Part shown: one piece after another, positions 1-64,000 of the stretch
Numbering within the stretch: position 1 is the stretch's first letter
Layout: each line of letters opens with the position of its first letter
Source: Bacilli bacterium
GTDB taxonomy: Bacteria; Bacillota_I; Bacilli_A; RFN20; CAG-288
NCBI GenBank assembly: GCA_017470005.1
Contig: JAFUFH010000080.1
Coordinates: forward strand, 555-64,554
Length of the DNA stretch: 64,000 nucleotides
Direction: 5' to 3'
The notes under the pieces: generated by a model
What the model saw: only the letters and a program-made list of their open reading frames with translations
Databases searched by the model: none
Told to the model about the DNA's origin: nothing
Program-made: the position numbers and the translations under genes

Positions 1-765
1 TTTTTCGATGGCCTTCTCATAGAATTCTTTGGCTTTGTTGACATCTTCAGGGACAAGTTCATTGTCACCTTCGAATAAATAAGCGGTGAGAACGGTGGCT
101 CTCATGCTACCTTCTTCGGTAGCGGCCTTAACCAATTCGACAGCATCTTCTTTTTCTTGCTTGGTGGATTCACTATTGTTGAGGACGCGGATAGCCTTGA
201 TGAGGAGTTGATCTTCATCGACGACTTTCTTGACATCTTCATCGGTGATTTCCACAGGAGCATTCTCGTTGACGATGGTGCCTTCAGCATTCTCAACAGC
301 TTCGGTCTCAGGAGTTAAGACAGGGTTAGTGGTAGCAGTACCCTTAGCTAATTGAGCGCGGATTTCGACAGCTCTTTGAGCGGAGATCTCATCGCCTTTT
401 TCGGCGGAGGGATCATAATAAGAAAGAGCTTTGTTCTTATCGACAGGTTTGGTGCCTAAACCATAGTTATAGTAATCACCCATCTCTCTTTGATCTAAGC
501 TATCTTGAGCAGAGTGTTCAAAGTGTTCCATTGCGGCGTCGAAATATTTTCTGGCTTCTTCGGGATTGGCATCCAAGCCAGGGATACCTTCACGAATGAT
601 TCTACCCACTTCAAAATAAGATTTGCCTTTGGTGGTACCAGTTCTAGCAGATTTGTTGATCAAACGGAGACCCGCTTCGATCTTCTTTCCTTCTTGAACG
701 AGGTCGACACCTTCTTTCAAATCGATATCAATTGTCACATCGTTGAGCTTTTGATTTTCTTCCAT
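1..765 (-). CDS. Sel1-like (TPR-type) repeat protein; 3' end lies beyond the window
   Basis: My own minus-strand translation from ATG at 765 (GGAGGA at 772-777) stays open to position 1: MEENQKLNDVTIDIDLKEG...EARKYFDAAMEH...MGDYYNYGLGTKPVDKNKALSYYDPSAEKGD...KAKEFYEKAIEK. These are Sel1-type repeat signatures. It is missing from the ORF track because no stop codon falls in the window. Confidence 0.6.
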   Translation of the reverse strand, partial: MEENQKLNDVTIDIDLKEGVDLVQEGKKIEAGLRLINKSARTGTTKGKSYFEVGRIIREGIPGLDANPEEARKYFDAAMEHFEHSAQDSLDQREMGDYYNYGLGTKPVDKNKALSYYDPSAEKGDEISAQRAVEIRAQLAKGTATTNPVLTPETEAVENAEGTIVNENAPVEITDEDVKKVVDEDQLLIKAIRVLNNSESTKQEKEDAVELVKAATEEGSMRATVLTAYLFEGDNELVPEDVNKAKEFYEKAIEK

Positions 766-900
766 AAAAACGATTCCTCCAATACGATTGGTTAGTTATG
801 TAAATATTATAAACATTTACAAAACTATTTTTCAATTATAAAGGGTTGTTTTTTTGGTTTTTTTGGGCTTTTTTAGCAGTAGTTTCTCTCTCACTGGCAT

Positions 901-1581
901 TTAAAAAGGGGGATAGTGGTTCTTGCGGAAAGACAATTTGTCACAATCAGAAACAATTAACACATCCAAAAGAACGACTTGAGCAAGAGATAGAGAACGG
1001 AATAATTCTTTGGCTACTTGGATGTCGGCAAAAGAAGGATGAAGCTTACCAGAGGGGTGATTGTGCAAAACCACGACAAATCTAGCGTTGCATTGAAGGC
1101 TTGTCTTGACCACTAAAGGAACAGGTACATAGACGCTCTCATCGCTTCCGCTAGTGAAGCTATCTTTTCGAATCAGCTTCTTTTCTTTGTTGAGATACAA
1201 GACAAGAGCAATCTCACTCTTTCTTCCCAAGAAGAAATTTCGGCATCTCTCATAGGTGGTTTTATCGTCAAGATAGGTTTCTTCTCTCGAAAAGGGAAGG
1301 CGACGCATGATTTCTCTGACGGCAAGAAGCCTGCACATCTTGGCTTTTTTGACTCCTTTGGTTTCTAGATTGTTGTCGTCGTTTAAAAAGATTCCTCTCA
1401 ACCCACCTTTTTCATAGAGCATGCGGGAAGAGAGGGAGACGACGTTCTCCCTCGTGTTCCCTGTGTCTAGAAGAAGTGAGACTAGTTCGCTGTCGCTCAA
1501 CGATTCAATTCCTTGGCGGAGCGCTTTTTCTCTTGGCTTGATGATGGATGTGCCTTTAAAGTATTCGTCTCCTAATTCCAT
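901..1581 (-). CDS. radC: RadC-family JAB/MPN domain protein
   Basis: N-terminus has PREKALRQGIESLSDSELVSLLL. The C-terminal half has the JAMM motif VVLHNHPSGKLHPSFADI. Confidence 0.85.
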   Translation of the reverse strand: MELGDEYFKGTSIIKPREKALRQGIESLSDSELVSLLLDTGNTRENVVSLSSRMLYEKGGLRGIFLNDDNNLETKGVKKAKMCRLLAVREIMRRLPFSREETYLDDKTTYERCRNFFLGRKSEIALVLYLNKEKKLIRKDSFTSGSDESVYVPVPLVVKTSLQCNARFVVVLHNHPSGKLHPSFADIQVAKELFRSLSLAQVVLLDVLIVSDCDKLSFRKNHYPPF

Positions 1582-1751
1582 GAGAAGGAAAATCCGCCAG
1601 GGATAGCAACCTTGGCTCCTTTCTCAGAGACAAACAATTTGTAGACCACCACGGTCACGATGCCGATGGCCATGAGTGCCATGACCGCTGCGAGGGTGAT
1701 GGCTTCTCCCCCTTGGGTGTTGACTTCTTCGATTTCACTAAGTTTTCTCAT
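1572..1751 (-). CDS. Small single-pass membrane protein, function unknown
   Basis: ATG at 1751 follows GGAGG at the right spacing. One hydrophobic helix (ITLAAVMALMAIGIVTVVVYKLF). Overlaps the radC start by 10 nt. Confidence 0.45.
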   Translation of the reverse strand: MRKLSEIEEVNTQGGEAITLAAVMALMAIGIVTVVVYKLFVSEKGAKVAIPGGFSFSWN

Positions 1752-1806
1752 ATGGAAAAACCTCCTCACCACATATTGCAAGTGAGGAGGCTGTTTTGAG
1801 CAGGGA

Positions 1807-4389
1807 TTATTTCAAATATTTTGCTAATTCTGCTTTGTAAGATTCGTACTTTTGTTTTTCCGCTTCGACCTTAGCAGGATTGGCTTTGGCTAAGAAGTTA
1901 GGATTGGAGAGCATCTTTTCACTTCTAGCGATCTCATTGCGAAGGAATTCGATTCTCTTTTCTCTTCTCGCTTTACTTTCTTCGGTCTCTTCTTCAACGA
2001 TAGCGATACCGAAGGAGGGGAAGTAGATCAAATCATCGTTTTCTTTTTCAATCTTGGTGACGCTTCTAGCGAAAGAGAAACGAGTGAGGTAAGGAAGAAC
2101 CACATCCAATTTTTCTTGAGAGCCATAGAATTGTAAATCGATAGGAGCATTCGGAGCTAATCCAGTGTTTGCTTTATGATTACGGATGTTCTTGATGGCT
2201 TGACGTAAGGAGAGAGCTAATTGCACTTCTTCTTTATCGTATTCAAATCCAGTGACAGAAGGATATTCTTCTTCATAAATAGAAAGCTTGTGATTAGGAA
2301 GATAAGAATAGATCTCTTCGGTGATGAAAGGAGCGAAGGGGAATAAGACGACAAGAATCTTCTTCAAGATAGAATAGAGAACCTGGAGAGTGGTTTCTTT
2401 CTTGGTTTCATCATCACCTTGAAGCGTGACTTTAGTGTATTCTAAGTATTCGGAGCAGAATTCATCATAGACGAAGGAATAGACATAATCAGCGGCTTGA
2501 CCAAGCTCATATTTTTCCATGTTGGTTTTCACAGAATTGATGAGAGAATCGGCTTCAGATAAGATCCATTGATCCAAGTAGCTGAGTTCTTCTTTCTGGA
2601 TTTCTCTAGGAGTGAAGGAAGTAGGAAGAGTAGAGAGAATATAACGAGAGGCGTTCCAAACTTTGTTCAAGAAGTTATGAGCCATATCGACTTTGTTGAA
2701 AGAGAAGTTGATATCTAAGCCAGGAGTTCCGCCAGTGGCAAGAGCGTAACGGAGAGAGTCGGTGCCATATTTTTCGATGACATCGAAAGGATCGATACCA
2801 TTTCCTAAAGATTTGGACATCTTTCTTCCTTGCGCATCGCGGACAAGACCGTGGATATAGACTTTCTTAAAGGGCATGACTTTAGAGAAGTGAAGTCCTT
2901 GGAAAGCCATACGTTCCACCCAGAAGAAGATGATGTCATAAGCGGTGACCATGACATCTAAAGGATAATATCTCTTCAGTAAAGGACTATTTTCATCCGG
3001 CCATCCTAAGAAGCCAAAAGGAGCTAAGGCGGAAGAAAACCAGGTGTCTAAGACATCGTTATCTTGAACCCAATCTTCTCCTTCCATAGGAGTTTCAGAG
3101 CAGACGACTTGACCAGTCTTACTGTTGGTGTAAACCGGGATTCTATGTCCCCACCAAAGCTGACGAGAGATGCACCAGTCATCGGTGTTATCTAACCACT
3201 GATAGAAGATGTCAGCGAAACGTTGAGGGAAGAATTCCGTTCTGTTTTCGCTCTTTTGCATTTCCATGACGGCAGTAGAAAGTGGTTTCATCTTAACGAA
3301 CCATTGTTTGGATAACATCGGTTCGACAACGGCTTTAGAACGATCGGAGTGACCCACGTTGTGGACGATATCTTCAATCTTGATGAGATCGCCGTTGGCT
3401 TCGATGGCTTTGACCACCTTTTTGCGGCATTCATAACGGTCTAATCCACGATATTCTTCGGGAACCAAATCGTTCATGGTGGCATCATCATTCATGGTCT
3501 TGACAAATTTTAAGCCGTGACGCTTGGCAATTTGGAAGTCGTTAGGGTCATGGGCGGGAGTGCACTTCATGACACCCGTTCCAAATTCCATATCGACATA
3601 ACGGTCAGCGATCAAAGGAAGAAGCTCTCCATTTGCGGGGTTGATAACTTTCTTTCCTTCATATTTGTTGAAACGTTCATCGTCGGGATTGAAGACGACG
3701 GCTTGATCGCCAAACATGGTTTCCGGACGAGTGGTGGCGACTTCTAAATAAGAAGAGTGGTCTTCAAACCAATACTTGAAATAATAGAAGTGTCCGTTAT
3801 CTTGAGAATAGACGACTTCAATATCCGAGAGCGCAGTCTTTAAAACAGGATCCCAGTTAATGATTCTTTCCCCTCTATAAATCAAGCCTTCATCATAAAG
3901 TTTCTTGAAAACTTTATTGACGGCTTTGCACATACCCTCATCGAGAGTGAATCTCTCTTTGGAATAATCCATAGAAAGACCTAAAGCGCGCCATTGACGG
4001 GAGATGTAATCGCCGTGTTCTTCTTTCCATTTCCAGGCTTCTTCTAAGAACTTTTCCCTTCCCATCTCATACTTGTTCTTGCCTTCTTCTCTCAGTTTTG
4101 CTTCCACTTTGGCTTGGGTAGCAATACCGGCGTGATCCATATCCGGAAGGAAGAGAACATCATAGCCAGATAATTTCTTATAACGGGCGATGATATCTAA
4201 GATGGTGGTATTTGTGGCGTGACCGATATGAAGAATACCGGTGACATTGGGCGGGGGAACAATCATAGAAAAAGGAGGTTTAGAAAGATTCTCCTCTCTC
4301 ATGGCCTCAAAATAATGATTTTTCTCCCAGAATTCTTCTTTGCCTTGTTCGCACTCTTTGTGGGAATAAGCTTTTGACATTTCTTTCAT
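1807..4389 (-). CDS. valS: Valyl-tRNA synthetase
   Basis: Class I HIGH motif (LHIGHATN) and KMSKS motif (GRKMSKSLGN), plus a C-terminal coiled coil. Start moved to MKEMSKAY (4389), which sits behind GGAGGG. Confidence 0.95.
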   Translation of the reverse strand: MKEMSKAYSHKECEQGKEEFWEKNHYFEAMREENLSKPPFSMIVPPPNVTGILHIGHATNTTILDIIARYKKLSGYDVLFLPDMDHAGIATQAKVEAKLREEGKNKYEMGREKFLEEAWKWKEEHGDYISRQWRALGLSMDYSKERFTLDEGMCKAVNKVFKKLYDEGLIYRGERIINWDPVLKTALSDIEVVYSQDNGHFYYFKYWFEDHSSYLEVATTRPETMFGDQAVVFNPDDERFNKYEGKKVINPANGELLPLIADRYVDMEFGTGVMKCTPAHDPNDFQIAKRHGLKFVKTMNDDATMNDLVPEEYRGLDRYECRKKVVKAIEANGDLIKIEDIVHNVGHSDRSKAVVEPMLSKQWFVKMKPLSTAVMEMQKSENRTEFFPQRFADIFYQWLDNTDDWCISRQLWWGHRIPVYTNSKTGQVVCSETPMEGEDWVQDNDVLDTWFSSALAPFGFLGWPDENSPLLKRYYPLDVMVTAYDIIFFWVERMAFQGLHFSKVMPFKKVYIHGLVRDAQGRKMSKSLGNGIDPFDVIEKYGTDSLRYALATGGTPGLDINFSFNKVDMAHNFLNKVWNASRYILSTLPTSFTPREIQKEELSYLDQWILSEADSLINSVKTNMEKYELGQAADYVYSFVYDEFCSEYLEYTKVTLQGDDETKKETTLQVLYSILKKILVVLFPFAPFITEEIYSYLPNHKLSIYEEEYPSVTGFEYDKEEVQLALSLRQAIKNIRNHKANTGLAPNAPIDLQFYGSQEKLDVVLPYLTRFSFARSVTKIEKENDDLIYFPSFGIAIVEEETEESKARREKRIEFLRNEIARSEKMLSNPNFLAKANPAKVEAEKQKYESYKAELAKYLK

Positions 4390-4391
4390 AG

Positions 4392-4612
4392 AAAAAGTCC
4401 CTCCAATCATGATTTTGAAGGGACGCAATTTTTCACTTGCGCGGTACCACCCCTCTTCGGAATTTCCGCTCTTAAAGCCGAATACTTTCTAAGTCGGCAA
4501 GCTTAGAGGATTCCTCCCTGGCTCCAAGACGACAAGTTCAGTCTGATTTATCCGCTTCCACCGTCCGGACTCTCTATGAAACCAGTGGCCTGAACACTTT
4601 CTTTTCTGCGCC
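4392..4612 (-). promoter_or_regulatory. T-box leader (tRNA-sensing riboswitch) controlling valS
   Basis: The minus strand carries the conserved T-box sequence GGGTGGTACCGCG (plus 4440-4452). An 8-bp terminator hairpin GUCCCUUC/GGAGGGAC follows (4397-4424), then UUUUU (4392-4396). AGAGAG and GGTGGAAGC stem-I-like motifs lie upstream. Confidence 0.8.
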
Positions 4613-4618
4613 AAGGGT

Positions 4619-4647
4619 ATTATAGATATTTTCTTTTTTCTTTGCAA
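4619..4647 (-). promoter_or_regulatory. Sigma-70/SigA-type promoter for the valS leader
   Basis: Minus strand reads TTGCAA (4642-4647), a 17-nt spacer, then TATAAT (4619-4624). Confidence 0.7.
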
Positions 4648-4682
4648 TCTAATTTCTTTCTCAAAAAAGGAAAAAGAGGGGA

Positions 4683-5258
4683 TTACTCCCCTCTCGTAGC
4701 TTTGACAATATCATCACGAAGCGCTTGATAAAGATTTTCTTTCTTGATTCCAACTTCAAAGAAAGGAACCGGAGCAATCTTTTCTTCTTGCAACTTGAGA
4801 TAGTGCTTTTCAGAAGAATTGAGTTTGTCCACTTTGGTGAAAACATAAGCGTAAGGAATCTTCATCTCTTCTAAATAATCGGCAAAGTCGGCATCGGCAG
4901 GAAGAAGAAGTCTTCTGCTATCGATGAGAAGATAGACTTTCTTTAACGCTTTGTTGTCTTCTAAGAAATCTTTCATCAAACCTTCAAAAGTATCTCTTTG
5001 GAATGTAGCAAAACCATAACCAGGTACATCGGCGAGATAGAAAGCATTATCGATGAGAGCATAGTTGACCATTCTTGTTTGACCAGCGGTCTTACTTGTT
5101 TTCATGAAATTCTTTCTTCTGACTAAGCCATTACAAAGCGTGCTTTTACCGACATTACTTCTGCCGATGAAAGTGACGACAGGCTTATCGAGAAGGAATC
5201 CCTTCTTGTCGACAGCACTCTTGATGAATTCTACATTCTGGAATGATACTTTAGACAT
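4683..5258 (-). CDS. engB: Ribosome-biogenesis GTPase EngB/YsxC
   Basis: G1 motif GRSNVGKSTL and G3 motif DVPGYG. Sits immediately downstream of lon, the usual lon-ysxC arrangement. Confidence 0.85.
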   Translation of the reverse strand: MSKVSFQNVEFIKSAVDKKGFLLDKPVVTFIGRSNVGKSTLCNGLVRRKNFMKTSKTAGQTRMVNYALIDNAFYLADVPGYGFATFQRDTFEGLMKDFLEDNKALKKVYLLIDSRRLLLPADADFADYLEEMKIPYAYVFTKVDKLNSSEKHYLKLQEEKIAPVPFFEVGIKKENLYQALRDDIVKATRGE

Positions 5259-5260
5259 TT

Positions 5261-7732
5261 TTATTTGCTTTTCTTAGATTTTTTTGTTGTTTTCTTTTCG
5301 GTAGCTTTCTTTTCTTCTTTCTTTTCGGAAAGATAAGGATTGGAATCTACCTTGGTAGGAGAAGTGCGTTCATAGATCTCGGCTTTCATGGAAGAGATAT
5401 CTTCTAAGTAGACTCCCTTGAATAAGTCAGAGACTTTCTTGACTTCCACGATCTCTAAGACATCGGTGATCTCTTTAGGAAGTTCGACTCTATCTTTGTG
5501 GTTCTCCACAGGGATGAAGACCGTCTTGATGTGTTCTCTAGCGGCAGCGTTGGTCTTTTCTCTTAAACCACCGATAGGCATAGAGTTACCGCGCAAGTCA
5601 ACTTCACCCGTCATTGCGACATCATTTCTGATTCTGACTTTGCAGATCGCGGAGATGATACACATAACGGTAGCCACACCCGCACTAGGTCCATCTTTGG
5701 GAGTAGCACTTTCAGGGAAGTGGATATGGATATCATTGTTAGAGAAGAAGGCGGGGTTGATACCAAGATCAGGTCCGATAGATTTGACATAAGAGAGTGC
5801 GGTTTCGCAAGCTTCTTTCATGACATCACCTAAGTTACCCGTCAAGATGAGACCGCCCTTACCAGGGAAGGTGTTGACTTCAATCTTTAAGACTTCACCA
5901 CCCGCTTGTGTATAAGCAAGGCCGTTGATGACACCGACTTGAGAGTCGTTGATATTGTTTTCGTGAGTGAAGATTTCCGCACCTAAGTACTTCTTGACCA
6001 CTTCGGGAGTGACCTTAATATGGTCATAGCTAGGATCGCGGAGATAATCGACGGCATACTTTCTATCGATGGTGCCAATCTTTCTTCTCAATTCACGGAC
6101 ACCAGCTTCCATGGTGTAATATTCGATGATGTAATCGAGAGCTTCATCGCTCCATTCCATCATGCCAGGTTTGATACCGTTATCTTTCTCTTCTAATTCG
6201 ATGAGGTGGTTCTTAGCGATATCGACCTTTTCAAATTTGGTATAGGTGTTGAGTTCAATCATCTCTAAACGATCGAAGAGAGGTCCAGGGATACGAGAGA
6301 TATCGTTAGCGGTACAGATGAATAAGACATTGGAGAGGTCATAGTTCTCATCCAAATAATTATCCATGAAGTTCTTGTTCTGTTCGGGATCTAAGACTTC
6401 GAGTAAGGCAGAAGCGGGATCACCGTGATATCCACCACCATTGACCTTATCGATCTCATCTAATAAGAAGACAGGGTTATTGGTTCCACATTTAGAGAGG
6501 GAAGAGATGATCTTACCAGGCATAGCGCCAACATAAGTCTTTCTGTGACCGCGGATTTCGGCTTCATCAGAGATACCACCTAAGGCAACTTTGACGAATT
6601 TTCTACCTAAAGCTTCGGCGATAGAGATGGCAAGAGAGGTCTTACCAACACCGGGAGCGCCGTAGAAGCAAAGGATAGGAGCTTTCAAAGACTTGGTAAG
6701 TTGTTTTACGGCTAAATATTGAAGAATACGGTCTTTTTGTTTCTCTAAACCGTTGTGATTCTTATCCAAGATTTGTTTGACGACACTCAAGTCTTCGTTG
6801 TCTTGACTAGAGACGCGCCAAGGGAGGTTGACCAAGAGCTCTAAGTAATTGGTGATGACACCGACTTCTTGGCTACCGGCAGGCATCGCTTTGAGACGAG
6901 CAAGCTCGTTTCTGACTCTCTTCTGGATGTTTTCAGGATATTGGTCAGGATGTTCTTCAATCATCTTTTCAAATTTGTCAGTAGAATCTCCACCGTCAAA
7001 TTCTTTGAGTTGATTCTTTACCGCTTTCATCTTTTCGCGGAGAACATATTCTCTTTGGTTCTTATCGATGGCTTCAGAGACTTGCTTTTGAATATCGTAT
7101 TCAATCTTAGAATCAAGGTTGAAACGATCTAAGTCAGAGATGACCAAACGGTATTTTTCGATAGGATCTTTCTCTTCCAAGATCAATTGCTTGGTTAAAT
7201 CATTGGTGCCTAAGAAAGCAGCGATATGATAAGGAATATTCTTCACTTCAGGAACCGTCTGAGAGAAATCAGGAAGTTCAGGAAGTTGAGGATATTTCTT
7301 TCTCAAAGCGGAATAGGAAGAAGTGAATTTTCCAAGCATCTCATAGATCTTGGAATCATCTCTATCATAGATAGGACGATTGGCAATATTGGCCATGACG
7401 GTGCCGCTGGTGGCATCGACATTAAAATCGGACATGTCCACAGGCATCTTACCTAACACTTTGGCTTTGATACCGGTAGGAACAGGTTCGATAGACATGA
7501 TTCTACATAAACAGCCAACGGTTCTGACACCGGGGAGAATCAAATTGTCAAAATCGCCATAAGCATTATCGGAATTGGATAAAGCGATGACGAATTCATC
7601 TCCCTTTTTCAAGCGGGAGAAGAGGTGAAGATCATAATTGTTAACCGCAGTGATCTCCATTTCAATATCGGGTAAGCCCACGCCTTTACGATTGGGTAAA
7701 ACCGAAAGTCTTCTGGGGGAATAAGTTTCCAT
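5261..7732 (-). CDS. lon: ATP-dependent Lon protease (LonA type)
   Basis: Walker A GAPGVGKTS, Walker B VFLLDEIDK, S16 protease motif PKDGPSAG. Ends in a lysine-rich tail. Confidence 0.95.
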   Translation of the reverse strand: METYSPRRLSVLPNRKGVGLPDIEMEITAVNNYDLHLFSRLKKGDEFVIALSNSDNAYGDFDNLILPGVRTVGCLCRIMSIEPVPTGIKAKVLGKMPVDMSDFNVDATSGTVMANIANRPIYDRDDSKIYEMLGKFTSSYSALRKKYPQLPELPDFSQTVPEVKNIPYHIAAFLGTNDLTKQLILEEKDPIEKYRLVISDLDRFNLDSKIEYDIQKQVSEAIDKNQREYVLREKMKAVKNQLKEFDGGDSTDKFEKMIEEHPDQYPENIQKRVRNELARLKAMPAGSQEVGVITNYLELLVNLPWRVSSQDNEDLSVVKQILDKNHNGLEKQKDRILQYLAVKQLTKSLKAPILCFYGAPGVGKTSLAISIAEALGRKFVKVALGGISDEAEIRGHRKTYVGAMPGKIISSLSKCGTNNPVFLLDEIDKVNGGGYHGDPASALLEVLDPEQNKNFMDNYLDENYDLSNVLFICTANDISRIPGPLFDRLEMIELNTYTKFEKVDIAKNHLIELEEKDNGIKPGMMEWSDEALDYIIEYYTMEAGVRELRRKIGTIDRKYAVDYLRDPSYDHIKVTPEVVKKYLGAEIFTHENNINDSQVGVINGLAYTQAGGEVLKIEVNTFPGKGGLILTGNLGDVMKEACETALSYVKSIGPDLGINPAFFSNNDIHIHFPESATPKDGPSAGVATVMCIISAICKVRIRNDVAMTGEVDLRGNSMPIGGLREKTNAAAREHIKTVFIPVENHKDRVELPKEITDVLEIVEVKKVSDLFKGVYLEDISSMKAEIYERTSPTKVDSNPYLSEKKEEKKATEKKTTKKSKKSK

Positions 7733-7775
7733 AAATAGTACCTCCTAGATACGAATAACACACGACGACAATAAT

Positions 7776-7817
7776 ATTATAAGGTTTATTTTAGCAATTT
7801 CAAGTTAAGAGTGCTAA
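7776..7817 (-). promoter_or_regulatory. lon promoter overlapping a CIRCE-like (HrcA) operator
   Basis: Positions 7791-7817 read TTAGCAATT-N9-GAGTGCTAA against the consensus TTAGCACTC-N9-GAGTGCTAA (16 of 18 arm positions). On the minus strand, TATAAT lies at 7776-7781 and a TTGAAA -35 falls inside the CIRCE spacer. Confidence 0.65.
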
Positions 7818-7899
7818 TTTTGAGTTTAGATCCACTTTATCGTCCCTAAAATTGTGTCATTTTGTTCTTTTGATTTCAAATATAATGCTCAGCTTTGTT

Positions 7900-7922
7900 A
7901 AAAAAGGCTCCCGAGGGAGCCT
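7900..7922 (-). terminator. Rho-independent terminator after tig
   Basis: Hairpin AGGCTCCC-GA-GGGAGCCT at 7905-7922, followed on the minus strand by TTTTT. Confidence 0.8.
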
Positions 7923-7933
7923 AGATAAACAAA

Positions 7934-9394
7934 TTATTCCGCTTTTTCTTCTTTTGCTTCTTCTGCGGGAGCAGCTTCTGTAGGAGCTTCTTCCGCCTTA
8001 GCTTCTTCCTCTTTGCCTTCTTCGTGATCGTGAAGCTTTCTAGCGGCAAGTTCAGGATCGTTGAGCTCTAAGACCTTCGCCTGGACTCTAGCGGTTAAGA
8101 TAGAGGTGAAGACTTGGTTGAGATATCCGTTGATCTGATTGTTGATTTGATCAGCACTGTAGTTTTGAGCTTTGAGATAGTTGGTGTAGTTTTCTGCAAA
8201 CTTAGCGATAGGAGAACCGATCTGAGCTTCGACATCTTTCTGAGTAGGAGCAGGGATCTTTTCGGCTTCAGCGATGGCGTCATAGATCAAGGAAGTCTTG
8301 AGTTCATTTTCCACACCAGTGCGGATGGAATCTTCATAGACTTCTCTGGTTTGCTGGATGAGCTTGAGGTATTCCTCTAAGGAGAGACCTTGTTGCTCGA
8401 TGGCATTTTGATCTTGCTTGACTCTGTCATCGACTAAAGTCTTGACATATTCACTAGGGATGACATATTCCGAAGAATTCTTGATCTGATTGAGATAGTT
8501 GTTGACCTTATCTCTCTTGTAAGCATCGAAGAAACGATGCATCAAGACGTGTTCTACTTTCTCTTTGAGTTCCGCTAAATCTTTAGAGACATATTGGCCA
8601 GAGAGAGTGGTGGCGAAATCATCGTTGATTTCAGGAACTTCTTTAACTTTGACGGCGTTTAAAGTGACCTTGAAGAGAGCGGGTTTGCTGGTCAAAGGAG
8701 CGGGATAGGTGTCAGGCATGATGATGTTGACATCGAATTTTTCACCGGGCTTATGACCGACGCACTGTTCTTCAAAACCAGGGACGAATTTGTTACTTCC
8801 TAATTCTAAGTCGAAAGCTTTGGCGGTTCCGCCATCGAAAGGAACGCCATCCATCAAACCTTGGAAGTCGATGTTGACGGTATCGCCCATTTCAGCAGCT
8901 TTTTCGGTAGGAACAAGTTCCGCATTTTCTAAAGCCAAACGATTGAGTTCGGCATTGATGGCTTCTTCGTCGACCTTGGTCTCTTCGATGTCGCTCTTTA
9001 AGTCCTTGTACTGTCCAAGTTTGGAGACAGCGGGTCTCAAATAATAAGTGACAGTGACTTGAGCTTCCGTATCGGTAAATTTATCTAAAGCCACATCGGG
9101 ATGAAGACGGGGAGCAAATTTGTTGCCCTTGACATAAGCAGAGAATTCTTCATTGCTTTCGAAGTTCTTGTCAAGCATTCTTAACAAGGCATCGATGGTG
9201 CCGTTGAAGAGATCTTCGTTCTTGATGTATCTCGCGGCCTTATCTTCAGGGGCCTTACCCTTTCTGAATCCAGGAACGGTGACGTTCTGAATGAGTTTTC
9301 TAGTGGCCTTACCTGTAGCGGTCTTGACTTCTTCTTGGTCGAAGTTGACAGTGGCAATAAGATGGCCGTTTTCTTCCTTAAATGTGTGCTTCAT
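7934..9394 (-). CDS. tig: Trigger factor
   Basis: N-terminal ribosome-binding signature VTVPGFRKGKAPE and a central FKBP-type region (GVPFDGG). Has an acidic E/A/K-rich C-terminal tail. Confidence 0.9.
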   Translation of the reverse strand: MKHTFKEENGHLIATVNFDQEEVKTATGKATRKLIQNVTVPGFRKGKAPEDKAARYIKNEDLFNGTIDALLRMLDKNFESNEEFSAYVKGNKFAPRLHPDVALDKFTDTEAQVTVTYYLRPAVSKLGQYKDLKSDIEETKVDEEAINAELNRLALENAELVPTEKAAEMGDTVNIDFQGLMDGVPFDGGTAKAFDLELGSNKFVPGFEEQCVGHKPGEKFDVNIIMPDTYPAPLTSKPALFKVTLNAVKVKEVPEINDDFATTLSGQYVSKDLAELKEKVEHVLMHRFFDAYKRDKVNNYLNQIKNSSEYVIPSEYVKTLVDDRVKQDQNAIEQQGLSLEEYLKLIQQTREVYEDSIRTGVENELKTSLIYDAIAEAEKIPAPTQKDVEAQIGSPIAKFAENYTNYLKAQNYSADQINNQINGYLNQVFTSILTARVQAKVLELNDPELAARKLHDHEEGKEEEAKAEEAPTEAAPAEEAKEEKAE

Positions 9395-9432
9395 AAAATA
9401 TTTTCTCCTATAGGTTTAAATCGAGCTAATTA

Positions 9433-9461
9433 ATTATAGTGATTTGCTAAATTAATTTCAA
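9433..9461 (-). promoter_or_regulatory. tig promoter
   Basis: Minus strand reads TTGAAA (9456-9461), 17 nt, TATAAT (9433-9438). A TAGGAGA RBS lies downstream. Confidence 0.65.
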
Positions 9462-9480
9462 CTTTCTGACGGTTTTCTTC

Positions 9481-9831
9481 TCATTCTTTTTCCAAAAGAG
9501 AAGAATCCATATGTTTTTCTTCTAAGTAGGTCAAGAAGTAGCGGATGGATTGAAAGAGGCAATGCAAGTCTTTCTCTGAGAAATAATAGCTCAGCTCTAA
9601 CACCATTTTGACGAAGATTTCTTCTTCCCCTAGAAGATGTTGTTCTCTTCTTTCTTCCTCAAGCAAAGAAGTGAAGGAGATGGAGGTAAAGAAGGGAGAA
9701 AGAAGAAAAGCGTAATCTAAGACAACTTCTAGATAATCCTGTTTCACAAGGTAAGACATCATCGTAGAGAATTTGACTTCTCTTTTCTCCTTCTTGACTT
9801 GTGAGATGAATCTTGTCCAATCTAGAAACAT
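9481..9831 (-). CDS. Hypothetical protein (116 aa)
   Basis: ORF begins 3 nt after the glgP stop. I recognise no motif. Confidence 0.4.
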   Translation of the reverse strand: MFLDWTRFISQVKKEKREVKFSTMMSYLVKQDYLEVVLDYAFLLSPFFTSISFTSLLEEERREQHLLGEEEIFVKMVLELSYYFSEKDLHCLFQSIRYFLTYLEEKHMDSSLLEKE

Positions 9832-9834
9832 GAT

Positions 9835-12270
9835 TTAGTGAATCTTGTTCAAGTGCCAGATATCTCTGTTGTATTCCGAGATGGTACGGTCAGAAGAGAA
9901 CCATCCAGATTGAGCGACATTGATGAGACACTTCTTACCCCAATCGAGACGGTTGAGATAATAAGATTCGATCTTCTTGCAACCGGTGAGGTAAGAAGCG
10001 AAATCTTTCAAGACCATGAATTCATCGTTGCGGTACATGATCTCATCATAGATCATTCTGAACTGGTTATCATCGTTAGAGAAGGTGCCGTTGATGAGAG
10101 AATCCATGACCATTTTGACACGGATATCGCTGTTGTAGATATCCCAAGGATTGTAAGAGTTCTCGAATTTGATCTTCTTGACCTCTTCTTCCTTCATACC
10201 GAAGATGACGGCGTTATCTTCTCCCACCAATTGAGAGATCTCGACATTGGCACCATCTAAAGTACCTAAAGTGACGGCGCCGTTCATCATGAACTTCATG
10301 TTAGAAGTACCGGAAGCTTCCTTACCGGCCAAAGAGATTTGCTCGGAGATATCGGAAGCAGGAATGATGACTTCCGCTTTGGAAACATCATAGTTTTCTA
10401 AGAAAACAACTTTGATATATTTGTTGACTGCAGGATCTTCATGGATGGTCTTAGAGACCGCTAAGATCAATTCGATGATCTTCTTAGCATAGATGTAAGA
10501 AGGAGCAGCTTTGGCACCGAAGATATAAGTGTGAGGGAAATAGGTGATGGAGGGATCGGCTTTGATCTTTTGATAGAGATGAATGATGTGGAAGATGTTT
10601 AGAAGCTGTCTCTTATAAGCGTGGAGACGCTTGATTTGGGTATCAAAGATAGAATCGGGATCCACATCGATACCAGAGGAATCTTTGATCAATTTCAACG
10701 CGCGAAGCTTGTTCTCTCTCTTGATTTCATTGAATCTTTCATAGATTCCTTGATGCTCACTAGAGCCATCTCCGTAAGGAAGGAGTTGATTGAGCTTCTC
10801 AGGTTCGCGGATGAATTCATCCCCGATGAGAGATTGCACGTATTGGCTAAGAGTCGGGTTAGCGACAAGCAAGAATCTTCTGTGAGAGATACCGTTGGTC
10901 TTGTTGTTGAATTTTTCTGGATATTGGGCGTAGAGATCTTTGAAGGTCTGAGTCTTTAAGATTTCTGTATGGATTCCAGCGACACCGTTGACAGAGTAAG
11001 CCACGTGAATGGCGAGTTGACACATATTGACATTGCCATCTTTGATGATCATGGATTGATAGATGGCTTCATCGGAGAGATTTCTTTCTCTCATGTGTTG
11101 ATTGACTCTTCTGTTGATTTCTTCAATGATCATGTAGACACGAGGAGCGACACTAGCGATATAGCGGCAAGGCCATTTCTCTAAGGCTTCAGGCATGACG
11201 GTGTGATTGGTGAAGGCAAAGCACTTGGAGACGATAGAGAAGGCTTCATCCCAACCATAACGATATTCATCCATCAAGACACGCATCATCTCAGGGATAG
11301 ACATGATGGGGTGAGTGTCATTGAGTTGGAAGACATAGTGTTCATAAAGATGATCTAAGGTTCCATACACTTTCATCTCACGGTTCATGGCATATTGGAT
11401 ACCAGAGGAGATTAAGAAATATTGTTGTCTTAAACGGAGAAGTTTACCCTCTTCTGTGGAATCATCGGGATATAAACCGTGAGTGATTTGACGGATGAAG
11501 TGGAGGTAAGACATGAAGTTTTCATTGGAAGGAAGATCTTCATCACTCGGTTCTGCGCCCCAAAGACGGAGAGTGTTGACCACTTCGTTGTTGTATCCGA
11601 TGACAGGAACATCAAAAGGAACGGCGCGGACAGAATAGGAATTGACTGTCTTCCAACGGATCTCGCCATTCTCTTCGTCACGATAGGTGACCGGAGTTCC
11701 ATAGAAGTGAACGATGATGGTATCGTTAGGCTTTCTTGTCTCCCAAGGATAGCCTTCGGTCAACCAAGTATCCGGGAATTCCCACTGTTGACCATTCTTG
11801 ATCTTCTGGCGGAAGAAACCGTAATCATAGCGGATACAGTTTCCGTGTCCAGGCAATCCTAAAGAAGCGATGGAGTCCATAAAACATGCGGCAAGTCTTC
11901 CTAAGCCACCGTTTCCTAAACCAGCATCGGGTTCGGCATTTTTAACAGCTTCATAATCTACGCCGATCTCTTGTAAGGCTTCTTTGACTTCCTCTAAGAC
12001 ATTGAGGTTATACAAGTTGGTGGAGAGAAGTCTACCGATCAAAAATTCCATAGAGAAATAGATGAGCTGTTTCTCTCCGTGATTTTTGACACTCTCTTTG
12101 CACTTCTTGCCTAAGACAGAAGCGTAGTCAGCTACCATGGTAGCTAAGACTTCGTACTGCTCTCTCGCATTTAATTCTTGAGGGTTACGGCCGTATTCTT
12201 CTGAGCAGCGCTCGATGAATTTTTCTTTAAATTTTTCCTTAAAATCAGGATTTTTCTTGAATTCAAACAT
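9835..12270 (-). CDS. glgP: Glycogen/maltodextrin phosphorylase (GT35)
   Basis: Pyridoxal-phosphate lysine motif EASGTSNMKFMMNGA; length fits the family. The start could be ATG 12270 or TTG 12282. Confidence 0.9.
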   Translation of the reverse strand: MFEFKKNPDFKEKFKEKFIERCSEEYGRNPQELNAREQYEVLATMVADYASVLGKKCKESVKNHGEKQLIYFSMEFLIGRLLSTNLYNLNVLEEVKEALQEIGVDYEAVKNAEPDAGLGNGGLGRLAACFMDSIASLGLPGHGNCIRYDYGFFRQKIKNGQQWEFPDTWLTEGYPWETRKPNDTIIVHFYGTPVTYRDEENGEIRWKTVNSYSVRAVPFDVPVIGYNNEVVNTLRLWGAEPSDEDLPSNENFMSYLHFIRQITHGLYPDDSTEEGKLLRLRQQYFLISSGIQYAMNREMKVYGTLDHLYEHYVFQLNDTHPIMSIPEMMRVLMDEYRYGWDEAFSIVSKCFAFTNHTVMPEALEKWPCRYIASVAPRVYMIIEEINRRVNQHMRERNLSDEAIYQSMIIKDGNVNMCQLAIHVAYSVNGVAGIHTEILKTQTFKDLYAQYPEKFNNKTNGISHRRFLLVANPTLSQYVQSLIGDEFIREPEKLNQLLPYGDGSSEHQGIYERFNEIKRENKLRALKLIKDSSGIDVDPDSIFDTQIKRLHAYKRQLLNIFHIIHLYQKIKADPSITYFPHTYIFGAKAAPSYIYAKKIIELILAVSKTIHEDPAVNKYIKVVFLENYDVSKAEVIIPASDISEQISLAGKEASGTSNMKFMMNGAVTLGTLDGANVEISQLVGEDNAVIFGMKEEEVKKIKFENSYNPWDIYNSDIRVKMVMDSLINGTFSNDDNQFRMIYDEIMYRNDEFMVLKDFASYLTGCKKIESYYLNRLDWGKKCLINVAQSGWFSSDRTISEYNRDIWHLNKIH

Positions 12271-12300
12271 TTTCTTTACCAATCTTCCAACTAAATTAGA

Positions 12301-12381
12301 CCATGCTGGGTGTGAGTCAACCCCAGGGAAGGTTATCTTTCTGACTCTTCCATGGTAGCACTCATCTAATATTTAGATGAG
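12301..12381 (-). promoter_or_regulatory. Structured glgP 5' leader: 21-nt palindrome plus a nested-hairpin element
   Basis: Near-perfect palindrome CTCATCTA-ATATT-TAGATGAG at 12361-12381, just downstream of the predicted transcription start. At 12301-12355 an outer pairing CCATG/CATGG encloses two hairpins, GGAAG...CTTCC and CTGGG...CCCAG. Confidence 0.35.
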
Positions 12382-12399
12382 CACGAAAAAAGACTATTC

Positions 12400-12428
12400 A
12401 TTATAAATATTTAAATCACTTATTTCAA
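12400..12428 (-). promoter_or_regulatory. glgP promoter in the glgB-glgP spacer
   Basis: Minus strand reads TTGAAA (12423-12428), 17 nt, TATAAT (12400-12405). Confidence 0.6.
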
Positions 12429-12435
12429 TGCAATC

Positions 12436-14343
12436 TTATTGCTTGCTTTGTTTCTCTTTCAAGACCTCGCTACCGTCTTTGCTCACATAAGGTCTTTTTT
12501 CTTCCACGACAGGTTTACGGTAAACCAAATAGATTGCGCCAAAGGAAGGAATCTTCACGGTGATGCGATAAGGCATATTGTGGCATCCAGAACCGTGGGT
12601 AACTAAAGGTAATCCGTTGTATTGATTCCATCCGCCATAGACTTCTTTGTCGGTGTTTAAAATCTCTTCATAAGAACCCTCATAAGGTACGCCGATATCA
12701 TAATCCCAATAGAAGTTCGGGGTCATGTTGAAGATGAAGATCATGCATTCTTCATCACATTCTCTGCGGAAGACATACACGCTCTGATCGGAGTTATCGG
12801 CCATGATCCAGGAGAAATGATTGGGATCATATTCTTCAAAATACATGGCGGGGTGAGATTTATAAATCAAGTTCAAATCACGGATGAGACGTTGCACGCC
12901 AGCGTGAACAGGATAGTTCAAAACATTGAAGGCGATAGGTTCATATTCTTTCCATTCATCGAAGGTGGCAAGCTCATTGCCCATAAAGTTGAGTTTCTTA
13001 CCAGGGTGAGCGAATTGATAGGCGTATAAGTTTCTCACATTGGCAAATTTGTTGTCATAATTTCCCCACATCTTGTTGATGATAGAGCCCTTCATGTGAA
13101 CGACTTCATCGTGAGATAAGGGAAGAATGAAGTTTTCGGAATAGAAATACGCCATAGAGAAAGTGAGTTGATTGTGGCAATATTTCTTATAAATGGGGTC
13201 TTTTCCATAATATTTGAGGGTGTCATTCATCCAACCTAAATCCCATTTATAATCAAATCCTAAGCCATCATCAAACATGCCTTTGGTGACATGTCCATAA
13301 GCGGAAGAATCTTCGGCGATCATCATGATGGAAGGATGGAGAGCGTGCATGTAGCCATTGGCACGTTTCACAAATTCGACCGCGCCTTCGTTGATACCTT
13401 TATCTCCGTTTCCATCCCAATAGATAACATTGGAGACTGCATCAAATCTGAAGCCATCGACATGGAAGACTTCCGCCATATACATGATGGCAGAGATAAG
13501 GAAGCTTCTCACCGGGTCTTTGGCCAAGTCGAAATTCTTCGTTCCCCATTGAGAGAATTCATGTTCGTTTGCATATTCAAAGACGCAAGAGCCATCAAAT
13601 TTTTCTAAACCGAAGGGATCGACAGCAAAGTGAACAGGAACAAAGTCCATGATGACACCGATGCCCGCTTTGTGCATCTTTTCCACAAACTGAGCAAAGT
13701 CACCCAAGGTTCCCCAGCGGCGATCGATGGCATAATATCCTAAACACTGATATCCCCAAGATTGATCGTTAGGATAAGAGAAGACAGGAAGAGCTTCAAC
13801 ATGGGTATAGCCCATAGAGAGAAGGTAAGGAATCATGACATCGGCTAATTCGGAATAATTGTAATAGGTGTTATCGGGTTTTCTCTTCCAAGTTCCCATG
13901 TGGAATTCATAGATAGAGACGGGGCGATTGAAGTTTCTATCTCTGTTTTGAACAAAGTCGTAATCATCGATATGAATCTGATTGATGTCGACGATGTAAG
14001 AACAAGTCTCTGCCTTGAGTTCATTAGCGAAGGAGAAAGGATCTTGTTTGTCTTTCCAGCAGTTATCACATCCTAAAATGTGAAGCTTATATCTTTGACC
14101 TTCTTTGACATTCGGAATGAAGCATTCATATAGACCGCGATAGTCTTTCTTTTCCATGACATTGGCTTTGCTATCCCAATTGTTGAAATCACCGATGATA
14201 TCGATTTCTTTTGCCATCGGAGCATAGACACGGAAGAGATAGCCCCAGTGATTATCGATTTTCACTTTATGGGCACCAAAATACTTATAGGCATCCGGCA
14301 AATGACCATTGAGATAATTTTCAAAGAATGTGTAATTTTCCAT
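12436..14343 (-). CDS. glgB: 1,4-alpha-glucan branching enzyme (GH13)
   Basis: GH13 conserved regions VDGFRFDAV, MMIAEDSS and LSHDEV; 635 aa. Confidence 0.9.
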   Translation of the reverse strand: MENYTFFENYLNGHLPDAYKYFGAHKVKIDNHWGYLFRVYAPMAKEIDIIGDFNNWDSKANVMEKKDYRGLYECFIPNVKEGQRYKLHILGCDNCWKDKQDPFSFANELKAETCSYIVDINQIHIDDYDFVQNRDRNFNRPVSIYEFHMGTWKRKPDNTYYNYSELADVMIPYLLSMGYTHVEALPVFSYPNDQSWGYQCLGYYAIDRRWGTLGDFAQFVEKMHKAGIGVIMDFVPVHFAVDPFGLEKFDGSCVFEYANEHEFSQWGTKNFDLAKDPVRSFLISAIMYMAEVFHVDGFRFDAVSNVIYWDGNGDKGINEGAVEFVKRANGYMHALHPSIMMIAEDSSAYGHVTKGMFDDGLGFDYKWDLGWMNDTLKYYGKDPIYKKYCHNQLTFSMAYFYSENFILPLSHDEVVHMKGSIINKMWGNYDNKFANVRNLYAYQFAHPGKKLNFMGNELATFDEWKEYEPIAFNVLNYPVHAGVQRLIRDLNLIYKSHPAMYFEEYDPNHFSWIMADNSDQSVYVFRRECDEECMIFIFNMTPNFYWDYDIGVPYEGSYEEILNTDKEVYGGWNQYNGLPLVTHGSGCHNMPYRITVKIPSFGAIYLVYRKPVVEEKRPYVSKDGSEVLKEKQSKQ

Positions 14344-14437
14344 AAGCTCCTCCTGATAGGGTGAAAAATAACTCCCTTAATTATAACATTAAAACTTATT
14401 TAGTTAGAGAGTAGTTTTGTTTTCTCTCTTTAAATTG

Positions 14438-14466
14438 TTGCACTTTTAAAAGAATGTCACTAAAAT
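14438..14466 (+). promoter_or_regulatory. ackA promoter
   Basis: TTGCAC (14438-14443), 17 nt, TAAAAT (14461-14466). Its position argues against the ORF-track start at 14470. Confidence 0.55.
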
Positions 14467-14499
14467 GTTATGGAAATATGTAAAAGGGGAAACCAAAAA

Positions 14500-15753
14500 A
14501 TGTCTAATTCGAAAAAAATCATGTGTGTCAACGCTGGTTCTTCTTCCATCAAATTCAAGCTTTATGAGATGGATGAGAAAGCAAGTCTTGCTAAGACCAT
14601 CGCCGAAAAGAGCCAATATTGTAAAGCTTTGTGCTCTGGCTTAGTCGAAAGAATCGGTCATGAAGATGCTAGGTGCATCATCAAGAAACCCGATGGAAGC
14701 AAGAGTGAGAAAGTCCTTCCTATCCACAATCACGATGAAGGTGTCCAGCTCGTCTTAAAAGGATTGATCGAAGAGAAGATCGTCGCTTCTTTAGATGAGA
14801 TCCAAGGCGTGGGTAACCGTGTTGTTCAAGGCGGTAAATATTTCTCTGACGCTCATGTGTTCGATCAATATACCTATGACCGCATCGAAGAGTTGATTCC
14901 TCTTGATCCTCTTCACGCAGAAGCTCACCTCACTTGTTTCAACGCTTTCAAGAAGGCTCTTCCTATGGTGGGTGAAGTCGCTGTCTTTGACACGGCCTTC
15001 CACCAGACCATGGAACCAAAAGAATATATGTATGCCATCCCCTATGAATGGTATGAAAAATATGCTTGTAGAAGATATGGTGCCCACGGCACTTCTCACA
15101 AATATCTCTCTCAGTTTGCCAAAGAGAAATATTTTGCAGATAAAGAACATGTCAACATCATCACTTGCCACATCGGCTCTGGCGCTTCTGTCTCTGCCGT
15201 CAAAGATGGAAAGTGTATTGCCACTTCCATGGGTCTCACTCCTTTAGCGGGTGTCATGATGGGTACAAGAACGGGTGATATCGATCCCTCTTGTATGCCA
15301 TATTTGTGCACTTGCACTGGCAAGAGTGCCGATGAAATCTATGACATCTACAATCATCACTCTGGTTTAGAGGGTGTCTCTGGTATCTCTAACGATACAA
15401 GAGATGTCGAAGCCGAATATTACAAGGGCAATGAAAGAGCCATCCTTGCTATGGATATGTATGCTTCTAGAATCGCCGAATATATCATGATGTATTATGG
15501 TAAGCTTGGCCATGTGGATATGATTGTCTGTTCCGCTGGTGTCTTTGAAAATAGCCCGATTTACAGAAAGATGGCTTTTGACAATGTCGAGGAAGCCTTG
15601 GGTGTCAAGATTGACGAGAAGCTCAACGAAGAAAAGGTTCGTGGTCAGTGGGGTCTCATCTCTACTCCCGATAGCAAGATTCCTGTCGCGGTCATCCCTA
15701 CCGATGAAGAATTGATGATCTGCTTAGATACCGCTAGAATCTTAGGCCTCTAA
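14500..15753 (+). CDS. ackA: Acetate kinase
   Basis: N-terminal VNAGSSSIKFKLYE signature and the ASKHA fold motif. Start set at MSNSKK (14500), behind AAAGGGGA. Confidence 0.9.
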   Translation: MSNSKKIMCVNAGSSSIKFKLYEMDEKASLAKTIAEKSQYCKALCSGLVERIGHEDARCIIKKPDGSKSEKVLPIHNHDEGVQLVLKGLIEEKIVASLDEIQGVGNRVVQGGKYFSDAHVFDQYTYDRIEELIPLDPLHAEAHLTCFNAFKKALPMVGEVAVFDTAFHQTMEPKEYMYAIPYEWYEKYACRRYGAHGTSHKYLSQFAKEKYFADKEHVNIITCHIGSGASVSAVKDGKCIATSMGLTPLAGVMMGTRTGDIDPSCMPYLCTCTGKSADEIYDIYNHHSGLEGVSGISNDTRDVEAEYYKGNERAILAMDMYASRIAEYIMMYYGKLGHVDMIVCSAGVFENSPIYRKMAFDNVEEALGVKIDEKLNEEKVRGQWGLISTPDSKIPVAVIPTDEELMICLDTARILGL

Positions 15754-15800
15754 TTGCTCGTTTCTTTCCTAGCTTAACAATATAGAGAGGAGGTAAACCT

Positions 15801-16943
15801 ATGAAAAAGATGCAAAGTGTTGTGTTGATTTTTACTACCCTCCTCTCTTTTTCTTGTTCTTCAAAAGTCAATCGAGAAGGAAAGGCACTGATTAGAAAAG
15901 TCGAGAACATCGATGCGACGGTGATGATAAGAAGTGTGGAAGAATTAAACAATGTGGCTCGCTATGATGACGCCTTCCTTTTTGTCACTCTAGAAGGTTG
16001 CCAGTATTGTGAACAACAGAGAGGCAACATGTACCAATACATCCAAGACAATGAAGCTCTCATTTATGAAGTGGATGTTCACACTTATTTAGATGCTTAT
16101 CACGCCAAAGAGAACAGCATCGGGGATTATGCTTATCTTTATCCAAAAATTGATAAAGCTCCCTCCGTCATCACTTTTTCGGAAGGCAAGTCTTTAAAAG
16201 CTCATCAAGGAATACTCTCAAAAGACTACAACGAATTCGTAAAAGATATGTCTAGCTTTGTCCAACCAGTGAATGTGTATCAAGTCAATGACTTCTCTTT
16301 AGGAAGTGATGGTAGATATTACCATGACACTCCTGAAAGTATTGAAGAAGCCAAAGAACAGGATACCATCGGTTTTGGTACCGTTGCTTTAGATAAACAA
16401 ATTGCTCAAAAAGGAAAACAAGCAATTTATTTCACTTGGAATAAGTGTGGGGATTGTAAAAACTATCGTAACGAAGTGTTTAACGATTTTATTTTAAATG
16501 ATTTGAAGACGAGAATTTATACCTATGAAGTGGATGGATATTACACTTTGAAAAGAAATCCTGACCTTGATCTTCAAGAATTAGGTTTGAATATGTGGTC
16601 TCAATTCTCTAAGAAATACCACCTGTATGATGAGAATTTCTACAACACAGATATCTTAGGAAACAAAGCAGGTTTTGTTCCTACTGTCGTATTATTTGAA
16701 GATGGAAAATTCAAAGGCTATGATGTCTTTGCCAATGAAGGAAATATCATCTTCAATGAAGATAACACCATCTCTTTCTCTCGTTATTTCCATTCTAAAG
16801 TTAAGGATGTGAAATCTAAAAAGTCGATTCCCAATAGAGAGCAGTCTTCTAGTGATTATATCGATGCCGTTAGAGATATCTATGACCAAGCGTTAAAGAT
16901 CGATATAGAAGAAAGCAGAAAGTTTTTACAGGAGAATCTATGA
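15801..16943 (+). CDS. Lipoprotein with two thioredoxin-fold-like CxxC modules
   Basis: Signal peptide with lipobox LLSFSC. Two CxxC motifs, CQYCEQ and CGDCKN, each in a module of about 150 aa. RBS GAGGAGG. Confidence 0.6.
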   Translation: MKKMQSVVLIFTTLLSFSCSSKVNREGKALIRKVENIDATVMIRSVEELNNVARYDDAFLFVTLEGCQYCEQQRGNMYQYIQDNEALIYEVDVHTYLDAYHAKENSIGDYAYLYPKIDKAPSVITFSEGKSLKAHQGILSKDYNEFVKDMSSFVQPVNVYQVNDFSLGSDGRYYHDTPESIEEAKEQDTIGFGTVALDKQIAQKGKQAIYFTWNKCGDCKNYRNEVFNDFILNDLKTRIYTYEVDGYYTLKRNPDLDLQELGLNMWSQFSKKYHLYDENFYNTDILGNKAGFVPTVVLFEDGKFKGYDVFANEGNIIFNEDNTISFSRYFHSKVKDVKSKKSIPNREQSSSDYIDAVRDIYDQALKIDIEESRKFLQENL

Positions 16944-17788
16944 AACATAAATTTTCTATCTTTTTGTTGCTTCCCCTTCTCTTCTCTTGTTCCCCAACAA
17001 CTTCTAGCCATAGCAGAATCGTACCTAAAGTTCCTCTTTTCCATTATGAGGCAAATAACGTAAGACTTTCCGATAGAACCGATTATATGTTCCATCGTTT
17101 ATTTGTTGAGGATTTAAATTCTTATTTAGAAAAGAAAGCTTCTTTTGCTTTATATGTTTATGGGGCAGGTTGTGGAACTTGTGATCTTTTCTCTATGACG
17201 GTGAAGGATTATATCCTCAAAACAAATGCGGTCATCAATTTCATGTATCTCAATGAGTATTTAGAGACTGAGGATGCCCTGAATTTAACCCAATCTTCTT
17301 TCCTTTTCTATCAGGAAGGAGAATTGATCGATTCGATCTCTACTTTAGATGATTATGCTTACTCAAAAACTTTTGAAACCTTCATGGATGAGAGAACGTA
17401 TGATACGCATATCACTTTGTTAAATTCCTCCTATCAAGATGAAACCATACGTACTACCTTTAACACCTATACTCTCACTAGCTTTATCACTCCTTTAGAA
17501 GAGAAGCAGTATTTTGTTCCTATACAGGAATATATTCAAGGAAAATTAGCCAAAGAAAAAGCGCATGTTCTCTGGATTGCGGACAATCAATTATCTCTTC
17601 CAGAAATCTATGAAGAATTGAAGAATTATCAAGGTTATGCTGCTTTTATTTCTGAGGAAATCTTATCCGACAATTCTATAGAATTTAGTGAAATTGTAGG
17701 AGAAGATATCGACTTAAAAACACTGGATCATTTCACCATGATCTATTACGAAGATACATATAGAATCGAGAATTTATCTCACTTATAA
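16940..17788 (+). CDS. Lipoprotein with a thioredoxin-fold-like CxxC module
   Basis: Lipobox LLFSC and CxxC motif GAGCGTCD. Its start overlaps the upstream stop by 4 nt (ATGA), which suggests translational coupling. Confidence 0.6.
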   Translation: MKHKFSIFLLLPLLFSCSPTTSSHSRIVPKVPLFHYEANNVRLSDRTDYMFHRLFVEDLNSYLEKKASFALYVYGAGCGTCDLFSMTVKDYILKTNAVINFMYLNEYLETEDALNLTQSSFLFYQEGELIDSISTLDDYAYSKTFETFMDERTYDTHITLLNSSYQDETIRTTFNTYTLTSFITPLEEKQYFVPIQEYIQGKLAKEKAHVLWIADNQLSLPEIYEELKNYQGYAAFISEEILSDNSIEFSEIVGEDIDLKTLDHFTMIYYEDTYRIENLSHL

Positions 17789-18484
17789 TTCTTTCTGTAA
17801 AGATAGTAATAATCGATCGAACAAACAAAGGCCGAAGAGATATAAAGGCCAGATCATCTCTAAAGAAATCATCACAAGAACGTCTTGTTTGAGAAGAGTA
17901 GAAAGTCCGATGAAGACATCAGAGACAAAGATAGAGAGCAAAGCAAAGAAGAATAGAAGGGTGTTCCCTTCTTTTTCTTTGAAATAATAGAATAGTAATT
18001 CCCCTAAATTGAATAAGAAAATAATGAGATAGACAACATATAAATAATGTAACGGTTTCTTCAAAGAGATGAGTAGAGCAACACCGATTCCTACCATCAC
18101 CACTCCTCCTTTTAAGACATGAAGGAGTTTCTTTCTCTCAATATAAAACATCAAAATAAGTTGCATCAGTATGAAAAAGGAAGTTCCCATGTAATTCATG
18201 ATATCGATATACAGTTGCTCACCATTAAATTGAAGGAGTGCTCTTCTTGTCACACCGAAGAAGATATCGGCAAATAAAGGACAAAACAGAGGAAGATAGA
18301 GAAGGGTATCTTTCTTTTCTTTCCGTGTGAGAAACATATAAAGGACAAATAAAAAGTTCACCAAAGAGGCACTGGTACAAACAATACCCGTGAACAAGTA
18401 ATAGGACTGTGAAGTTCCTATTTCAATCAAGATGAGAAATATGGCTTCAATGATGATTAGCCCGATCCACAATTTCTTTTTCAT
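17783..18484 (-). CDS. Polytopic membrane protein, unknown function
   Basis: 233 aa, almost entirely hydrophobic, with about 7 predicted helices. Confidence 0.5.
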   Translation of the reverse strand: MKKKLWIGLIIIEAIFLILIEIGTSQSYYLFTGIVCTSASLVNFLFVLYMFLTRKEKKDTLLYLPLFCPLFADIFFGVTRRALLQFNGEQLYIDIMNYMGTSFFILMQLILMFYIERKKLLHVLKGGVVMVGIGVALLISLKKPLHYLYVVYLIIFLFNLGELLFYYFKEKEGNTLLFFFALLSIFVSDVFIGLSTLLKQDVLVMISLEMIWPLYLFGLCLFDRLLLSLQKEL

Positions 18485-18491
18485 ACATAAA

Positions 18492-18519
18492 TGAAAACTG
18501 TCGAACTATTTCGACAGTT
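18492..18519 (-). terminator. Hairpin terminator after nrnA
   Basis: AACTGTCGAA-CTAT-TTCGACAGTT at 18496-18519, followed on the minus strand by TTTCATTT. Confidence 0.6.
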
Positions 18520-19516
18520 AATCTTCCACGTTATCCGGAAGTTCATCCAAGGCTTGGATGAGGGAAGGAAGTTCGTCTAAGGTGAGAAGACGACATCCTG
18601 CAGCAAAGTCGTGTCCACCGCCAGCGAATTGACGAGCGACAGGAGCGACATGGAGATGAGAGGAACGCAAGGATACTCTATATTCTTGTTTCTCTTCTTT
18701 CCAGGTGATAGAAGCGACAACACGGACACCTTTCAAGTTGCGGAATTGATTGATGTGAAGGTTTCCTTCATTCTCGTTCATGTCCAATTCTTTGATGGTT
18801 TCTTTATCAAAGACGAAATAGCAAGTTCCTTTGTCGGTGACTTTATAATTGTTTAAGCAATAACGAAGAATGTTCATTCTACGGATATCGGTCTCATACA
18901 TGAGATCATAAATCTTGGTTTTATCAATACCAAGATCTAATAAATCCGCAGAGATTCTTAAAGTTGCTCCATCGGTATCTTGGTACATGAATCTTCCTGT
19001 ATCTCCGACAATACCGGTGTAGCAATAGGTAGCGGCTTCTTTGCTGAATTTGAATTTCTTAGAGCGAGAGAGAGCAAAGAGAGCGATCAATTCTGCAGCG
19101 GCGGGGCGCTCAGGATAGACGATGAGATAATCTCCGAATTTCTCTTCTTCTCTCGGGAGAGGATGATGGTCAATTTTGATGACTTCTTTGGCAAAGGAGA
19201 GGTGTTCACAAGCCACACGAGGAAGATTAGAAACATCCACCGTGATCGCTAAGTGAGGTTGACGGTACCATTCTTCACTGACCTGTTCGGGTTCAGGGAA
19301 TAAATCTGGCATAAAAGTGGTATGTCTATCACCGACATAATGAACTTCCTTTTGAGGGAAATTATCTTTGATCCAAGTCACTAATCCCATCTGAGCACCG
19401 AGGGCATCAAAATCGGGAGAAGAGTGACGATAGACCACGATTCTATCGTATTCGGCGATTTTCTTTTCTAGATATTTAAACTTGTTATGTAACTCTTTGA
19501 AAAATTTTTGATCCAT
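18518..19516 (-). CDS. nrnA: DHH/DHHA1 phosphoesterase (NrnA-like oligoribonuclease/pAp phosphatase)
   Basis: Motifs HSSPDFDALGA, KIDHHP and GGGHDFAAG. Confidence 0.75.
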   Translation of the reverse strand: MDQKFFKELHNKFKYLEKKIAEYDRIVVYRHSSPDFDALGAQMGLVTWIKDNFPQKEVHYVGDRHTTFMPDLFPEPEQVSEEWYRQPHLAITVDVSNLPRVACEHLSFAKEVIKIDHHPLPREEEKFGDYLIVYPERPAAAELIALFALSRSKKFKFSKEAATYCYTGIVGDTGRFMYQDTDGATLRISADLLDLGIDKTKIYDLMYETDIRRMNILRYCLNNYKVTDKGTCYFVFDKETIKELDMNENEGNLHINQFRNLKGVRVVASITWKEEKQEYRVSLRSSHLHVAPVARQFAGGGHDFAAGCRLLTLDELPSLIQALDELPDNVED

Positions 19517-19638
19517 ATTCTACTCCAGTCGACAAACTTAATGGCTTAATTTTAAACTAATTGAAAGAATACTGCAATAAATTGATTTTTAAACTTGCAA
19601 TCGAGGAAGGAATGCGATATATTTATATAGCTTTTTGT

Positions 19639-19715
19639 GGGGCTGTAGCTCAGTTGGATAGAGCATCTGCCTTCTAAGCAGAGGGCCGAGTGTTCGAGTC
19701 ACTCCAGCCTCACCA
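19639..19715 (+). tRNA. tRNA-Arg (anticodon TCT), encoded CCA included
   Basis: Folded by hand. Acceptor GGGGCTG/CAGCCTC, D arm GCTC/GAGC, anticodon stem TCTGC/GCAGA with loop CTTCTAA, T arm GAGTG-TTCGAGT-CACTC, then discriminator A and CCA. Confidence 0.9.
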
Positions 19716-19972
19716 CCTAAGTACTTTGTCCTTGATACAATTCGTATTGAGGATTTTTTTGTATCAGTCCTTTTCATCTTTTTGAACTTGTATTAGCATC
19801 AAAATAGAACCGGCTTTATATTACAAATTAGGTAATAAAGTGTAGAATAAGTGTATAATAAAACCTGACTTTAGGATTTACCCCTAGAAATGGGTAGTTA
19901 AATCCTAAATACGGCCCGCTAATGCATGGCCTTGGTGTTAGAGAATAAAAGCTTATCGAATGATAAAATTAT

Positions 19973-20003
19973 GGGCGCAAAATGGCGCCCTTTTCCTTTT
20001 TTT
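19973..20003 (+). terminator. Rho-independent terminator closing the tRNA-distal transcript
   Basis: GGGCGC-AAAATG-GCGCCC followed by TTTTCCTTTTTTT. Confidence 0.7.
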
Positions 20004-20012
20004 GATTTAAAC

Positions 20013-20042
20013 AACACGAAAAATTTTCTTTTTTTCACGAAA
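20013..20042 (+). promoter_or_regulatory. LytTR-type direct-repeat pair upstream of paralogue P1
   Basis: AACACGAAA (20013-20021), 12 nt, TTCACGAAA (20034-20042). Same 21-nt register as the other three sites. Confidence 0.55.
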
Positions 20043-20098
20043 TGGCTTTTTTAAAACAAACATCCGATTGTTTTTAATTAAAAAAAGGAGAAAACAAA

Positions 20099-22330
20099 AT
20101 GAAGAAAAAAGTTTTAGGATTACTTTTACCTCTCGCAGTTAGTTGTATTACTGGTTGTGGCGAGAAAAAAGTCACTGTTTCTATTGCTTCCGAAACCAAA
20201 GAAGGCCCCATCGCTTTCGCAATGGAAGAATTAAAAACTGCTTTTGATCGCAACAACATCACTCTTGTCGAATCTGGTGCCGATTATGAAATCAGTTTTG
20301 CCGCTATTGACTCCACCTTAGGCGAACAAGCTTATGACGTCAAAGTAGATGGAACCAAAATCACCATCACTGGTGGCGATGAAACCGGCGCAATGTATGG
20401 CGGTTTACAAGTTGCTGAAAATATCAATCTTGATGATGGTATTGAAAATGTTCAAAACGCTAGCGGCAAACCCTACATCCAACATCGTGGTGTCCGTACT
20501 AGATTAGTTACCGATTTACGTACCCCCTGCTACATCAACAATGGTAATTCTGCATGGGCTAACGTCGAAAACTCTTGGGATATCAATTATTGGAATGATT
20601 TCTTTGCTCTTTTAGCCAGAAAACGTTACAACCTTGTCAACTTTGCTACCGTTAACGCCTTTGCCTCTATGATTAGAGTCCCTGGTTATGAAGCCTGCGC
20701 CCTTGAAGATGTTTGGAAATATACTGGCGAATATGATGATAACTATTATGGAAACGTCACCAACATCTATCAACCTCATCATTCCCAACCCGGTAATTAT
20801 GAAGTTATCAAGAAAATGACAATGGATCAAAAGATTGAACACTGGAAAGCAGTCTTTAAATCCGCTCACGATCACGGTATCAAAGTTCAATACGGTATGA
20901 TGAACATCTATGCCTTTGCTGAAATGGCATTTGCTCCTCAATACGGAATCACTGTAGACAATAGAGAAAACCAAGTTACCAAAGATTACCTCTCCAAAGG
21001 TATGGAAACTCTTCTCAAGACCTACAAAGACATCGATTATGTCTCTGTTGGCGAAGGTGAAAACATGGATTATCCTTCCGATACTGTCAACCAGACTCAC
21101 CAGTGGATCTATGATGTCTATGGCACCGCTTGTGAAAGAGCCTTAAAGGGCGATCCTAGAGAAAATAGCTTTATTCTTTATGGCGCTGGTTCTACTCCCG
21201 GTTCCTACATCGAAGAATTATGGAAAGACTTCCCTTATCAAAGAGGTGTTTCTCCTCGTTATTCCGATGTTCATATGTATGCAATCACTAATGGTAACCA
21301 GAACGATACTATCGAAGCCATCGATGAACACTCCTCTGGCATAAACGCTCTCGCTGAAGGTGTTAAAGTTCTCTTCAACACCCGTAACGAAGATGCTTAC
21401 CACTATACTTGGGGTGATCCTGATTTCTTAAGAGACTATTGCAGAAATATGAAACACGAAAGATCCAACGGTTTCTTTTTAGGTACTGATGGATATTACT
21501 TAGGCAAAGAATACGAATTCAAAGATGAATCCTTAAATGGTCAATTCTATTATGATCGTCATTGGGTCAACTACACTCTCTTTGGTAGATTCACCTATGA
21601 TCCTACCATCACCAACGAATATGTGGAAAAAATGGTGGTTGATCATTATGAAGATGAAGCGGATAAAGAAGTCATCCTCAAAGCTTATGAAACGATGAAG
21701 GCTGGTTCTCAGATGTTGATTCAAGTCCAGTGTCAATTCACTCTCCGTGGTACTGATGCTGCTTGGTATCCTGGAAACTGCCAATCTCATCCTACTATGG
21801 GCGGTTATGTCGGTGTTAGAAAGCTAGTTAACTCTGATAACGTCTTTGTCGGTGCTGAAGATAGATATATCTCCTTCGCCAATTATGCAAAAGCATTATT
21901 AAAGGGTGAAACTCCTACTCAACAAAATCCTTATCAAACCGCTGAAAAACTTGCTGAAATCAACACCAAAGTCACAAATCTCGTCAACGAATACAACGCC
22001 CTCTCCGGTAAGAAGAGCTCCGCTACTAACGAAATCATCAAAGATCAAGTCATCGTCGCCGCTCTTGCGAAATATTATTCTCATAAATTCAATGGTGGTA
22101 TGAACTTACGTCGTTACAATGACACTAAAGATACTTCCTTCCAAACCAAGAGTGTTGAAGATCATCAGAAAGCCTTAGAAGCCTGGAAAGAATATGCAAA
22201 ACTCTTCACTGATCGTTTCATCATTGAAAGACTTCCTAGAGTTGGTGTCGTTGATCCTAACGCATACACCGCCTCTGTCGAGAAAGATATTTCTATCGTG
22301 TCTAAATGGACGCCTAGAGAATATAAATAA
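20099..22330 (+). CDS. Surface lipoprotein, putative glycoside hydrolase (paralogue P1)
   Basis: Lipobox ITGC. The N-terminal module EQAYDVKVDGTKITITGGDETGAMYGGLQVAE resembles GH20b/GH67N-type alpha/beta domains and is followed by a large presumed barrel. Paralogous to 22883-25084 and 28475-30679. Confidence 0.6.
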   Translation: MKKKVLGLLLPLAVSCITGCGEKKVTVSIASETKEGPIAFAMEELKTAFDRNNITLVESGADYEISFAAIDSTLGEQAYDVKVDGTKITITGGDETGAMYGGLQVAENINLDDGIENVQNASGKPYIQHRGVRTRLVTDLRTPCYINNGNSAWANVENSWDINYWNDFFALLARKRYNLVNFATVNAFASMIRVPGYEACALEDVWKYTGEYDDNYYGNVTNIYQPHHSQPGNYEVIKKMTMDQKIEHWKAVFKSAHDHGIKVQYGMMNIYAFAEMAFAPQYGITVDNRENQVTKDYLSKGMETLLKTYKDIDYVSVGEGENMDYPSDTVNQTHQWIYDVYGTACERALKGDPRENSFILYGAGSTPGSYIEELWKDFPYQRGVSPRYSDVHMYAITNGNQNDTIEAIDEHSSGINALAEGVKVLFNTRNEDAYHYTWGDPDFLRDYCRNMKHERSNGFFLGTDGYYLGKEYEFKDESLNGQFYYDRHWVNYTLFGRFTYDPTITNEYVEKMVVDHYEDEADKEVILKAYETMKAGSQMLIQVQCQFTLRGTDAAWYPGNCQSHPTMGGYVGVRKLVNSDNVFVGAEDRYISFANYAKALLKGETPTQQNPYQTAEKLAEINTKVTNLVNEYNALSGKKSSATNEIIKDQVIVAALAKYYSHKFNGGMNLRRYNDTKDTSFQTKSVEDHQKALEAWKEYAKLFTDRFIIERLPRVGVVDPNAYTASVEKDISIVSKWTPREYK

Positions 22331-22386
22331 ACCTCCTTATTGGATTAGATGATCTTAACGCAGTAAAACAATCTAAAGAAGCAGGG

Positions 22387-22440
22387 GCTGTCCAAAAAGT
22401 AGATGCTAATTTCTTCTTTCGGACAGCTCTTTTCTGTTTT
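22387..22440 (+). terminator. Terminator after P1
   Basis: GCTGTCC...GGACAGC stem (22387-22427) followed by TCTTTTCTGTTTTTTTT. Confidence 0.6.
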
Positions 22441-22759
22441 TTTTGCCTTTTCGTTTGGTTGCGGCTTAGACCATGTTTTTCAATATTCTAAAGCTTCCAT
22501 CACAATCGGAAAAAGCATAGAAAATCACCGCAAAATGAGAATCCATATATAAAGAAGGCCTTCTTAAATCAAAATTCAAATCGGATACCGAAATGTATTT
22601 CTGGATGCCAGAACATGAAAGATGCTTCATGGAAGCAGCAAGTTTTTCCTCTTCCTTGGCGTTACCATTCAAGGAGCTAGAAAAACTAGATTATTATTGT
22701 TAAAACAAGCTGTAGTAAAAGACGGGCTCCAACCCATAGTTTTTTACAAGATATCTTGC

Positions 22760-22787
22760 CCCTGAACCGCTAATTCAGGGCTTTTTT
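22760..22787 (+). terminator. Orphan plus-strand intrinsic terminator in the P1/P2 spacer
   Basis: CCCTGAA-CCGCTAA-TTCAGGG followed by CTTTTTT. No convincing plus-strand gene lies upstream of it. Confidence 0.5.
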
Positions 22788-22824
22788 ATTCTTGTAAGAT
22801 AAGAGTTTAAGTTGAAACATTTGA

Positions 22825-22870
22825 AAGGGGCTATCCCTTTTCACACATTATGGTGGTTGGACAGCCCCTT
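22825..22870 (-). terminator. Hairpin after P2 (weak terminator)
   Basis: AAGGGGCT...AGCCCCTT stem with a roughly 30-nt loop. The A/T runs fall partly inside the stem. Confidence 0.4.
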
Positions 22871-22882
22871 TTATCTTTTAAA

Positions 22883-25084
22883 TTAATAGTCTCTAGGAGT
22901 CCACTTTTTAGCGATGGAGATATCTTTCTCTACATCTTTTGCAAATTCATTAGGATCGATGATACCATGACGTGCTAATCTTTCCACTTTGAAGCGGGAT
23001 AAGAATAATTTTGCATATTCTGCCCAAACATCTTTAGCAGTGGTTAAGTTAGCGACAGATTTATTCTGGTAAGAAGTATCTAAGGTGTCATTATAGATAC
23101 GTAAGTTCATAGCGGCATCAAATTTCTCCGCATAATATTTTGCTAAGAGAGCAAAGGAAGTTTGATCTAACATCTGTTGATCGAATTCTTTGTTTTTTGT
23201 AGCATCAATACCATTTCTTGCTTCAGCAACAGCAGCCTCTACTTGTGTAGCAAGCTCTCTTAAATCTTTTGCGACATCAAAGGGAGTTCTCTTTCCATCA
23301 GGGACACTTCCTTTTTCTTGTAAAATCTTTGCATAAGCGGCAAAGGAGATAACATCACCATCCGGATCGGCAGTATCATTATTGATGAATCTCTTGATAT
23401 CTAAGAAACCGAATAATGTAGGGTTAGAAGTGCACATTTCAGGTAAGAATGCAGCATCTGTTCCACCAGGAGAATAAGTGGAGATGACATTAGGTAAGAC
23501 TTTACCAGCGATATTCATCGCTCTCCAAGCTGCTTTAACATTAGCTTCAGGTAAATCTTCGTAATGATCTAAATAAAGTTTTTCCATCCAGTCATTGGTC
23601 AAATTAGGATTGTAAGAGAAACGACCAAACATGGTGAAGTTGACCCAATGTCTATCATAATAGAGTCTACCATTTAAGCTATCATCTACGAACTCAAATT
23701 CTTTACCACCGACATGATAACCATCGATGAAGAATTGGAATCCTCTAGATTTTTCGTGATACATATTTCTACAGAATTCTCTAGCAAAATCAGGATCACC
23801 CCAAGTATAGTGATATGCATCTTCCGCTCTTAAGTTATAGGAACACTTAAATCCTTCGGGGAAATTAGCCATATATTCGATATTGTCAGTGGGTTTGGTG
23901 ACAGAATAGAGACGAGTATCGTTATATCTCTTGTTGATTTGCATCTCATATGGAACATCTTTGAAATATTCATAGAAAGATGGATCAAAAGTGGTGTTTC
24001 CGACAGCAGCGAAGTTAAGCCAGAATTTTTTTGCTCTTTCTGGATCTTTTTTCATAACTTCATTACAAGCTTCACCATAGACGTCATATACCCATTGATA
24101 AGCATCTGCTTTAGTTTCATCAGTGTAGACGATATTTTCACCAACAGTGGCTTTTAAACCAGAGATTTGTGGGAAAGTTTCTAAGAGAGTGACATAAGCT
24201 TTCTTAAAATAATCTTTGGTGGTTTCATTATACATATCAGAGGTGATACTTGGATTTCCAAGCTCTTCACCAAAGGTATAGATAATCATGGTAGAGAATT
24301 CCCATTGAATACCATGATCTACACAAGATTGAATGACTTTTTTCCAGAATTCCGTCTTTTCTTGGATGGTCATTTTCTTGACTACTTCATAATTTTCTAA
24401 ATGTTCTTTACGGAACATATTCGTGCAATCCCCTTTATAGGAATCATCATAGTCACCCTTATATTTCCAAACATCATTTAAGGCGACATTCTCATATCCA
24501 GGAACTTGGATGATACTAGGTAAGGAGTTTACAGAGGAGAAAGAGAAAAGATTGTATCTCTTTCTTGCCATAGTGGCGAAAAGATCATCCCAATATTGTA
24601 AATCCCAAGTGGTCTCAATATTGTTTCTAGCAGAATCTGCATTATTGGTATAACCAGGTGTTCTTAAATCTAAAGAAGGTCTCATATTAAAACCGCGAAG
24701 GTCAATATAAGGTTTATCTTCAGAAGAGGTTACTCCTTTTATACCATTGCTGAGATTGATCTCTTCTGCGACTTGAAGAGCACCATACATCAAACCAGTG
24801 GAATCACCACCTTTGATGTTGATGTTTTTATCTGTGACTTCGACTTTGTAAGCTTGTTCTTGTAAAGAAGAATCTACACCATCAATAGTGATAGTATATT
24901 CTCCACCTTCTTCGACATATGCGAGATGATTTCTTTCTAATGCGGTCTTGATATCTCCAATAGCAAATTCAACAGGTTTTTCACTTCCTTCATAACGAAT
25001 GGAAACAGTTGTCTTTGGACTATTGCATCCCACTAAGCCTAAGATAGAGAAGGGAATGGATAAAAATAATAGTTTCTTGTTCAT
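22883..25084 (-). CDS. Surface lipoprotein, putative glycoside hydrolase (paralogue P2)
   Basis: Lipobox LVGC. Colinear with P1 throughout, for example KGGDSTGLMYGALQVAEEINL, AEDAYHYTWGDPDFAREFCRNM and KDISIAKKWTPRDY. Confidence 0.6.
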   Translation of the reverse strand: MNKKLLFLSIPFSILGLVGCNSPKTTVSIRYEGSEKPVEFAIGDIKTALERNHLAYVEEGGEYTITIDGVDSSLQEQAYKVEVTDKNINIKGGDSTGLMYGALQVAEEINLSNGIKGVTSSEDKPYIDLRGFNMRPSLDLRTPGYTNNADSARNNIETTWDLQYWDDLFATMARKRYNLFSFSSVNSLPSIIQVPGYENVALNDVWKYKGDYDDSYKGDCTNMFRKEHLENYEVVKKMTIQEKTEFWKKVIQSCVDHGIQWEFSTMIIYTFGEELGNPSITSDMYNETTKDYFKKAYVTLLETFPQISGLKATVGENIVYTDETKADAYQWVYDVYGEACNEVMKKDPERAKKFWLNFAAVGNTTFDPSFYEYFKDVPYEMQINKRYNDTRLYSVTKPTDNIEYMANFPEGFKCSYNLRAEDAYHYTWGDPDFAREFCRNMYHEKSRGFQFFIDGYHVGGKEFEFVDDSLNGRLYYDRHWVNFTMFGRFSYNPNLTNDWMEKLYLDHYEDLPEANVKAAWRAMNIAGKVLPNVISTYSPGGTDAAFLPEMCTSNPTLFGFLDIKRFINNDTADPDGDVISFAAYAKILQEKGSVPDGKRTPFDVAKDLRELATQVEAAVAEARNGIDATKNKEFDQQMLDQTSFALLAKYYAEKFDAAMNLRIYNDTLDTSYQNKSVANLTTAKDVWAEYAKLFLSRFKVERLARHGIIDPNEFAKDVEKDISIAKKWTPRDY

Positions 25085-25141
25085 AAAACAAATCTCCTTT
25101 CCCTTAATAAACGATTAAAGATAACAAAATAGAAAAGATTG

Positions 25142-25171
25142 TTGCGTGAAAACAATTATCTTTTTCGTGAA
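25142..25171 (-). promoter_or_regulatory. LytTR-type direct-repeat pair upstream of P2
   Basis: Minus strand reads TTCACGAAA (25163-25171), 12 nt, TTCACGCAA (25142-25150). Confidence 0.6.
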
Positions 25172-25260
25172 ATAGAAAATGCATAAATAATGCAATTGCA
25201 TTGCATATATTACTTAAGATAAAATTATTTAGGTTAAAAACATTAAATGCAAAGAGAATT

Positions 25261-25965
25261 ATGTATAGAATAGCAATCATTGAGGATAACAAGGAGGAGT
25301 TATCTAACTTGTTGAAACAAATCGAGAAATATAAGGAAGAAAAGAACGTCATTTTTGATGTGAAAACTTTTGAAAATGCCTATTATTTCATTCACGATTA
25401 TAAAAATGATTTCCATATAGTATTTATGGATATTGACCTTCCTGGAGTCAATGGTATGGATACCGCTAAGAAACTTCGTGAATTAGATCACAATGTCTCT
25501 TTAGTATTTGTTACAAATCTTGCTCAATATGCCATTAAAGGCTATGAAGTGGAAGCTTATGACTTTATTTTAAAACCTGCCACTTATGCAAGACTATCCT
25601 CTCTTTTAGATAAGCTTTTAATAAATATCGATAGTAAAGCTCCCAAATCTATCAATATCAAAACTACCACCGGATATACTAGATTGAATTTGGATGAAAT
25701 CATCTATGTCGCTGTAGAAGATCATTTGCTTTATTATCACACACAAGCAAAGAATTATGAGTGTTGGGATACTTTAAAGAATGTATCCACTATGTTAGAA
25801 GCTCCTCGTTTTACCCGTATTTCCAAATCGATTATTTTAAATCTTTCCTATGTAAAATCCTTGGAAGGAGATACTCTCATTCTCTTGAATGATGAAAAAG
25901 TTGTTATTGCTCATAAACTTCGTAATGGGATTCTTTCAGCATTGAATCAATACATGGCATTATGA
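25261..25965 (+). CDS. LytTR/AgrA-family response regulator
   Basis: Receiver domain (RIAIIEDN, FMDIDLPGVNG) plus a C-terminal LytTR DNA-binding domain (FTRISKSIILNLSYVKSLEG). Start set at MYRIAI (25261). Confidence 0.85.
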   Translation: MYRIAIIEDNKEELSNLLKQIEKYKEEKNVIFDVKTFENAYYFIHDYKNDFHIVFMDIDLPGVNGMDTAKKLRELDHNVSLVFVTNLAQYAIKGYEVEAYDFILKPATYARLSSLLDKLLINIDSKAPKSINIKTTTGYTRLNLDEIIYVAVEDHLLYYHTQAKNYECWDTLKNVSTMLEAPRFTRISKSIILNLSYVKSLEGDTLILLNDEKVVIAHKLRNGILSALNQYMAL

Positions 25966-27281
25966 GTGAATATCTAGGACAATTTTTAGATTATTTTCTA
26001 TATTCAGCAGAACTGTTTCTTAGCTCTGTTATATTAGGTTTTGTCTTTCATAAAAAGAATAAATATTCCGTGCTGATTTTGTTTTTATTCTTTTTAGGTT
26101 GCATTGTTCTATCTGCTATTTTAACTACTATATTTCTTGATTTATCTATAAATAATAGACCACTATATGACAGGTTAAATGTCATCGCATTTGCACTTTT
26201 GGCTGTTCCTTATATCGTTTATATTTTCCTTTTTTTGAAAACCACTATTTGGAATAAGGTTTTTATTTTTACGATGACACAGTTTACAAGAAATATCGTC
26301 AGAAAGATATATCTTTTAATCCGTGTCTTTGTTGGCCTTGCCATCAATGACAGTTCTTATTTCACTTATCGTGAAATTCCTAAGATTTGGTTATTGCTTT
26401 ATTATCCAATCTACATTGTGGTGGTGTTTTCATTAGCATATCTTGTTTATAAGACATTTAAGGAAAGTAGAGTTTTCCAAATGAACTTACAAATCGCTAC
26501 GGTATTTGTTGTTTTATTAGGTGTTAATTTCTTTATCTCTCCTGCACAAAAAGATTTAGGTGAGACAGATGTATACGCATATACTTGTTTATTAATTGCG
26601 GATTTAGGTTATTCCTTTGTCGCATTTTTCCTGATGTTTGCTCTAATACATTACAGCGAGAAGAAAATGGCTTCAAATATGCTAGAAAAGATGATGGAAG
26701 ATTCACAAAAAGAATATGCACTCATCAAAGAAAATGTCGATCTAATCAATTTAAAATGTCATGATTTACGTCATCAACTTCGCGCCGCTAATCTCTCTGG
26801 AAATATGGATGAACAATTCGTCAACGAAACTCTAAAAAGTATTGATATTTATGATTGTCAAACCAAGACAGGTAATGAGACATTAGATGTTATCTTGATG
26901 GATAGAAAATTGCATTGTGTTGCTAATAAGATTCAATTCACTGCAGTGGCAGATGGATCCCTTATCTCCTTTATGGATAATGAAGATATCATCTCTTTGT
27001 TCTCTAATATATTAGAGAATGCGACAAATTATGAAAACCGCATTAAAAATGAAGAGGAGAGATTTATCTCTCTCACTGTTAAGAAAAAACATGACTTTAT
27101 TTTGATTATAGAAGAAAATTCTTTATCTAAAGATCTCATTCCTGAAGTCAAAAAAGATAAGAATTATCACGGCTTTGGTCTTCTCTCTATTGAGTCAATC
27201 GCCAATAAATATGATGGAAATGTATCTATTGTAAATAATAATAGTACATATAAAATTTCTATTATTATTCCTGCGCGATAA
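25962..27281 (+). CDS. Membrane sensor histidine kinase (HPK10/AgrC-like GHKL)
   Basis: About 6 N-terminal TM helices, H-box KCHDLRHQL, N-box ILENATNYE and G-box HGFGLLSIESIANKYDG. Overlaps the regulator gene by 4 nt. Confidence 0.8.
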   Translation: MSEYLGQFLDYFLYSAELFLSSVILGFVFHKKNKYSVLILFLFFLGCIVLSAILTTIFLDLSINNRPLYDRLNVIAFALLAVPYIVYIFLFLKTTIWNKVFIFTMTQFTRNIVRKIYLLIRVFVGLAINDSSYFTYREIPKIWLLLYYPIYIVVVFSLAYLVYKTFKESRVFQMNLQIATVFVVLLGVNFFISPAQKDLGETDVYAYTCLLIADLGYSFVAFFLMFALIHYSEKKMASNMLEKMMEDSQKEYALIKENVDLINLKCHDLRHQLRAANLSGNMDEQFVNETLKSIDIYDCQTKTGNETLDVILMDRKLHCVANKIQFTAVADGSLISFMDNEDIISLFSNILENATNYENRIKNEEERFISLTVKKKHDFILIIEENSLSKDLIPEVKKDKNYHGFGLLSIESIANKYDGNVSIVNNNSTYKISIIIPAR

Positions 27282-27344
27282 ATATTATTGGAACAAATTT
27301 AAATAACAATCAAGAGTACTAATTTTAAGTGCTGGATTTTGATT

Positions 27345-27374
27345 TTCACGAAAAATAGACCAAACTTGGCGAAT
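27345..27374 (+). promoter_or_regulatory. LytTR-type repeat (one good half-site, one degenerate) upstream of the Thr-rich lipoprotein
   Basis: TTCACGAAA (27345-27353), 12 nt, TTGGCGAAT (27366-27374). The second half matches TTCACGAAA at 6 of 9 positions. Confidence 0.4.
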
Positions 27375-27458
27375 TAGGTATTCTCTTTCATTCATGCAGG
27401 CATTTACATTGAATTAAGAATGAATTATGCCCAAAATGGGCAAAGGAGGAAATCATTT

Positions 27459-28373
27459 ATGAAAAAAATATCATTCGCCTTATTACCTTTAGCGTTATTC
27501 GCAATGGTCTCTTGTGGCGGAACCCCTGCTTCCACTGGTAATCCTACCACTTCTGCTGGTACTACTACTGCTGGTGATGCAACTACTGTTGAAGCTACTA
27601 CTACTGAAGAAGTTACTCAAACCGTTTTTGAAAAACAGTATACTTTCTTCTCTTATGGCTCTACTGCTGAAGGTGAAGAACTCGACAACCTTTATGACAC
27701 CTTTGAAAAAGGCAAACATAAAGGCCCCAACTACATGCTTTACATCAACCTTTTAAAGGATGGTAACAAAGTTGAAGCTGGTCGTAAGACTATGTACTAC
27801 ACTGGTATTTTAGCCAACAAGTCTGCTTTCTCTACCGTTGGTACTTGGACTGTCGCTGATGGCGTCTACACCATCAACCTCGATGCTTTCACTTACAATG
27901 TTCAGGGTACTGGTGAATGGGAAAATGCCGCTAACACTCTCACCACTGCTGCTGATGGCACTGTCACTTGGACCTATGAAGGCTGCAAGAAAAATGAAGG
28001 TGGTGAACTTGTTGCTAACCCCTACGAAACTAAATTAATGGAAAAAGTTAACTTTGCTGGCGAATATAGCGGAACCTACTATTCTCTCACTGACATGGAA
28101 GCCACTGGTAAGAGAACCGATAACGTTATGGATTCCATGGAAGTTGTCGCTGTTGCTGATGGTACTTTCACTGTCACTGGTTCTGTAGAAGATTCTGGTA
28201 TCTCCTCTTTTACTGGTACTATCGATACCTTTGGTGTCTTCGTTGGTGAAACTCCTCGTTTAGGCGGCACTATGCAAGGCTTATTCTATACCGAAAAAGA
28301 TGGCAAACCACACTTCTATTTCAATCTGGAAGCCAGAGAAAGACAGTCCATCGCTTACGGTACTTCTATCTAA
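27459..28373 (+). CDS. Lipoprotein with a Thr-rich linker, unknown function (possible glycan-binding protein)
   Basis: Start MKKISF lies behind AAAGGAGGA. Lipobox MVSC, then a T/A-rich linker STGNPTTSAGTTTAGDATTVEATTTEE. Confidence 0.6.
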   Translation: MKKISFALLPLALFAMVSCGGTPASTGNPTTSAGTTTAGDATTVEATTTEEVTQTVFEKQYTFFSYGSTAEGEELDNLYDTFEKGKHKGPNYMLYINLLKDGNKVEAGRKTMYYTGILANKSAFSTVGTWTVADGVYTINLDAFTYNVQGTGEWENAANTLTTAADGTVTWTYEGCKKNEGGELVANPYETKLMEKVNFAGEYSGTYYSLTDMEATGKRTDNVMDSMEVVAVADGTFTVTGSVEDSGISSFTGTIDTFGVFVGETPRLGGTMQGLFYTEKDGKPHFYFNLEARERQSIAYGTSI

Positions 28374-28424
28374 GCTTTGGTAATTAAGGAAAAAAAGCGT
28401 ATTTAATAGCTAAATCCTCCTCTT

Positions 28425-28454
28425 GCTGGCTGATTTAATCAGCCAGCTTTTTTT
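28425..28454 (+). terminator. Strong intrinsic terminator 20 nt before the P3 start codon
   Basis: GCTGGCTGA-TTTAA-TCAGCCAGC followed by TTTTTTT. Confidence 0.75.
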
Positions 28455-28474
28455 ATAAAATAAAGGAGTTTAAA

Positions 28475-30679
28475 ATGAAAAGTAAATTTTTGATGCTACT
28501 TCCTATGTTGCTCACTTCTTGCCTAGTCGGTTGCGATTCGAAAGAGAGCGTTTCAATCTCTTATGAAGGAGAATCTAAATCTGTTTTATTTGCGACAGAA
28601 ACTTTAAGAACTAATGTAGAAAATTCTTCTTCTTACAAGATTGGTGATGGCGGATACAAGATCATCTTTAAAGACATCGATGAATCTTTAGGTTATGAAA
28701 CTTATAGACTTGATGTCGATAATAAAACCATATCTATCACCGCAGGTGATGAGACTGGTTTGATGTATGGTGGTTTAGATGTTGCTGACCGTATTGAAAT
28801 TGGTCAAGCTTTATCTGAATTAAATACACTCACTGTCTCTCCTTCTTTAGATAATCGTGGCTTAAAATTCAATATTCCTTTAGATATGAGAACCCCTTCT
28901 TACACTGATGGTGGTGATTCTGGTCAGAGCAATATTGAATCTATGTGGGATATCAATTTCTGGGCACAGGAATTTGATATGATGGCTCTCAATAGATATA
29001 ACACTTTATCTATTTGGAGTTTAAATCCATTCCCTTCTATGGTGAAACTTGATGATTATCCTGATGTCGCCTTAGAGGATGTATGGAGAACTAAATTGTA
29101 TTTTGACTCTTCCTACAATGGTACTGGTTCAGATTTAGTTAGAGATGAACACTGGGTTGAAGGTAGTTATGATATCGTCAAAAAGATCACAATTGAAGAA
29201 AAGATTGCTTTTTGGAAAGATGTCATGGCCATGGCTCATGCAAGAGGTGTGAAATTCTATATCTATACATGGAATATCTATACCTTTGGTGAACATGGTA
29301 AATATGGTATTGATTGTTCTCAAGATAATCCTGTCACAAAAGATTATTACAAGAAATCAGTACAAGCACTTGAGGAAACTTATCCTGATTTAGATGGTAT
29401 TGGTATTGGTGCTGGTGAGAACATGAAAGTTTCTGAATCTGGTGGAGATTCCTCCTCTGGTGGTGCAGGTACTGGTGAAGAAGAAAATGAAATCTGGTTA
29501 CATGACACCTATGGTGAAGGTATTAAAGATGCCCTTGCTAAAGATCCTGATAGAGAATTTGAAGTCATCCACAGAATGCATTTTGCGGATGGTGCTTCTT
29601 TAGCTAAGATCTGGGGCGATTTACCTTGTAAATTCAATCTCTCTGATAAATATTCTATCGCTCATATGTATTCTGTTGATAAACCTGGATTTATCAAAGG
29701 AACACTTGATTCTATGACCGCTGATCAAAGTTTGTGGTTAGAGCTTAGAAATGATGATGCTTTCTTCTTAAGATGGGGTGGAACAGATTTTGCTAGAAAA
29801 CTTGTCTCTCAAATGCCTAAAGATAAAGCCACTGGCTTCTTAATGGGTAGTGACGGTTATGTCCAAGGTAGAGAATTCACGTCTAAGATTGAGGAATTCA
29901 AAGGACAACATTTCATGGAAAAGCATTGGTATAACTATATGTTATTCGGGCGCCTTGCTTACCAAAATGATATTACCAATGACTTCTTTAAAGCTAAATT
30001 AAAAGCACATTATAAGAATGTTGATGCTAAAGCGGTAGAAACTCTCTTTGATACTATGAATACCGCTGGTGAAATCTTAACCAATTCTAATATGTTATTC
30101 TTCGTTTCTACTGACTCCTGGTATCCTGAAGGAAACTGGACCAATAAGAATACATTCGGTTATGTTGGTATTAAGAGATTAATCAACGCTAGAAATGTCC
30201 ATGAATATGGAGATGTCACCTCTATTCCTGATTATTGTTTATCTGTTGAAAACAATGAACAGATCAAAACCACTCGTTCTCCTTTAGATATCATCACCGC
30301 TTTAAATACTAAAGCGGATGCTGTCTTTGCTGCAAAAGATGCATTAGATAGCCATGTTGGTGAAAATAAAGAATTTGAACAGATGGTATTAGACCAGTAC
30401 GCATTTGCCAATTTAGGTAAATATTATGCTACTAAATATGAAGCTACTATCGCTTTGCGTTTCTACAATGATTTAAAAGATGATGCAAAGAAGACAGAAG
30501 CGGTTAATAAAGCAACTGAAGCGAACAATTATTGGAAAGAATATGCTTCTAGCATGATTGCTAGATACACTGATAAAGTTCGTCTTTCTAGAGCAGGTGA
30601 ATATTCCTTCTCCGAAGTCACTGCTGAAGTGGAAAAGGATATCGCTGTCTGTCAAAAGTGGAACCCTAGAGCTTACTAA
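28475..30679 (+). CDS. Surface lipoprotein, putative glycoside hydrolase (paralogue P3)
   Basis: Lipobox LVGC. Colinear with P1 and P2 (TAGDETGLMYGGLDVADRIE, EKDIAVCQKWNPRAY). Carries an extra Ser/Gly insert, SESGGDSSSGGAGTGEEENE. Confidence 0.6.
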   Translation: MKSKFLMLLPMLLTSCLVGCDSKESVSISYEGESKSVLFATETLRTNVENSSSYKIGDGGYKIIFKDIDESLGYETYRLDVDNKTISITAGDETGLMYGGLDVADRIEIGQALSELNTLTVSPSLDNRGLKFNIPLDMRTPSYTDGGDSGQSNIESMWDINFWAQEFDMMALNRYNTLSIWSLNPFPSMVKLDDYPDVALEDVWRTKLYFDSSYNGTGSDLVRDEHWVEGSYDIVKKITIEEKIAFWKDVMAMAHARGVKFYIYTWNIYTFGEHGKYGIDCSQDNPVTKDYYKKSVQALEETYPDLDGIGIGAGENMKVSESGGDSSSGGAGTGEEENEIWLHDTYGEGIKDALAKDPDREFEVIHRMHFADGASLAKIWGDLPCKFNLSDKYSIAHMYSVDKPGFIKGTLDSMTADQSLWLELRNDDAFFLRWGGTDFARKLVSQMPKDKATGFLMGSDGYVQGREFTSKIEEFKGQHFMEKHWYNYMLFGRLAYQNDITNDFFKAKLKAHYKNVDAKAVETLFDTMNTAGEILTNSNMLFFVSTDSWYPEGNWTNKNTFGYVGIKRLINARNVHEYGDVTSIPDYCLSVENNEQIKTTRSPLDIITALNTKADAVFAAKDALDSHVGENKEFEQMVLDQYAFANLGKYYATKYEATIALRFYNDLKDDAKKTEAVNKATEANNYWKEYASSMIARYTDKVRLSRAGEYSFSEVTAEVEKDIAVCQKWNPRAY

Positions 30680-30680
30680 A

Positions 30681-30868
30681 ATTCAGACGCAAGAAGAATC
30701 CGCTAAGTTGATGCAGAAAGCAGTGGAAGCATATCAGGCTTATGCTACTAGTTATTCTTCTCGTTATGTGGATTTACGTCTTGGTAGAGCAGGTGATTTC
30801 CACATCAATGATGTCTTCAAGATGATATTTCTACCATCAACAAGTGGACACCAAGAAACTACAACTAA
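30681..30868 (+). pseudogene. Frameshifted C-terminal relic of a fourth P-family paralogue
   Basis: Directly after the P3 stop one frame reads ...AVEAYQAYATSYSSRYVDLRLGRAGDFHINDVFK. After a 1-nt slip the next frame reads DDISTINKWTPRNYN*. This matches the family C-terminus (RLSRAGEYSF...EKDIAVCQKWNPRAY). Confidence 0.65.
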
Positions 30869-30881
30869 TCTAAACCAAATG

Positions 30882-30912
30882 AAAGAGCAACCCGCAAGGA
30901 TTGCTCTTTTTT
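30882..30912 (+). terminator. Terminator after the P3/relic unit
   Basis: AAAGAGCAA-CCCGCAAGGA-TTGCTCTTT followed by TTT. Confidence 0.7.
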
Positions 30913-30928
30913 AACGAAATCATCTATT

Positions 30929-30957
30929 AAAAACTGTGGCAGGAAGACCTACCACAG
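30929..30957 (-). terminator. Terminator after the GH3 gene
   Basis: CTGTGGCAGG-AAGA-CCTACCACAG hairpin followed by TTTTT on the minus strand. Confidence 0.7.
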
Positions 30958-30965
30958 TAATTTTA

Positions 30966-33900
30966 CTATTCAGTAACTTTTTCAGGCTCTTGCTTTCTTT
31001 CTAAGATGATAAAGGTTACAGTCAAACCGATACCAGCAGCGAAAGCAACTCCAGAGACGATGTCAAGAGTGTTGATGATGGTAACCCAGATAGGAGTGAT
31101 AGGAACAATGATGGAGTTAGAGGAGATACCATTCATAACGTTGGAGTGGACAGCGGTGTAAAGAATTCTGTGTAAGGATTCTCTCATTGCCCAAGCAACA
31201 TCAGCGTGATTCGTCTTAAGAGGATCGAAGTTACCAGCCGCTTTGACACCACCATCGACAAGGTTTGTGCCAGCGATAAGCATTGCAGCAGCATTCATGT
31301 AAGGAGTTGCACTGCCGTGCCACATATCCGTGACAGCGATACCGTGCATACCGAATTCATTTCTTAAGCATTCAGTCATCAAGCCTTTGCACATACCAGA
31401 CCAGTAAAGACCGATTCTGTTGAAGGAAACCATGACACCAGAAGCGCCGTTGAAGACGATAGTTTCTTCACCGCGTTTGTATTCTTTGCCTTCCATGGTG
31501 ATAGGAAGTTCGAAAGCTCTTAAGTAGATTTCTCTCATGGTCTGCTCATTGAGCCAGACAGAGACACCACGTCTCATATCTTCTTGTTCGTTTAAGACAC
31601 AGTGTTTGTTGTAGACATATAAGCCCTTGTATTCCATACCGTTACATTCATAACCGCAGATTGTACCGGATAAGAATCCATCTTCAGAATAATATTCGAA
31701 GTTACGGCCATCATAAGGAGTTCTCTGGATGTTAGAACCAGGGCCATATAAACCAGCATAGCCGGCCCAAAGAGCATCTTCACCGATCATTTCACCGACT
31801 TCAAACATCAAGTCGACATCGAAAGTAGCAGCTAAGATACCAGAGGAAGGATAACAAGTAGGAGTCAAATCTTTATCAGGATCGTCATTGAGATAGGCTA
31901 AGCCTTGTTCTAATGTTTTGCCATAACTATATTTTTCGGTTAAACCAGTAGGGCCATTGTGGTCAGTACATTCGGGTTTACCAATAGAAGTGATGGCGGC
32001 AGAGTGTCTCATACCCTTACCGATGGTTTCAACCATTTCATCCCAGGTTATGGCATCAAGGACAGCATCCCAGTTAGGATCATCATAGGCGATCTTATTA
32101 CCTTCAGAGTCAACTCTTAAGTTGATAAGCTGTAAGGTAGGAGCAGCACCCATAGTAGGATAAGCGGAATTATCTTCAGGTAATTTAACTTCACCCTGGA
32201 CACCTAATGCCTTTTGATCAGCATCGATGTTAGCGTTCCAAGGTAATTTGACATTGTCATCCCAATCAGTATGGACAGTGTGTGCCCAATCGTTACGGGT
32301 TAAGTATTCGACTTTCTTGCCGCTGTTATTCGCATATTTATTCCAATCAGCGCCATCGAATTGGTTGGTGATAGCATAATTTGTGGCTTCAGAAGTAGAA
32401 TATAATTCTTTATTGAAATCAAGATTTTCTTGATGGACTAAGGCTTTATTACCTTCGGCATCCATCTTACCGGCGGAGGTGGTAGGAGTGACATTCTTGG
32501 CGGCTAAGATGTTGTTGATAGCATCATGAGAATCATGGCCGATTGCTAAGAAGTAATCACCAGCAGTTCTGACATAAGTCTTAGCATTGTTGGAGTCATA
32601 GGAAGCAAATTGTCTTTCCTTGACTTCGATGGTGAGTTCTTCAGTGCGATCTTTAGCTAATTCATTGGTCTTAGCGAAACCGACTAATTCCACAGAAGCG
32701 GCTTCAATACCGTTTTCGATATTGTATTCGCCATAGGGTTTTTGTAAGTAAACTTGAACAGTTTCTCTACCAGCAACTTCACCGACATTTTTGACGGTGA
32801 CTTTGATTTCATAGACAGTGTTTTTACCATTGCCTTTCTTGTTGACCTTCATGTTGGAATATTCGAAGTTGGTGTAGGATAAACCGTGACCGAAAGGATA
32901 AGTGACAACCTTAGAATAATTGAATGTTCCTACATTGTTTCTACCATTGACGAAGTCTTCGTATCTAGTTTCAGTATATTTATAACCGAGATAGATACCT
33001 TCTTGATAGACATTGTAGACTCTGTTTTGGTTATAAGAACCATCATCTAAATAACCATCAGTAGCACCATCATAGATAGAGCAACCAAAGTTAGGAAGTG
33101 CAGGGTTAGCGTGGTGATCATTCCAGAATGTGGTAGATAATTTACCAGAAGGATTGACATTACCAGCTAAGACTTCAGCAACACCATATAAACCTGCAGT
33201 ACCAGGAGTACCAATCCATAAAGCGGCATCGATACCATATTTTGCGTCATTTAAGAAGTCAGCTTGAATTTGGTTAGCACCGTTAAGTAAGACAACGATG
33301 GATTTGAATGTGCCGGCATCTTTTTCAGCCTTTAAGCCTTCTAAGAGGGCTTTTTCCTTGACAGAAAGCTGTAAATAATCGCCATCAGTAGCATCATTTA
33401 AAGAACCATCAGCATCATCTAATTGAGAGACAGAGTGACCTCTACGAGGCATATCACTACCTTCACCACCAACACGGCTTAATACTACGATAGCAGCATC
33501 ACCATAAGAAGCGAAGGAAGAACCAGTATTAGATTTGACTTCAGCCCAAGGAGCATCATTGATCAATTTGACACCTGTGACACCTTGACCAGTGTAACCT
33601 TCTTTACGTTTGTAAGTATCTTTATTGGCAAGATACCAATCCCAAACAGTGGGGTTAACACTCATTAAATTATTTCTTTCAAATGCCTGTTTGAAGGTAG
33701 GAGCTGTGGAAGTATCCACTTTACCAGAACCAGTACCACCATAGACAGGGTCAACACTACCAATAGAGAAGAGAGAAACTTTTCTGTTGCCTTCTTTTAA
33801 AGGAAGAGCGTTGTTTTCATTCTTTAAGAGAACACTACCTTCAGCTTCAACTCTTTCATTTAAAGCTTGACCAGCCGCTCTTAAATCTTTAATAAATTTG

Positions 33901-34499
33901 TATTTGGATTTGTAATATTGAGTATCGCCGACTTCGGCGCCATCAATTTGAACAACTTTAGAAGAAGAAGTTTTTAAAAATTTGTTGATTGCAGTTGCGT
34001 TTTCGTTGGCGATAGTACCACCAGCCATACCGATGGAAAGAAGGACAACACCAGCAGAAGTTAATGCTTTGGCAGGAGTGGCCATCTTTTTGGTAGGGAA
34101 TAAGAAGCAGAGAGTGACAACACCTAAGATGATATTGAGTAAATAGCAGATGAAAAGGATGATGTAGGGAGCTTCAAACTGAGAGTCAATACTGACAATG
34201 GCGGCAGAGAGATAAGTGTTTGTCTTATAAATGAAGAAGACAAAGCCTAATAAAGAGCCTAACAATAAGGGGAAACCTGCAAATTTACCCTTGAAGAGGA
34301 CAAGGAAGACACCAGTGAGAACAAGTGTACCTGCAATAGCATAGAAGCTAGGCCAGGACATATTGTCCATCAAGGTCTTTCCACCCGCATAGGCGGCGGG
34401 ATAAAGGATTAAGATAACAACCATTAAAAGCATGGCTACACATGCTAAAATGGCACCGATACCTCTTTCCTTAAAGAATTGAGTTACCTTTTTTTTCAT
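30966..34499 (-). CDS. Membrane-anchored GH3 glycosidase with circularly permuted domain order
   Basis: About 5 N-terminal TM helices and one C-terminal TM helix. The GH3 C-domain comes first (AIVVLSRVGGEGSDMPRR), then an Fn3-like domain (FGHGLSYTNFEYS, VKNVGEVAGRETVQVYLQ). The catalytic barrel comes last (KHCVLNEQE, GVMVSFNRIG, GIAVTDMWHG). Start set at MKKKVTQ (34499). Confidence 0.8.
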   Translation of the reverse strand: MKKKVTQFFKERGIGAILACVAMLLMVVILILYPAAYAGGKTLMDNMSWPSFYAIAGTLVLTGVFLVLFKGKFAGFPLLLGSLLGFVFFIYKTNTYLSAAIVSIDSQFEAPYIILFICYLLNIILGVVTLCFLFPTKKMATPAKALTSAGVVLLSIGMAGGTIANENATAINKFLKTSSSKVVQIDGAEVGDTQYYKSKYKFIKDLRAAGQALNERVEAEGSVLLKNENNALPLKEGNRKVSLFSIGSVDPVYGGTGSGKVDTSTAPTFKQAFERNNLMSVNPTVWDWYLANKDTYKRKEGYTGQGVTGVKLINDAPWAEVKSNTGSSFASYGDAAIVVLSRVGGEGSDMPRRGHSVSQLDDADGSLNDATDGDYLQLSVKEKALLEGLKAEKDAGTFKSIVVLLNGANQIQADFLNDAKYGIDAALWIGTPGTAGLYGVAEVLAGNVNPSGKLSTTFWNDHHANPALPNFGCSIYDGATDGYLDDGSYNQNRVYNVYQEGIYLGYKYTETRYEDFVNGRNNVGTFNYSKVVTYPFGHGLSYTNFEYSNMKVNKKGNGKNTVYEIKVTVKNVGEVAGRETVQVYLQKPYGEYNIENGIEAASVELVGFAKTNELAKDRTEELTIEVKERQFASYDSNNAKTYVRTAGDYFLAIGHDSHDAINNILAAKNVTPTTSAGKMDAEGNKALVHQENLDFNKELYSTSEATNYAITNQFDGADWNKYANNSGKKVEYLTRNDWAHTVHTDWDDNVKLPWNANIDADQKALGVQGEVKLPEDNSAYPTMGAAPTLQLINLRVDSEGNKIAYDDPNWDAVLDAITWDEMVETIGKGMRHSAAITSIGKPECTDHNGPTGLTEKYSYGKTLEQGLAYLNDDPDKDLTPTCYPSSGILAATFDVDLMFEVGEMIGEDALWAGYAGLYGPGSNIQRTPYDGRNFEYYSEDGFLSGTICGYECNGMEYKGLYVYNKHCVLNEQEDMRRGVSVWLNEQTMREIYLRAFELPITMEGKEYKRGEETIVFNGASGVMVSFNRIGLYWSGMCKGLMTECLRNEFGMHGIAVTDMWHGSATPYMNAAAMLIAGTNLVDGGVKAAGNFDPLKTNHADVAWAMRESLHRILYTAVHSNVMNGISSNSIIVPITPIWVTIINTLDIVSGVAFAAGIGLTVTFIILERKQEPEKVTE

Positions 34500-34587
34500 A
34501 AAGAAAATCCTTTCTGTTTTTGCGTTGAATAACAATCGCTTTGACAATGATATTTTCTCTTTTGTTCAAAGATAAAGCTAAAAGCTT

Positions 34588-34617
34588 TTGCGTGAAGTCG
34601 TTAAGTCATTTCGTGAA
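34588..34617 (-). promoter_or_regulatory. LytTR-type direct-repeat pair upstream of the GH3 gene
   Basis: Minus strand reads TTCACGAAA (34609-34617), 12 nt, TTCACGCAA (34588-34596). Confidence 0.6.
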
Positions 34618-34927
34618 AGTAAATATATGTTTTAGACAAATGAAAACAATTTGGTTTTTAATCAAATAAAATCTTGTTAACTAAAATAATGTTAAAGAAA
34701 AGTAAAAGATGTGAAACCCATAGGTTTTGGAGTTATCATAATTGTATATTACGAAAATGTTTACAAGAAAATTTTTTTGATAAGTCTTTTTTGTAATAAA
34801 CAACTTTTATTCAACAAAAGAAAAACGCCACTAGTTTTAGGGACGTTTTATCATTATAAAATTCTCAAAGAAACAGATTAGAGGTCTCTACAAGTCCACT
34901 TGTTGATGGTGTTAAGGTCTTTCTTAA

Positions 34928-35278
34928 CCTCAAAAAGAAAATCTTCCTTATAAAGGAGATACAGTAATTGGTAATGATGTTTGGATTGGCCAAAATGTCA
35001 CATTCCTACCAGGAGTTCATGTTGGAGACGGATGTATTATTGGCGCGAATGCTATAGTAGCGTCTAATATTCCTCCTTATTCAGTTGTTGTTGGTAATCC
35101 TGCGAAAGTGATCAGAAAAAGATTTGATGATGAAATGATTCAATTATTAGAAAAACTTCAGTGGTGGAATCTACCAATTAATAAAATACAAAAAATCATT
35201 CCTCTTCTTTCTAATGGCAATATCAAATATGTAAAAGAGGAAATGAAACACATTATTGATGGAGACTCACATATTTAA
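34928..35278 (+). pseudogene. Truncated Vat/CatB-type xenobiotic (streptogramin A-like) acetyltransferase, C-terminal half only
   Basis: Not in the ORF track because it has no start codon. The frame opens after a TAA at 34925 and reads PQKENLPYKGDTVIGNDVWIGQNVTFLPGVHVGDGCIIGANAIVASNIPPYSVVVGNPAKVIRKRFDDEMIQLLEKLQWWNLPINKIQ...*. This is the hexapeptide-repeat region and C-terminal tail of Vat-family enzymes. Confidence 0.7.
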
Positions 35279-35434
35279 GTTATCATGTAATTTACAGAGT
35301 TAATTTTCACTCTTTAAATTGGTATCATTTGATATACAGAAAGACACCTTGAAGTCAACACTGGGGCATCCCAGTGTTTTTTCTTTTGCTTCGCTCTTCT
35401 TTCCTAAAATAGACAAATAAGATATAATGAAACT

Positions 35435-36319
35435 ATGACAATCGATCAATTGATTTATTTCGTATCGGTCGTAAAGAATAACTCTATCACGAAGACAAGT
35501 GAGGAGTTATATGTTTCTCAACCTGCAGTTTCTCTTGCGATTAAAGCACTAGAGAAAGAATTAGGGGTTCCTCTTTTTATTCGAAACAATAATAAACTCT
35601 ATCTCACCGAAGGGGGCAAGCATTTGGTTGAACTTGCTAAACCCATCTTAGAGAAATTTGAATCTATCCCTCAGGATATGGCGGATTATATCGCTACCCA
35701 TTCCTCTATCCGTGTGGGTATTCCACCCGTCATTGGTGCTTTTATGTTCCCAGCTGTCTTTGATTCTTTCTCTCACCAATATCCTTCTATCCAATTGGAT
35801 TTGAAAGAATTGAATTCTCAAGATAATCAAAAGGCAGCAGTCTTAGAAGAGATCGATGTCTGTCTTACCATCATTTATAAAAATAAAGTGAATGCGGGAT
35901 TAGATTATCTCAAGATTGGAGAAACGGAATTATTCTTCTGTGTGAGAAAAGATCACCCCTTCGCCAATAAAAAGGCCGTCTCCATCAAAGAGATTGGAAA
36001 CACACCGATTCTTTTGTTACAACCAGGTTCTCTCCAATATCAAATCGTCATGGATTTCTATCAGCAAAACAATCTCACTCCTAACATCAAGCTTTGCACA
36101 AACCAGCTCACCACCATTCAACAGATGATGCAATACGGAAATGTAGGTGCCTTCCTATTCAGTAACATCGTTTCATCCTTAGATAACATCGTCTCGATTC
36201 CTTTCTCCGTTCCGGTTCGCTTTGATGTCATCATGGCCTGGAAAAAGAGCAAGGAAAGCAATGAGATGATGAAAAAATTCATCTCTTTCATACAAAAAGC
36301 ATTTCCAAAAAAACATTAG
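35435..36319 (+). CDS. LysR-family transcriptional regulator
   Basis: N-terminal wHTH ITKTSEELYVSQPAVSLAIKALEKELGVPLF, followed by a LysR substrate-binding domain of the expected length. Confidence 0.85.
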   Translation: MTIDQLIYFVSVVKNNSITKTSEELYVSQPAVSLAIKALEKELGVPLFIRNNNKLYLTEGGKHLVELAKPILEKFESIPQDMADYIATHSSIRVGIPPVIGAFMFPAVFDSFSHQYPSIQLDLKELNSQDNQKAAVLEEIDVCLTIIYKNKVNAGLDYLKIGETELFFCVRKDHPFANKKAVSIKEIGNTPILLLQPGSLQYQIVMDFYQQNNLTPNIKLCTNQLTTIQQMMQYGNVGAFLFSNIVSSLDNIVSIPFSVPVRFDVIMAWKKSKESNEMMKKFISFIQKAFPKKH

Positions 36320-36341
36320 AAAAGAGCCAGCAAACTGGCTC

Positions 36342-37058
36342 TTATTTCGTTTTGGTAAAATCGGATAAAGTGATGACACCCACGAGTGGATCTTCTCTGT
36401 TTCCGTTCTTGGTAACCAGTAGCATCACCAAGTCTTTCTCGTGTTCTCTCTTATGAAGGTAAGAATAGACACTTTTGACTTTTGCGTTAGGTGCCACATA
36501 TAAGAAGGCATCATTTTTATGCTGGCTTGTAGGTGTAAATTCTTGGAAATCTAAGATGGTAAGCTCACTCTTTTCGGGAAGTTTGTGATAGGAGCTAAGA
36601 TAATCGAATATCGTGCTTCTTGAGAATACACCTAGGACTTTATTATTGTGATCTAAGATAGGAAGATGAGACAAAGAGTGTTCTTCCATCTTTTTCATCG
36701 CACTATGTAGTGTTTCCTCTTTTCTTAAGGAAATGATGGTGTGAGACATGATGTCTGAACAAGTCAAAGGTTGTTTGATCTCTTTGACGATGTTTTGGAA
36801 TTTCTTTAAGAATTCATCGCTAGGGTAAGCGATGTTATTCTCGTGAGAGAGCATGTTTCGTAGCTCACTTGCAGAGCGCAAGAAATCATAGATTTCGTAA
36901 TCCGAAATGACAGGATCAAGTTTTTGATAATAAACTTGATTGAGAGCTTTCGAGAAGGTGACGTGTTCTTCCTCTCTTGCTTTGACAAGAGTTTTTAACT
37001 CACTCTCTAAGGCTTTAAATGCCGATAGAAAAGCGTCTTGCTTTTCTTGTTCTGTCAT
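36342..37058 (-). CDS. CBS-pair protein with an N-terminal helical domain carrying an Rx4H (HEPN-like) motif
   Basis: The C-terminal ~130 aa look like tandem CBS domains (HSLSHLPILDHNNKVLGVFS, LVGVITLSDF). The N-terminal ~95 aa are helical and contain ELRNMLSHE. Confidence 0.55.
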   Translation of the reverse strand: MTEQEKQDAFLSAFKALESELKTLVKAREEEHVTFSKALNQVYYQKLDPVISDYEIYDFLRSASELRNMLSHENNIAYPSDEFLKKFQNIVKEIKQPLTCSDIMSHTIISLRKEETLHSAMKKMEEHSLSHLPILDHNNKVLGVFSRSTIFDYLSSYHKLPEKSELTILDFQEFTPTSQHKNDAFLYVAPNAKVKSVYSYLHKREHEKDLVMLLVTKNGNREDPLVGVITLSDFTKTK

Positions 37059-37870
37059 TATTCTTCGTCCTTTGCTGCGTTGATGATCGCATCGACGGTC
37101 GCGTTGATATAATCGATATGAAGATCTTCGATATTTCCTGCATCCATGGCTTGAGCGATCTTTTCATCGAAAGGAACTTCATCAAAGACAGGGATTCCGT
37201 GGATTCTTCCAATTTCAGGATCACCTTTTCCATAGATATCGATTCTCTTTCCACAATCTGGGCATTTCACATAGGCCATGTTTTCCACAAGAGACACAAG
37301 AGGAATAGAGAGCATCTCTGCCATTCTAGCACTCTTTTCGACAATCAAAGAAACCAATCCTTGAGGAGAGGTGACTAAGACAGCGCTAGAGAGAGCAAAT
37401 TTTTGGAAGACCGTCAAAGAGACATCTCCAGTTCCAGGAGCCATATCAACAAGAAGGAAATCCACATCCCATTTGACATCGGTATAGAACTGTTCAATCA
37501 AAGTGGAGATCATGGCACCTCTCCAAACGATAGGATCGTTAGGATTATCTAATAATAAGTTAGAAGAGATGATCTGGATGCCACCTTTGCTCTTGATCGG
37601 ATCGATCATTCCATCGGGATAGGAATAAGTAGGGCCTTTCACATCAAAAACAAAGGGAATAGAAGGGCCGGTGATATCGGCATCTAAGATACCCACTTTA
37701 TAGCCTCTTCTAGCCAATTCTACGGCGATATAAGATGTGGTGAAGGATTTACCTACGCCACCTTTACCAGAAAGGACAGCGACGGCGTGTTTGACTCTTG
37801 CGCCGTTTCCTAAGGTCGCCTTAGGAATCTTAGGAGCCTTATCGGTGTTTGCTTGATTTTGATTACTCAT
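37058..37870 (-). CDS. Mrp/ApbC/NBP35-family Fe-S cluster carrier ATPase
   Basis: Deviant Walker A SGKGGVGKS and a CPDCG CxxC motif. Start at MSNQNQ lies behind GAGGT. Confidence 0.85.
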   Translation of the reverse strand: MSNQNQANTDKAPKIPKATLGNGARVKHAVAVLSGKGGVGKSFTTSYIAVELARRGYKVGILDADITGPSIPFVFDVKGPTYSYPDGMIDPIKSKGGIQIISSNLLLDNPNDPIVWRGAMISTLIEQFYTDVKWDVDFLLVDMAPGTGDVSLTVFQKFALSSAVLVTSPQGLVSLIVEKSARMAEMLSIPLVSLVENMAYVKCPDCGKRIDIYGKGDPEIGRIHGIPVFDEVPFDEKIAQAMDAGNIEDLHIDYINATVDAIINAAKDEE

Positions 37871-37907
37871 TTTATTTACCTCGTACAACTTTCCTATTAT
37901 AAAACAA

Positions 37908-38276
37908 TCAATCTTTTTTACCTAAGAGTTTCATCGCCAAAGAGAAATAAACGTGATCTAAATGGCTTGCACCAAGTTGTGTGCCCCCATAATATCTCAC
38001 GATATAGACGCCTTGGTTACGAATGTCATCTCTTTCGAAAAAAGTTTTGGCTTTTTTCATGGAAGAGATAGGTTCTCTATCTTCGCTAGCTTCAGAGACC
38101 ATGGCTCCGAATTTGTTCTCGTAGCGTAACACGCGCAAGATGTGTCTTGCTTTACTATGTTCTTCTTTAAGACTCGCTAAAATCGCTTTTGCATCCTCTT
38201 CATTTTCAATCTGATAGAGGAAGGCATAAAATTTGGAACGCTTCTCTTCGTAAAATAGTTGATTTAACAATTTCAT
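37908..38276 (-). CDS. IMPACT/YigZ-family N-terminal domain protein (short form)
   Basis: RSKFYAF...VYIVRYYGGTQLGASHL matches the UPF0029/IMPACT signature. Only 122 aa, so the usual C-terminal domain is missing. Confidence 0.6.
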   Translation of the reverse strand: MKLLNQLFYEEKRSKFYAFLYQIENEEDAKAILASLKEEHSKARHILRVLRYENKFGAMVSEASEDREPISSMKKAKTFFERDDIRNQGVYIVRYYGGTQLGASHLDHVYFSLAMKLLGKKD

Positions 38277-38345
38277 ATGTGGAAAATTTCTATACTAAAT
38301 TATATTCCTTTGGGATATAATTATCTACACAAGGAGGAAAATCCT

Positions 38346-39224
38346 ATGCCGAAGTTTAGATTAGTCGTCGATTCTAGTTGTGATTTACCGCGCGAATTTT
38401 ATGAAAAATATAATATCGGTGTCACCGATCTTATCGTCAACTTCAATGAGAGACAATATGTCGACCGCAAGGAGATCACACCAGAAGAGATTTTAAAGAA
38501 ATATGAAGAGAGCAAAGTCTTCCCTAAGACTTCCGCTTTGAATATCCCTGAGATAGAAAGCATGATTCAACAAGAACTCAAGGAATATGATCACATCTTC
38601 TATATGCCAATCTCTTCTTTTATCTCTTCTATCAATAACAACGCGCATTTAGCCGTCCAGGATTTAGGAGTGGAAGATAAGGTCACAATCTTAGATTCTT
38701 ATTCTCTCTCTTCCGGTATCGCCTTAGAGGCTATCGGTATCTGTGAAGATTTCAAGAAGAATCTCTCTGTAGAACAGATTGTCAAAAACCATGAAGCTCG
38801 TTTAAAGAATGTCTCTATGTCCTTTTGTATCCAATCCATGGAATTCCTTCATAAGGGCGGAAGATGTTCTGGTCTTACCTATTTATTAGGTAACAAATTC
38901 CACATTCATCCTATCATCCGTTTAGATGAAGGTAAGATGGGTGTTCACGCTCTTGTCAGAGGTAAAGATTTAGGTAAATCTTTACAGAAGATGATTGAAG
39001 AATTCAAAGCCGAATTTGAAAAGGACAATATCGATTTCTCCTATCCGATCATGATTCCTCATGTCTTAGGTGATTACGGTGTGACCAAAATCGAGAAAGA
39101 ATTACAGGAATTGGTGGGTCAAACCATCCTCTTCCCTGTGGATGCTTCCGGTATCATCACTTGCCATTGCGGTAAAGATACTGTCGGTCTTGCTTACATG
39201 TTAAAGAGTCCTTTAAACAAATAA
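38346..39224 (+). CDS. DegV-family fatty-acid-binding protein
   Basis: FRLVVDSSCDLP N-terminus and typical length. Start at MPKF lies behind AAGGAGGA. Confidence 0.8.
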   Translation: MPKFRLVVDSSCDLPREFYEKYNIGVTDLIVNFNERQYVDRKEITPEEILKKYEESKVFPKTSALNIPEIESMIQQELKEYDHIFYMPISSFISSINNNAHLAVQDLGVEDKVTILDSYSLSSGIALEAIGICEDFKKNLSVEQIVKNHEARLKNVSMSFCIQSMEFLHKGGRCSGLTYLLGNKFHIHPIIRLDEGKMGVHALVRGKDLGKSLQKMIEEFKAEFEKDNIDFSYPIMIPHVLGDYGVTKIEKELQELVGQTILFPVDASGIITCHCGKDTVGLAYMLKSPLNK

Positions 39225-39370
39225 AACGATAAAAAACAACTTATCTCAATTTTCGTGATTCGAAACATTGTTTCCATCACAATAATCTAAATGATTCAAT
39301 CCGTCATGTCCAAATCATTACACATAGTCGTTCCGAGTCTTTCCTGTAACAATCCATAAGGAGGTAAACT

Positions 39371-39766
39371 ATGTATTGCAGCTACTGCGGAAAAGAAATT
39401 GTCGATTCAGATAAGTATTGTCGTCACTGTGGAGGCTTTCTAGAAGGGGAGAAAACTACACCCATTAAGATAGAGGATCCTAAACCTCTTCCTAACCCTC
39501 CCAAAGTAAAGCCTCAACCAAAAAGAGAAAGAGTCGCTTATGTCTTCTCTAATCTTGCCAGAGTCTTCTCTTTCCTTTCTTTAGTCGGATTCGTATTTGT
39601 TGGAGCTGCCTTTGCTATCGTTTCTTTGATCTTGAATCGTAACAAAGAGCTTCAGACGAGAAATATCATCTCTTTAGTTCTCTCTATCGTCCTCTCCTTT
39701 GGCGTCATCGTTTTATATATATTCTTGTTTGCTTATCTCATCTCTCAGTTGATTGTTGTGATTTAA
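39371..39766 (+). CDS. Zinc-ribbon membrane protein
   Basis: MYCSYCGKEIVDSDKYCRHCGG, a Pro/Lys-rich linker, then two TM helices. RBS AAGGAGG. Confidence 0.65.
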   Translation: MYCSYCGKEIVDSDKYCRHCGGFLEGEKTTPIKIEDPKPLPNPPKVKPQPKRERVAYVFSNLARVFSFLSLVGFVFVGAAFAIVSLILNRNKELQTRNIISLVLSIVLSFGVIVLYIFLFAYLISQLIVVI

Positions 39767-39827
39767 AAAGCAAAATAAATCGGTAACAACTTACTAACAA
39801 TTTCTTGCAGTGGTTGTTACCGTTTTT

Positions 39828-42800
39828 TTATTCGATATCAGGAGCAATCTCTTGAATCACTTCTTCAAAGGAGGAAGTATTTAAATTCAATGTCGTCATC
39901 GCCCCAATATTAGGATAGGTGTTATCGGATGTCTTATGAACAGGGAGTTGAAGGATGACAGATTGCGCAAGGAGTGCGATCTTACTATTTCCGTTAGCAG
40001 AATAAGCGACATGATTTAAATAGTAATCGAATCTAGCGATATCTTTTGCTTCGGTATAGACTTGATTCTTGGTTCCGTAATAGGGAAGCAGAGGTAAGAG
40101 TTGGTCTTTGAGGTAATAGGCATTGAAAGTCATCATATCGATTGTTGGTGTGGTGTTAGCAAAGAGAACAATACCATCGATAGCTCTTCCTTCGACATCG
40201 TTGATCAAGAAGTAATCTTGAGCTTTGAAGTCAAGAGTATTGACCCCAGGGAAGTGAGGAGCGATGGTGGGGTTATGGAAGAGAACATCTAAGATACCAG
40301 AGAGAAGTTCCGAAGCGAAGTCACTTCGATAATAGATATTGTTTTCCACTTTGGATCCACAGCCAAGAAGTGTAGCAAAGCTAAGATGGATATCTAAGAT
40401 AGAGGTGGCGTTTTGAATGTCATCGGTGTTTTCTAGCAAGGTGTATAAGACTTTCTCGACCATGTCTAAATCTTGATAGGCTTTCTCTTGGTCTAATTCT
40501 CCATTACCATCGAGTAATTTCGGGTTAGAGAAGAAGATTCTCTCTAAGGTATAAGCGTGTTTATCTTCGCCATATGGAGCATCTACTGTCTCGCTTAATA
40601 AGCTTTTTGCGACTTCTTGAGAGGAGTTATTTAACATCAAGTTATAGAAGATATAGGAGCGGTTATACTTAAAGGTCTTCATCTTTCCGAGGTAGTATAA
40701 GAAGCGGAGATGGAAGCCATCTAAAGAGAGAGTGCTTAAGGAGTCTTTGTTTTGGAAGAATTCTTTTAAGCCATCATCGCCTAAAGCCAATTCCACCATA
40801 TTCTCTAATTCGTTGTCCCAATAGAGAATGTCATCTAAGCTAGTGGTGAGATGTACTTTGGTTTCTATCGGATAAGAGATTTCTCCCGTCTCTGGAATGA
40901 CTAACAAGGAATCGATATCGATATCTTTTAAGGCTCTTTCCATCATAGAGATAGGAAGTCTGTGGAAGAGGGTGGAGCGGTTCATGTCTTTTAAAAGAAG
41001 AATCAGGCCATCTTTGCTCATGGTGGAGAAATCAAAGGAAGTGGCATCCATGCCTTGGATATCACACAAGATAGATTTGAAGTGAGAGATTTCTTCATCC
41101 ATCTCTAGGATGCTGTTTAATAAGCCGCGTAGAGCACCATCTTGGTATTCTTCCTCTTCTTCTAAGGTGATCATAGAAGAGATATTCAAAGTGGAAATGG
41201 TGGAATAGAAGAGCTCTTGTAAGGGAGTTAAGAGTGCACCTTCTTTCTTGGTATTCATCAAGATAGAAGCACCCATCTTATCTAATAAGGTATTGAATTC
41301 ATCTAAGAGAGTTCCTTCTCCACTCGGTATGGTGTTGAGAGAATAGAGATGACTCATCATGTATTCTAATTTGCTGACATCTTCTACCTTTTCATTGGTG
41401 AGAGAATAAAGATAATCGATCAAACTCAATTCCGATGTGATCTCTTCTTTGGTCATGGTGGTGAGAAGATGGAAATCTATGGCAGTCATGACTTTGGAAT
41501 AATTCTCACCTAAATTGATGAGTTGACTGGTATTGACTAAGATTTGAGAGAAGAGATGAACCAAAAGATAAGAGTCCATATGAGTGGCAACTTCACTGAT
41601 GAATCCCGTAGGAAGCTTACCGTCTTTCATATTCTCAAAATCAAAGCCTTGAGCGATATGAATCAATTCGATCAAATCCGCAATCTCACCTTTGGTGGTG
41701 ACAGAGAAGTCTTTTCCATCGATTTGAATGGTCGCTTCTTCTTCACTCCAGGATTTATCGCTGTTGGTGAGATTGAAGGCGTAGATATCCGGATGAGAGA
41801 TAGAGAAGAGAGAGAAGAAGTTTTGACGGTTCAACAATTGATAGATTTGATATCCGAAGGGATCTTCATAATCGGAAGAGACTTGAACGAAGTTACATTT
41901 GTTCAAGTTGGTAAGAAGGGCGTTTAATCTGTCGGGGTCGATAGATTGGAAATCCAGGGATCCTAAATCTAATGTGAGAATCAAATCAAAGATTTCTCCG
42001 ATGTGATCGACATCTTCAAGCCACATGGAATTTCTCATGCGATTTAAGGAGATGTGGATACCTAATTGTTCCATATAATCGTTTAAGGAGGAATCGATGA
42101 TGGAGAGAATGGAAGGAGAGAGAATCTTAGATTGTAATCCGGTTCTCAATAAAGAAGAGATTTCTTTGCTATCGCCAAGGGTAGCTAAATCATGTTCAGG
42201 ATCGACTAAGAAGGCGGCGTTATCTTTGGCGTATTGAAGCACAGAGATGATGAGAGAAATCTCACCTTTTTCATTGTTTTCATCTCTCCATTTCACATCT
42301 TGTAATTCTTCTAACGTAGGAGATTTAATTCCCATAGAGACAAAGGGTTCGACAGAGAAGAGATTGGACAAGAGAGTGTAGATGTTCATATTCTTTTGTT
42401 CACTAGAGGAGATACCCATTCTCACATCGCTGTTGAAGAAGTTAGAGGTAGTGATGATGGTTAACAATTCTTGGATGAAATCTAAATCAAATTCCATCAA
42501 TTTATCTTTAGCGGATTTCTCACTGTTTCTAAAGAGATCCATGGTCTCTTTCACTTTGGGCATCAATGTTAAGATCTCTTTGAAATTGGAGATGAAATCA
42601 TCGCTCTCATAATCGAAATTATAGGGAGTGAGACCGAAAAGATAATTGGAGAAATCAAAAGTGTTAGAGAAGAGGAAGGATTTTAAGACGGAAGGATAAA
42701 TTCTCTTAAAGACCACACTCTTTTCGACGGTGGCTAATAATTCTCCCAATTGATTGGCACTCTCTTCATCGAAGATATCAAAGGTGGTGACGTCCTCTAA

Positions 42801-44588
42801 ATTGATCTTAGAATCCTCGCTGAAGACCATGCCAGCGATCTCTAAGATATTTCGAATCTCTCTCTTGTAATCAAAGATGGTGAAGTTTTCAAAAGCTTCC
42901 GCGATATTGGCTTCTTTGACATAGGATTCAATGGAAGGGATAGAGCCTAAGGTGGATTCTAAGGTATCGGCGATAGATAAGGTGGAGAAGAGTTGGGTAT
43001 CGACTAGTCCGAGTCGATTCTCATCGCCACAAAGAAGGACAGAAATTTCATTTCTCTTGATATCATCGGAGAGTGCGTGGAAGGTGACATCCGTGATTTC
43101 ATTGGATTCTAAGATAGAGGCGGAGATATCTAATTCTAGTGTCTTAAAGAAGTGAAGGATGACATCACCGATGATGGATAAATCTTTGCTCCAGTCGATA
43201 GAGGAATAGGCGTTAGGATCGGTGGAGAATAAAGAGACACCAAAGTTTTCAAAATATTTTCCTAAGGAAGAGAAGAGAGTGGGTAAATTGCGCTTGACAA
43301 TTTCCATGGTACCTAAGTTCTCTAAAGCAGAGATGATCTCTTCAATATCTTCTTCACTCATGGTGGAAGTAGGGATCTTAAAGGATTCCATATCCATGCC
43401 ACTTTCTACAAAGTGTCCAAAGAAGGAAGCGTAGACTTTCTTATAAATACCATTGATGATGGTTAATTCACTCTTCCAGTCGACATCTTCAAAGCTTAAT
43501 GCGTTTAAGTCAATGGCGGCATTGGTGTCTAACGTATTTAAAGCAACATCGACTAAGGTAGGAAATAGAGCCATCAAAAGATCATTTTCAATCAAAGATG
43601 AGATGAGGGTATCCATGGTGGAGACAGAGAGAAGTTGAGCAAGATTGATGGTGAGAGCATCCACACCTTGATCATAGGTGATGATTCTTTCGTTGATGAG
43701 AGGTTTAGCGACATCTAAAGTGGAATTGGCAAGCGTATTGAAGGAGAGAGAGGTGTTATTTAAGGTGATGGTGCTCACTTTTTCCATGATGACCATATCT
43801 AAGCCAAATAGTCCTTGTAATTGATAAATGGTGCTATTTTCGACTTTATCCATATAGGCTTTGATGAGACTTTGTTTGTCTTCTGGAATATCCATAGAGA
43901 CCATGGCTTCTTCTACAGAGCTTCTATTGCTTAAAGCAGTTCTTGCTAAAGAGGTGATAGGGGTTAAAAGAATTAAGACAAAGAGGAATTCTTGAACGGC
44001 ACCGATGATTCCACCAGGAATTCGAAGCAAGGGAAGCTTTCTTCTTGCTTCTTGTGCGGGTTTTCCTTCTTCATTTAATAAGCCTGATGTGGCGTCATAA
44101 TTCTCTTTGTTTTCTTTCTTGGCTTTACGATCTTTTTTGGTTTCCACAGGTAAGAACCAACGGAATATCGCGTGATAAAAGATGGTGGTTAAAAGTGAGC
44201 TTAACAACTGTAACAATACCATCAAGATAAAGAAGACCACATAGGTAGCTAAAGAGGATGCGATAGCGACAGCGGTCTCATATAAAGAAAGACCATTGAT
44301 AGGAGAAACCACTCCCGAAGAAGTCAATTGATCTGCCATCCAATATAAAAGAGTAACAGGTTCACTCGATTGAATGATCGGAGAGATATCAAAGTTTCCG
44401 ATGAAGGTGGCAATAGATGGACATAAGAAAATGGCAACCAAAATGAAGACGACTTTGATCAATGTCTTTACTGTGGTTTTATAAACTCCTTTGATAAAAC
44501 CGATTAAGCCAGCAAGAAGCGTCAAAGCGATCATAGCGACGAAAACGATGAGAAGAATCGAATTCAATGTCTCAGGGCTTAGGGTCAT
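39828..44588 (-). CDS. Giant (1586 aa) membrane-anchored protein of unknown function
   Basis: Uninterrupted ORF. About 4 N-terminal TM helices with a CvpA-like look, a basic loop, one more hydrophobic helix, then about 1350 aa of non-repetitive, Asp/Glu/Leu/Ser-rich and probably helical sequence. Confidence 0.7.
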   Translation of the reverse strand: MTLSPETLNSILLIVFVAMIALTLLAGLIGFIKGVYKTTVKTLIKVVFILVAIFLCPSIATFIGNFDISPIIQSSEPVTLLYWMADQLTSSGVVSPINGLSLYETAVAIASSLATYVVFFILMVLLQLLSSLLTTIFYHAIFRWFLPVETKKDRKAKKENKENYDATSGLLNEEGKPAQEARRKLPLLRIPGGIIGAVQEFLFVLILLTPITSLARTALSNRSSVEEAMVSMDIPEDKQSLIKAYMDKVENSTIYQLQGLFGLDMVIMEKVSTITLNNTSLSFNTLANSTLDVAKPLINERIITYDQGVDALTINLAQLLSVSTMDTLISSLIENDLLMALFPTLVDVALNTLDTNAAIDLNALSFEDVDWKSELTIINGIYKKVYASFFGHFVESGMDMESFKIPTSTMSEEDIEEIISALENLGTMEIVKRNLPTLFSSLGKYFENFGVSLFSTDPNAYSSIDWSKDLSIIGDVILHFFKTLELDISASILESNEITDVTFHALSDDIKRNEISVLLCGDENRLGLVDTQLFSTLSIADTLESTLGSIPSIESYVKEANIAEAFENFTIFDYKREIRNILEIAGMVFSEDSKINLEDVTTFDIFDEESANQLGELLATVEKSVVFKRIYPSVLKSFLFSNTFDFSNYLFGLTPYNFDYESDDFISNFKEILTLMPKVKETMDLFRNSEKSAKDKLMEFDLDFIQELLTIITTSNFFNSDVRMGISSSEQKNMNIYTLLSNLFSVEPFVSMGIKSPTLEELQDVKWRDENNEKGEISLIISVLQYAKDNAAFLVDPEHDLATLGDSKEISSLLRTGLQSKILSPSILSIIDSSLNDYMEQLGIHISLNRMRNSMWLEDVDHIGEIFDLILTLDLGSLDFQSIDPDRLNALLTNLNKCNFVQVSSDYEDPFGYQIYQLLNRQNFFSLFSISHPDIYAFNLTNSDKSWSEEEATIQIDGKDFSVTTKGEIADLIELIHIAQGFDFENMKDGKLPTGFISEVATHMDSYLLVHLFSQILVNTSQLINLGENYSKVMTAIDFHLLTTMTKEEITSELSLIDYLYSLTNEKVEDVSKLEYMMSHLYSLNTIPSGEGTLLDEFNTLLDKMGASILMNTKKEGALLTPLQELFYSTISTLNISSMITLEEEEEYQDGALRGLLNSILEMDEEISHFKSILCDIQGMDATSFDFSTMSKDGLILLLKDMNRSTLFHRLPISMMERALKDIDIDSLLVIPETGEISYPIETKVHLTTSLDDILYWDNELENMVELALGDDGLKEFFQNKDSLSTLSLDGFHLRFLYYLGKMKTFKYNRSYIFYNLMLNNSSQEVAKSLLSETVDAPYGEDKHAYTLERIFFSNPKLLDGNGELDQEKAYQDLDMVEKVLYTLLENTDDIQNATSILDIHLSFATLLGCGSKVENNIYYRSDFASELLSGILDVLFHNPTIAPHFPGVNTLDFKAQDYFLINDVEGRAIDGIVLFANTTPTIDMMTFNAYYLKDQLLPLLPYYGTKNQVYTEAKDIARFDYYLNHVAYSANGNSKIALLAQSVILQLPVHKTSDNTYPNIGAMTTLNLNTSSFEEVIQEIAPDIE

Positions 44589-44664
44589 AAATTTTCCTAA
44601 TATTATTTTAAATTATTAAATGTAATTATGCTATTATAATTAAAAGATTTTGTGGAGGTGTGTT

Positions 44665-45618
44665 ATGGAAGTCTATGATCATCCAAATCCTGAAGAGGGT
44701 CCTCAACAGGAAGAACCCCAGCAAGAAAAAAGAGAAATCAAAATAAACAGTGAGGGCGAATATGTCCCTAAGATGAAGCCATCTTATGCGAGAAATTTAA
44801 AGTTTGAATCTTCTTATATCAACGCTAATTTTTCTTTTTGGAACAAATTCATTTTCTTTTTAATCGGTTTTGTCGGATTAGAACTTCTCGCCTTCATCTG
44901 CCAGCTGATCTTCTTGCAGATTCCCGCTTTCACCGTGGGTAATGGTTTTAGCGCATTTGGCGCTTCTTTACTCAATCTGCTTGTCTATATCATCATTTTT
45001 GCGGTGATGCTCGTCTTGCTGCTGACAAACAAGAAAAAACCTTTCTTTTATATCTTGCAAGAATTCAAGCTAGGCTCAACCTTTGGTTACATGTTTATGG
45101 CCTTAGGTATCATAACAGCATTCAATTATCTCTTTTCTATCATTTATAGAGGTATTCCGATTTATGGTTCTAATGCTAATCAAGAAGGAATTGAAACTCT
45201 CACCTTCTCCTTCCCGATCATGATGGTAATCACAACCGTGTTCTTAGCGCCGTTTACAGAAGAGCTCACCTACCGTATCGGTTTATTAGATACTATCGGT
45301 CACAAATCCCGTTGGCTTGGTATTGTCATCTCTGCTATCATCTTCGGTTTAGTTCACTTTGATTATTCTCCGATCATCTTGATTATTAGAACCATCCAAA
45401 ATAGTGGAGATATCACTATTCCTTTAAATCTTCTCTATATCGAATTACTCAATCTTCCTATCTATATTTCTATGGGTGGTGTCTTGGGTTTCTTCTATGC
45501 AAAAACAGGTAGAATCACCGTTTCTTGGGGTGCTCACACTTTGAATAACTTGATTGCTTTCATCTCTGCTTTACTCTATCCATTCGTGGAACAACTCTTA
45601 GAAAAGATTGGATTTTAA
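44665..45618 (+). CDS. CPBP-family (CAAX/Abi) intramembrane metalloprotease
   Basis: Motifs EELTYR, FGLVHF and HTLNN spaced across TM helices. ATG 44665 lies behind GGAGGTG. Confidence 0.75.
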   Translation: MEVYDHPNPEEGPQQEEPQQEKREIKINSEGEYVPKMKPSYARNLKFESSYINANFSFWNKFIFFLIGFVGLELLAFICQLIFLQIPAFTVGNGFSAFGASLLNLLVYIIIFAVMLVLLLTNKKKPFFYILQEFKLGSTFGYMFMALGIITAFNYLFSIIYRGIPIYGSNANQEGIETLTFSFPIMMVITTVFLAPFTEELTYRIGLLDTIGHKSRWLGIVISAIIFGLVHFDYSPIILIIRTIQNSGDITIPLNLLYIELLNLPIYISMGGVLGFFYAKTGRITVSWGAHTLNNLIAFISALLYPFVEQLLEKIGF

Positions 45619-45627
45619 AACCATATT

Positions 45628-46512
45628 ATGGAACAAGAAAAGCAACCTTTTGGATTCTCTTCCCTCATTTTAAAAATCATCGCTTGTGTCTTGATGACAC
45701 TGGACCATGTCGCTTTGTTATTCCTTCCTTCCCCTGCGGTTTTGAGTGTTGGTCCTTATTACATTCTTCGCGCTATTGGTAAGATTGCTTTTCCTATCTT
45801 TGCCTTTTTAGCGGTAGAAGGTGTGTATCATACTAAAAATATCAAAGGATATTTACTTCGTCTTCTTATCGGGGCCCTCTTGATTGATTTATTCGGTTAT
45901 ATCATCTCCTTCTCTACCGGTATCTCTATTGCAAGCAACCCCATCATTGGTAATGCCTTTATGGATTTATTCTTAGGGGTATTATTGGTGTATTTGTTAA
46001 AGAGAAAAGACTGGTATTCTCTCTTTGCTATCCTTCCTTTCTTATATGCTCTATTCTCGGAAGTGGAGATTCATGAATATTATGGAACTCTTTTTAAAGC
46101 GGACTGGGGTTTCTTCTCTATCTGTCTATTTGCTCTTTTCTTCTTAGCCAGAGAACTTGGGGATTATTATTTAAAGAAGAAAGCTTTGAGAGAAGGATTA
46201 GAAGAAAACACTTATTTGTTATTGGATTCAAATAAATATCACAAGATCTTATCTGTCTTTGCTTTAGTCACCATTGAGCTTGTCTTCTATCTCATCTTTA
46301 GATTAGATAACACTTCTTTCTTGCTTCCGAATCAATTTGTTCCGTTAGGAACATATTCGACTCTCGCTTTACTCTTCATCCTTCTTTATAACGGTAAAAG
46401 AGGGTTTTCTTCGAAGTTCTTACAATTCTCTTTCTACGCTTATTATCCTCTTCATGTCTTCATTTTAGGTATCATTTCTTTATTTGTCGGAACCTTAGCT
46501 AGTGTCTTATAA
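45628..46512 (+). CDS. TraX-family membrane protein
   Basis: LKIIACVLMTLDHVA N-terminal signature; polytopic, 294 aa. Confidence 0.65.
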   Translation: MEQEKQPFGFSSLILKIIACVLMTLDHVALLFLPSPAVLSVGPYYILRAIGKIAFPIFAFLAVEGVYHTKNIKGYLLRLLIGALLIDLFGYIISFSTGISIASNPIIGNAFMDLFLGVLLVYLLKRKDWYSLFAILPFLYALFSEVEIHEYYGTLFKADWGFFSICLFALFFLARELGDYYLKKKALREGLEENTYLLLDSNKYHKILSVFALVTIELVFYLIFRLDNTSFLLPNQFVPLGTYSTLALLFILLYNGKRGFSSKFLQFSFYAYYPLHVFILGIISLFVGTLASVL

Positions 46513-46597
46513 ATCAAGGAATTTATTTGTAAGCATATTGATTGCAAATATTTTTTCTTTCCTTTATCATTAACTCAAATCATAGGAGGACTTAAAT

Positions 46598-46945
46598 ATG
46601 ATTACTGTATTAAATGATATCAACGATTTTACCAAGATCGTTACTGCTAACCACAATGTCTTAGTCGATTTCAATGCCACTTGGTGTGGTCCCTGCCGCA
46701 TCATGGGTAGAATCATCGAAGAGATCAAGGATGACTATTCCGATATTGTCTTCTTAAAGGTCGATACCGATGACTTCGGTGAGATCGCACAACAGTTTGG
46801 TGTTATGTCTATCCCTACCATGATTGCTTTCCAAGATGGAAAGAGAAAATACTTCACGGTGGATGGAGAACAGCAAGAAGTCTTGATCGGTTCTACCACT
46901 CAAGATAATTTCGAAGATGTTTTAAATAACACTTTCCGTAAATAA
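46598..46945 (+). CDS. trxA: Thioredoxin
   Basis: WCGPC active site, 115 aa, RBS AGGAGGA. Confidence 0.9.
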   Translation: MITVLNDINDFTKIVTANHNVLVDFNATWCGPCRIMGRIIEEIKDDYSDIVFLKVDTDDFGEIAQQFGVMSIPTMIAFQDGKRKYFTVDGEQQEVLIGSTTQDNFEDVLNNTFRK

Positions 46946-46965
46946 GTAGGTTTCATCGTCATTCT

Positions 46966-47000
46966 GAGCGCGTTTTTTCCAAGAAAATGCGCTCTTTATT
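46966..47000 (+). terminator. Terminator after trxA
   Basis: GAGCGC...GCGCTC stem followed by TTTATTATT. Confidence 0.55.
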
Positions 47001-47061
47001 ATTGATTAATGATTGACATTGATTTAAAATTTATTCTATAGGATAAAGGAGATATTTAAAA

Positions 47062-47745
47062 ATGGCTGAAGAATTAACAAAAGAAGAAAAGAAAGCTCTA
47101 AAAAGAAAAGCCAAGAGAGAAAACAAAGGTGGTCTCGTAAAGGAATTCAAAGCATTCATCACTCGTGGTAATGTTCTTGACATGTCTGTTGGTGTCATCA
47201 TGGGTGGCGCCTTCAACGCGATTGTCACTGCTTTGACCAACATCTTATTAGCAATCGCTACATGGGCTGTCCCTGGTGGTATCAAAGGTTTGGTCACTGT
47301 CTTACCCGCTGTCAATGATGCTCAGAAGGGTTTAGATGGTATCGGACAATTCTTTGACATCAAAGACTTACAGAAGATGACCTTCCAATTCGCCGAAAAC
47401 AACAACGCTGTTGTTGGCACTGCAAATCCTGATGGTACCTTCACTGTCACCGATACTGCTGGTTATGCTGCTATGCAATCTGGACTTCTTGGTAAGTACA
47501 CCTTACACGGAACTACCTACACTTACAACATGTCCGCTGTCATCGACTGGGGAACTTTCATCAATGCAATCATTTCCTTCCTCATCATCGCTTTAACTCT
47601 CTTCATCATCATCAAGACTGTCTCTTCCATCAAAGCCGCTAACGAAGCTTTCAAAGCTCAAGCCGAAGCAAAATTAAAAGCTATGAAGGCTGCTGAAGAA
47701 GCTCCAGTGGAAGAAGCCGCTGCAGAAGAAACTCCTGCTGAATAA
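47062..47745 (+). CDS. mscL: Large-conductance mechanosensitive channel with an expanded extracellular loop and charged tails
   Basis: FKAFITRGNVLDMSVGVIMGGAFNAIV is the MscL TM1 signature. The loop between TM1 and TM2 runs about 95 aa. 227 aa overall. Confidence 0.8.
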   Translation: MAEELTKEEKKALKRKAKRENKGGLVKEFKAFITRGNVLDMSVGVIMGGAFNAIVTALTNILLAIATWAVPGGIKGLVTVLPAVNDAQKGLDGIGQFFDIKDLQKMTFQFAENNNAVVGTANPDGTFTVTDTAGYAAMQSGLLGKYTLHGTTYTYNMSAVIDWGTFINAIISFLIIALTLFIIIKTVSSIKAANEAFKAQAEAKLKAMKAAEEAPVEEAAAEETPAE

Positions 47746-47765
47746 TTCTTTGCGTATCGTAAATA

Positions 47766-47790
47766 AAGGTTCCTTCGGGAACCTTTTTCT
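47766..47790 (+). terminator. Terminator after mscL
   Basis: AAGGTTCC-TTCG-GGAACCTT followed by TTTCTTT. Confidence 0.8.
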
Positions 47791-47815
47791 TTGGCATTTA
47801 ATCTAAGAAATAAGA

Positions 47816-47873
47816 AACAAATGTTACCAACAAGTTTAATAACTTTTTTATAACAAATGTTACCAACAAGTTT
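47816..47873. repeat. Two exact 22-nt direct repeats (AACAAATGTTACCAACAAGTTT), starts 36 nt apart
   Basis: Copies at 47816-47837 and 47852-47873, at the left edge of the AT-rich islet. Confidence 0.9.
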
Positions 47874-48077
47874 TTAAAAATTTAATTTCTATTATTAACT
47901 TCACGTCTGCCCAAATGAGCACACTCATTAAGACGTTTTTTACAAAAAACTATCTCGATTAATCTCTAGGTAGTTTTTTTACTTTTTTAGTCAAAATTAA
48001 TGCGCCTTTGATTTAATCACTGACGGATGAATTTTTATACAATATTATAACTATTAATTCCAAAACAAATTACTACA

Positions 48078-49436
48078 TCATAAACAAAATGTCATATAAA
48101 CAGGAATACAAATAATACCATCTTCTCTAATTGATAAATTCTTTGGATGAATAATATAAGCTTTATCAATTCTATTGCTGAATTTCTCAATAAACTTTTT
48201 CATTGATTCTGCTTTATATGATTTAGAGGATTTGACTTCTAAGGGTATTAGCTTTTGAGAAACTTTACTTCCAGTTGTTAATAAAAAATCTATTTCTATA
48301 TCGTTTCTATGTTTCTCTTCATTATATCTTGTATAAAAATATAATTTATGGCCGTTTGAAACAAGCATTTGGGCAACTATGTTTTCAAAAAACATTCCTT
48401 GATTAATGGATAATTTATCCGACATTAATTCTTTATGATAATTTGTTTGTTCTTCATTATTCTCATCAAATGTGTGCGTTAAAAGTAATCCAGTATCGGC
48501 CATATAGCACTTTACAAAATTTCTTTTTTCATTCAATGACAAGCCTAAATTGGGATCGGTACATAAGAAGCATTCATTACAAATCATAGAATCACTTAAC
48601 CAAAAGAAAGTTTCTTCATAATCAATTGAGGTACTATCCGTCGAAACCGAATTAATTCTTACTCTTTTTTCATGTTGAGATAAAAAAGAAGGAATTTGGT
48701 CAAAGATGGATAAAACTTTCGATTGATAAGCTCTATCTATCTTATGTATATCATCTCGATATGTTTTTAATATATCGCGTTTTTCCCTTTCGCATTGAGC
48801 AAATTGCTTGCTATTTAACAAAAATTCATCCACTGCTTTTGGCATTCCTCCTACAAGCATATATTGTTTAAATAGGAACATCGCTTTCTTGTGAATGGAA
48901 TCGAATAATGGAACTTTTTTTTCGAAGCAATCCTTAATGTACCCAATTAGCATTTCTTCACCTAAAGCCCAAGCAAATTCTTCAAAATCCATTGGAAACA
49001 TTTTTATACTTTGTTCTTCTGAAGGAATAAGAATATCTCTAACATTTTCTTTTATAGATATTAAGGAACCTGTTTCAATAAAATCATACCTTCCATCTTT
49101 CACAAGATGCTTAATTGCTTCTCTGGCTCTGGGGAATTTTTGAACTTCATCAAATATGATTAATGATTCCCTTGGATATAATGGAGTATCAAACTCTAGT
49201 GACAAGACCATAAACAATGAATCTAAACTATTAAGATGATTATTAAATGCTTCTTTCACAGAATTTGTGGTTTTAGAAAAATCAATAAGAATATAACTTT
49301 TATAATTTTTCTTTGCGAACTCTTCTACGACTGTTGATTTACCAATTCTTCGCGCTCCTTCAATCAACATCGCCCTTGACCCTTTGGTCTCATTTTTCCA
49401 CTTTAGTAATTTATCATATATTTTTCTCTTAAACAT
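48078..49436 (-). CDS. AAA-domain ATPase of the DUF4143/COG1373 type
   Basis: MFKRKIYDKLLKWKNE N-terminus, Walker A GARRIGKST, Walker B-like LIIFDEVQ. C-terminal region is typical of DUF4143 proteins. Confidence 0.7.
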   Translation of the reverse strand: MFKRKIYDKLLKWKNETKGSRAMLIEGARRIGKSTVVEEFAKKNYKSYILIDFSKTTNSVKEAFNNHLNSLDSLFMVLSLEFDTPLYPRESLIIFDEVQKFPRAREAIKHLVKDGRYDFIETGSLISIKENVRDILIPSEEQSIKMFPMDFEEFAWALGEEMLIGYIKDCFEKKVPLFDSIHKKAMFLFKQYMLVGGMPKAVDEFLLNSKQFAQCEREKRDILKTYRDDIHKIDRAYQSKVLSIFDQIPSFLSQHEKRVRINSVSTDSTSIDYEETFFWLSDSMICNECFLCTDPNLGLSLNEKRNFVKCYMADTGLLLTHTFDENNEEQTNYHKELMSDKLSINQGMFFENIVAQMLVSNGHKLYFYTRYNEEKHRNDIEIDFLLTTGSKVSQKLIPLEVKSSKSYKAESMKKFIEKFSNRIDKAYIIHPKNLSIREDGIICIPVYMTFCL

Positions 49437-49462
49437 ATCCAAACTCCTTTTACGCAATCATA

Positions 49463-49491
49463 TTATACTCAAAATATCAAAAAAGCGCAAA
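49463..49491 (-). promoter_or_regulatory. Promoter of the DUF4143 ATPase gene
   Basis: Minus strand reads TTGCGC, 17 nt, TATAAT. The -35 lies in one of two ~20-nt repeats, AAAATAT(C/T)(A/C)AAAAAGCGCAA, at about 49472-49491 and 49505-49524. Confidence 0.55.
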
Positions 49492-49833
49492 CAATATAAT
49501 GATAAAATATTCAAAAAGCGCAATTAAAATTTGTAGTTTAATACTTTGTTAGAGTTCTACAGATTGTAAATAGATGAGTTCAAGCAATCTATGGTTCTTA
49601 CCTTAAGAAAACAAATACGAGCCATGCTTTTTCACAATATTTCGGTTATCTCCATAAAGTTATTAATATTTGCAAATTTACCCTCGCTATCGTTACTGCC
49701 ATAATGTATCCTTTTTATGAGATAAGAAGGATCATTTCAACTATTAAGGTTCATGGAAAGTTCCCTTTTTCTTTTGCATTTACTTTCTTAATCATATACA
49801 ATCATAGCAAGGTTAAATTACATATCTATCTTT

Positions 49834-50751
49834 ATGGAAAGTATCACTTGCGCCTATTGTGGTGAATCGAACAAAATCACCGATAAATTCTGTCGCTCTT
49901 GTGGAGGTCCTCTTCACGAAAAGGTCGCAGTAAGAGAAGAACAGAGCTCTTACGATGAAGTCAAAGATCAGACTTCTTCTTTTGAATCTAACCAAAGTGA
50001 AAAGAATGAAGAAGGAAATGTCGTTATCGATGCGAAATACAAAGAGAAGAAAGAAAAGAAAAAAAGTCATTTAAGCTATAAAGCTTACTTTATTATTTCC
50101 ATTCTCACTTACACTCTCTTCTTACTGATTCTTATTGATTTTATTCATCCCTTTTTCTCTATATATTCTATAGAATTCGCTCCAGGAGTCGTTATACCAT
50201 TCACGGTATTTGCTTACGTTCTCTTAATGATTCTTTCTGCTATTTCCTTAGGTCGATTAAATCATGCAATCTCTAATGAATTAACCGCAATCTTCGTTTA
50301 TTCTTTGATCCATCTATTGACGTTTGGTTTAGAGTTTGCAGTAAGCTATATGCTTAGTACGGGAGATTTACCAGAATTCTTACCCACCGCACTTGGTTAT
50401 GTAGACCTTGCTCTTACCATCGGTCTAGCTGTCTTCTTAACGATCAACTTCTTGATGTCCTTAATCAGAGGTAGCGGATCTCTATTGGGATTACCTCTAC
50501 AAGGTGCCTTAACTCTTCTTTCTTTCATTCCTGCTACGTTATCTATCTCTTCCTTATCTACTGACTTTAACACGATCATGAATATCTATAATATCCTTCA
50601 TCCGATGCAGATTGTCTTCGTATGGATTCTGATCGTCGATATCGGTGCCATCTTATTCTTCTTACTGTTCTCTTTAATCTTTAATAAAGCGATTTTCTTC
50701 ATCCGTCCTATAAGATTAAGATATTTACGTCAAAATAAGAAAGAAGAATAA
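49834..50751 (+). CDS. Zinc-ribbon polytopic membrane protein
   Basis: ITCAYCGESNKITDKFCRSCGG, a charged linker, then about 6 TM helices. Confidence 0.6.
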   Translation: MESITCAYCGESNKITDKFCRSCGGPLHEKVAVREEQSSYDEVKDQTSSFESNQSEKNEEGNVVIDAKYKEKKEKKKSHLSYKAYFIISILTYTLFLLILIDFIHPFFSIYSIEFAPGVVIPFTVFAYVLLMILSAISLGRLNHAISNELTAIFVYSLIHLLTFGLEFAVSYMLSTGDLPEFLPTALGYVDLALTIGLAVFLTINFLMSLIRGSGSLLGLPLQGALTLLSFIPATLSISSLSTDFNTIMNIYNILHPMQIVFVWILIVDIGAILFFLLFSLIFNKAIFFIRPIRLRYLRQNKKEE

Positions 50752-50948
50752 CAAGTTTCTTATTCCATTATAGGTTGTTAGATAAAACATGGCATTTATC
50801 AATAGATATTTCGTTTGAAATATCTTTTTTTATATTGAAAAACTGGTATAAGAAGCAAAAAAATTAGAAATATATATAATAGAACTATATTTATTTATAA
50901 GTAAAAATGTTATACAATATTACCGAGATAAAAAAAGGAGATTCAATT

Positions 50949-51470
50949 ATGTCTAAATTCTGTTCCACCTGCGGTTGTGAAGTTGCTGATGATGAGACCA
51001 TTTGCCCAATTTGTAATAGTCCTTTCCCAGCGGTAACCCCTGCTGCTCAACCTGTTGAAACCAAGAAAGTTGATCCGGTTCAATCCTTCGTTCCGGACCA
51101 AGATAGAGTTCAGCCTCAACAGCCTCAACAAGTTCAACAGCCTCAACAAGCACCTGTTCAACAAGCACCCACTCAACAGCCTCAACAGCCTCAACAAGCT
51201 CAACAGCCTCAACAAGCTCCTGGTCAGCAAGCACCCGCTCAGCAAGCACCTCAAGCTGTTCCAAATGGACCTTTGGTCATGTCTATCATTGGTCTTATCT
51301 TCCCTATCCTTGTCTTCTCTCTCATCGGCTTCATCGGCGGTTTGAAAATTAAAGCGCGTTCTGGTAAAAAGATTGCAGCCATCATCATTGGTGCGCTCGG
51401 TTTATTTGAAACCTTAATCGTCATCATTGAAATCTTCGTCATGAGTGGTGTGATTTCAAAATTAGGATAA
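50949..51470 (+). CDS. Zinc-ribbon membrane protein with a Gln/Pro repeat linker
   Basis: KFCSTCGCEVADDETICPICNS, a (Q/P/A)-rich repeat, then two TM helices. Start MSKF lies behind AAAGGAG. Confidence 0.65.
   Translation: MSKFCSTCGCEVADDETICPICNSPFPAVTPAAQPVETKKVDPVQSFVPDQDRVQPQQPQQVQQPQQAPVQQAPTQQPQQPQQAQQPQQAPGQQAPAQQAPQAVPNGPLVMSIIGLIFPILVFSLIGFIGGLKIKARSGKKIAAIIIGALGLFETLIVIIEIFVMSGVISKLG
51111..51256 (+). repeat. Imperfect tandem repeat (CAGCCTCAACA-type units) encoding the QPQQ linker
   Basis: Repeated CAGCCTCAACAAG/CAACAAGCACC units can be seen directly. They also create the spurious antisense ORFs 50943-51254 and 50953-51264. Confidence 0.85.
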
Positions 51471-51473
51471 AAG

Positions 51474-51502
51474 AAAGCGGAGCTTCACTGCTCCGCTTTT
51501 TT
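51474..51502. terminator. Bidirectional terminator between convergent genes
   Basis: AAAGCGGAGC-TTCACT-GCTCCGCTTT with T runs on both strands. Confidence 0.8.
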
Positions 51503-51935
51503 AATGCGTTAACTCGCTCAGAGGTCTCAATCTTTCCACTGTGTGCATATCAATGATTTGAGAGAGGTAAAATATGATGAGATTGGCAAAAGTTTCGTCG
51601 TTTTCACTTCCTACATTGCTTCCGTGGACTTGAAGGAAGCATGTGTCATTCTCTCGTTTAGAGAGATAGGCGCTAAACCATGGACTCTTGGAATTGAACT
51701 CGTTGATGAGACGATACACTTCTAAACTCTCTTCTATCTGATCAAAGACAAAGAAGATATGAAAAGTTCCTTCATCATAAATGGCAATATCAATGGTGAT
51801 ATCATCTTTGTATTCTTCAAAGCGAGTATTGGTGACAATTTCGATGTGGTTTTCCTCGTCTGCTTTGACCTCAAACTTTAAGGATTGTAACGTATCTTTG
51901 ATTCGAGAATAAACTCTCTCTAACATTTCATTCAT
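51501..51935 (-). CDS. Small acidic cytoplasmic protein (144 aa), unknown function; last gene on the operon strand
   Basis: RBS TAGGAGA. No TM segment. I cannot place it securely in a family; a YbjN/chaperone-like fold is only a guess. Confidence 0.5.
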   Translation of the reverse strand: MNEMLERVYSRIKDTLQSLKFEVKADEENHIEIVTNTRFEEYKDDITIDIAIYDEGTFHIFFVFDQIEESLEVYRLINEFNSKSPWFSAYLSKRENDTCFLQVHGSNVGSENDETFANLIIFYLSQIIDMHTVERLRPLSELTH

Positions 51936-51963
51936 GGGCGTTTCTCCTATGCATTTATAAAAT

Positions 51964-51987
51964 TAGATGGGATGAATTTCCCATCTA
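51964..51987 (-). terminator. Hairpin (possible attenuating terminator) after the third coiled-coil paralogue
   Basis: TAGATGGGA-TGAATT-TCCCATCTA followed by ATTTT on the minus strand. The short U tract suggests partial termination. Confidence 0.5.
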
Positions 51988-51995
51988 ATCTTTTT

Positions 51996-53795
51996 TTATT
52001 TCTTATGTTTTTCAAAGTAGAGATTGACATCTTGAGAGATAGCATCAGCTTCAGAGAATTCGGCGTCATATTTTGCTTTCTCCTCATAGAGATGGTCGAT
52101 GATCTCTTTGTATTCGATGCGGTCTCTCTCCGCTTTCTCAACGATGCCTTTCTTCTTCTTGATGTTGGCAAGGAGTGCAAAGACTGCCATGAGAGCAGAT
52201 AAACCAGAACCAGCAAAGGAAGCGATAGCCCCAGGTAAAACATCTTTGGTGAGGGCGAATACACCTAAGGCAATCAAGCCAGCAAATAAGACGATACCGA
52301 TATAGAAGAGAGGTTTGATCGCTTTCTTTAACAGATATGCTTTCTTATTATCGATGAAGGTATCTACCGCTCTCTTATCTGCTTCTTTATCTTTGAATTC
52401 GGTCTGAGTTGCAAAATCATCGATATCGATAGGGAAAGTCTTCGGTAAGAGGTTATGATAACGATAATAATACTGGATATAAGCTTTCTTGGTGTTATCG
52501 ATCAAGAGGCAGAAGATATTCCATCTAGTCAAAGAGTTGATATCCGGATCAGGATTATAGAAGAACCAGTTCATCATCTCATAAGGGAGATTCAAGACAG
52601 AAGCGTCGTGTTTCTTCTTTTCATCTGCTTTATGGATGGCGTATTGATGGAATTCTTCTTTGGTGATGTTCTTCAATTCTTTCTTCAATTCCGGAAGAGC
52701 GGAGACGATATCTTCTAAATCTTTGATTTGACGGATGATAGCTTCTTCCCCTTTAGAAGGAGTTTCAAAGAGTCTATCAAAGGATTTATTCAAGATGGGG
52801 TTATTCTCTCTTAGATGGACATGGCTGATGTCCTCTAAATAATCTAAGATCGCTTGGTTATTCTTAGCAGAAGAGAGCGCGTTAGCCATATTTTGATAGA
52901 CATTGACAAAGCGAGTGAAGTAAGGATATTGAAGGGTTTCCGGAACATCTAATCTCTGGAAATAAGTCAAAATAAAGTTTCTGAATTGAGCATCTTGTTG
53001 CTCGGAAGAACATTCTTTATATTTCTCTAACAAGTGAGAATAAACGACTTTGGGGAATTCGTATTCCTTACCTTCATGAGATTCAATCTCATCCACCTTG
53101 AAAGGAATGATAGAGATCAACATCAAATAGGTGTAGGAATCTTTTCCTAGTGCTTCCATATCAGAGAGGCAGTTAAACCACTTTAAAGCGACATCAAAGC
53201 GGCGCATACGAAGATGGAATAGAGTCATGAAGGTGATGGTGGAGCGCTCATCTAATCTCAAAGCGCCATCTAAAGCTGCTTGACAGGTTACACGGTCATC
53301 GTTTCTCCAAGCCATGATGGCAAGAAGGGCGAAGGTCAACCAATAATCAGGAGCTTGTAAATGTTGCTTTTCAATGGATTGATAAATGAGTTCATCGCTG
53401 ACCATCTCTAAATCGAGATTGTCAACAAAGGCACGAGCAATCTTTCTAACTCTAGCTTGGTTATAGAACTCAAAATAGAGTTTGTTGCTTAAATCACGGA
53501 TGCGTTTTGCCGCGGTTTGAACCTCTTCAAAGATGAGTAACAATTCTCTGATCTGCGCTTTGGTCTGGATGACTTGTTTAAACGTGTTATCTGAGTATTC
53601 TAAATCGTTAGAATCTTTGAGCATCGTCGCATTGATATTGTTGGCAGTAGCATTCAATCTAGAAATATCGTTGCTCGCTTCATCGCGGATTGCATCTAAG
53701 CGACCTTCATATTCTCTGATCTTGCGTTCTACTTCATCAATTTTTCGGTTGAGTTCACCGATGTATCGTCTTAGTTCATTATTATCATAGGCCAT
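51996..53795 (-). CDS. Coiled-coil membrane protein, paralogue D3 of the novel operon
   Basis: N-terminal heptad-rich helix, conserved block DYWLTFALLAIMAWRNDD...LFHLRMRRFDVALKWF, C-terminal 2-TM hairpin and a charged tail. RBS AAAGGAGGG. Confidence 0.7.
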   Translation of the reverse strand: MAYDNNELRRYIGELNRKIDEVERKIREYEGRLDAIRDEASNDISRLNATANNINATMLKDSNDLEYSDNTFKQVIQTKAQIRELLLIFEEVQTAAKRIRDLSNKLYFEFYNQARVRKIARAFVDNLDLEMVSDELIYQSIEKQHLQAPDYWLTFALLAIMAWRNDDRVTCQAALDGALRLDERSTITFMTLFHLRMRRFDVALKWFNCLSDMEALGKDSYTYLMLISIIPFKVDEIESHEGKEYEFPKVVYSHLLEKYKECSSEQQDAQFRNFILTYFQRLDVPETLQYPYFTRFVNVYQNMANALSSAKNNQAILDYLEDISHVHLRENNPILNKSFDRLFETPSKGEEAIIRQIKDLEDIVSALPELKKELKNITKEEFHQYAIHKADEKKKHDASVLNLPYEMMNWFFYNPDPDINSLTRWNIFCLLIDNTKKAYIQYYYRYHNLLPKTFPIDIDDFATQTEFKDKEADKRAVDTFIDNKKAYLLKKAIKPLFYIGIVLFAGLIALGVFALTKDVLPGAIASFAGSGLSALMAVFALLANIKKKKGIVEKAERDRIEYKEIIDHLYEEKAKYDAEFSEADAISQDVNLYFEKHKK

Positions 53796-53813
53796 AGGAT
53801 TACCCTCCTTTGC

Positions 53814-55304
53814 TTACTTGGAAGCAGCTGTGGCTCTTTCTTTGCCCCAGTCGCGATATTTTTTCACCATCTCTGGATTGGTCTTGGAGTAAGAGATGGT
53901 GTCTTGGAAAGCTTTCTTTAATACGGGATAGGAGAATTCTTTCGTGTTTTGGATGAGCATCCTTTCGGATACTCCTTGTATGGTCTGCTCGATATCGGCA
54001 TAAGAGAATCCTTCCGATAAAGAGATAATCTCTTTCATCTGTTCTTGCTCTAAGGAGCAGTGGAAGCAAGAGTAGATGTATTTTTCTACACAGCTTTCTC
54101 TTTCCTGTTCGTTAGGCAAGTCGATGAAGAAGATTTCGGAGAATCTTCCTTTTCTAAACAGCTCGGAAGGTAGCATGGTGACGTCATTTGCTGTCGCAAC
54201 TAGGAAGGTTCTAGATGAGGATTCTTGTAACCAGAATAAGAATTGTCCGATGATTCTTCTTCCGGTATCATTGGATTCATTGTTGGTGGAGAGTGCTTTC
54301 TCAATCTCATCGATCCAGATGACACAGGGTGCCATATTCTCGATGAAGGTGAGAGCTTCAGCCATCTTTCTCTCGCTTTCTCCCACCCATTTATCAAAGA
54401 TGGTGTCGATGTTGAAGCGGTAGAGAGGAAGGGAGAAGTCTTGAGCGATATATTTGGCAGAGAGAGACTTTCCACACCCAGGGATGCCCGTTAAGAGTAT
54501 ACCTTTGGGGTATTTTAAGCCGTAGTTATGTAGCATCTCTTCCGTGGAGAAGAAGATCTTCTTTTTCTCTTCTATCTTCTCTTTAAACTGCTCTAAACCT
54601 GCTAAGTAGATGGGATAATGGATATCGACTAAAGTGACATTAGAGATGGATTCGAAGAGTTTCTTCTTTTGTGAGCCTAGAGAGAAGACATCTTTGGCGT
54701 GCAAACCATCTTGTGAGATCAAAGAGGAAGAGAGGATGTTATCGATCTGTCTTTCGGAAAATCCTCTTAAGACATTGGATGCTAATCTCATATCTTTCTC
54801 TTGGTAATCGATGTTCCCGCCTTTTTGGTATCTCTCGATGAAGGTCTTGACTTGTTGATATCTCTCTTCTTCATCTGGGAAGGATAATTCTGAGATCAAC
54901 CCAAGGTTAGAGAGTCGATTCCAAATGTTTTCTCTAGAGCAGATGAGAAGAGAATTCTCGTTGTCACTTGCCGCATAAACAGCATCGAGAACATCGCGAG
55001 AAAAGAGGTTATCATTATCGAGATGATTGACATCGATGAGGGCAAAGATAGCACCTTTTTTCTTCTTGAAGTAATCTTTGACATAAGCGGCAGGATTGGT
55101 GGTGTTTTCTATGACTTTCATGGAAGGAAACTTATAGATACCGCGAGAGGAAGAGTAAGCAAGAATCTCTTTCTTGATATCGTTTGCGATATCACAGAGA
55201 ATTCTTTCACAGCGCTCCCTTTCATCCGATTTCACAAGAATCAAAGGTGTTCTAGCATAGAGATAGGTCTCTATCTCTTTTTTGGTTTTTTGGTAATTAG
55301 ACAT
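53814..55304 (-). CDS. Classical-clade AAA+ ATPase with a non-canonical N-terminal domain
   Basis: Walker A GIPGCGKS, Walker B VIWIDEIEK, second region of homology LVATANDVTMLPSELFRKGRFSEIFFIDLP. The first ~230 aa lack a P-loop. Start is 55304 (GGAGA plus 6 nt) or 55310. Confidence 0.85.
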   Translation of the reverse strand: MSNYQKTKKEIETYLYARTPLILVKSDERERCERILCDIANDIKKEILAYSSSRGIYKFPSMKVIENTTNPAAYVKDYFKKKKGAIFALIDVNHLDNDNLFSRDVLDAVYAASDNENSLLICSRENIWNRLSNLGLISELSFPDEEERYQQVKTFIERYQKGGNIDYQEKDMRLASNVLRGFSERQIDNILSSSLISQDGLHAKDVFSLGSQKKKLFESISNVTLVDIHYPIYLAGLEQFKEKIEEKKKIFFSTEEMLHNYGLKYPKGILLTGIPGCGKSLSAKYIAQDFSLPLYRFNIDTIFDKWVGESERKMAEALTFIENMAPCVIWIDEIEKALSTNNESNDTGRRIIGQFLFWLQESSSRTFLVATANDVTMLPSELFRKGRFSEIFFIDLPNEQERESCVEKYIYSCFHCSLEQEQMKEIISLSEGFSYADIEQTIQGVSERMLIQNTKEFSYPVLKKAFQDTISYSKTNPEMVKKYRDWGKERATAASK

Positions 55305-55776
55305 CTTCATTCTCCAATCTATTCAGCAGAGCGCTTAAAAGATAGCGCACATTGAAGGAAGTGAGAGAGGGATATTGTTTTAATGTTTCTTGAATCTCCA
55401 CGTAATATTCTTTGATGTTTTCCTTCAAAGAATGAACGAGTTCTTTCCTATTTTTATCGGGAATGAACTTGAGTCTTTTTAAGAAGAAGAGAGAATTCAC
55501 TTGCTCTTCAAATCGAGTGAGGATCACAAGACAGGAAGGAAAGTCACCGATAGAAAGATAACTTCCCAATTCCTTGTTACAAGTCTCCATCTCATAGGTG
55601 AGAGTGTCATTAAGAAAGGGAACAATCTCAGATAAGAAATGAGAGAGAGAATACTTCTTGTCCTCTAACTTTCCTTGGCAAAACAAAGGGATATAATAAG
55701 AAAGATTATGAATCTCTTTGATCTCTTGAAAAGCGTGAATCCAATCGGAATAGTGACGTGGGGATAAAGAGAGCAT
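55297..55776 (-). CDS. Hypothetical 159-aa protein; overlaps the AAA+ gene start
   Basis: ORF with no recognisable motif. Overlaps the downstream AAA+ gene by 8-14 nt, which implies coupling. Confidence 0.5.
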   Translation of the reverse strand: MLSLSPRHYSDWIHAFQEIKEIHNLSYYIPLFCQGKLEDKKYSLSHFLSEIVPFLNDTLTYEMETCNKELGSYLSIGDFPSCLVILTRFEEQVNSLFFLKRLKFIPDKNRKELVHSLKENIKEYYVEIQETLKQYPSLTSFNVRYLLSALLNRLENEDV

Positions 55777-55779
55777 GTC

Positions 55780-55962
55780 TTATTTCTTTCTCAAGAACTT
55801 TTCGGGAGGTTCGATGGACCAAGAAGGTAACTTCTTGTTCAAATCATTGATTTTTTCTGTGGTGAGGTCGACAAGTTCCTCATCATCCTTGGTGAAGTTA
55901 TCAAGATAATTTTCTTGATTCTGATTGACTTTGTTTTCGTTTTCCATAACTGTTTTCTCCAT
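55780..55962 (-). CDS. Small acidic protein (55-60 aa)
   Basis: MEKTVMENENKVNQNQENYLDNFTKDDEELVDL.... The internal ATG at 55947 has the better GGAGA RBS. Gaps to both neighbours are 3 nt. Confidence 0.4.
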   Translation of the reverse strand: MEKTVMENENKVNQNQENYLDNFTKDDEELVDLTTEKINDLNKKLPSWSIEPPEKFLRKK

Positions 55963-55965
55963 TCT

Positions 55966-57600
55966 TTATAAGTTTTCAATCAAACTGAATAATTCCGGTT
56001 TCTTATTGCGGTTATCGTAATAGGTCTTTCTGTAGTTAGAGAGTTCGACCATCGTACCTCTGAGAAGGTCAAGTAAGGCGTTAACTTTCTTGTTGAAGCG
56101 ACGGTTTGCGAGTAGACAACGCAGTAACAGTAAGAGTGCACTGAGTCCTCCTAAACCGAAGACGATACCTAAGGTGATGGGTAAGTTTTCGTTGTCTTTC
56201 ATCGTGAAGGTAAGAATGATACCGACTGCGACAAAGGCGATAGTTAAGAGAGCTAAGATGATATTCAAGGCGTTGATGAATTTGATCTTAAATTTATTCT
56301 TTTCTAAGTGTTCTCTCAAGGAGATTTCTAATTCATCGGCATCATCTCCGTTAGAGACTTTCTCCCATTTTTCAATCTTGATGGTGTATTCTTCAGGGAA
56401 CTTCTTTTCGAAGTCGTTAGACCAATCGTTGAGTGCTTCTAAGAACCAAGTCTTGGTGTGTTGGAAACCAAATTTACGTATATGAACATCCACATTCTTC
56501 GCGTAAAGAGCCCAGTTGGTGCACTTTTGACCAATATTTTGTTTTCTCTTTTTCTGCTCGAGCATCTCATTGAACTGTTGCTCGGCTACCTCTTCTTTTC
56601 CTTTGTTCTTGATGATGAGTTCATAATATTCTTGCTCTTGTTTCAATTCGAGCTCTTCCTCATCATAATTGGTGACTAAGTCTTTCAAGATGGAGTCGAT
56701 TCTAGCTTTATAATTAGAAGCGGATTGGACGATGTTTTCCACATCGACATCCTTGATCATCTTGATGAAGGTATCGTATTTGCTAGCCTGATAATACGGG
56801 AATTTCATCTCTTCACAATTGACGATATATTTATCGATAAATTCACGAGAGTAATTGCTTCCCGGTTGGGTGTTCTTGATGAAGTTTAAGAAAGCGTTAT
56901 AGAGTTGATTGTGAATCTCATCTTGGAGGTTGATTTGATTCATCCAACCATCGACGACTTCTTGAACCATGTTTTCAATGGAGCGGTCCACTTTGAAGAT
57001 GCCGTGGATATAGGCTTCAATCATGACAGCGGTCTCTTCTTTTAAATCATCGGGTACGACGGCTTTAAAGTATTCGACAAGCCAATCATGTGCGGCTTCC
57101 ATACGCTGGAAACGAAGGTTGAGAAGACAGAAGTAGAGGGAAGTCTTCATGGCATCGATACGGAAGGATTCTCCGATAGCGTTCTGAGCTAATTTTTGAT
57201 TATCATTGACCCAAGCAGAGAGCGCGATAAGAGAATAAGAGAGCCAATAGCGAGAAGAAGTGATCCATAATTCTTCACTCAATTTGGCGATGGTCTTCTC
57301 TCTGACTAAAGAGATATCACAATCCTTGATGATACCTAAGGATGCTTTTCTGATGGCATCATAATCGAAGAAGCGTTCACGGATGATTTGGTTGATACGG
57401 AGAATGCCTTCCTGAGCATTCTGCATTTGTTCATTCTCAACCATTTCCGTTTTGAATTGTTTGATTTCATTGTAGGCTTTGTTGGCCGTTGCTTTCACTT
57501 TCTCGGCCATCATATCCACATTGGCTATGGAGGTGTGGACACGAGCGGAAAAGCCGGTGATTACTTCATTTAACTGGTGTACAACTTGATCAGTGCTCAT
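55966..57600 (-). CDS. Coiled-coil membrane protein, paralogue D2
   Basis: RYWLSYSLIALSAWVNDNQ...LLNLRFQRMEAAHDWL block and a C-terminal 2-TM hairpin. RBS AAAGGAGA. Confidence 0.7.
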   Translation of the reverse strand: MSTDQVVHQLNEVITGFSARVHTSIANVDMMAEKVKATANKAYNEIKQFKTEMVENEQMQNAQEGILRINQIIRERFFDYDAIRKASLGIIKDCDISLVREKTIAKLSEELWITSSRYWLSYSLIALSAWVNDNQKLAQNAIGESFRIDAMKTSLYFCLLNLRFQRMEAAHDWLVEYFKAVVPDDLKEETAVMIEAYIHGIFKVDRSIENMVQEVVDGWMNQINLQDEIHNQLYNAFLNFIKNTQPGSNYSREFIDKYIVNCEEMKFPYYQASKYDTFIKMIKDVDVENIVQSASNYKARIDSILKDLVTNYDEEELELKQEQEYYELIIKNKGKEEVAEQQFNEMLEQKKRKQNIGQKCTNWALYAKNVDVHIRKFGFQHTKTWFLEALNDWSNDFEKKFPEEYTIKIEKWEKVSNGDDADELEISLREHLEKNKFKIKFINALNIILALLTIAFVAVGIILTFTMKDNENLPITLGIVFGLGGLSALLLLLRCLLANRRFNKKVNALLDLLRGTMVELSNYRKTYYDNRNKKPELFSLIENL

Positions 57601-57605
57601 GTTAT

Positions 57606-59411
57606 TTATTCTCCTTTACGCTGAAATAAGTCTAATGTTTCTTGCAAGATTTCTTGGTTCTTCAATTCCGTATCTAAATCGTCTCGCCATTTCTTGATAC
57701 TTTCCATCAAGTGAGCGAAACGCTCTAGGGCATCTTGTTTTCTTTTAGAAATCTTCTTGTTGAGCTTGCTTCGTCTGAAGAGGGATAGTAAGAAGAAGAG
57801 GACAGTCAATACGGCAACGCTGATGAGAGCAATCCACCATCCTAGGGCGACTTGTCCTTCTTCTTTTGGAGCGACGGTGATGATTAGTGTAGTAAGAAGG
57901 GCAGTGACAACAAAGGAGAGAATAAAGAGGATTCCTAATGTCTTATACGCGCCATCTTTTAGACGCATTCTTCTTCTGTTCTTATCGTAGTATTTGCTTA
58001 AGGTTTGAGCGCCTTCTTGGGTGGAATCCGCGTTGAGAGAGAGCTTGCAACCATCGATAGAATAATCGAATTTCTTATCGCGGTTTTCTAAGATTCTTTG
58101 ATGATAGATCTTGTATCCTTCCTTGATGGGTTCTAGCATGAAGGCGATGGCGAATAATCTAAGCTTAGAGTCCATCTTCTCTTTGATATCGGCGAAGGCG
58201 AAGCGGAAGAGAAGGTCCCCTAAAGTGAGTTTCTTCGACATCTCTTCTACAAGAAGCATGTATCTCTTGTGCGCTTGATCCATATCACCGTGTGCTTTGA
58301 CGATATATTCGTTTCTCTTCTGCTCTTTGATGATCTCGTATTCTTCGGGGTCATAAGCGGAGACAAGATGGTGAAGAACGTTTTCAATCTGGAGGGAGAG
58401 AGCAGCGATCTCTTCGACTTTTCCGTTTAAGATTTCACGATAATATTCGTTGATCTTTCCTTCGGCTTCCGCCATGGACATGATTCGTAAGAGAGCTTCA
58501 TATTGTTTGGAGTTCTCTTGGATGGCATCATAAGTCTTTTGGGTGGAATGAGGATAGGAGAGAGCGAAGCGGTCCACGTTGTTCTTGACTTGATTATCAA
58601 AGGAGGCGGTAGTGGTACGGATCTCTTGTAACATCTGGTTAAACTGAGCCCCGACTTCTTTTTCAAATTCTTTATCTTGTCCAAAGGCGTGATGGAGATA
58701 GGCTTCTAAGACAAACTGGAATTCTTCTCCTAAGTCATAGATATCCACTTGGCTCTGATACAATCGATACCACTGTTTTGCTGCATCTTTTCTTCCGAAA
58801 CGGAGATTGGTGAGCATGTAGAAGATATAGGTCTTAAAGTCGGCAAGTTCAATCGCTTTAGCGACAGCTCTCTGACTAGCTTCCTTCTCATCATTGACCC
58901 AGAGCATCAAGCCAGAGAGAGCATAGGAAAGCCAATAATCGGCATTGAGTAATTGTTCTTTTTCTACCTCTTCACGTAACGTTTCGTTAGAGATGATCTC
59001 ACTATCGACACCGATGACATAACCTAAAGTGACTTTTCTTAATTTTTCAAAGAAACGGAATTTTCTTTGGTATTGGTCATTCAAGTTGGTTAAATTTTTG
59101 CTGGCCGTAGCAACATTCTTGATCAAGAAGTATTTCTTCTCTAAATCCACAATAGCGGAATAGACCGTATCGGCATTCATAAAGGATTCTTCCGTTCTCG
59201 TCTCTAAGGCACCTAAAACAGGAACCATATAGTTCTTTAACGTATAGGAATTTTGTACTGCAACAGACATTTCACTCAAAGAACGATTGAGCTCCTCGAC
59301 CAGCTGATTACAATAATCAACTTTGCGATTGAGAGTATCTTCTAGAGAATCAATTTGAGCTAATAATTGTCGTTGCTCTTCCATGTATCGCTGATATTCT
59401 TCTTCGGTCAT
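57606..59411 (-). CDS. Coiled-coil membrane protein, paralogue D1
   Basis: DYWLSYALSGLMLWVNDEK...LTNLRFGRKDAAKQWY block and a C-terminal 2-TM hairpin. ATG 59411 lies behind AAGGAGGG; the ORF-track TTG at 59417 sits too close to the RBS. Confidence 0.7.
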   Translation of the reverse strand: MTEEEYQRYMEEQRQLLAQIDSLEDTLNRKVDYCNQLVEELNRSLSEMSVAVQNSYTLKNYMVPVLGALETRTEESFMNADTVYSAIVDLEKKYFLIKNVATASKNLTNLNDQYQRKFRFFEKLRKVTLGYVIGVDSEIISNETLREEVEKEQLLNADYWLSYALSGLMLWVNDEKEASQRAVAKAIELADFKTYIFYMLTNLRFGRKDAAKQWYRLYQSQVDIYDLGEEFQFVLEAYLHHAFGQDKEFEKEVGAQFNQMLQEIRTTTASFDNQVKNNVDRFALSYPHSTQKTYDAIQENSKQYEALLRIMSMAEAEGKINEYYREILNGKVEEIAALSLQIENVLHHLVSAYDPEEYEIIKEQKRNEYIVKAHGDMDQAHKRYMLLVEEMSKKLTLGDLLFRFAFADIKEKMDSKLRLFAIAFMLEPIKEGYKIYHQRILENRDKKFDYSIDGCKLSLNADSTQEGAQTLSKYYDKNRRRMRLKDGAYKTLGILFILSFVVTALLTTLIITVAPKEEGQVALGWWIALISVAVLTVLFFLLSLFRRSKLNKKISKRKQDALERFAHLMESIKKWRDDLDTELKNQEILQETLDLFQRKGE

Positions 59412-59433
59412 AGACAATTGCCCTCCTTATGGC

Positions 59434-61422
59434 TTAAAAGAATAGTTTGAAGACACCTAGATCTTCAAATATTTGGACCTTCTCTTTACTAAATTCGTCT
59501 TTCTTTTGCATCACGAATTTTTTGAAAGAGATTTTCTTTCCTGAGACTAGCATGTTCTCAGGAAGCTTACCTTTGCTGGTGAGAAGAGGAATGAGTGCTT
59601 CTATATCCTGTGGGTTCTCATTAGAGAGAAGTAAATATTTCTGAGCGATATTGGATTGAATACTTTCTCCAAAGAGAGAATATTTCTCTGGCGTGAAGTC
59701 GCTAGAGGAATATTTGAGTAGGGTTTGTAGAATTCCTTTTTTGACAATCAGGCTCTCTTGGATATAGAAGAGATATTTTTCGATGGTGTTTGTTGTCACT
59801 TTTTGGGGGTGAGAAAGAAGCTTTTGCATCAATATGGTGGAATAAGGATGTTGATTCAAATTTGCGATATAGAGATTGACACATTGGTTGCTGATCGCGA
59901 TTTGTTCTGTCTGGAAATATTCCTCTAATTCTTTGGGGATAGGAAGGTTAGTGAGAAGGTATTCGCATCCTTTCTCTTCCACCTTTAATCCTTGTGAGAG
60001 CAAGAAGAGAATCACTTGAATCTTCACCTTGGCTTCATCTTTTCCTATCAGGACATATTGATTGAGAAGAGAGGAGAAGTAAGCGGGGTTCATTTTTAGT
60101 TGGAACACTTTTTCTAAAATGGTGATCTTCTTCTCTCCATCTAACACGCAATTGTTGAGATAGGAAGTGAGAGCTTCTATGCTTAATGCGGTGATTTTAG
60201 AGAGAAGGTAGAGATTGACTTCGACTCTTAAAGCAACCGTTCTTTCGAGTTGATTGAGCGTGTATCTCAGTCCCATGTCCGTGCTTCTTTCGGTGATTTT
60301 GAAGTTGTCATAAAGATAAGTGAGAACACGGGTATAATCGTCTTTGCTTAAGGTATTCATTCCTAGCATGGAAAGGAGTTGTGTGGAGGTGATCTCGTAG
60401 AGAGATTTTCCTTTCTTTAGCGTCTCTAGGGCTTTTAGAAGCACATCGATATTGTGGCTACCTGGACCAAAGAGAGAATCGACAATCTTATTACTATCTT
60501 CATCGATGAGACGTAGAGAGGAGATTCTTTCAAAGATGAAGGTGATTTTATCCGGAGTGGATTCGGTGAGAAGTTTCTTTAGCAAGGAAGGAAGGTCGAC
60601 ATGGATGGATAATTCTTTGGCCTTGATGGCGACTAGAGATTGGATCTCATAAGAATCTTGGGTCTCTTCGAAGTATTTATCCATCAGCTTTTGATCTCTT
60701 GTTTCCAAAGCCTTGTTATCTAATAAATATTTAACCCATTCTAGTTTTTGCTCATTGCTTGGGTATTCTTTTAAGAGATAGAAGAGAGTAAATTTCTTAT
60801 CGATGAAGGCGATGTTGTGAATGATTTGAGATAACTCTTCTGTGGCTCCGGCTTTACATAAGATGGGAAGAAGTCGTTTGTTGATATAAGGATTATTGAT
60901 TTGGTCAAAATCGATGAAGTGAGCGATGAAGGAGGCTCTCTCCTCTAGATGCAAGGCAAGATATACCGTATAAAGGAGGGCGTATAAATCGCTCTCGTCC
61001 AAAAAGTCATATAGACCTTTTTCATCGTCTAAGATATTCGGGTATTCGCTGAGAAGTGTTTCTCGGTAGTGTGTGATTCTCGCGTTGGCTACATTTTTGT
61101 CCAAGCTGGAATCGTATGAACCTCTGAAGAAGTAGTAGGCGATATTTGCAAGATAGGTTCCTACGTATTCATGTTCAAGTTTTTCGCATTCCATGAGTTG
61201 ATCTGATGCCGAATCAAAATTCAACTTGGAGATGGCGATGAGTGTGGATCTCACGGTTTGTTGAATACCGGCTAATCCATCGATCTTCAACCTAGAATCA
61301 TTGAAGAAATCTTGTTCGAATATTTTCCCGCAATAGGGACATTCAAATCTCTTTTTCTCCTTGTTGAAGACGAGCTTTCCTGAACAATCATCACAACGGT
61401 GAGAGGAAAGTTGTATTGCCAT
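59434..61422 (-). CDS. Zinc-ribbon protein with a large all-helical body (662 aa)
   Basis: N-terminal CDDCSGKLVFNKEKKRFECPYCG, then about 620 aa rich in Leu, Lys and Glu. No TM helix. Confidence 0.65.
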   Translation of the reverse strand: MAIQLSSHRCDDCSGKLVFNKEKKRFECPYCGKIFEQDFFNDSRLKIDGLAGIQQTVRSTLIAISKLNFDSASDQLMECEKLEHEYVGTYLANIAYYFFRGSYDSSLDKNVANARITHYRETLLSEYPNILDDEKGLYDFLDESDLYALLYTVYLALHLEERASFIAHFIDFDQINNPYINKRLLPILCKAGATEELSQIIHNIAFIDKKFTLFYLLKEYPSNEQKLEWVKYLLDNKALETRDQKLMDKYFEETQDSYEIQSLVAIKAKELSIHVDLPSLLKKLLTESTPDKITFIFERISSLRLIDEDSNKIVDSLFGPGSHNIDVLLKALETLKKGKSLYEITSTQLLSMLGMNTLSKDDYTRVLTYLYDNFKITERSTDMGLRYTLNQLERTVALRVEVNLYLLSKITALSIEALTSYLNNCVLDGEKKITILEKVFQLKMNPAYFSSLLNQYVLIGKDEAKVKIQVILFLLSQGLKVEEKGCEYLLTNLPIPKELEEYFQTEQIAISNQCVNLYIANLNQHPYSTILMQKLLSHPQKVTTNTIEKYLFYIQESLIVKKGILQTLLKYSSSDFTPEKYSLFGESIQSNIAQKYLLLSNENPQDIEALIPLLTSKGKLPENMLVSGKKISFKKFVMQKKDEFSKEKVQIFEDLGVFKLFF

Positions 61423-61434
61423 AAATTACCTTAA

Positions 61435-62160
61435 TTATTTTGCAGAACGGATTCGATTGTTTCTTTGTTTGACGACCAAGCGAGCTTGATTGACATAGGT
61501 TAAGATCACCTGTTCACTATCGGGGGAGGAGAGGGCATCGTTGATCATGGAGATGAACATCTTTAATTTTTCATCATATCCCTGAGTTTCTGGAGTAGAC
61601 ATGGGATCCGAGTATCGGATATCTTCTTGCAAGGCGATGACTTCTTTCTGGACTTTTTCATTATGGATAGAAGCGATGATGAGATCTAAATCATCGACCA
61701 TGAAGCGGATGGTTTGAACTTTTTGTTTCTGATTCTTTTCTATCGCTGTGACCGCATTCTTGGTCAAGAGAGAAATGATAAAGATGACAGCAAAGATACC
61801 GAGTAAGAGAATCTGTAAGACAGAAACTAATACGGTAGGGGTCTCCACAGCGAAAGCGGAAAGAATCATGAACAGAAGGGCAAAGAAGGCTTCTATGACA
61901 AAATAAATGAGAGAGACAATGGAGAGAGGTAAACCAAAGAATACCGCGTTAAGACCAGTTTTCTTATCATAGAGGAAGATAGAGGACATCTGTAATAAGA
62001 AAGCCAAGGTCATAAAAGCGTAGGAGAACCAGAAGTCAAAGATACAAATCTCTGACGTAATCTGCCATGGTTTGAAGATCGTGAAGACCAAAATATTGAT
62101 CAAAGCAAGAAGGATAGCGTAGATAGAAAAGAATAAAATCGTATTTTTATGCTTTTTCAT
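61435..62160 (-). CDS. Four-TM membrane protein with a C-terminal soluble helical domain
   Basis: Four hydrophobic helices in residues ~8-135, followed by about 100 aa of charged sequence. RBS AAGGGGGA. Confidence 0.6.
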   Translation of the reverse strand: MKKHKNTILFFSIYAILLALINILVFTIFKPWQITSEICIFDFWFSYAFMTLAFLLQMSSIFLYDKKTGLNAVFFGLPLSIVSLIYFVIEAFFALLFMILSAFAVETPTVLVSVLQILLLGIFAVIFIISLLTKNAVTAIEKNQKQKVQTIRFMVDDLDLIIASIHNEKVQKEVIALQEDIRYSDPMSTPETQGYDEKLKMFISMINDALSSPDSEQVILTYVNQARLVVKQRNNRIRSAK

Positions 62161-62174
62161 TTTTTATATCCCCC

Positions 62175-63359
62175 TTATTTCAATTTATTTCCACAATTGG
62201 AGCAGAATAGCGCATTGGGATCCACTTCTTTTCCGCATTTGGAACAACAACAACGGCTTTCTTCTATCTTGTAACCGCAGTTCGAACAAAATCTTGCTCC
62301 CACAGAGAGTATTACTCCGCAATTAGGACAGAAGACTTCTCCCCCTTGTTTTTCTTCATTTTTTTGGAAGAATTGATTGATGTTCATATTCTCTCCACCA
62401 TTATCATTTTGATAACTTCCTTGGGGTTGTTCCGGAGTGGAAGGAGTATTGTTGCTATGATTATTTTGGAAAGCATTACCGGCCATGTTAGAGAAGGCAT
62501 TGCCCATGGGAACACCGATTCCCATACCCATGCCCATGCCCATGCCAGCACCCATCATGGAGCCTGCATTTCCTTCATTCTTGGCGGCATTAGAAAGAAT
62601 TTGATACATCTGTTCTTCTTTCCAAGTAAATCCTTGGATGTTTCTAGATGTAGCTAGATTCTTTGCGTTGTTGATGACTTCATAATCTTTTTCGGGAACA
62701 TCGATACTTTCGATATTGAATTGATTCAAAAGAATTCCGTAATCCGCAAACAATTCTTTTAAGACCTTAGATACTAATTCACCTACTTCAAAGATATGAG
62801 CGTTCATATCAAAGAAAGAGACTTTTCCTTGAATCATGATCTTAGAGATATAGTTCTTAACATTGGCGGAGATAATACCTCTCAATTGATGTAAAAGGTC
62901 ATCATTCGTAAATGTGGTTTCATTGCCAACAAATTTCAATAAAAATTTTCTAGAATCATCGACCTTCACCGTCATGGTGCCACAGCAACCAACATGAAGG
63001 AAGATATTATAGATAGGATCGTTTAACGTGATTCCACCGCTGGTACCCCACTTTAACTCTAATTGGTTTACCTTGTTAATAAAGTAGACTTTGCAAGGAA
63101 AAGGTTCCCCATCCACCAAATTCTTGTAAGCGTTAGAAAGAAGAGGAATATTTTGATTGGATAAAGTATATCTGCCAGAAGGGAATAAATCTAATGCTCT
63201 GCCATTAGCAAAAAGTATCGCCTCATAAAACTCATCCACAATCAATTGGGATAAGGCGTTAAATTTTTCATTCCCAGAAATCAAATATTCTTTACCCGGA
63301 TTTTTCCACACCAAAGAATCTTTTGGTCCTTCAAACTTGATCACTTCCGCTATTGCCAT
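62175..63359 (-). CDS. SPFH-like (COG4260/YdjI-type) protein with a Gly/Met-rich linker and two C-terminal zinc ribbons
   Basis: MAIAEVIKFEGPKDSLVWKNPG...LIVDEFYEAILFANGRALDLFPSGRYTLSNQNIPLL is typical of the YdjI / 'virion core protein-like' SPFH family. A GAGMGMGMGMGIG linker follows. The C-terminus reads CPNCG...CSNCG plus CSKCG...CSNCG. Start set at 63359, behind AAAGGAG; the 65-codon upstream extension is AT-rich with no support. Confidence 0.75.
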   Translation of the reverse strand: MAIAEVIKFEGPKDSLVWKNPGKEYLISGNEKFNALSQLIVDEFYEAILFANGRALDLFPSGRYTLSNQNIPLLSNAYKNLVDGEPFPCKVYFINKVNQLELKWGTSGGITLNDPIYNIFLHVGCCGTMTVKVDDSRKFLLKFVGNETTFTNDDLLHQLRGIISANVKNYISKIMIQGKVSFFDMNAHIFEVGELVSKVLKELFADYGILLNQFNIESIDVPEKDYEVINNAKNLATSRNIQGFTWKEEQMYQILSNAAKNEGNAGSMMGAGMGMGMGMGIGVPMGNAFSNMAGNAFQNNHSNNTPSTPEQPQGSYQNDNGGENMNINQFFQKNEEKQGGEVFCPNCGVILSVGARFCSNCGYKIEESRCCCSKCGKEVDPNALFCSNCGNKLK

Positions 63360-63511
63360 AAATTGACTCCTTTGCCTTACTTCATAATTGTAAAGTTTTG
63401 TGAAATAGGCGGAATAAAAGCCAATATTACTTATAATTTCCGTAATTTTAATATTGTTTTTATATTCATAAACGTTTACATTTTTGAAATTTTTGTACAA
63501 TAAATTCGAAT

Positions 63512-63533
63512 AAAACGAATCTTGATTCGTTTT
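63512..63533. promoter_or_regulatory. Perfect 10-2-10 palindrome upstream of the operon (candidate operator)
   Basis: AAAACGAATC-TT-GATTCGTTTT. A third copy of GATTCGTTTT lies at 63676-63685. Confidence 0.4.
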
Positions 63534-64000
63534 AACGTTATTAATACAATTCAAAATATCCTAAAGAGTTGGAAACTCATTACTTCTTCATTTTTAAATA
63601 CTTTGATAATTAAAAAGACAAATAAATTAGTTTTATTTATATATAAAATATTTTTGTGCGGTTTCTCAGTGACGTGATTCGTTTTATCCAAAGCAAGGCT
63701 TGATTCTATAGAAAAACGATGTCAAAAACTGTCAAATCGCATTTTTTTCGCTTTCCATCGTTCCTGTTTTTAAAAATGCCAAAATGTCATTTATAGATAG
63801 TTTACTCACTGTTTTCTTCTCATTTGATGGCTCTTTATGGATATTTTAGCATACAAAAACATATCACTTGCAATAAGTTGTTTATGAAGAAATGTACTAT
63901 AAAACTAAGGTAAATTCCATGAATTCATCAAACTTGGAGCGGAGTCTAATTTGGAAGTTATACATGTCGCAGATCTGTTTGACGATAGCTAAGCCTAAGC

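Follow-up and report, generated by a model that had tools for sequence, protein, structure and literature searches.

Organization of the locus

The window (the whole 64-kb stretch of DNA analysed, from the genome of a gut or rumen Bacilli bacterium) contains a cluster of genes for lipoproteins and a membrane-anchored glycosidase, among which lie the genes for a two-component system (Table 1). The initial annotation had placed a LytTR regulator with an HPK10-type kinase in the middle of this cluster (25261-27281), and Pfam confirms both. The phospho-acceptor pocket of the regulator is intact (E8, D9, D57, T85 and K105), as are the catalytic residues of the kinase, whose H-box is KCHDLRHQ (H267). 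The N-terminal ∼230 residues of the kinase contain some 6-7 hydrophobic segments joined by short loops, and this sensor domain is fast-evolving, with just six representatives at E<=1e-3.

Table 1. Genes and sequence features of the locus
Feature	Position	Strand	Details
Putative operator 5' of P1	20013..20042	+	AACACGAAA-N12-TTCACGAAA; 56 nt to ATG
-10-like hexamer, P1 promoter	20073-20078		TTTAAT; 30 nt past proximal repeat
P1, lipoprotein	20099..22330	+	743 aa; lipobox ...VSCITGC; paralogue of P2 and P3
P2, lipoprotein	22883..25084	-	733 aa; NCBI annotation 'hypothetical protein'
Putative operator 5' of P2	25142..25171	-	TTCACGAAA-N12-TTCACGCAA; 57 nt to ATG
Response regulator	25261..25965	+	234 aa; Pfam Response_reg and LytTR
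Histidine kinase	25962..27281	+	439 aa; Pfam HATPase_c_5; start overlaps regulator stop codon
Putative operator 5' of Lpp gene	27345..27374	+	TTCACGAAA-N12-TTGGCGAAT; 84 nt to ATG at 27459
-10-like hexamer, Lpp promoter	27405-27410		TACATT
Lpp, Thr-rich lipoprotein	27459..28373	+	304 aa; no Pfam family
Terminator-like hairpin, Lpp/P3 gap	28425..28447	+	GCTGGCTGA-loop-TCAGCCAGC and T-run
P3, lipoprotein	28475..30679	+	734 aa; third paralogue, predicted GH138-like family
GH3 glycosidase	30966..34499	-	1177 aa; five N-terminal TM segments, C-terminal TM helix
-10-like hexamers, GH3 promoter	34552-34557; 34547-34552		GAAAAT; TATCAT
Putative operator 5' of GH3	34588..34617	-	TTCACGAAA-N12-TTCACGCAA; 88 nt to ATG at 34499

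The sole Pfam match in P1 is to a GH20b-type N-terminal domain. An AlphaFold2 model of P2 (pLDDT 91.8) has as its best match among solved structures the GH138 RG-II alpha-galacturonidase BP0997 (TM 0.75-0.79, 14% identity), and judging from such modelling P1, P2 and P3 share a GH138-like fold. The model of Lpp, at pLDDT 82.6, is an all-beta structure containing barrel domains, and it yields weak TbpB/lipocalin-like matches at best; the Lpp family is narrow, consisting of 11 clusters that all come from related Bacilli. The GH3 protein has a permuted domain order (GH3_C, Fn3-like, GH3_N), and its closest solved relatives are beta-glucosidases. The starts of Lpp and GH3 were corrected, most likely to 27459 and 34499, since these ATGs have Shine-Dalgarno sequences and the resulting lengths agree with those of the orthologues. 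Calling the whole set a glycan regulon is reasonable with regard to the confirmed GH3 and the predicted fold of P1, P2 and P3, although Lpp is without an assigned function and P3 is not itself preceded by a repeat. Because P3 lacks a site, it is presumably expressed by read-through from the Lpp unit; the stem sequence of the hairpin between the two genes is kept in a related locus, L081.

Tandem repeats at four promoters

Four promoters in the window have the same tandem 9-bp repeat, and the coordinates, strands and sequences initially given for them are all exact. The half-sites, TT(C/G)(A/G)CG(A/C)A(A/T), recur with a period of exactly 21 nt (n=4 in 64 kb, where shuffles expect 0). Extending the initial annotation, we searched the whole window with the pattern WWCACGMAA-N12-TTSRCGMAW and obtained four exact matches against 0.00 expected from 100 dinucleotide-preserving shuffles of the window, a comparison that is descriptive since the pattern was built from the four sites themselves. 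With identical half-sites, a spacer of 12 nt returns the four matches and spacers of 6-11 and 13-19 nt return none in the window. One further exact TTCACGAAA lies at 49913, as a single half-site within an ORF.

All four sites are intergenic, though the window is 89% coding, and each faces the adjacent downstream gene with the start codon 56-88 nt away. The 9-mers alone are common to the four promoters, the spacers and flanks being unrelated. The site of P2 falls within the 176-nt divergent region that P2 shares with the regulator gene; no co-directional site precedes the regulator/kinase operon in the window, and there is therefore no evident sign there of the positive autoregulation that LytTR systems typically show.

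At the four promoters no match to the sigma-70 consensus that includes a good -35 was found, as expected of promoters that depend on an activator. The -10-like hexamer follows the proximal repeat at 29-30 nt, in agreement with the published geometry of LytTR promoters, and the best -10-like hexamer has this offset in 11 of 18 promoters (p about 1e-8). Distances from site to ATG are kept within each gene class in the window, L081 and L084 (53-58 nt for P, 76-89 nt for Lpp and 88-89 nt for GH3). Published LytTR operators consist of 9-bp direct repeats 12 bp apart that lie 4-11 bp 5' of the -35 (PMC6193735). The four sites, for which a LytTR architecture was originally proposed, agree with that description, having two such repeats just 5' of the -35.

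Conservation at related loci

Orthologous regulator/kinase pairs in independent genomes (kinases 28-56% identical) are accompanied by the same repeat before the same gene classes, and the repeat is retained even though gene order and orientation are rearranged. Sites are present 5' of P, Lpp and GH3 genes in L081 (kinase 56% identical) and L084 (43%), 5' of P and Lpp in L086 (38%), and 5' of TM+GH3, Lpp and P in L001, L002 and L010 (34%); L004 and L005 have sites too. In L004, L084 and L086 the regulator/kinase operon is located 3' of a P gene that has a site. The Clostridia loci L003 and L007 have, in the region separating the regulator gene from the divergent TM+GH3 operon, arrays of five half-sites spaced 21, 21, 20 and 21 nt apart. 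In alignments of orthologous upstream regions, with 55-67% mean column identity, it is the half-sites that form the conserved blocks.

As period controls we used 80 kinase-homologue loci totalling 1.25 Mb. Half-site pairs peak sharply at period 21, with 29 hits, and number 1, 3, 3, 1 and 1 at periods 18, 19, 22, 23 and 24, respectively. With a relaxed core, period 21 has 30 pairs, compared with roughly 1-6 at periods 12-19 and 22-29, while period 20 has 9 pairs and periods 30-33 have 5-10. A GH3 gene is within 10 kb of the kinase homologue in 69 of the 80 loci; scans of several remoter Clostridia loci with this linkage gave no clear motif. When metagenome contigs were scanned for the exact pattern, most matches came from unrelated contexts, and a LytTR regulator adjoined just 3 of 120; at terabase scale, therefore, a match to the 18 specified bases is not by itself diagnostic. 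Judged by these sequence comparisons, the module of regulator, repeat and glycosidase recurs in many Firmicutes.

Proposed regulation of surface glycan proteins

The LytTR two-component regulator encoded nearby very probably docks at these repeats. We consider it likely that the 30-bp elements are operators of the regulator encoded at 25261-25965, which would activate four units for surface glycan proteins. The polytopic membrane kinase (25962-27281) would phosphorylate the regulator at D57, and a regulator dimer would then occupy the two 9-bp direct repeats, of consensus TT(C/T)(A/G)CGAAA, whose centres are 21 bp or two helical turns apart. With the end of the proximal repeat about 6-7 bp 5' of a poor -35 and 29-30 bp 5' of the -10, binding would activate P1, P2, the membrane-anchored GH3 and Lpp, from which attenuated transcription would continue into P3, and the output would be cell-surface proteins that degrade or bind glycans. 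We infer both that this particular regulator binds and that it activates rather than represses.

Chance in AT-rich DNA, or leftovers of the duplication that gave rise to P1, P2 and P3, could in principle have produced non-functional shared 9-mers; the three proteins are paralogous, and many near-repeats arise in AT-rich intergenic DNA. This is extremely improbable given that the unrelated Lpp and GH3 genes carry sites while the paralogue P3 does not, that spacers and flanks are dissimilar and the spacing is strictly 12 nt, and that the shuffles gave no matches. Moreover, the repeat is kept at 28-56% kinase identity while the surrounding DNA has diverged, and the column identities of the relatives' upstream regions (55-67%) show that their sites are not in recently transferred, near-identical DNA. 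It is very improbable that a different transcription factor, encoded elsewhere, binds the repeats and that the adjacency of the LytTR genes is coincidental. The regulator/kinase pair is the sole regulator consistently found beside the sites in both Bacilli and Clostridia, in most loci with matches these are clustered no more than about 2 kb from the kinase gene, and strict 21-bp tandem direct repeats just 5' of the -35 are a LytTR hallmark; most helix-turn-helix regulators have palindromic sites. What speaks for another factor is the occurrence of the exact pattern in unrelated metagenomic contexts and a half-site that deviates from the classical LytTR consensus, [TA][AC][CA]GTTN[AG][TG], which TTCACGAAA mismatches in both orientations.

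The regulator might also bind and repress the four units, or have mixed effects, and the divergent region in which the P2 site accompanies the regulator's own promoter, in the window and in L081, would permit opposite effects. We regard this as quite improbable, since the sites are 5' of the -35 and do not cover the -10 or the start site, the promoters have no good -35 elements, and characterised LytTR regulators of this geometry are activators (PMC6193735). A further possibility, which we think unlikely, is that the regulator owns the sites but that its input is a pheromone peptide like those of the Agr, Com or Pln systems, the precursor and exporter being encoded elsewhere in the genome or escaping recognition through small size or divergence. 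The kinase belongs to the AgrC-like class (HATPase_c_5, a short-looped polytopic sensor and an HD H-box), the very fast evolution of its sensor recalls the hypervariable sensors of AgrC, and secreted glycosidases are plausible quorum-controlled public goods; the regulon would then consist of density-controlled public-goods glycosidases. Against this, and as initially noted for AgrB/AgrD-like genes, Pfam scans of the ORFs (1-55 kb) revealed no AgrB, C39-peptidase ABC exporter or similar protein, and no small ORF with a double-glycine leader is present in the island. The relatives have no conserved small ORF beside the regulator/kinase pair (a 29-aa ORF in L081 has no counterpart in the window), and the sole constant partner, in 69 of 80 loci, is GH3 and not a peptide gene. 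As the signal we would guess at a product of glycan breakdown or a GH3-linked membrane-level cue rather than a peptide pheromone.

AgrC/AgrA of Staphylococcus, ComD/ComE, BlpH/BlpR and PlnB/PlnCD are peptide-sensing pairs of HPK10 kinase and LytTR regulator that resemble the present system in the polytopic sensor and HATPase_c_5 core of the kinase, in the receiver and LytTR domains of the regulator, and in having two 9-bp direct repeats, 12 bp apart, just 5' of the -35 of weak promoters. Their sites are of the ACAGTTAAG type, unlike the TT(C/T)RCGAAA half-site of the window, and their outputs are toxins, competence genes and bacteriocins rather than glycosidases and lipoproteins; the window differs further in that no pheromone precursor, AgrB or exporter genes were found among the ORFs scanned and that it has no co-directional autoregulatory site. 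Non-peptide inputs are known for BtsS/BtsR and YpdA/YpdB of E. coli and for LytS/LytR, LytTR two-component systems that sense nutrients or membrane state and control carbon-source-related genes via direct repeats. However, their kinases are LytS-type (5TM-Lyt and GAF), whereas that of the window is HATPase_c_5/AgrC-like, and they target transporters or holin-like proteins rather than glycosidases. The LytTR Regulatory Systems HdrRM and BrsRM (PMC6193735) have the same operator layout, although their regulators lack a receiver and are restrained by a membrane inhibitor protein, whereas the window encodes a bona fide two-component pair. The same logic, in which a local sensor and regulator activate adjacent surface glycan-degrading enzymes, may be seen in the Bacteroides hybrid two-component systems and SusR and in the AraC-type YesN-like regulators of Firmicutes, albeit with entirely different regulator and kinase families. 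Unlike such glycan-sensing PUL systems, the window kinase has no periplasmic or extracellular sugar-binding sensor domain and the island has no transporter.

LytTR regulators have been noted beside secreted GH3 genes in PUL7, 21 and 33 of Butyrivibrio proteoclasticus B316 (Kelly et al. 2010, PMC2914790), and an RR[LytTR]+HK pair is present in the Roseburia gpPUL Ros-7 (PMC5320581). As in the window, the regulator is encoded near a secreted GH3 that has a TM helix at its C-terminus. These are annotation-level remarks that give no operator, regulon or signal (B316 was compared via its published description), and we found no experimental follow-up of the 2010 Butyrivibrio linkage in the literature. 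To them the window adds a cis-element with its geometry, and the Bacilli clade adds GH138-like lipoproteins and a beta-barrel lipoprotein as candidate targets. A glycosidase regulon under LytTR control was initially called unusual, which holds only in part: the linkage itself was already in these two reports and extends to most of the loci compared here. The operator motif and the regulon appear to be new. The LytTR family, best known for peptide quorum sensing, thus seems also to control sugar-degrading enzymes.

Probable LytTR-type operator sites and their predicted regulator

Four sites, each a pair of 9-bp direct half-sites with a period of 21 nt, lie upstream of P1, P2, the Thr-rich lipoprotein gene (Lpp) and the membrane-anchored GH3 glycosidase gene; their coordinates, strands and sequences in the initial annotation were all exact on re-checking. 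The motif search against shuffled controls that the annotation had proposed was run over the whole window with the degenerate pair pattern, and returned these four exact matches as compared to 0.00 expected from 100 dinucleotide-preserving shuffles. The same half-sites with spacers of 6–11 or 13–19 nt gave no matches in the window, all four having a 12-nt spacer, and one further exact TTCACGAAA is a lone half-site within an ORF. The window is 89% coding, yet all four sites are intergenic and oriented toward the adjoining gene, with 56–88 nt between site and start codon. Comparison of flanks and spacers revealed no similarity among the four promoters beyond the 9-mers. An origin of the repeats by chance or as remnants of a duplication was rejected, given the empty shuffles, the strict spacing and the unlike flanks. 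The four sites are a real cis-regulatory element.

Coordinates and sequences of probable operator sites, genes and local elements in the window and in related loci (locus handles beginning with L denote other genomes or metagenome contigs)
Feature	Position	Strand	Sequence or remark
Operator of P1	20013-20042	+	AACACGAAA-N12-TTCACGAAA
Operator of P2	25142-25171	-	TTCACGAAA-N12-TTCACGCAA
Operator of Lpp	27345-27374	+	TTCACGAAA-N12-TTGGCGAAT
Operator of GH3	34588-34617	-	TTCACGAAA-N12-TTCACGCAA
Lone half-site	49913		TTCACGAAA
LytTR regulator	25261-25965		Response_reg, LytTR
Kinase	25962-27281		HATPase_c_5
Lpp	27459-28373		
GH3, fused TM module	30966-34499	-	
Separate TM module / GH3, L010	7624-8157 / 4515-7637		
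Separate TM module / GH3, L007	8454-8999 / 5518-8433		
Lpp-P3 hairpin	28425-28447	+	stem GCTGGCTGA...TCAGCCAGC
Same hairpin, L081	6402-6424		identical stem
Lpp 5' stem-loop	27430-27440	+	CCC-N5-GGG
Lpp Shine-Dalgarno	27442-27449		
Palindrome, 12 bp	25190-25201		ATGCAATTGCAT
P1-P2 gap	22331-22882		552 nt, non-coding
tRNA-Arg(TCT)	19639-19715		left edge of cluster
Acetyltransferase remnant	34940-35278	+	right edge of cluster
LysR gene	35435		
1586-aa ORF	39828-44588	-	
Second regulator/kinase pair, L010	18096-20167		
Second regulator/kinase pair, L086	18158-20235		
Second regulator/kinase pair, L051	18048-20166		
Second regulator/kinase pair, L053	585-2638		
Pair beside LytTR regulator, L144	6409-6438		TTCACGAAA-N12-TTCACGAAA
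Pair beside LytTR regulator, L089	2324-2353		TTCACGAAA-N12-TTCACGAAA
Pair beside LytTR regulator, L145	6403-6432		TTCACGAAA-N12-TTCACGAAA
Tandem array, L102	600-880		21-bp repeats
Tandem array, L125	2700-2880		21-bp repeats
Tandem array, L132	3880-4100		21-bp repeats

A LytTR regulator and an HPK10-type kinase had been placed in the middle of the cluster, and Pfam searches bear this out. The regulator contains Response_reg (PF00072, E=8.3e-16) and LytTR (PF04397, E=7.9e-15) domains, and its receiver retains E8, D9, D57, T85 and K105, the residues of the acidic pocket and switch. The kinase matches HATPase_c_5 (PF14501, E=1.2e-18) and has the H-box KCHDLRHQ from residue 265; H267, D268, N349, N353, G404 and G406, belonging to the H-, N- and G-boxes, are invariant among 13 homologues. 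A hydropathy scan, which is not a topology predictor, gives approximately 6–7 hydrophobic segments with short loops within residues 11–229. The kinase is therefore HPK10/AgrC-like in its ATPase family, its HD-motif H-box and a polytopic sensor with no large extracellular domain. This sensor domain diverges very fast, as it alone matches just six of 1.8 billion representatives at E<=1e-3, a search that yielded neither a ligand hint nor a family size. By sequence search the kinase matches no solved structure, and the regulator matches receiver domains solely.

The published LytTR layout consists of 9-bp direct, not inverted, repeats with a 12-bp spacer (rarely 11 or 13), 4–11 bp upstream of the -35 element (PMC6193735). 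All four sites have the direct repeats and 12-nt spacer of the AgrA/ComE/PlnC/HdrR class, and a LytTR regulator is encoded at the same locus. In 11 of 18 promoters (p about 1e-8) the best -10-like hexamer lies 29–30 nt past the proximal repeat; with a 17-nt promoter spacer, the repeat would then end ∼6–7 bp upstream of the predicted -35 position, within the published range. In the window the -10-like hexamers are at 20073-20078 (P1), about 25104-25111 (P2), 27405-27410 (Lpp) and 34547-34557 (GH3). The LytTR operator architecture recognized initially holds for repeat length and spacer. A consensus promoter scan detected a good -35/-10 pair at none of the four promoters, whose -35 elements are poor, as expected of activator-dependent promoters. 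Each gene class keeps its own spacing between site and start codon across genomes, at 53–58 nt for P genes and 76–89 nt for Lpp; for GH3 it is 88–89 nt in the window and in L081 and L084, two loci with kinase homologues.

The classical LytTR half-site consensus is [TA][AC][CA]GTTN[AG][TG], and read directly from the sequence neither TTCACGAAA nor its complement TTTCGTGAA fits it. Many characterized LytTR regulators likewise deviate from the consensus, for example those of the ACCACTTAN type (PMC6193735), and we regard the mismatch as a difference in specificity and not as exclusion from the class. A further half-site variant, TTAGCGAAA, is present in kinase-homologue locus L006.

Conservation of the repeat in other genomes

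Kinase homologues were used to collect loci from one genome per species, together with contigs containing closer relatives; 80 kinase-homologue loci, 1.25 Mb in all, served for the controls on spacing. The repeat recurs beside orthologous regulator/kinase pairs and before the same gene classes, with gene order and orientation shuffled. Sites precede P, Lpp and GH3 in L081 (kinase 56% identical) and in L084 (43%), P and Lpp in L086 (38%), and Lpp, P and an operon of a TM-protein gene and GH3 in L001, L002 and L010 (34%); in L004 and L005 they precede most units. In the Clostridia L003 (Faecalicatena) and L007 (Lachnospiraceae), whose kinases are 28–31% identical, the regulator gene is divergent from a TM-protein and GH3 operon, and the DNA separating the two is filled by five half-sites at successive spacings of 21, 21, 20 and 21 nt. 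In alignments of orthologous upstream regions the half-sites are conserved blocks in DNA that has otherwise diverged.

Over the 80 loci, half-site pairs are most numerous at a period of 21, where there are 29, as compared to 1, 3, 3, 1 and 1 at periods 18, 19, 22, 23 and 24; nine occur at period 20, some of which are real variants. With a looser core the count is 30 at period 21 versus roughly 1–6 at periods 12–19 and 22–29, with nine at period 20 and 5–10 at periods 30–33. In most loci with matches these lie within ∼2 kb of the kinase gene. Neither visual inspection nor scanning revealed a clear repeat ahead of GH3 in the distant Clostridia L008, L013, L018, L021, L033 and L035, where the sites may have diverged or may be placed before unmapped upstream genes. 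We consider this comparative evidence decisive, with phylogenetic footprinting supporting the interpretation of the repeats as operators. The regulator/kinase pair co-occurs with these sites, and its phosphorylated regulator would very probably bind the four in the window and activate the four units.

A GH3 homologue lies within 10 kb in 69 of the 80 loci, each of a different species, among Bacilli, Clostridia and Coriobacteriia, and those lacking one are mostly short contigs; P and Lpp are confined to the six Bacilli loci. The core module is therefore LytTR regulator, AgrC-like kinase and permuted GH3, with or without a TM module, to which the Bacilli clade has added the GH138-like lipoproteins and Lpp. 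Several relatives (L010, L086, L051 and L053) contain a second, paralogous regulator/kinase pair less than 10 kb from the first, and both pairs have a GH3 nearby in L051 and L053. The LytTR-GH3 module has thus been duplicated, like the three copies reported for Butyrivibrio.

Metagenome contigs were also scanned with the exact pattern TTCACGAAA-N12-TTCACGMAA. The 120 loci returned are mostly unrelated, with three adjoining a distant LytTR regulator, and none has GH3, P or Lpp homologues beside the match, such that the scan is uninformative for the regulon. Contigs L102, L125 and L132 carry long 21-bp tandem arrays with TTTCACGAAA, such as TTTCACGAAACTCTCGCCGAT repeated more than ten times; these match the operator pattern exactly, but they may encode heptad repeats and probably have no connection with the regulon. 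In L144, L089 and L145 exact pairs are immediately beside LytTR regulators 23–26% identical, that in L144 being followed by TTGACC and then by TAGAAT starting ∼30 nt past the proximal repeat. Other LytTR subfamilies may also use this half-site.

Predicted target genes and local elements

P1, P2 and P3 are paralogous lipoproteins of ∼735 aa in which Pfam detects a GH20b-type N-domain alone; the family is widespread and labeled as nothing more than 'hypothetical protein' in the sequence sources. An AlphaFold2 model of P2 (pLDDT 91.8) best matches BP0997, a GH138 rhamnogalacturonan-II alpha-galacturonidase (TM 0.75–0.79, E=1e-28, 14% identity), followed by GH84, GH67 and GH20 enzymes, and by sequence P2 matches no solved chain. 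The GH138 fold comprises a GH20b-like N-domain, a TIM barrel and a helical C-domain. With a match in fold and none in sequence, we call P1–P3 GH138-like and not GH138, and predict them to be glycosidases by fold only.

At its N terminus the GH3 protein has five TM segments, and at its C terminus a TM helix. Pfam finds all of the domains of the family, the N-terminal barrel (PF00933), the C-terminal alpha/beta domain (PF01915) and the Fn3-like domain (PF14310), in the permuted order GH3_C, Fn3, GH3_N. Among solved structures the nearest are beta-glucosidases (E down to 5e-62), residues 204–658 of the GH3 protein aligning to their C-terminal part and 813–1082 to their N-terminal part. The 5-TM module, for which there is no Pfam family, is encoded separately in L010, L007 and L003, by a gene for ∼180 aa immediately ahead of GH3; genes have thus been fused or split in this family. 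Lpp belongs to a narrow family of 11 clusters and its model is all-beta and barrel-rich; a fold search gave weak partial beta-barrel, TbpB/lipocalin-like matches (TM <=0.26 on the query) from which no function could be assigned.

P3 has no site or promoter motif of its own. A terminator-like hairpin separates its Shine-Dalgarno from the stop codon of the upstream gene, Lpp, and we infer attenuated read-through from Lpp into P3. The stem is identical in L081 while the loop differs, and this suggests a conserved attenuating or mRNA-stabilizing element that would set the Lpp:P3 ratio. A second stem-loop just ahead of the Lpp Shine-Dalgarno is kept, with sequence variation, in alignments with L081, L084, L004 and L005, and may be a 5'-UTR stabilizer or a translational element.

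The regulator/kinase operon is divergent from P2 and lacks a co-directional site in both the window and L081, where autoregulation is not evident. In L004, L084 and L086 the operon directly follows a P gene that bears a site, and in L010 it is downstream of Lpp; autoregulation is therefore plausible in those loci. Between the P2 operator and the regulator start is a perfect 12-bp palindrome within repeated ATGCA motifs; it is not obviously conserved in an alignment with L081, and could belong to the regulator/kinase promoter or serve as operator for another regulator, a dimeric one.

The genes flanking the cluster are housekeeping genes. A tRNA-Arg(TCT) gene marks its left edge and a hexapeptide-repeat acetyltransferase remnant (Hexapep E=1e-11; 5'-truncated, ∼112 codons, no start codon) its right edge, and L081 holds the same gene set in a different chromosomal context, beside PHO4/PhoU; the cluster thus looks like a relocatable island. 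P1 and P2 converge on a gap that may be a decayed gene; several terminator-like hairpins lie in it, and its only ORFs are short and unconvincing. Further along the window, the 1586-aa ORF has no Pfam family at E<=0.001.

Signal and relation to known systems

In architecture these operators are the same as those of the AgrA/ComE/PlnC/HdrR class, from which the window differs in half-site sequence, glycosidase outputs and the lack of pheromone genes. The initial annotation had reported no AgrB/AgrD-like genes nearby, and indeed Pfam searches of the ORFs across 1–55 kb of the window found no AgrB, peptide exporter or other pheromone-processing family. A regular expression search found no small ORF with a double-glycine leader, the small ORFs in intergenic gaps are unremarkable, and tblastn revealed no convincing window counterparts of 29-aa and 150-aa ORFs in L081. 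The precursor and processing/export genes that accompany the pair in an Agr/Com-type quorum-sensing locus are thus missing from these ORFs. A peptide encoded elsewhere in the genome could provide the input, and we think this unlikely. The only partner that stays constant is GH3, and peptide genes were not seen; for these reasons we favor, as the input, a glycan-derived or GH3-linked membrane cue rather than a peptide.

Kelly et al. (2010) noted that each of three LytTR regulators of Butyrivibrio proteoclasticus has as a near neighbor a secreted GH3 whose C terminus forms a TM helix (PMC2914790), and in the window too a GH3 ending in a hydrophobic helix is encoded near the regulator gene, ∼5 kb away. 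One Roseburia gpPUL is described with RR[LytTR]+HK (PMC5320581). No transporter gene was found between the tRNA-Arg and LysR genes, and the cluster has the hydrolases and regulator of a gpPUL and lacks its carbohydrate transporter. The view that a LytTR regulon of surface glycosidases would be unusual holds only in part, as the LytTR-GH3 linkage itself had been noted before and is common among the kinase-homologue loci. We found no paper defining the operator, regulon or signal of such systems, only annotation-level remarks, a provisional result as most subscription journals were outside the search.

Control of glycan-degrading enzymes in Gram-positive gut and rumen bacteria is much less understood than in Bacteroides, and most local regulators known there are LacI or AraC proteins or AraC-type two-component systems. 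The window provides a concrete, testable cis-element, TT(C/T)RCGAAA-N12-TT(C/T)RCGAAA with a -10 ∼30 bp downstream, and a predicted regulon for a LytTR/AgrC-like system tied to an unusual membrane-anchored GH3, making regulation of this widespread, unstudied module directly testable. It also flags a widespread, uncharacterized family of lipoproteins, GH138-like in predicted fold, as candidate co-regulated glycan machinery of uncultured Bacilli. A glycan-derived input, if that is what the kinase senses, would broaden the range of signals ascribed to a class of kinases regarded as peptide receptors. Our broadest proposal is a tentative one: a large AgrC-like (HPK10) kinase/LytTR subfamily in gut and rumen Firmicutes may be a glycan-status sensor and not a peptide quorum sensor, in which the kinase would read a product or membrane signal of GH3 and the regulator would switch on surface glycosidases through TT(C/T)RCGAAA-N12 repeats. 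If true, this would be a previously unrecognized class of carbohydrate-responsive regulation in Gram-positive bacteria.

Follow-up and report, generated by a model that had tools for sequence, protein, structure and literature searches.

Between positions 51996 and 63359 of the window (the whole stretch of 64,000 nucleotides analysed here, from the genome of an uncultured gut Bacilli member), the minus strand contains nine ORFs, all of which are intact according to an ORF check. They are given here from g1 to D3, with two features that follow them.

g1, 62175-63359, minus strand: 394 aa; cytosolic SPFH protein (Band_7_1, YdjI/SamI-type) with a Gly/Met-rich linker and two C-terminal zinc ribbons
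g2, 61435-62160, minus strand: 241 aa; 4-5 predicted N-terminal TM segments, then a helical cytoplasmic C-terminal domain
g3, 59434-61422, minus strand: 662 aa; N-terminal C4 zinc ribbon and a large alpha-solenoid scaffold
D1, 57606-59417, minus strand: 601-603 aa; N-terminal coiled coil, TPR-like helical body, beta-hairpin, TM hairpin and C-terminal cytoplasmic helix
D2, 55966-57600, minus strand: 544 aa; D1 paralogue
g6, 55780-55962, minus strand: 55-60 aa (60 in the window); small acidic peptide
g7, 55297-55776, minus strand: 159 aa; helical, presumed adaptor of the core
AAA+ ATPase, 53814-55310, minus strand: 496-498 aa; degenerate N-terminal AAA-like module, then an active classical-clade (Cdc48-D2-type) module
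D3, 51996-53795, minus strand: 599 aa; third D paralogue
Putative tenth gene, YbjN-like, 51501-51935, minus strand: 144 aa; Pfam YbjN 8.6e-5
Intrinsic-terminator-like hairpin, 51474-51499, minus strand: 10-bp stem with 6 G-C pairs, then a T-run

The spacers measure, in g1 to D3 order, 14, 12, 16 or 22, 5, 3 and 3 nt, followed by a 14-nt overlap of g7 and the AAA+ gene, which shrinks to 8 nt with the second ATG as start, and by 18 nt. D1 has 603 aa when read from a TTG start, versus 601 aa in the NCBI call, and g1 is preceded by the ribosome-binding site GGAG, 8 nt ahead of its ATG. The coordinates reproduce the figures of the original prediction, which had described nine same-strand genes with such spacers and an overlap, and its domain calls (SPFH with zinc ribbons, AAA+, paralogous D1-D3) hold as well. 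The YbjN-like gene begins 60 nt past D3, and its stop codon is directly followed by the terminator-like hairpin, the only strong minus-strand terminator; the operon thus probably comprises ten genes. Proteins of the YbjN family resemble type III secretion chaperones in their fold. In one related locus (L091), the position after D3 is likewise taken by a homologue, 33% identical, but none was found in L001-L084, and the tenth gene is lineage-specific. An Rfam scan of 49000-64000, leader included, gave no family at the gathering score.

The product of g1, which is the opening gene in at least 54 of 80 related loci, matches the Pfam families Band_7_1 (1.7e-34), Zn_Ribbon_1 (4.2e-16, two stretches) and DZR (3.7e-8). 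This is the YdjI architecture that had been proposed for it, a Band_7_1 domain with C-terminal zinc ribbons, and a hydrophobicity scan predicted no TM segments. In g2, hydrophobic segments lie at residues 8-26, 38-56, 81-99, 96-114 and 111-129; the protein matches no family in Pfam, NCBIfam or PADLOC, and a homologue is found in the matching position in 62 loci. The zinc-ribbon residues C10, C13 and C28 of g3 are invariant in an alignment, C31 nearly so, and its AF2 model, confident for about residues 170-570, consists of all-alpha repeats for which Foldseek returned just generic PPR, adaptin and importin solenoids (TM below 0.25). A YdjH-like g2 and a YdjG-like g3 were rejected, as TPM and NTF2-like domains are missing and g3 is a zinc ribbon with an alpha-solenoid. 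A relationship of g3 to the D proteins was also ruled out (hhalign probability 0.4%).

D1, D2 and D3 are paralogous coiled-coil proteins, as had been claimed (BLASTP: D1-D2, 8e-31; D1-D3, 2e-22; D2-D3, 8e-17), and each has two C-terminal hydrophobic segments which would form a TM hairpin (D1 495-513 and 529-547; D2 447-465 and 475-493; D3 496-514 and 524-542). They match no Pfam family, and those of the window yielded nothing at E<=0.1 against PspA_IM30 or Snf7; among 84 D-family members, the sole recurrent Pfam match is a weak one to DUF2207_C (26 members). The AF2 model of D1 (pLDDT 81.8) has no significant match among PDB and BFVD structures (best Foldseek E 0.07, TM below 0.2), and the Foldseek matches of the TPR-like body are weak. 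D1-D3 represent a new family with a predicted N-terminal coiled coil, TPR-like body, C-terminal TM hairpin and C-terminal tail; in a set of 1.84 billion representatives, this family makes up 734 clusters at 50% identity. An assignment to PspA, Vipp1 or ESCRT-III, for which profiles and Foldseek had been suggested, was rejected, since similarity was found in neither sequence nor fold; D stays outside the described families. PspA is indeed absent from the cluster, and the idea that D1-D3 fill its slot survives as an analogy only.

The AAA+ ATPase belongs to the classical clade, as expected: it matches PF00004 (1e-28), and among solved structures it is closest to VAT, Cdc48 and p97, namely to their D2 domains (1.7e-43), with Vps4 at just 1e-20. 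Walker A (GIPGCGKS), Walker B (IWIDEIE), the pore loop (KWVGESE) and the arginine fingers are intact, the second region of homology reads RKGRF, and the protein looks like a working unfoldase. In hhalign, its N-domain aligns with the AAA module of the same protein (probability 85%, E 6e-6), and it has no relative among PDB sequences; neither Pfam nor the PDB sequence search revealed a MIT domain. The best PADLOC match, IetA (3.5e-37), covers the generic AAA module alone (residues 215-483), and no other component of the cluster is matched by PADLOC. The N-terminal part of the g6 peptide is variable and disordered; its C-terminal part carries the invariant linear motif KKLPxWxxEPPxxF[LI]K, in which K43, L45, P46, W48, E51 and P52 are invariant across an alignment of 30 species, so that g6 is a real gene. 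In g7, an N-terminal P-x-T-Y-x-E-W motif is conserved, and Y9, W12 and F98 are invariant in the alignment. Altogether, families could be assigned to just two of the nine products; seven are without assignment, where the original prediction had counted five.

Synteny was compared across 80 loci of other species, which belong to Clostridia, Bacilli and Bifidobacterium. The full order SPFH-TM-ZnR-D1-D2-g6-AAA-D3 is present in 54 of them and D1-D2-g6-AAA-D3 in 73, the remainder being mostly cut by contig ends; the g7 profile matches 74. No inversions or order violations occur in the 80 loci, and the D3 gene invariably follows the AAA+ gene. Of about 185,600 species genomes, 99 carry the cassette, again in Clostridia, Bacilli and Bifidobacterium, which is a rare and patchy distribution. 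The 142 flanking proteins spread over 137 Pfam families and contain no conserved neighbour cluster; both in the window and at the 56 loci that were sampled, housekeeping genes of ordinary kinds flank the cassette, and genes for restriction-modification, Abi or integrases are not visibly enriched. IMG/VR viral contigs contain no D homologues. As the gene order recurs while the flanking genes differ, the cluster is a real, widely conserved, self-contained multi-gene cassette. No published description was found and the system is apparently undescribed, so that both the predicted conservation of the neighbourhood and the novelty claimed for it stand. TM prediction supports a location of every product within the membrane or at its cytoplasmic face, in agreement with the proposed envelope association.

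The SPFH gene, which had been taken as part of the defining unit, turned out to be absent from loci of other phyla, and it is the four-gene core D-g6-g7-AAA+ that defines the system. This core is found without SPFH in most phyla, and in Proteobacteria, Fusobacterium and Streptococcus it also occurs by itself, in monoderms as well as diderms. Such minimal cassettes, with or without an extra 160-aa protein, are located on Comamonas and Komagataeibacter plasmids (the latter adjoining an IS3 transposase and an integrase), in Fusobacterium, and in a predicted Streptococcus satellite, the boundary of which is doubtful because the last cassette gene is also the very end of the record. Serine recombinases flank another one (L095), a DDE transposase adjoins a further one (L092), and in two loci (L093 and L094) the core is joined to an FtsK_SpoIIIE ATPase; two proteins of about 95 aa in L093 show no WXG100 signal. 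True plasmid records number just three among the core carriers, and predicted satellites one. The g7 profile matches every minimal cassette, and in L092 a Ser/Thr kinase carries g7 as a C-terminal fusion (hmmsearch 2.5e-6). The g6 motif recurs in the minimal cassettes of Proteobacteria, Fusobacterium and Streptococcus, and D2 is the closest paralogue to their single D (phmmer versus the Comamonas D, 8e-50; D1, 1e-30). The ancestral core is D with the g6 peptide of about 60 aa, the g7 adaptor of about 160 aa and the AAA+.

An extra module lies between g3 and D1 in 25 of 71 loci, i.e. in about one third of the nine-gene loci. It encodes a HerA-type ATPase of about 900 aa (DUF87 3.9e-5; PADLOC HerA down to 1.7e-12) and a variable, polymorphic toxin-like protein, accompanied in 13 of the 25 by a small partner gene. 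In the variable protein the N-terminus is hyper-acidic, 14 cases have between 1 and 6 'HNYG..DPEW' repeats, and the C-terminal domains are swappable; among the latter are a papain-fold (Peptidase_C39_2-like), a Gln_amidase toxin (5.5e-10) and a HExxH peptidase. All 13 loci with a papain-type domain also have the partner gene, and none of the 11 with another toxin type does; three loci have the partner gene as an orphan. Some toxins add a small-alarmone-synthetase-like domain (PDB SaSAS, 1.3e-8) and their partners bear an HD_4 hydrolase domain (7e-9), so that toxin and immunity-like partner match domain for domain. Six variant loci have no SPFH+TM pair, and their zinc-ribbon solenoid protein is instead fused to a TIR domain; all four of the g3 homologues scanned bear this domain (best 2e-13). 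These accessories (toxin/immunity with HerA, TIR fusion and Ser/Thr kinase fusion) speak for conflict no less than for envelope repair, so that the phage or envelope-damage response of the original prediction is still a candidate.

The reading we favour, tentatively and at somewhat less than an even chance, is that the cluster is a horizontally transferred AAA+/scaffold machine of the membrane face which is used in biological conflict, to deploy or control harmful effector proteins, rather than in housekeeping. D1, D2 and D3 would form a hetero-oligomeric platform, anchored by the TM hairpins and held together by the N-terminal coiled coils, as suggested by their ancient paralogy, the fixed gene order and the D1 model. 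The strict co-inheritance of D-g6-g7-AAA+ across phyla suggests that the g7 adaptor and the g6 peptide, the latter via its invariant C-terminal motif, tie this platform to the AAA+ ring. As a Cdc48-D2-type unfoldase, the AAA+ may pull on a disordered tail (the g6 N-terminus, the D C-terminus or the hyper-acidic N-terminus of a cargo toxin) and thereby assemble or disassemble the platform, or feed a protein into or through it; the motifs are observed, the substrate we infer. By analogy with SamGHI/YdjGHI and HflKC-FtsH, the SPFH protein, recruited by g2 and g3, could build a membrane microdomain or cage round the platform. The output would be an effector event at the membrane, for which about one third of related loci carry explicit cargo (HerA-type pump, toxin and immunity partner); in six loci, g3 bears TIR in place of the SPFH+TM pair. 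[quoted passage not shown] The housekeeping flanks, the lack of IMG/VR homologues, the few plasmid and satellite records and the silence of PADLOC beyond the AAA+ count against it, as does the fact that SPFH and zinc ribbons with a classical AAA+ are also a signature of PSP- or ESCRT-type maintenance.

That the cluster is a non-homologous analogue of PSP or ESCRT, serving membrane repair, vesicle budding or envelope-stress tolerance, is the main rival to this reading and, though unlikely, a serious possibility. D1-D3 would then polymerise on stressed or curved membrane, SPFH would mark or stabilise the site, the AAA+ would recycle the scaffold in a Vps4-like manner, and g2 and g3 would recruit SPFH as SamG and SamH recruit SamI. 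The YdjI/SamI architecture of g1 (PMC11237479) fits this, SamI being recruited by membrane proteins and stabilising PspA foci (PMC8581546; bioRxiv 10.64898/2026.02.06.704340), and so does the AAA+, which resembles in its architecture the tandem 'inactive classical AAA + classical AAA' reported in bacteria beside PspA and beside a TM-anchored divergent Snf7 (Ravi 2024, PMC11237479 supplement). The cytoplasmic membrane face of all products, the housekeeping neighbours and the stoichiometric three-paralogue design, which suggests a structural machine, speak in the same direction. Like pspA-ydjGHI (samGHI) of B. subtilis, the cluster co-encodes a cytosolic Band_7_1 SPFH protein with C-terminal zinc ribbon, a zinc-ribbon protein and a membrane protein, acting at the cytoplasmic membrane face. 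However, PspA is missing and the gene order differs; g2 lacks the TPM domain of YdjH, and g3 combines a zinc ribbon with a 600-aa solenoid, whereas YdjG has two zinc ribbons, an NTF2-like domain and a TM segment. The three D proteins, g6, g7 and the AAA+ have no counterpart in the psp operon, and the core can lack SPFH. With ESCRT-III/Vps4 the cluster shares membrane-bound helical scaffold paralogues, a classical-clade AAA+ unfoldase and the SPFH+ZnR partner, archaeal ESCRT loci containing an SPFH+coiled-coil+ZnR protein (Ravi 2024, PMC11237479). Still, the D fold is not that of ESCRT-III or PspA: a coiled coil, TPR-like body and integral TM hairpin stand against a peripheral alpha1-alpha5 hairpin polymer, a MIT domain or recognisable MIM motif is absent, and the AAA module is nearer to Cdc48 D2 than to Vps4. 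Rarity, patchiness and unrelated flanks are unlike PspA, and TIR, HerA ATPase, matched toxin/immunity pairs and kinase fusion are left unexplained.

The toxin/immunity, TIR and kinase accessories are also unaccounted for if the cluster is a dedicated quality-control system for membrane proteins, in which an SPFH cage surrounds an AAA+ unfoldase in HflK/C-FtsH or Msp1/Cdc48 style, hairpin- or tail-anchored proteins are extracted from the membrane and D1-D3 serve as adaptors or receptors for the substrates. We consider this quite improbable. SPFH does occur together with a classical-clade AAA+ at the membrane, as in HflK/C-FtsH, the pore loop KWVGESE is suitable, the D proteins have hairpin anchors and C-terminal tails that are free, and TPR-like bodies, weakly matched in D, are typical client-binding modules. 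But no protease partner or protease domain is encoded, the AAA+ and SPFH proteins are soluble without a TM segment (presumably being anchored via the D proteins), SPFH is absent beside the core in most phyla, and the system is too rare for a housekeeping role. A chance juxtaposition of genes that are not co-functional is refuted by the synteny data, with the same order in 80 loci of two phyla, zero violations and unrelated flanks; spacers of 3-22 nt, one overlap and a single terminator at the 3' end likewise leave it next to no probability.

Type VII secretion systems comprise an FtsK-type ATPase (EssC/EccC), the AAA+ EccA, small helical substrates and LXG toxin/immunity pairs, and their assembly in S. 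aureus is flotillin-assisted. Similarly, relatives of the cluster embed an FtsK/HerA-superfamily ATPase and polymorphic toxin/immunity pairs, and the cluster has a cytosolic AAA+, small conserved peptides, a chaperone-like YbjN protein and SPFH. In contrast to type VII secretion, it has no WXG100/LXG domain and no homologues of EssB, EsaA or EccB/D/E, and the HerA-type ATPase, which lacks a TM segment and FHA domain, is optional and missing from the window. None of the components has an extracytoplasmic domain, which, with the occurrence of minimal cassettes in monoderms and diderms, argues against a classical trans-envelope secretion apparatus. The anti-phage system IetAS (AAA+ ATPase IetA and protease IetS) contains the top PADLOC match of the AAA+, but no IetS protease is encoded, the NCBIfam IteA score is 95 bits versus a cut-off of 510, and CDC48, CdvC and PAN score just as well. 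If the cluster does serve in conflict, toxin export or release and intracellular defence have about the same chance. The system probably loads, unfolds or releases proteins, which in many relatives are toxins, at the inner face of the membrane.

The original prediction had placed nine tightly packed genes on the minus strand at 51996-63359. All nine open reading frames were present and intact, and the packing was as described, with spacers of 14, 12, 16 or 22, 5, 3 and 3 nt, an overlap of 14 nt (8 nt if translation starts at the second ATG) and a final spacer of 18 nt. Because the only strong minus-strand terminator lies directly behind a YbjN-like gene downstream of the last coiled-coil paralogue, D3, the transcription unit probably comprises ten genes. 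A homologue of the YbjN-like gene with 33% identity was found at the equivalent position in metagenome locus L091 (9871-10317) and in none of the 80 genome loci described below; it is probably a lineage-specific tenth gene. The operon leader had no Rfam match to a regulatory RNA. The features at the 3' end of the operon are:

51501-51935, minus strand: YbjN-like gene (144 aa; type III secretion chaperone-like fold family), 60 nt after D3
51499-51474, minus strand: terminator
49834-50751 and 50907-51470, plus strand: two zinc-ribbon, multi-TM proteins, one of which has a long linker rich in Q and P, converging on the operon 3' end
48078-49457, minus strand: AAA_14/DUF4143 ATPase gene, about 2 kb past the operon 3' end

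The window, part of an uncultured Bacilli MAG (100% match to IJ194_06640), surrounds the operon with genes for glycoside hydrolases, MscL, TraX and the like. At related loci L025, L043, L003, L089 and L093/L094, too, the cassettes are flanked by membrane proteins with a zinc ribbon or a double zinc ribbon, a weak recurring association. The AAA_14/DUF4143 gene appears to be unrelated to the operon, as do three paralogues of about 735 aa whose N-terminal domain is GH20b-like, and a gene resembling GHKL sensor kinases, all at 20099-30679.

With a profile of D1 homologues, relatives were detected in 99 species genomes, from which 80 loci were retrieved and their six-frame ORFs searched with the nine window proteins. 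The hosts were Oscillospiraceae, Lachnospiraceae (including Hungatella hathewayi WAL-18680 and strain AC2029), Ruminococcaceae, Christensenellaceae, Bacilli/Anaeroplasma and three Bifidobacterium species. The order SPFH-TM-ZnR-D1-D2-g6-AAA-D3 was found in 54 of the 80 loci and the shorter order D1-D2-g6-AAA-D3 in 73, most of the remainder being cut by contig ends; no locus violated the order, and the profile of g7, the 159-aa protein, matched 74. Orthology is positional everywhere: D1 homologues come first, D2 homologues second, and D3 homologues stand behind the ATPase. A chance juxtaposition, which the original prediction had left to a neighbourhood comparison, is excluded by this conserved co-location. 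In a Pfam scan, 142 immediate neighbours at 56 loci were spread over 137 different families, most of them housekeeping, and neither a conserved flanking gene nor a defence island was found around the cassettes. Since no flanking gene is conserved, the cassette moves as a unit. It is conserved and mobile, and it lies outside recognisable defence islands.

The D proteins proved to be paralogues as claimed (BLASTP 8e-31, 2e-22 and 8e-17), and each of the three has the expected TM hairpin of two C-terminal segments. The AF2 model of D1 (pLDDT 81.8) starts with a coiled-coil-like helix of about 130 residues, with a low-confidence break at 57-73, for which profile searches returned keratin and myosin. 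A helical-repeat body (145-446), a small beta-hairpin, the TM hairpin and a C-terminal helix of about 50 residues follow. Kinship with PspA, ESCRT-III, TelA, EzrA or the dynamin stalk, a comparison suggested at the outset, is supported by neither sequence nor fold, the PDB profile matches being coiled-coil noise of the same keratin and myosin type. PspA_IM30 and Snf7 matched none of the nine products at E<=0.1, and PspA and Snf7 are outside the 25 Pfam families most frequently matched by 84 D-family members. Among these members only DUF2207_C recurs, weakly (26/84), while every other family matches at most five.

Foldseek comparison of the D1 model with the PDB gave nothing significant (best E 0.07, TM <0.2), the top 50 being TPR proteins and alpha-pore-forming toxins. 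We did not accept D as a tripartite alpha-pore-forming toxin of the SmhB, AhlB or MakA type (E 0.1-0.8, TM about 0.2). A SLATT pore domain was likewise rejected, its matches (SLATT_1 2/84, SLATT_fungal 2/84, best E about 1e-3) being under the cut-offs and compatible with TM composition bias. Kinship with phage proteins was also rejected: Foldseek gave no significant match in BFVD, and no D was found in IMG/VR viral contigs. When 1.84 billion representatives were scanned in full with HMMER, the family amounted to 734 clusters, all of about 540-620 aa. It is thus a uniform and rare family of hairpin-anchored scaffolds.

The gene between g7 and D3, g8, encodes a classical-clade AAA+ ATPase, as had been proposed (PF00004, 1e-28, 100.9 bits). 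Among solved structures it is closest to the D2 domains of VAT, Cdc48 and p97 (1e-37 to 1.7e-43), with Vps4 at 1e-20. The translation contains Walker A (GIPGCGKS), Walker B (IWIDEIE), pore loop 1 (KWVGESE) and the second region of homology with RKGRF arginine fingers, the set that characterizes classical-clade unfoldases, and judged by these motifs g8 should be competent for threading. The N-terminal 228 residues gave no MIT match in Pfam and no sequence relative in the PDB. They align with the AAA core and lid of g8 itself (hhalign probability 85%, E 6e-6), which makes g8 a tandem of an inactive and an active AAA module. As to the IetAS defence system, in which an IetA ATPase is paired with an IetS protease, g8 reached 95.2 bits with NCBIfam IteA against a cut-off of 510, and the cluster contains no protease. 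Two small proteins accompany the ATPase: g6 is a conserved peptide with an acidic, variable N-terminus and the invariant C-terminal motif KKLPxWxxEPPxxF[LI]K, and g7 is a helical protein, the putative adaptor, with an invariant N-terminal P-x-T-Y-x-E-W motif.

For g1, the claim of a YdjI-type SPFH protein with two zinc ribbons was borne out by Band_7_1 (1.7e-34; 119.8 bits against a cut-off of 24) and two C-terminal ribbons (Zn_Ribbon_1 twice; DZR). Band_7_1 with a C-terminal zinc ribbon is also the architecture of YdjI in the available text of Ravi et al. 2024 (PMC11237479). Of the other pspA-ydjGHI (samGHI) components, a YdjH-type TPM membrane protein and a YdjG-type protein (two zinc ribbons, NTF2-like domain and TM segment) are absent, and neither g2 nor g3 matches TPM or NTF2-like families. 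Instead, g2 has 4-5 hydrophobic segments, and g3 has a single N-terminal C4 zinc ribbon followed by an alpha-solenoid, with no TM segment. The model of g3 was built on an alignment with three homologues only (pLDDT 67.6), and its central solenoid alone is trustworthy; as a relative of D, g3 was rejected (hhalign probability 0.4%). Apart from the zinc ribbon of g3, no part of g2, g3, D1-D3, g6 or g7 is covered by a family in Pfam, NCBIfam or PADLOC.

With D1 as tblastn query, four further settings with distant D genes (E about 1e-20) came to light:

Comamonas megaplasmid
Two small Komagataeibacter plasmids, with an IS3 transposase and an integrase adjoining (K. nataicola NZ_CP134889, cassette at 1106-5629)
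Fusobacterium vincentii NZ_CP084075.1 (locus L088), a 2.1-Mb PLSDB 'plasmid' record with one annotated feature
Predicted Streptococcus oralis satellite Javan368 (locus L085, MK448457.1), cassette at 7929-12512

The 2.1-Mb record is almost certainly the F. vincentii chromosome and should therefore not be taken as plasmid carriage. In Javan368 the cassette takes up the last 4.6 kb or so of a predicted satellite of 14.3 kb, and the record stops precisely where the last cassette gene does, at its stop codon, so what looks like satellite cargo may be flanking chromosome. A g6-type small ORF, unannotated in this record, is located in the 9650-9840 gap.

The gene set is the same in all four settings: only one D gene, which resembles D2 most (8e-50), a peptide of about 60 aa that shares the LPxW[DS]hxP motif of g6, a g7 homologue, the AAA+ ATPase (1e-97 to 1e-105) and a protein of about 160 aa. 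The latter is present in all eight minimal cassettes aligned for it and absent from the nine-gene loci; examples are:

L087, 7537-8022
L086, 1106-1576
L085, 12030-12512
L088, 12782-13276

No relative of it was found in Pfam, PADLOC or the PDB. Residues C94, H103, H114, E101, E141 and K116 are invariant. The protein might be a small enzyme or bind metal.

Further loci show the D-g6-g7-AAA+ quartet between serine recombinases (L095) or next to a DDE transposase (L092). At L089 a zinc ribbon is fused to g6, and a kinase and a PP2C phosphatase are encoded just upstream of the cassette. In L093/L094, genes for an FtsK_SpoIIIE ATPase, a coiled-coil protein, two helical proteins of about 95 aa and zinc-ribbon proteins adjoin the core. 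Two of these loci in detail are:

L092, 10217-11773: Ser/Thr protein kinase with a C-terminal g7 domain (residues 345-471), replacing the stand-alone g7
L093 (GCA_016719165.1), 3413-16224: minimal cassette inside a longer same-strand block with an FtsK_SpoIIIE ATPase (911 aa), a coiled-coil protein (460 aa), a small TM protein, and zinc-ribbon and double-zinc-ribbon proteins

The L093 block resembles type VII secretion in outline; its proteins of about 95 aa gave no signal for WXG100. From the minimal core found elsewhere it follows that the nine-gene form is this core plus a triplication of D and an SPFH-TM-ZnR-solenoid module. The core predates that form and is more widely distributed.

An inserted module separates g3 from D1 in 25 of 71 loci, for example:

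L003, 4574-9987
L024, 3003-9907
L043, 5363-9718
L064, 6138-9940

It consists of a soluble HerA-type ATPase of about 900 aa, a variable protein of 215-1133 aa and, in 13 of the 25, a small partner gene. The N-terminus of the variable protein is hyper-acidic and disordered; 14 of these proteins also contain one to six copies of a repeat of about 40 aa ('HNYG..DY..Y..DPEW'), and the C-termini are exchangeable: a papain fold (Peptidase_C39_2-like), an HExxH peptidase or Gln_amidase (5.5e-10), which is a polymorphic-toxin domain. H. hathewayi WAL-18680 has HerA together with an HExxH protein. The partner family accompanies the papain-type domain in 13 of 13 loci and other C-termini in 0 of 11; orphan partner genes occur in L029, L062 and L068. 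Four putative toxins carry an additional small-alarmone-synthetase-like domain (PDB 8vx3 SaSAS, 1.3e-8), and an HD_4 hydrolase domain (7e-9) is found on the partners in exactly these four loci. Such domain-for-domain matching is, at the sequence level, the signature of toxin/immunity or toxin/antitoxin pairs, and polymorphic toxin/immunity pairs are accordingly predicted in the 25 related loci and not in the window. Neither the HNYG/DPEW repeat nor the partner family seems to have been described. The 160-aa partner and the 160-aa protein of the minimal cassettes are not homologous by hhalign (probability 2%). In six loci the SPFH and TM genes are missing, and g3 carries a TIR domain in all four that were scanned (best 2e-13). 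Toxin/immunity, HerA, TIR and kinase modules are thus options of the relatives.

When the window and the minimal cassettes were compared with PADLOC-DB v2, no family matched SPFH, g2, g3, D, g6, g7 or the 160-aa protein below E 1e-4. The leftovers were scattered and marginal (e.g. D3 to LmuB, 1.6e-4), and the generic AAA module alone was recognised. A membrane-anchored FtsK/SpoIIIE ATPase (EssC/EccC) and WXG100 substrates, as in type VII secretion, were not found in the window, and the HerA-type ATPase of the relatives is soluble and optional. The AAA module of g8 is nearer to Cdc48 D2 than to Vps4, and a Vps4-like ATPase appears to be absent from bacteria according to the available text of a 2025 ESCRT-III review (PMC7619361). 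The system is not described in the available texts of that review, Ravi et al. 2024 (PMC11237479), Makarova et al. 2024 and Kaur et al. 2020, and searches of the non-subscription literature by domain combination, keyword and protein accession returned no description. On these grounds, the lack of a description and the reported absence of a bacterial Vps4-like ATPase, we regard the system as new with respect to that literature.

As a working model, D1-D3 would form a membrane platform, which g6 and g7 would couple to the ATPase; the latter may pull on a disordered tail, and SPFH, g2 and g3 might organise the site, by analogy with SamGHI and HflKC-FtsH. Due to the rarity, patchiness and mobility of the cassette and the effector repertoire of its relatives, we tentatively favour a role in biological conflict, giving about equal weight to toxin export or release and to intracellular abortive defence. 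This has to be set against a window that encodes no effector, housekeeping flanks, the lack of extracytoplasmic parts and of viral-contig copies, and the fact that PADLOC sees a generic AAA module only.

The main rival, an ESCRT- or PSP-like analogue for membrane maintenance, seems rather unlikely to us. It can draw on the published YdjI-type SPFH protein (PMC11237479), on archaeal ESCRT loci with an SPFH and zinc-ribbon protein, and on bacterial 'inactive AAA + AAA' ATPases beside PspA or TM-Snf7 (PMC11237479 supplement), as far as the available texts go, but the scaffold that defines PSP and ESCRT-III systems (PspA/Vipp1/Snf7) was not found in the cluster, and the accessory modules are left unexplained. 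Membrane-protein quality control we consider improbable. More boldly, and with comparable doubt to that attached to membrane maintenance, the core might be a new bacterial membrane machine made up wholly of undescribed families, in which a Cdc48-type unfoldase on a hairpin scaffold moves proteins into, through or off the cytoplasmic membrane, and to which gut Firmicutes add an SPFH cage and HerA-type pumps for the release of polymorphic toxins by direct translocation or vesicle budding. If true, such a machine would be analogous in function to ESCRT or type VII secretion while having no homologous parts.

The system is practically testable, since the minimal cassette has 4-5 genes on about 5 kb and could be studied in a model host, and some of the carriers are in culture (Hungatella hathewayi WAL-18680, Lachnospiraceae bacterium AC2029, Ruminococcaceae bacterium P7, three Bifidobacterium species, Komagataeibacter nataicola and Comamonas antarctica). 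A Cdc48/Vps4-class unfoldase is here genetically locked to membrane-anchored scaffold paralogues and an SPFH protein, in at least four phyla. Either reading of its function brings at least five new protein families, namely D, g6, g7, g3 and the 160-aa protein of the minimal cassettes. If the system remodels membranes, ESCRT-like logic would have been invented independently; if it deploys the embedded toxin/immunity pairs, it would represent a new route of effector delivery or abortive infection in abundant gut anaerobes (Lachnospiraceae, Oscillospiraceae, Bifidobacterium).

What the first reader, a model, noticed from the sequence alone, without database searches (positions are those of the whole stretch)
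51996..59411. Triplicated ~550-600-aa protein family with a conserved YWL...W-ND / L-R-F-x-R core and a C-terminal TM hairpin
D1 (57606-59411), D2 (55966-57600) and D3 (51996-53795) share one architecture. Each has about 100 aa of heptad-rich N-terminal helix, then a clearly alignable core:
- D1: ADYWLSYALSGLMLWVNDEKEASQRAVAKAIELADFKTYIFYMLTNLRFGRKDAAKQW
- D2: SRYWLSYSLIALSAWVNDNQKLAQNAIGESFRIDAMKTSLYFCLLNLRFQRMEAAHDW
- D3: PDYWLTFALLAIMAWRNDDRVTCQAALDGALRLDERSTITFMTLFHLRMRRFDVALKW

A long helical region follows, then two adjacent TM helices near the C-terminus and a short charged tail.

Outside the core the three copies are strongly diverged. That points to an old triplication kept for a heteromeric assembly rather than a recent duplication. 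D3 is separated from D1 and D2 by the AAA+ gene.
Basis: seen in the sequence. Interest (0 to 1): 0.72.

Follow-up and report, generated by a model that had tools for sequence, protein, structure and literature searches.

The report
Three-paralog membrane protein family with AAA+ partner
Three anciently duplicated copies of an undescribed membrane-anchored helical protein sit in one operon with an AAA+ protein-unfolding motor, and together they appear to be an uncharacterised membrane machine that is common in gut and oral bacteria.

Summary
D1, D2 and D3 are true paralogs: BLASTP E = 8e-31 to 8e-17, and z = 6.5-14 against shuffles, also for the non-coiled-coil core alone.

Each has an N-terminal heptad helix, a TPR-like helical core carrying the YWL…W…NLR..R…W signature, a C-terminal N-in/C-in TM hairpin and a charged helix.

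The triplication is old. In 73 of 82 related loci exactly three copies occur in the fixed order D1-D2-small peptide-p159-AAA+-D3, and each paralog group is monophyletic.

The family does not always come in multiples. A large clade occurs as one copy in a mobile 4-5-gene cassette: D, a ~60-aa peptide ending in ΦPxW[DS]ΦxP[PA], a ~150-aa protein and the AAA+. This cassette lies on plasmids, integrative elements and a Streptococcus satellite prophage, beside restriction-modification, Abi and toxin-antitoxin genes.

The AAA+ has a degenerate N-terminal AAA domain and an active classical one.

No Pfam, NCBIfam, PHROG, PADLOC, PDB-sequence or Foldseek match explains the D fold.

My best reading is an AAA+-remodelled, hairpin-anchored sub-membrane assembly, hetero-oligomeric here and joined to a YdjI-like SPFH module. 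Its role is probably conflict/defence or envelope stress. Function is inferred, not shown.

The parts
57606..59417 (-). D1, 603 aa (601 aa from the ATG at 59411). Coiled-coil N-terminus, TPR-like core, TM hairpin, C-terminal helix.
58770..58943 (-). D1 conserved core block ADYWL…KQW (residues 159-216). This is the conservation peak of the whole family.
   Evidence: Y161, W162, L163, W173, R206, R209 and W216 are at least 93% conserved over 226 proteins.
57768..57953 (-). D1 TM hairpin (residues about 489-550).
55966..57600 (-). D2, 544 aa. Paralog with a shorter N-terminal helix.
57082..57255 (-). D2 conserved core block SRYWL…HDW.
56104..56292 (-). D2 TM hairpin (residues about 437-499).
55780..55962 (-). 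s60, a 60-aa acidic peptide with the conserved C-terminal motif KKLPSWSIEPPEKFLRKK. The motif core LPSWSIEPP lies at 55804-55830.
55297..55776 (-). p159, a 159-aa helical protein. It is a core partner and overlaps the AAA+ gene by 14 nt.
   Evidence: hhalign to the pre-AAA protein of the single-copy cassette gives prob 97.4, E 1.2e-11.
53814..55310 (-). AAA+ ATPase, 498 aa. Degenerate N-terminal AAA-like domain (1 to about 225) plus an active classical AAA domain: Walker A GIPGCGKS at 54465-54488, pore loop KWVGES at 54375-54392, Walker B IWIDEIE at 54300-54320, RKGRF at 54141-54155.
51996..53795 (-). D3, 599 aa. The most divergent paralog.
53178..53351 (-). D3 conserved core block PDYWL…LKW.
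52161..52325 (-). D3 TM hairpin (residues about 491-545).
59434..61422 (-). ZnR662, 662 aa with an N-terminal zinc ribbon. It lies directly upstream of D1 and is conserved in the three-paralog operons.
61435..62160 (-). TM241, a 241-aa multi-TM protein conserved in the three-paralog operons.
62175..63554 (-). SPFH (Band_7_1) protein with two C-terminal zinc ribbons, the YdjI/SamI-like architecture. It is the first gene of the row.
   Evidence: PF13421 at 2e-34, Zn_Ribbon_1 at 6e-16..
51501..51935 (-). YbjN-like 144-aa protein, the last gene before the terminator. It is specific to this genome and was not found in other loci.
   Evidence: PF10722, 23.2 bits against a cut-off of 22..
51474..51499 (-). 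Terminator-like hairpin (10 pairs, 6 G-C) that ends the ten-gene row.

Best explanation
D1, D2 and D3 are three ancient paralogs of an undescribed family of membrane proteins that face the cytoplasm and are anchored by a TM hairpin. The family is always encoded with three partners: a ~60-aa acidic peptide ending in ΦPxW[DS]ΦxP[PA], a ~150-aa helical protein, and an AAA+ ATPase of the 'inactive AAA + active classical AAA' type.

**Proposed mechanism (inferred)**
1. D proteins oligomerise under the membrane through their N-terminal coiled coils and TPR-like cores. This would be a homo-oligomer in the single-copy cassette and a D1/D2/D3 hetero-oligomer here.
2. The peptide's conserved C-terminal motif docks on the conserved polar groove of the D core (R127, D138, E152, R206, R209, E359).
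3. The AAA+ ring, helped by p159, engages a disordered tail and threads it through its KWVGES pore loops. This assembles, disassembles or extracts the D complex.
4. That switching changes what the TM hairpins do to the membrane.

In this window the module is joined to an SPFH-zinc-ribbon protein (YdjI/SamI-like), a multi-TM protein and a zinc-ribbon protein. These probably scaffold or localise it.

**Likely role:** conflict/defence (for example membrane-directed abortive infection) or envelope-stress handling.

**Shown:** paralogy, architecture, topology, gene linkage, mobility of the single-copy form, and the intact motor motifs. **Inferred:** everything about interaction and function.
For: - **Paralogy and age:**
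- **Fixed operon:** SPFH-TM241-ZnR662-D1-D2-s60-p159-AAA-D3 in 73 of 82 loci. Gene gaps in the window run from -14 to 18 nt, and a terminator follows the last gene.
- **The core module is shared with the single-copy cassette:**
  - p159 matches its pre-AAA protein (hhalign prob 97.4).
  - The peptide motif is conserved from Bacillota to Pseudomonadota.
  - An AAA+ is adjacent in every locus seen.
- **AAA+:**
  - PF00004 at 1e-28. The nearest solved relatives are VAT/Cdc48/p97 D2 (1e-43 to 1e-37).
  - The Walker A, Walker B, pore-loop and arginine motifs are intact.
  - The N-domain aligns to the sensor-1/lid part of the active domain (hhalign prob 84, E 8e-6) and has no P-loop.
- **Topology:** N-in/C-in hairpin.
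- **Conserved polar residues in the core:**
- **Mobility and island context of the single-copy form:**
  - The Streptococcus and Blautia copies are 75% identical.
  - It is found on a satellite prophage and integrative elements beside RelB/ParE, Abi_2 and integrases.
  - It is on Komagataeibacter 26-kb and 38.7-kb plasmids and a Comamonas megaplasmid.
  - Cassettes 68-100% identical have at least 10 different flanks.
  - Those flanks include HsdM, AbiD, a type IIG restriction-modification gene and an integrase.
- **HerA/DUF87-like ATPase:** it recurs directly upstream of D in both formats and the two versions are homologous (E 4e-49).
- **SPFH protein:** it has the YdjI/SamI architecture. In B. 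subtilis that protein is recruited by membrane proteins and stabilises PspA at the membrane (PMC8581546; bioRxiv 10.64898/2026.02.06.704340).
Against: - No physical interaction, oligomeric state or phenotype is known, and co-folding could not be run.
- The three-paralog operon itself is not in obvious islands. Its immediate neighbours in 91 sampled cases are mixed housekeeping genes with no integrase or transposase enrichment. The window's own flanks are MscL, thioredoxin, TraX and a CPBP protease.
- PADLOC has no model for D, s60 or p159. No copy was found in IMG/VR viral contigs, though the search patterns were narrow.
- The defence-gene content of the single-copy flanks was not compared with a background rate.
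- The TM helices are not sequence-conserved between paralogs. That argues against a specific conserved pore lining.
- The peptide-in-groove idea rests only on an analogy with TPR domains that bind C-terminal peptides.
Confidence: 0.4

Rival explanations
1. A housekeeping membrane-repair or remodelling system that works like PspA/ESCRT-III with Vps4. D proteins would polymerise on the inner face of the membrane to seal or bend it. The SPFH/TM/zinc-ribbon trio would play the part of SamI/SamH/SamG in recruiting them, and the AAA+ would recycle the polymer.
For: - The SPFH-zinc-ribbon protein has the YdjI/SamI architecture, and YdjI/SamI links PspA to the membrane.
- The same AAA+ architecture is reported next to PspA/Snf7.
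- The three-paralog operon sits among ordinary chromosomal genes.
- D has a long N-terminal helix with a confidence dip in the middle.
Against: - No PspA_IM30 or Snf7 profile match in any of 67 members.
- No ESCRT-III, PspA or Vipp1 structure among the listed top 50 Foldseek PDB matches, and no match at all at E <= 1e-3.
- D is 2-3 times larger than these proteins and is an integral membrane protein.
- The AAA+ has no MIT domain.
- The single-copy form is patchy, horizontally transferred and plasmid-borne. That is unusual for core membrane maintenance.
- TM241 and ZnR662 show no Pfam match to the YdjH TPM domain or any other family, apart from weak zinc-ribbon hits in ZnR662.
Confidence: 0.25
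2. A membrane translocation or secretion device. A ring of D hairpins would form a channel, and the AAA+ (plus the HerA/FtsK-like ATPase where present) would push an unfolded substrate through it. The substrate could be the small peptide or another protein or nucleic acid.
For: - The AAA+ has an intact threading pore loop.
- A HerA/FtsK-type ATPase recurs upstream of D in both formats.
- The small peptide has a disordered N-terminus and a conserved C-terminal tag.
- Some operon variants carry a C39-like peptidase domain.
Against: - The peptide has no signal sequence and no variable 'cargo' part. Its conserved part looks like a docking motif.
- The TM helices are poorly conserved and lack polar lining residues.
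- The external loop is only 7-10 aa.
- The minimal cassette has no HerA-like gene.
- No known secretion-system profile matched.
Confidence: 0.12
3. A three-component alpha-helical pore-forming toxin, in the manner of the AhlABC/SmhABC/Hbl/Nhe tripartite toxins. In those, three diverged paralogs with a hydrophobic helical hairpin assemble into a pore.
For: - There are three diverged paralogs, all-helical, each with a hydrophobic helical hairpin.
- AhlB, SmhB and MakA appear among the weak Foldseek matches, with prob 0.18-0.57.
Against: - Foldseek E-values are 0.2-0.5 and the TM-scores normalised by target length are at most 0.27.
- D proteins have no signal peptide and are 150-250 aa longer than those toxins.
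- K/R flanks on both sides of the hairpin indicate a resident inner-membrane protein.
- The family also occurs as a single copy.
- The obligate AAA+, peptide and p159 partners have no counterpart in those toxins.
Confidence: 0.03
4. Not a real family: the similarity would be only coiled-coil or low-complexity composition.
For: The N-terminal ~100 aa are heptad-rich, and PDB sequence hits are coiled-coil noise.
Against: - The core outside the heptad region scores z = 6.5-9.9 against shuffles.
- 29 columns are at least 80% conserved over 226 proteins.
- A profile of the three finds 557 representatives at E <= 1e-10, all of uniform length.
Confidence: 0.01

Closest known systems
PspA/Vipp1/ESCRT-III with Vps4, and the B. 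subtilis pspA-ydjGHI (samGHI) operon
   Same: - Helical, coiled-coil-rich proteins act at the inner face of the membrane.
- They are coupled to a classical-clade AAA+ ATPase.
- They are encoded beside a cytosolic SPFH (Band_7_1) protein with C-terminal zinc ribbons plus membrane and zinc-ribbon proteins.
   Different: - There is no sequence or fold similarity to PspA/Snf7.
- D proteins are 540-600 aa with a TPR-like core and a TM hairpin.
- The AAA+ has a degenerate AAA N-domain instead of MIT.
- There is no pspA in the operon.
- TM241 and ZnR662 are not YdjH/YdjG homologs as far as Pfam shows.
'Inactive classical AAA + classical AAA' ATPases (named SpoVK/Ycf46/Vps4 family by sources), described next to PspA or membrane-anchored Snf7 in PMC11237479
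   Same: - The two-domain ATPase architecture is the same.
- The partner is a membrane-associated helical protein.
   Different: - That paper does not describe the D family, the peptide or p159.
IetAS anti-phage system (IetA AAA+ with IetS protease)
   Same: The AAA+ domain gives the best PADLOC match to IetA (3.5e-37).
   Different: - The NCBIfam IteA score is 95 bits against a cut-off of 510.
- The match covers only the generic AAA domain.
- There is no IetS-like protease in the operon.
Tripartite alpha-pore-forming toxins (AhlABC, SmhABC, Hbl, Nhe; ClyA fold)
   Same: Three diverged paralogs are encoded together, all-helical, each with a hydrophobic helical hairpin.
   Different: - Those toxins are secreted, are about 350-450 aa and have no AAA+ partner.
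- The Foldseek similarity is at noise level.
FtsH with HflK/C
   Same: A classical-clade AAA+ unfoldase at the membrane together with an SPFH protein.
   Different: - This AAA+ has no TM segment and no protease domain.
- The SPFH protein is of the cytosolic Band_7_1/YdjI type.
DUF2207_C (PF20990)
   Same: It is the only recurrent Pfam signal. 13 of 67 members match, best E 1.4e-7, over the membrane-proximal helices plus the TM hairpin.
   Different: - The window's D1 scores below the curated cut-off (19.5 bits against 33).
- The match covers only the C-terminal quarter.
- DUF2207 is itself of unknown function.

Membership tests
ESCRT-III / PspA / Vipp1 superfamily (for D1-D3) | Match to the PspA_IM30 (PF04012) or Snf7 (PF03357) profile. 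| tested here: not met
   No such hit at E <= 0.1 for D1-D3. Neither is among the 25 most-matched of the 35 families hit at E <= 0.01 by the 67 members, the only ones listed.
ESCRT-III / PspA / Vipp1 superfamily (for D1-D3) | ESCRT-III fold: an alpha1-alpha2 hairpin with alpha3-alpha5, about 200-250 aa. | tested here: not met
   Foldseek of the full model and of the core model against PDB gave no match at E <= 1e-3 and none of these structures in the top 50. The PDB profile search found only coiled-coil noise.
Vps4/CdvC-type ATPase (for the AAA+) | N-terminal MIT domain plus a single classical AAA domain. | tested here: not met
   The AAA domain is classical. The N-terminal ~225 aa align to the sensor-1/lid part of an AAA domain (hhalign prob 84). 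The NCBIfam CdvC score is 86 bits against a cut-off of 650.
Classical AAA clade (PF00004) | Profile match above the cut-off, Walker A and B, aromatic-hydrophobic-Gly pore loop, arginine fingers. | tested here: met
   PF00004 scores 100.9 bits against a cut-off of 21.2. GIPGCGKS, IWIDEIE, KWVGES and RKGRF are present.
'Inactive AAA + active classical AAA' ATPases of PMC11237479 | A degenerate N-terminal AAA domain without a P-loop, followed by an active AAA domain. | tested here: met
   hhalign of the N half against the C half gives prob 84, E 7.7e-6. The N half has no Walker A.
'Inactive AAA + active classical AAA' ATPases of PMC11237479 | Orthology with the PspA-linked examples (e.g. AEY64320.1). 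| not testable with these tools
TPR repeat proteins (for the D core) | Match to TPR sequence profiles. | tested here: not met
   No TPR_x Pfam family appears among the recurrent hits of the 67 members.
TPR repeat proteins (for the D core) | Structural superposition on TPR solenoids. | tested here: inconclusive
   The best Foldseek matches are TPR/HAT solenoids (NlpI, PilF, P58IPK). Probabilities are 0.35-0.82, E >= 0.03 and TM <= 0.35.
SLATT 2-TM effector domain | Match to SLATT profiles above the cut-off. | tested here: not met
   NCBIfam SLATT_1 scores 19.1 bits against a cut-off of 41, for D1 only. It does not recur in the family.
DUF2207_C (PF20990) | Profile match above the gathering score. 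| tested here: inconclusive
   D1 scores 19.5 bits against 33. 13 of 67 members match at E <= 0.01, best 1.4e-7.
IetAS defence system | IetA equivalog score and a neighbouring IetS protease. | tested here: not met
   The score is 95 bits against a cut-off of 510. There is no protease gene in the row.
YdjI/SamI-type SPFH protein (for 62175-63554) | Band_7_1 domain plus C-terminal zinc ribbon(s). | tested here: met
   PF13421 scores 119 bits against 24. Zn_Ribbon_1 scores 58 bits, in two copies.
pspA-ydjGHI/samGHI operon | PspA, YdjG (two zinc ribbons, NTF2-like domain, TM) and YdjH (TPM domain) encoded alongside. | tested here: not met
   No PspA or TPM hit in any of the nine proteins scanned. 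s60 was scanned separately with no such hit.
ClyA-family tripartite pore-forming toxins | ClyA fold and secretion. | tested here: not met
   Foldseek probabilities are 0.18-0.57 and TM <= 0.27. The basic flanks on both sides of the hairpin indicate a resident membrane protein.

The most novel reading that the evidence does not exclude
The D / peptide / p159 / AAA+ module is a new kind of ATP-driven membrane machine, built on a fold with no solved relative. It would be a bacterial functional analogue of ESCRT-III/Vps4 or SNARE/NSF.

In this reading, hairpin-anchored coiled-coil/TPR-like subunits assemble on the membrane and an unfoldase resets them. The subunits would be one kind in the mobile cassette and a D1/D2/D3 hetero-oligomer matched to the AAA+ hexamer here. 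The assembly would be recruited by an SPFH scaffold, and used for abortive-infection defence or for membrane repair.
Probability: 0.2. Interest if true: 0.85.

Novelty: categorically new. Interest (0 to 1): 0.65.

Why it matters
**How common it is.** The family is not rare.
- A profile of D1-D3 finds 690 cluster representatives at 50% identity, 557 of them at E <= 1e-10.
- One Blautia variant is indexed in more than 11,000 blocks of the assembly collection.
- One metagenome scan found at least 542 loci.
- The family occurs in human gut Clostridia, oral streptococci, bifidobacteria, Fusobacterium and proteobacterial plasmids.

**How unknown it is.** D, the peptide and p159 have no Pfam, NCBIfam, PHROG or PADLOC model, and no paper turned up in the literature searches. 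D also has no solved structural relative.

**What would follow if the reading holds.** It would add a new membrane-anchored partner class for AAA+ unfoldases. Depending on the role, it would also add either a new family of defence systems in commensals or a PspA-independent route of membrane maintenance linked to SPFH proteins.

**Why it is testable.** The coexistence of a one-subunit form and a three-paralog form offers a natural experiment on how homo-oligomeric machines become hetero-oligomeric. The Streptococcus copy is a candidate for genetic tests, since S. oralis/mitis are naturally competent (my own knowledge, not tested here).

Tried and rejected
- **Family libraries.** Pfam, NCBIfam, PADLOC and PHROGs gave nothing for D1-D3 except weak hits driven by the TM region (DUF7442, holin-like, SLATT_1, MAG1210, DUF2207_C). 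Only DUF2207_C recurs.
- **PDB sequence profile search.** Only coiled-coil noise.
- **Foldseek.** The full D1 model against PDB and BFVD, and a separate core model (residues 140-486) against PDB, gave no match at E <= 1e-3.
- **ESCRT-III/PspA membership.** Rejected; see the membership tests.
- **Tripartite pore-forming toxin.** Rejected as a membership claim.
- **IMG/VR scans.** Scans with the three-paralog profile and with the Blautia protein found nothing. The search patterns were narrow.
- **Protein search with p159.** It returned only p159 itself, so no alignment could be built for a structure prediction.
- **Cluster look-up.** The first look-up timed out. The second gave only 'hypothetical protein' and 'AAA family ATPase'.
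- **Phage neighbourhoods of distant AAA+ homologs.** Mycobacterium phage Shida and Agrobacterium phage JP1 were uninformative.
- **YbjN-like gene.** It has no counterpart in other loci.
- **Small accessory proteins.** hhalign found no relation between p159, the ~160-aa c9 protein, the cassette's p160 and YbjN.
- **Conserved TM motif.** I looked for a glycine zipper or other conserved TM motif across the paralogs and found none.
- **Literature.** Searches for accession numbers, for SPFH with anti-phage, for Ycf46 and for DUF2207 found no description of this system.
- **Early misreading of Javan368.** I first read the last gene of the Javan368 record as a truncated second D copy. It is a complete p160.

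Full report
**1. What is in the window**

Ten genes lie head to tail on the minus strand between 63554 and 51501. Gaps between them run from -14 to 18 nt, with 60 nt before the last gene. A terminator-like hairpin at 51499-51474 closes the row.

| Gene | Coordinates | Length | Note |
|---|---|---|---|
| SPFH | 62175-63554 | 459 aa | Band_7_1 domain plus two zinc ribbons |
| TM241 | 61435-62160 | 241 aa | multi-TM protein |
| ZnR662 | 59434-61422 | 662 aa | N-terminal zinc ribbon |
| D1 | 57606-59417 | 603 aa | |
| D2 | 55966-57600 | 544 aa | |
| s60 | 55780-55962 | 60 aa | |
| p159 | 55297-55776 | 159 aa | |
| AAA+ | 53814-55310 | 498 aa | |
| D3 | 51996-53795 | 599 aa | |
| YbjN-like | 51501-51935 | 144 aa | |

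D1 is 100% identical to a 'hypothetical protein' of a Bacilli bacterium MAG.

**2. Check of the observation**

- The three proteins are homologous over nearly their whole length: BLASTP E = 8e-31, 2e-22 and 8e-17.
- Their scores exceed 200 shuffles by z = 9-14.
- The ~120-aa core, which lies outside the heptad-rich region, scores z = 6.5-9.9 at 30-37% identity. The similarity is therefore not compositional.
- The quoted motif blocks translate exactly at the stated places.
- An AF2 model of D1 from a 67-sequence alignment is confident (pLDDT 87.3, pTM 0.74) and all-helical. It has one long helix at 5-139 with a confidence dip around residues 55-80, helical hairpin repeats at 144-446, a small beta hairpin at 450-461 and two hydrophobic helices. 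The second hydrophobic helix continues into a long charged helix.
- Hydropathy and charge place the hairpin N-in/C-in. There are 3-7 K/R within 15 residues on each flank, and the loop is 7-10 aa.

**3. The family and the age of the triplication**

- A profile of D1-D3 finds 690 representatives of 50%-identity clusters at E <= 1e-3, and 557 at E <= 1e-10. Nearly all are 530-620 aa.
- A scan of one genome per species returned 77 loci. They come from Bacilli, Oscillospiraceae, Lachnospiraceae, Christensenellaceae, Ruminococcus, Bifidobacterium phasiani, B. callimiconis, Pseudoscardovia radai and an Eggerthellaceae MAG.
- In 73 of the 82 loci then in hand there are exactly three family members, in the order D1-D2-s60-(p159)-AAA+-D3. 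Each is closest to the window paralog in the same position. Six of the nine exceptions have two copies, mostly at contig ends; the others have four (split ORFs) or one (the single-copy satellite locus).
- In an NJ tree of 226 proteins, D1 (78), D2 (74), D3 (68) and a single-copy clade (6) are each monophyletic. Identity is 37-50% within groups and 17-21% between them. The tree has no bootstrap, but the identity gap is large.
- D3 is the least constrained copy. For example, D138 is kept in 53% of D3 sequences against 95-100% in D1 and D2.
- 29 columns are at least 80% conserved over all 226 proteins. They include A105, R127, E152, Y161-W162-L163, W173, R206, R209, W216, E359, G377 and A382 in D1 numbering.

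**4. The family does not always come in multiples**

- Of the 150 best representatives, 59 are closest to the single-copy clade.
- Its contexts show a compact cassette: D, a 37-64-aa peptide, a 143-186-aa protein and a 505-538-aa AAA+. A ~160-aa protein with invariant C89, E96, H98 and H109 often sits either before D or after the AAA+.
- p159 is homologous to the cassette's pre-AAA protein (hhalign prob 97.4, E 1.2e-11).
- The peptide always ends in [FL]P-x-W-[DS]-[LIV]-x-P-[PA] followed by hydrophobic and basic residues. Examples are KKLPSWSIEPPEKFLRKK here, GLPSWDIVPPQLLVRRKRQK in Streptococcus and AFPEWDLLPATQFVRRR in Komagataeibacter. In Blautia the motif is fused behind a double zinc ribbon.
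- The conserved core of the system is therefore D, the peptide, p150 and the AAA+. The window carries an expanded version of it.

**5. Variants of the expanded operon**

- The window type is SPFH-TM241-ZnR662-D1-D2-s60-p159-AAA-D3.
- A second type inserts three genes between ZnR662 and D1:
  - a ~905-aa HerA/DUF87-like P-loop protein;
  - a 750-1010-aa protein, with a C39-like peptidase hit in one case;
  - either a 160-aa protein or a 382-aa HD-domain protein.
- Christensenellaceae have a ~910-aa ZnR662 relative and lack SPFH and TM241.
- A HerA/DUF87-like protein also sits directly upstream of the single-copy D in 12 metagenome loci. It is homologous to the one in the expanded operon (E 4e-49).

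**6. The AAA+**

- It is a classical-clade AAA (PF00004 at 1e-28). The nearest solved relatives are the D2 domains of VAT, Cdc48 and p97; Vps4 is more distant.
- Walker A, Walker B, the KWVGES pore loop and the RKGRF arginines are intact and conserved. It should therefore be an active threading unfoldase.
- The N-terminal ~225 aa have no P-loop but align to the sensor-1/lid part of the active domain (hhalign prob 84, E 7.7e-6).
[quoted passage not shown] They do not describe the D family.
- Public sources name the protein 'SpoVK/Ycf46/Vps4 family AAA+'.

**7. What the D fold is not**

- No Pfam, NCBIfam, PADLOC or PHROG family covers the soluble part.
- Scanning all 67 aligned members gave one recurrent weak signal, DUF2207_C, over the membrane-proximal quarter (13 of 67 members).
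- The PDB profile search gave coiled-coil noise.
- Foldseek of the whole model against PDB and BFVD, and of a separate core model (pLDDT 84.9, pTM 0.77), found nothing at E <= 1e-3. The top matches are TPR/HAT solenoids, with a few ClyA-family toxins for the full model only, all at low probability and TM-score.
- The core is best described as TPR-like helical hairpins in an arrangement with no solved relative.

**8. Context and mobility**

- The single-copy cassette is horizontally mobile. The Streptococcus and Blautia proteins are 75% identical.
- In Streptococcus the cassette is the terminal cargo of the predicted satellite prophage Javan368. It also lies in integrative elements beside RelB/ParE, Abi_2, Rep and integrase genes.
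- Another copy lies between resolvase and serine-recombinase genes.
- It is on 26-kb and 38.7-kb Komagataeibacter plasmids next to IS3 and integrase genes, on a Comamonas megaplasmid, and in Fusobacterium vincentii.
- Among 80 metagenome loci that are 68-100% identical, the cassette has at least ten different flanks.
- Those flanks include an integrase, HsdM, AbiD, a type IIG restriction-modification gene and a dynamin-like GTPase with an FtsK/HerA-like partner. No background rate was computed, so this is suggestive only.
- The three-paralog operon is different. It sits among unrelated housekeeping genes at different places in different lineages. Zinc-ribbon proteins are the only recurrent neighbours, in 8 of 91 sampled cases.
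- The window's own flanks are ordinary: MscL, thioredoxin, TraX, a CPBP protease, an AAA_14/DUF4143 ATPase and two zinc-ribbon membrane proteins.

**9. Interpretation**

*Shown*
- A new protein family of cytoplasm-facing, hairpin-anchored helical proteins.
- Obligate linkage to a peptide with a fixed C-terminal motif, a ~150-aa protein and an active unfoldase.
- An ancient triplication in one lineage of the system.
- Fusion of that lineage with a YdjI/SamI-like SPFH module.

*Inferred*
- D subunits oligomerise under the membrane, as a hetero-oligomer here.
- The peptide motif docks on the conserved polar surface of the TPR-like core, as C-terminal peptides do on TPR domains.
- The AAA+ pulls on a disordered tail to remodel or extract the assembly, which changes the state of the membrane.

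*Role.* The island contexts and mobility of the single-copy form favour a conflict or defence function. The SPFH module, the PspA-linked ATPase type and the ordinary chromosomal setting of the expanded operon favour envelope-stress handling. I cannot separate these two. I give about 0.4 to the AAA+-remodelled membrane assembly with a defence or stress role as stated, 0.25 to a PspA-like housekeeping repair system, 0.12 to a translocation device, and little to the rest.

**10. Novelty**

None of the known families I considered passed its membership test, apart from the generic ones: classical AAA, and SPFH with zinc ribbons. I found no paper that describes the D / peptide / p150 / AAA+ module. 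I therefore file it as a new kind of system, with the caveat that its function is unknown and that newer databases or subscription-only papers were not searchable.

Noticed in passing
It has an acidic, probably disordered N-terminus and a C-terminal motif, KKLPSWSIEPPEKFLRKK. A [FL]PxW[DS][LIV]xP[PA] motif is conserved in every form of the system, from Bacillota to Pseudomonadota. No Pfam family matches it.
   Followed up: yes
window 51501-51935 (-) and 51474-51499: A YbjN-like (type III chaperone-like family) 144-aa gene follows D3 and comes before the only strong terminator-like hairpin of the row. It has no counterpart in the 80+ related loci, so it looks like an addition specific to this lineage.
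   Followed up: partly
window 49834-50751 (+) and 50907-51470 (+): Two membrane proteins with N-terminal zinc ribbons converge on the operon end. One has a long P/Q-rich spacer. Zinc-ribbon proteins are also the most recurrent neighbours of the three-paralog operon elsewhere (8 of 91 sampled).
   Followed up: partly
window 48078-49457 (-): An AAA_14/DUF4143 ATPase lies in the most AT-rich stretch of the window (GC 0.30 at 48-50 kb). This may be a small foreign insert.
   Followed up: no
window 39828-44588 (-): A 1586-aa protein with N-terminal hydrophobic segments and no Pfam match at all.
   Followed up: no
L097:1106-1576, L098:7498-7983, L093:7332-7805, L086:14207-14689, L083:14380-14886: The single-copy cassette often carries a fifth gene of about 160 aa, either before D or after the AAA+. 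It is 34-43% identical across phyla and has invariant C89, E96, H98, H109, K111 and E114. It could be a small enzyme or a metal site. It has no Pfam or PDB match and is absent from the window.
   Followed up: partly
L090:4487-7216, L161:4000-6675: A ~900-aa HerA/DUF87-like P-loop protein recurs directly upstream of D, both in a variant of the three-paralog operon and in an extended single-copy cassette. The two are homologous (E 4e-49). PADLOC matches mad8 and HerA models. It is absent from the window.
   Followed up: partly
L172:2240-5914 (-), L178:4795-7338 (-): In 11 metagenome loci the single-copy cassette lies next to a divergently oriented pair: a dynamin-family GTPase (847 aa) and an FtsK/HerA/TrwB-like ATPase (1224 aa).
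   Followed up: no
L005 (MK448457.1) 9674-14257: The predicted Streptococcus satellite prophage Javan368 ends exactly with the cassette (D, peptide, p154, AAA+, p160), at the end opposite the integrase. That is where satellites often carry accessory cargo. The peptide gene at 11409-11585 is not annotated in the record.
   Followed up: partly
L023:8759-9907, L023:5730-8762: In some three-paralog operons the ~160-aa gene before D1 is replaced by a 382-aa HD-domain protein. The preceding large protein has a C39-like peptidase hit. The pattern resembles component swapping at a fixed position.
   Followed up: no
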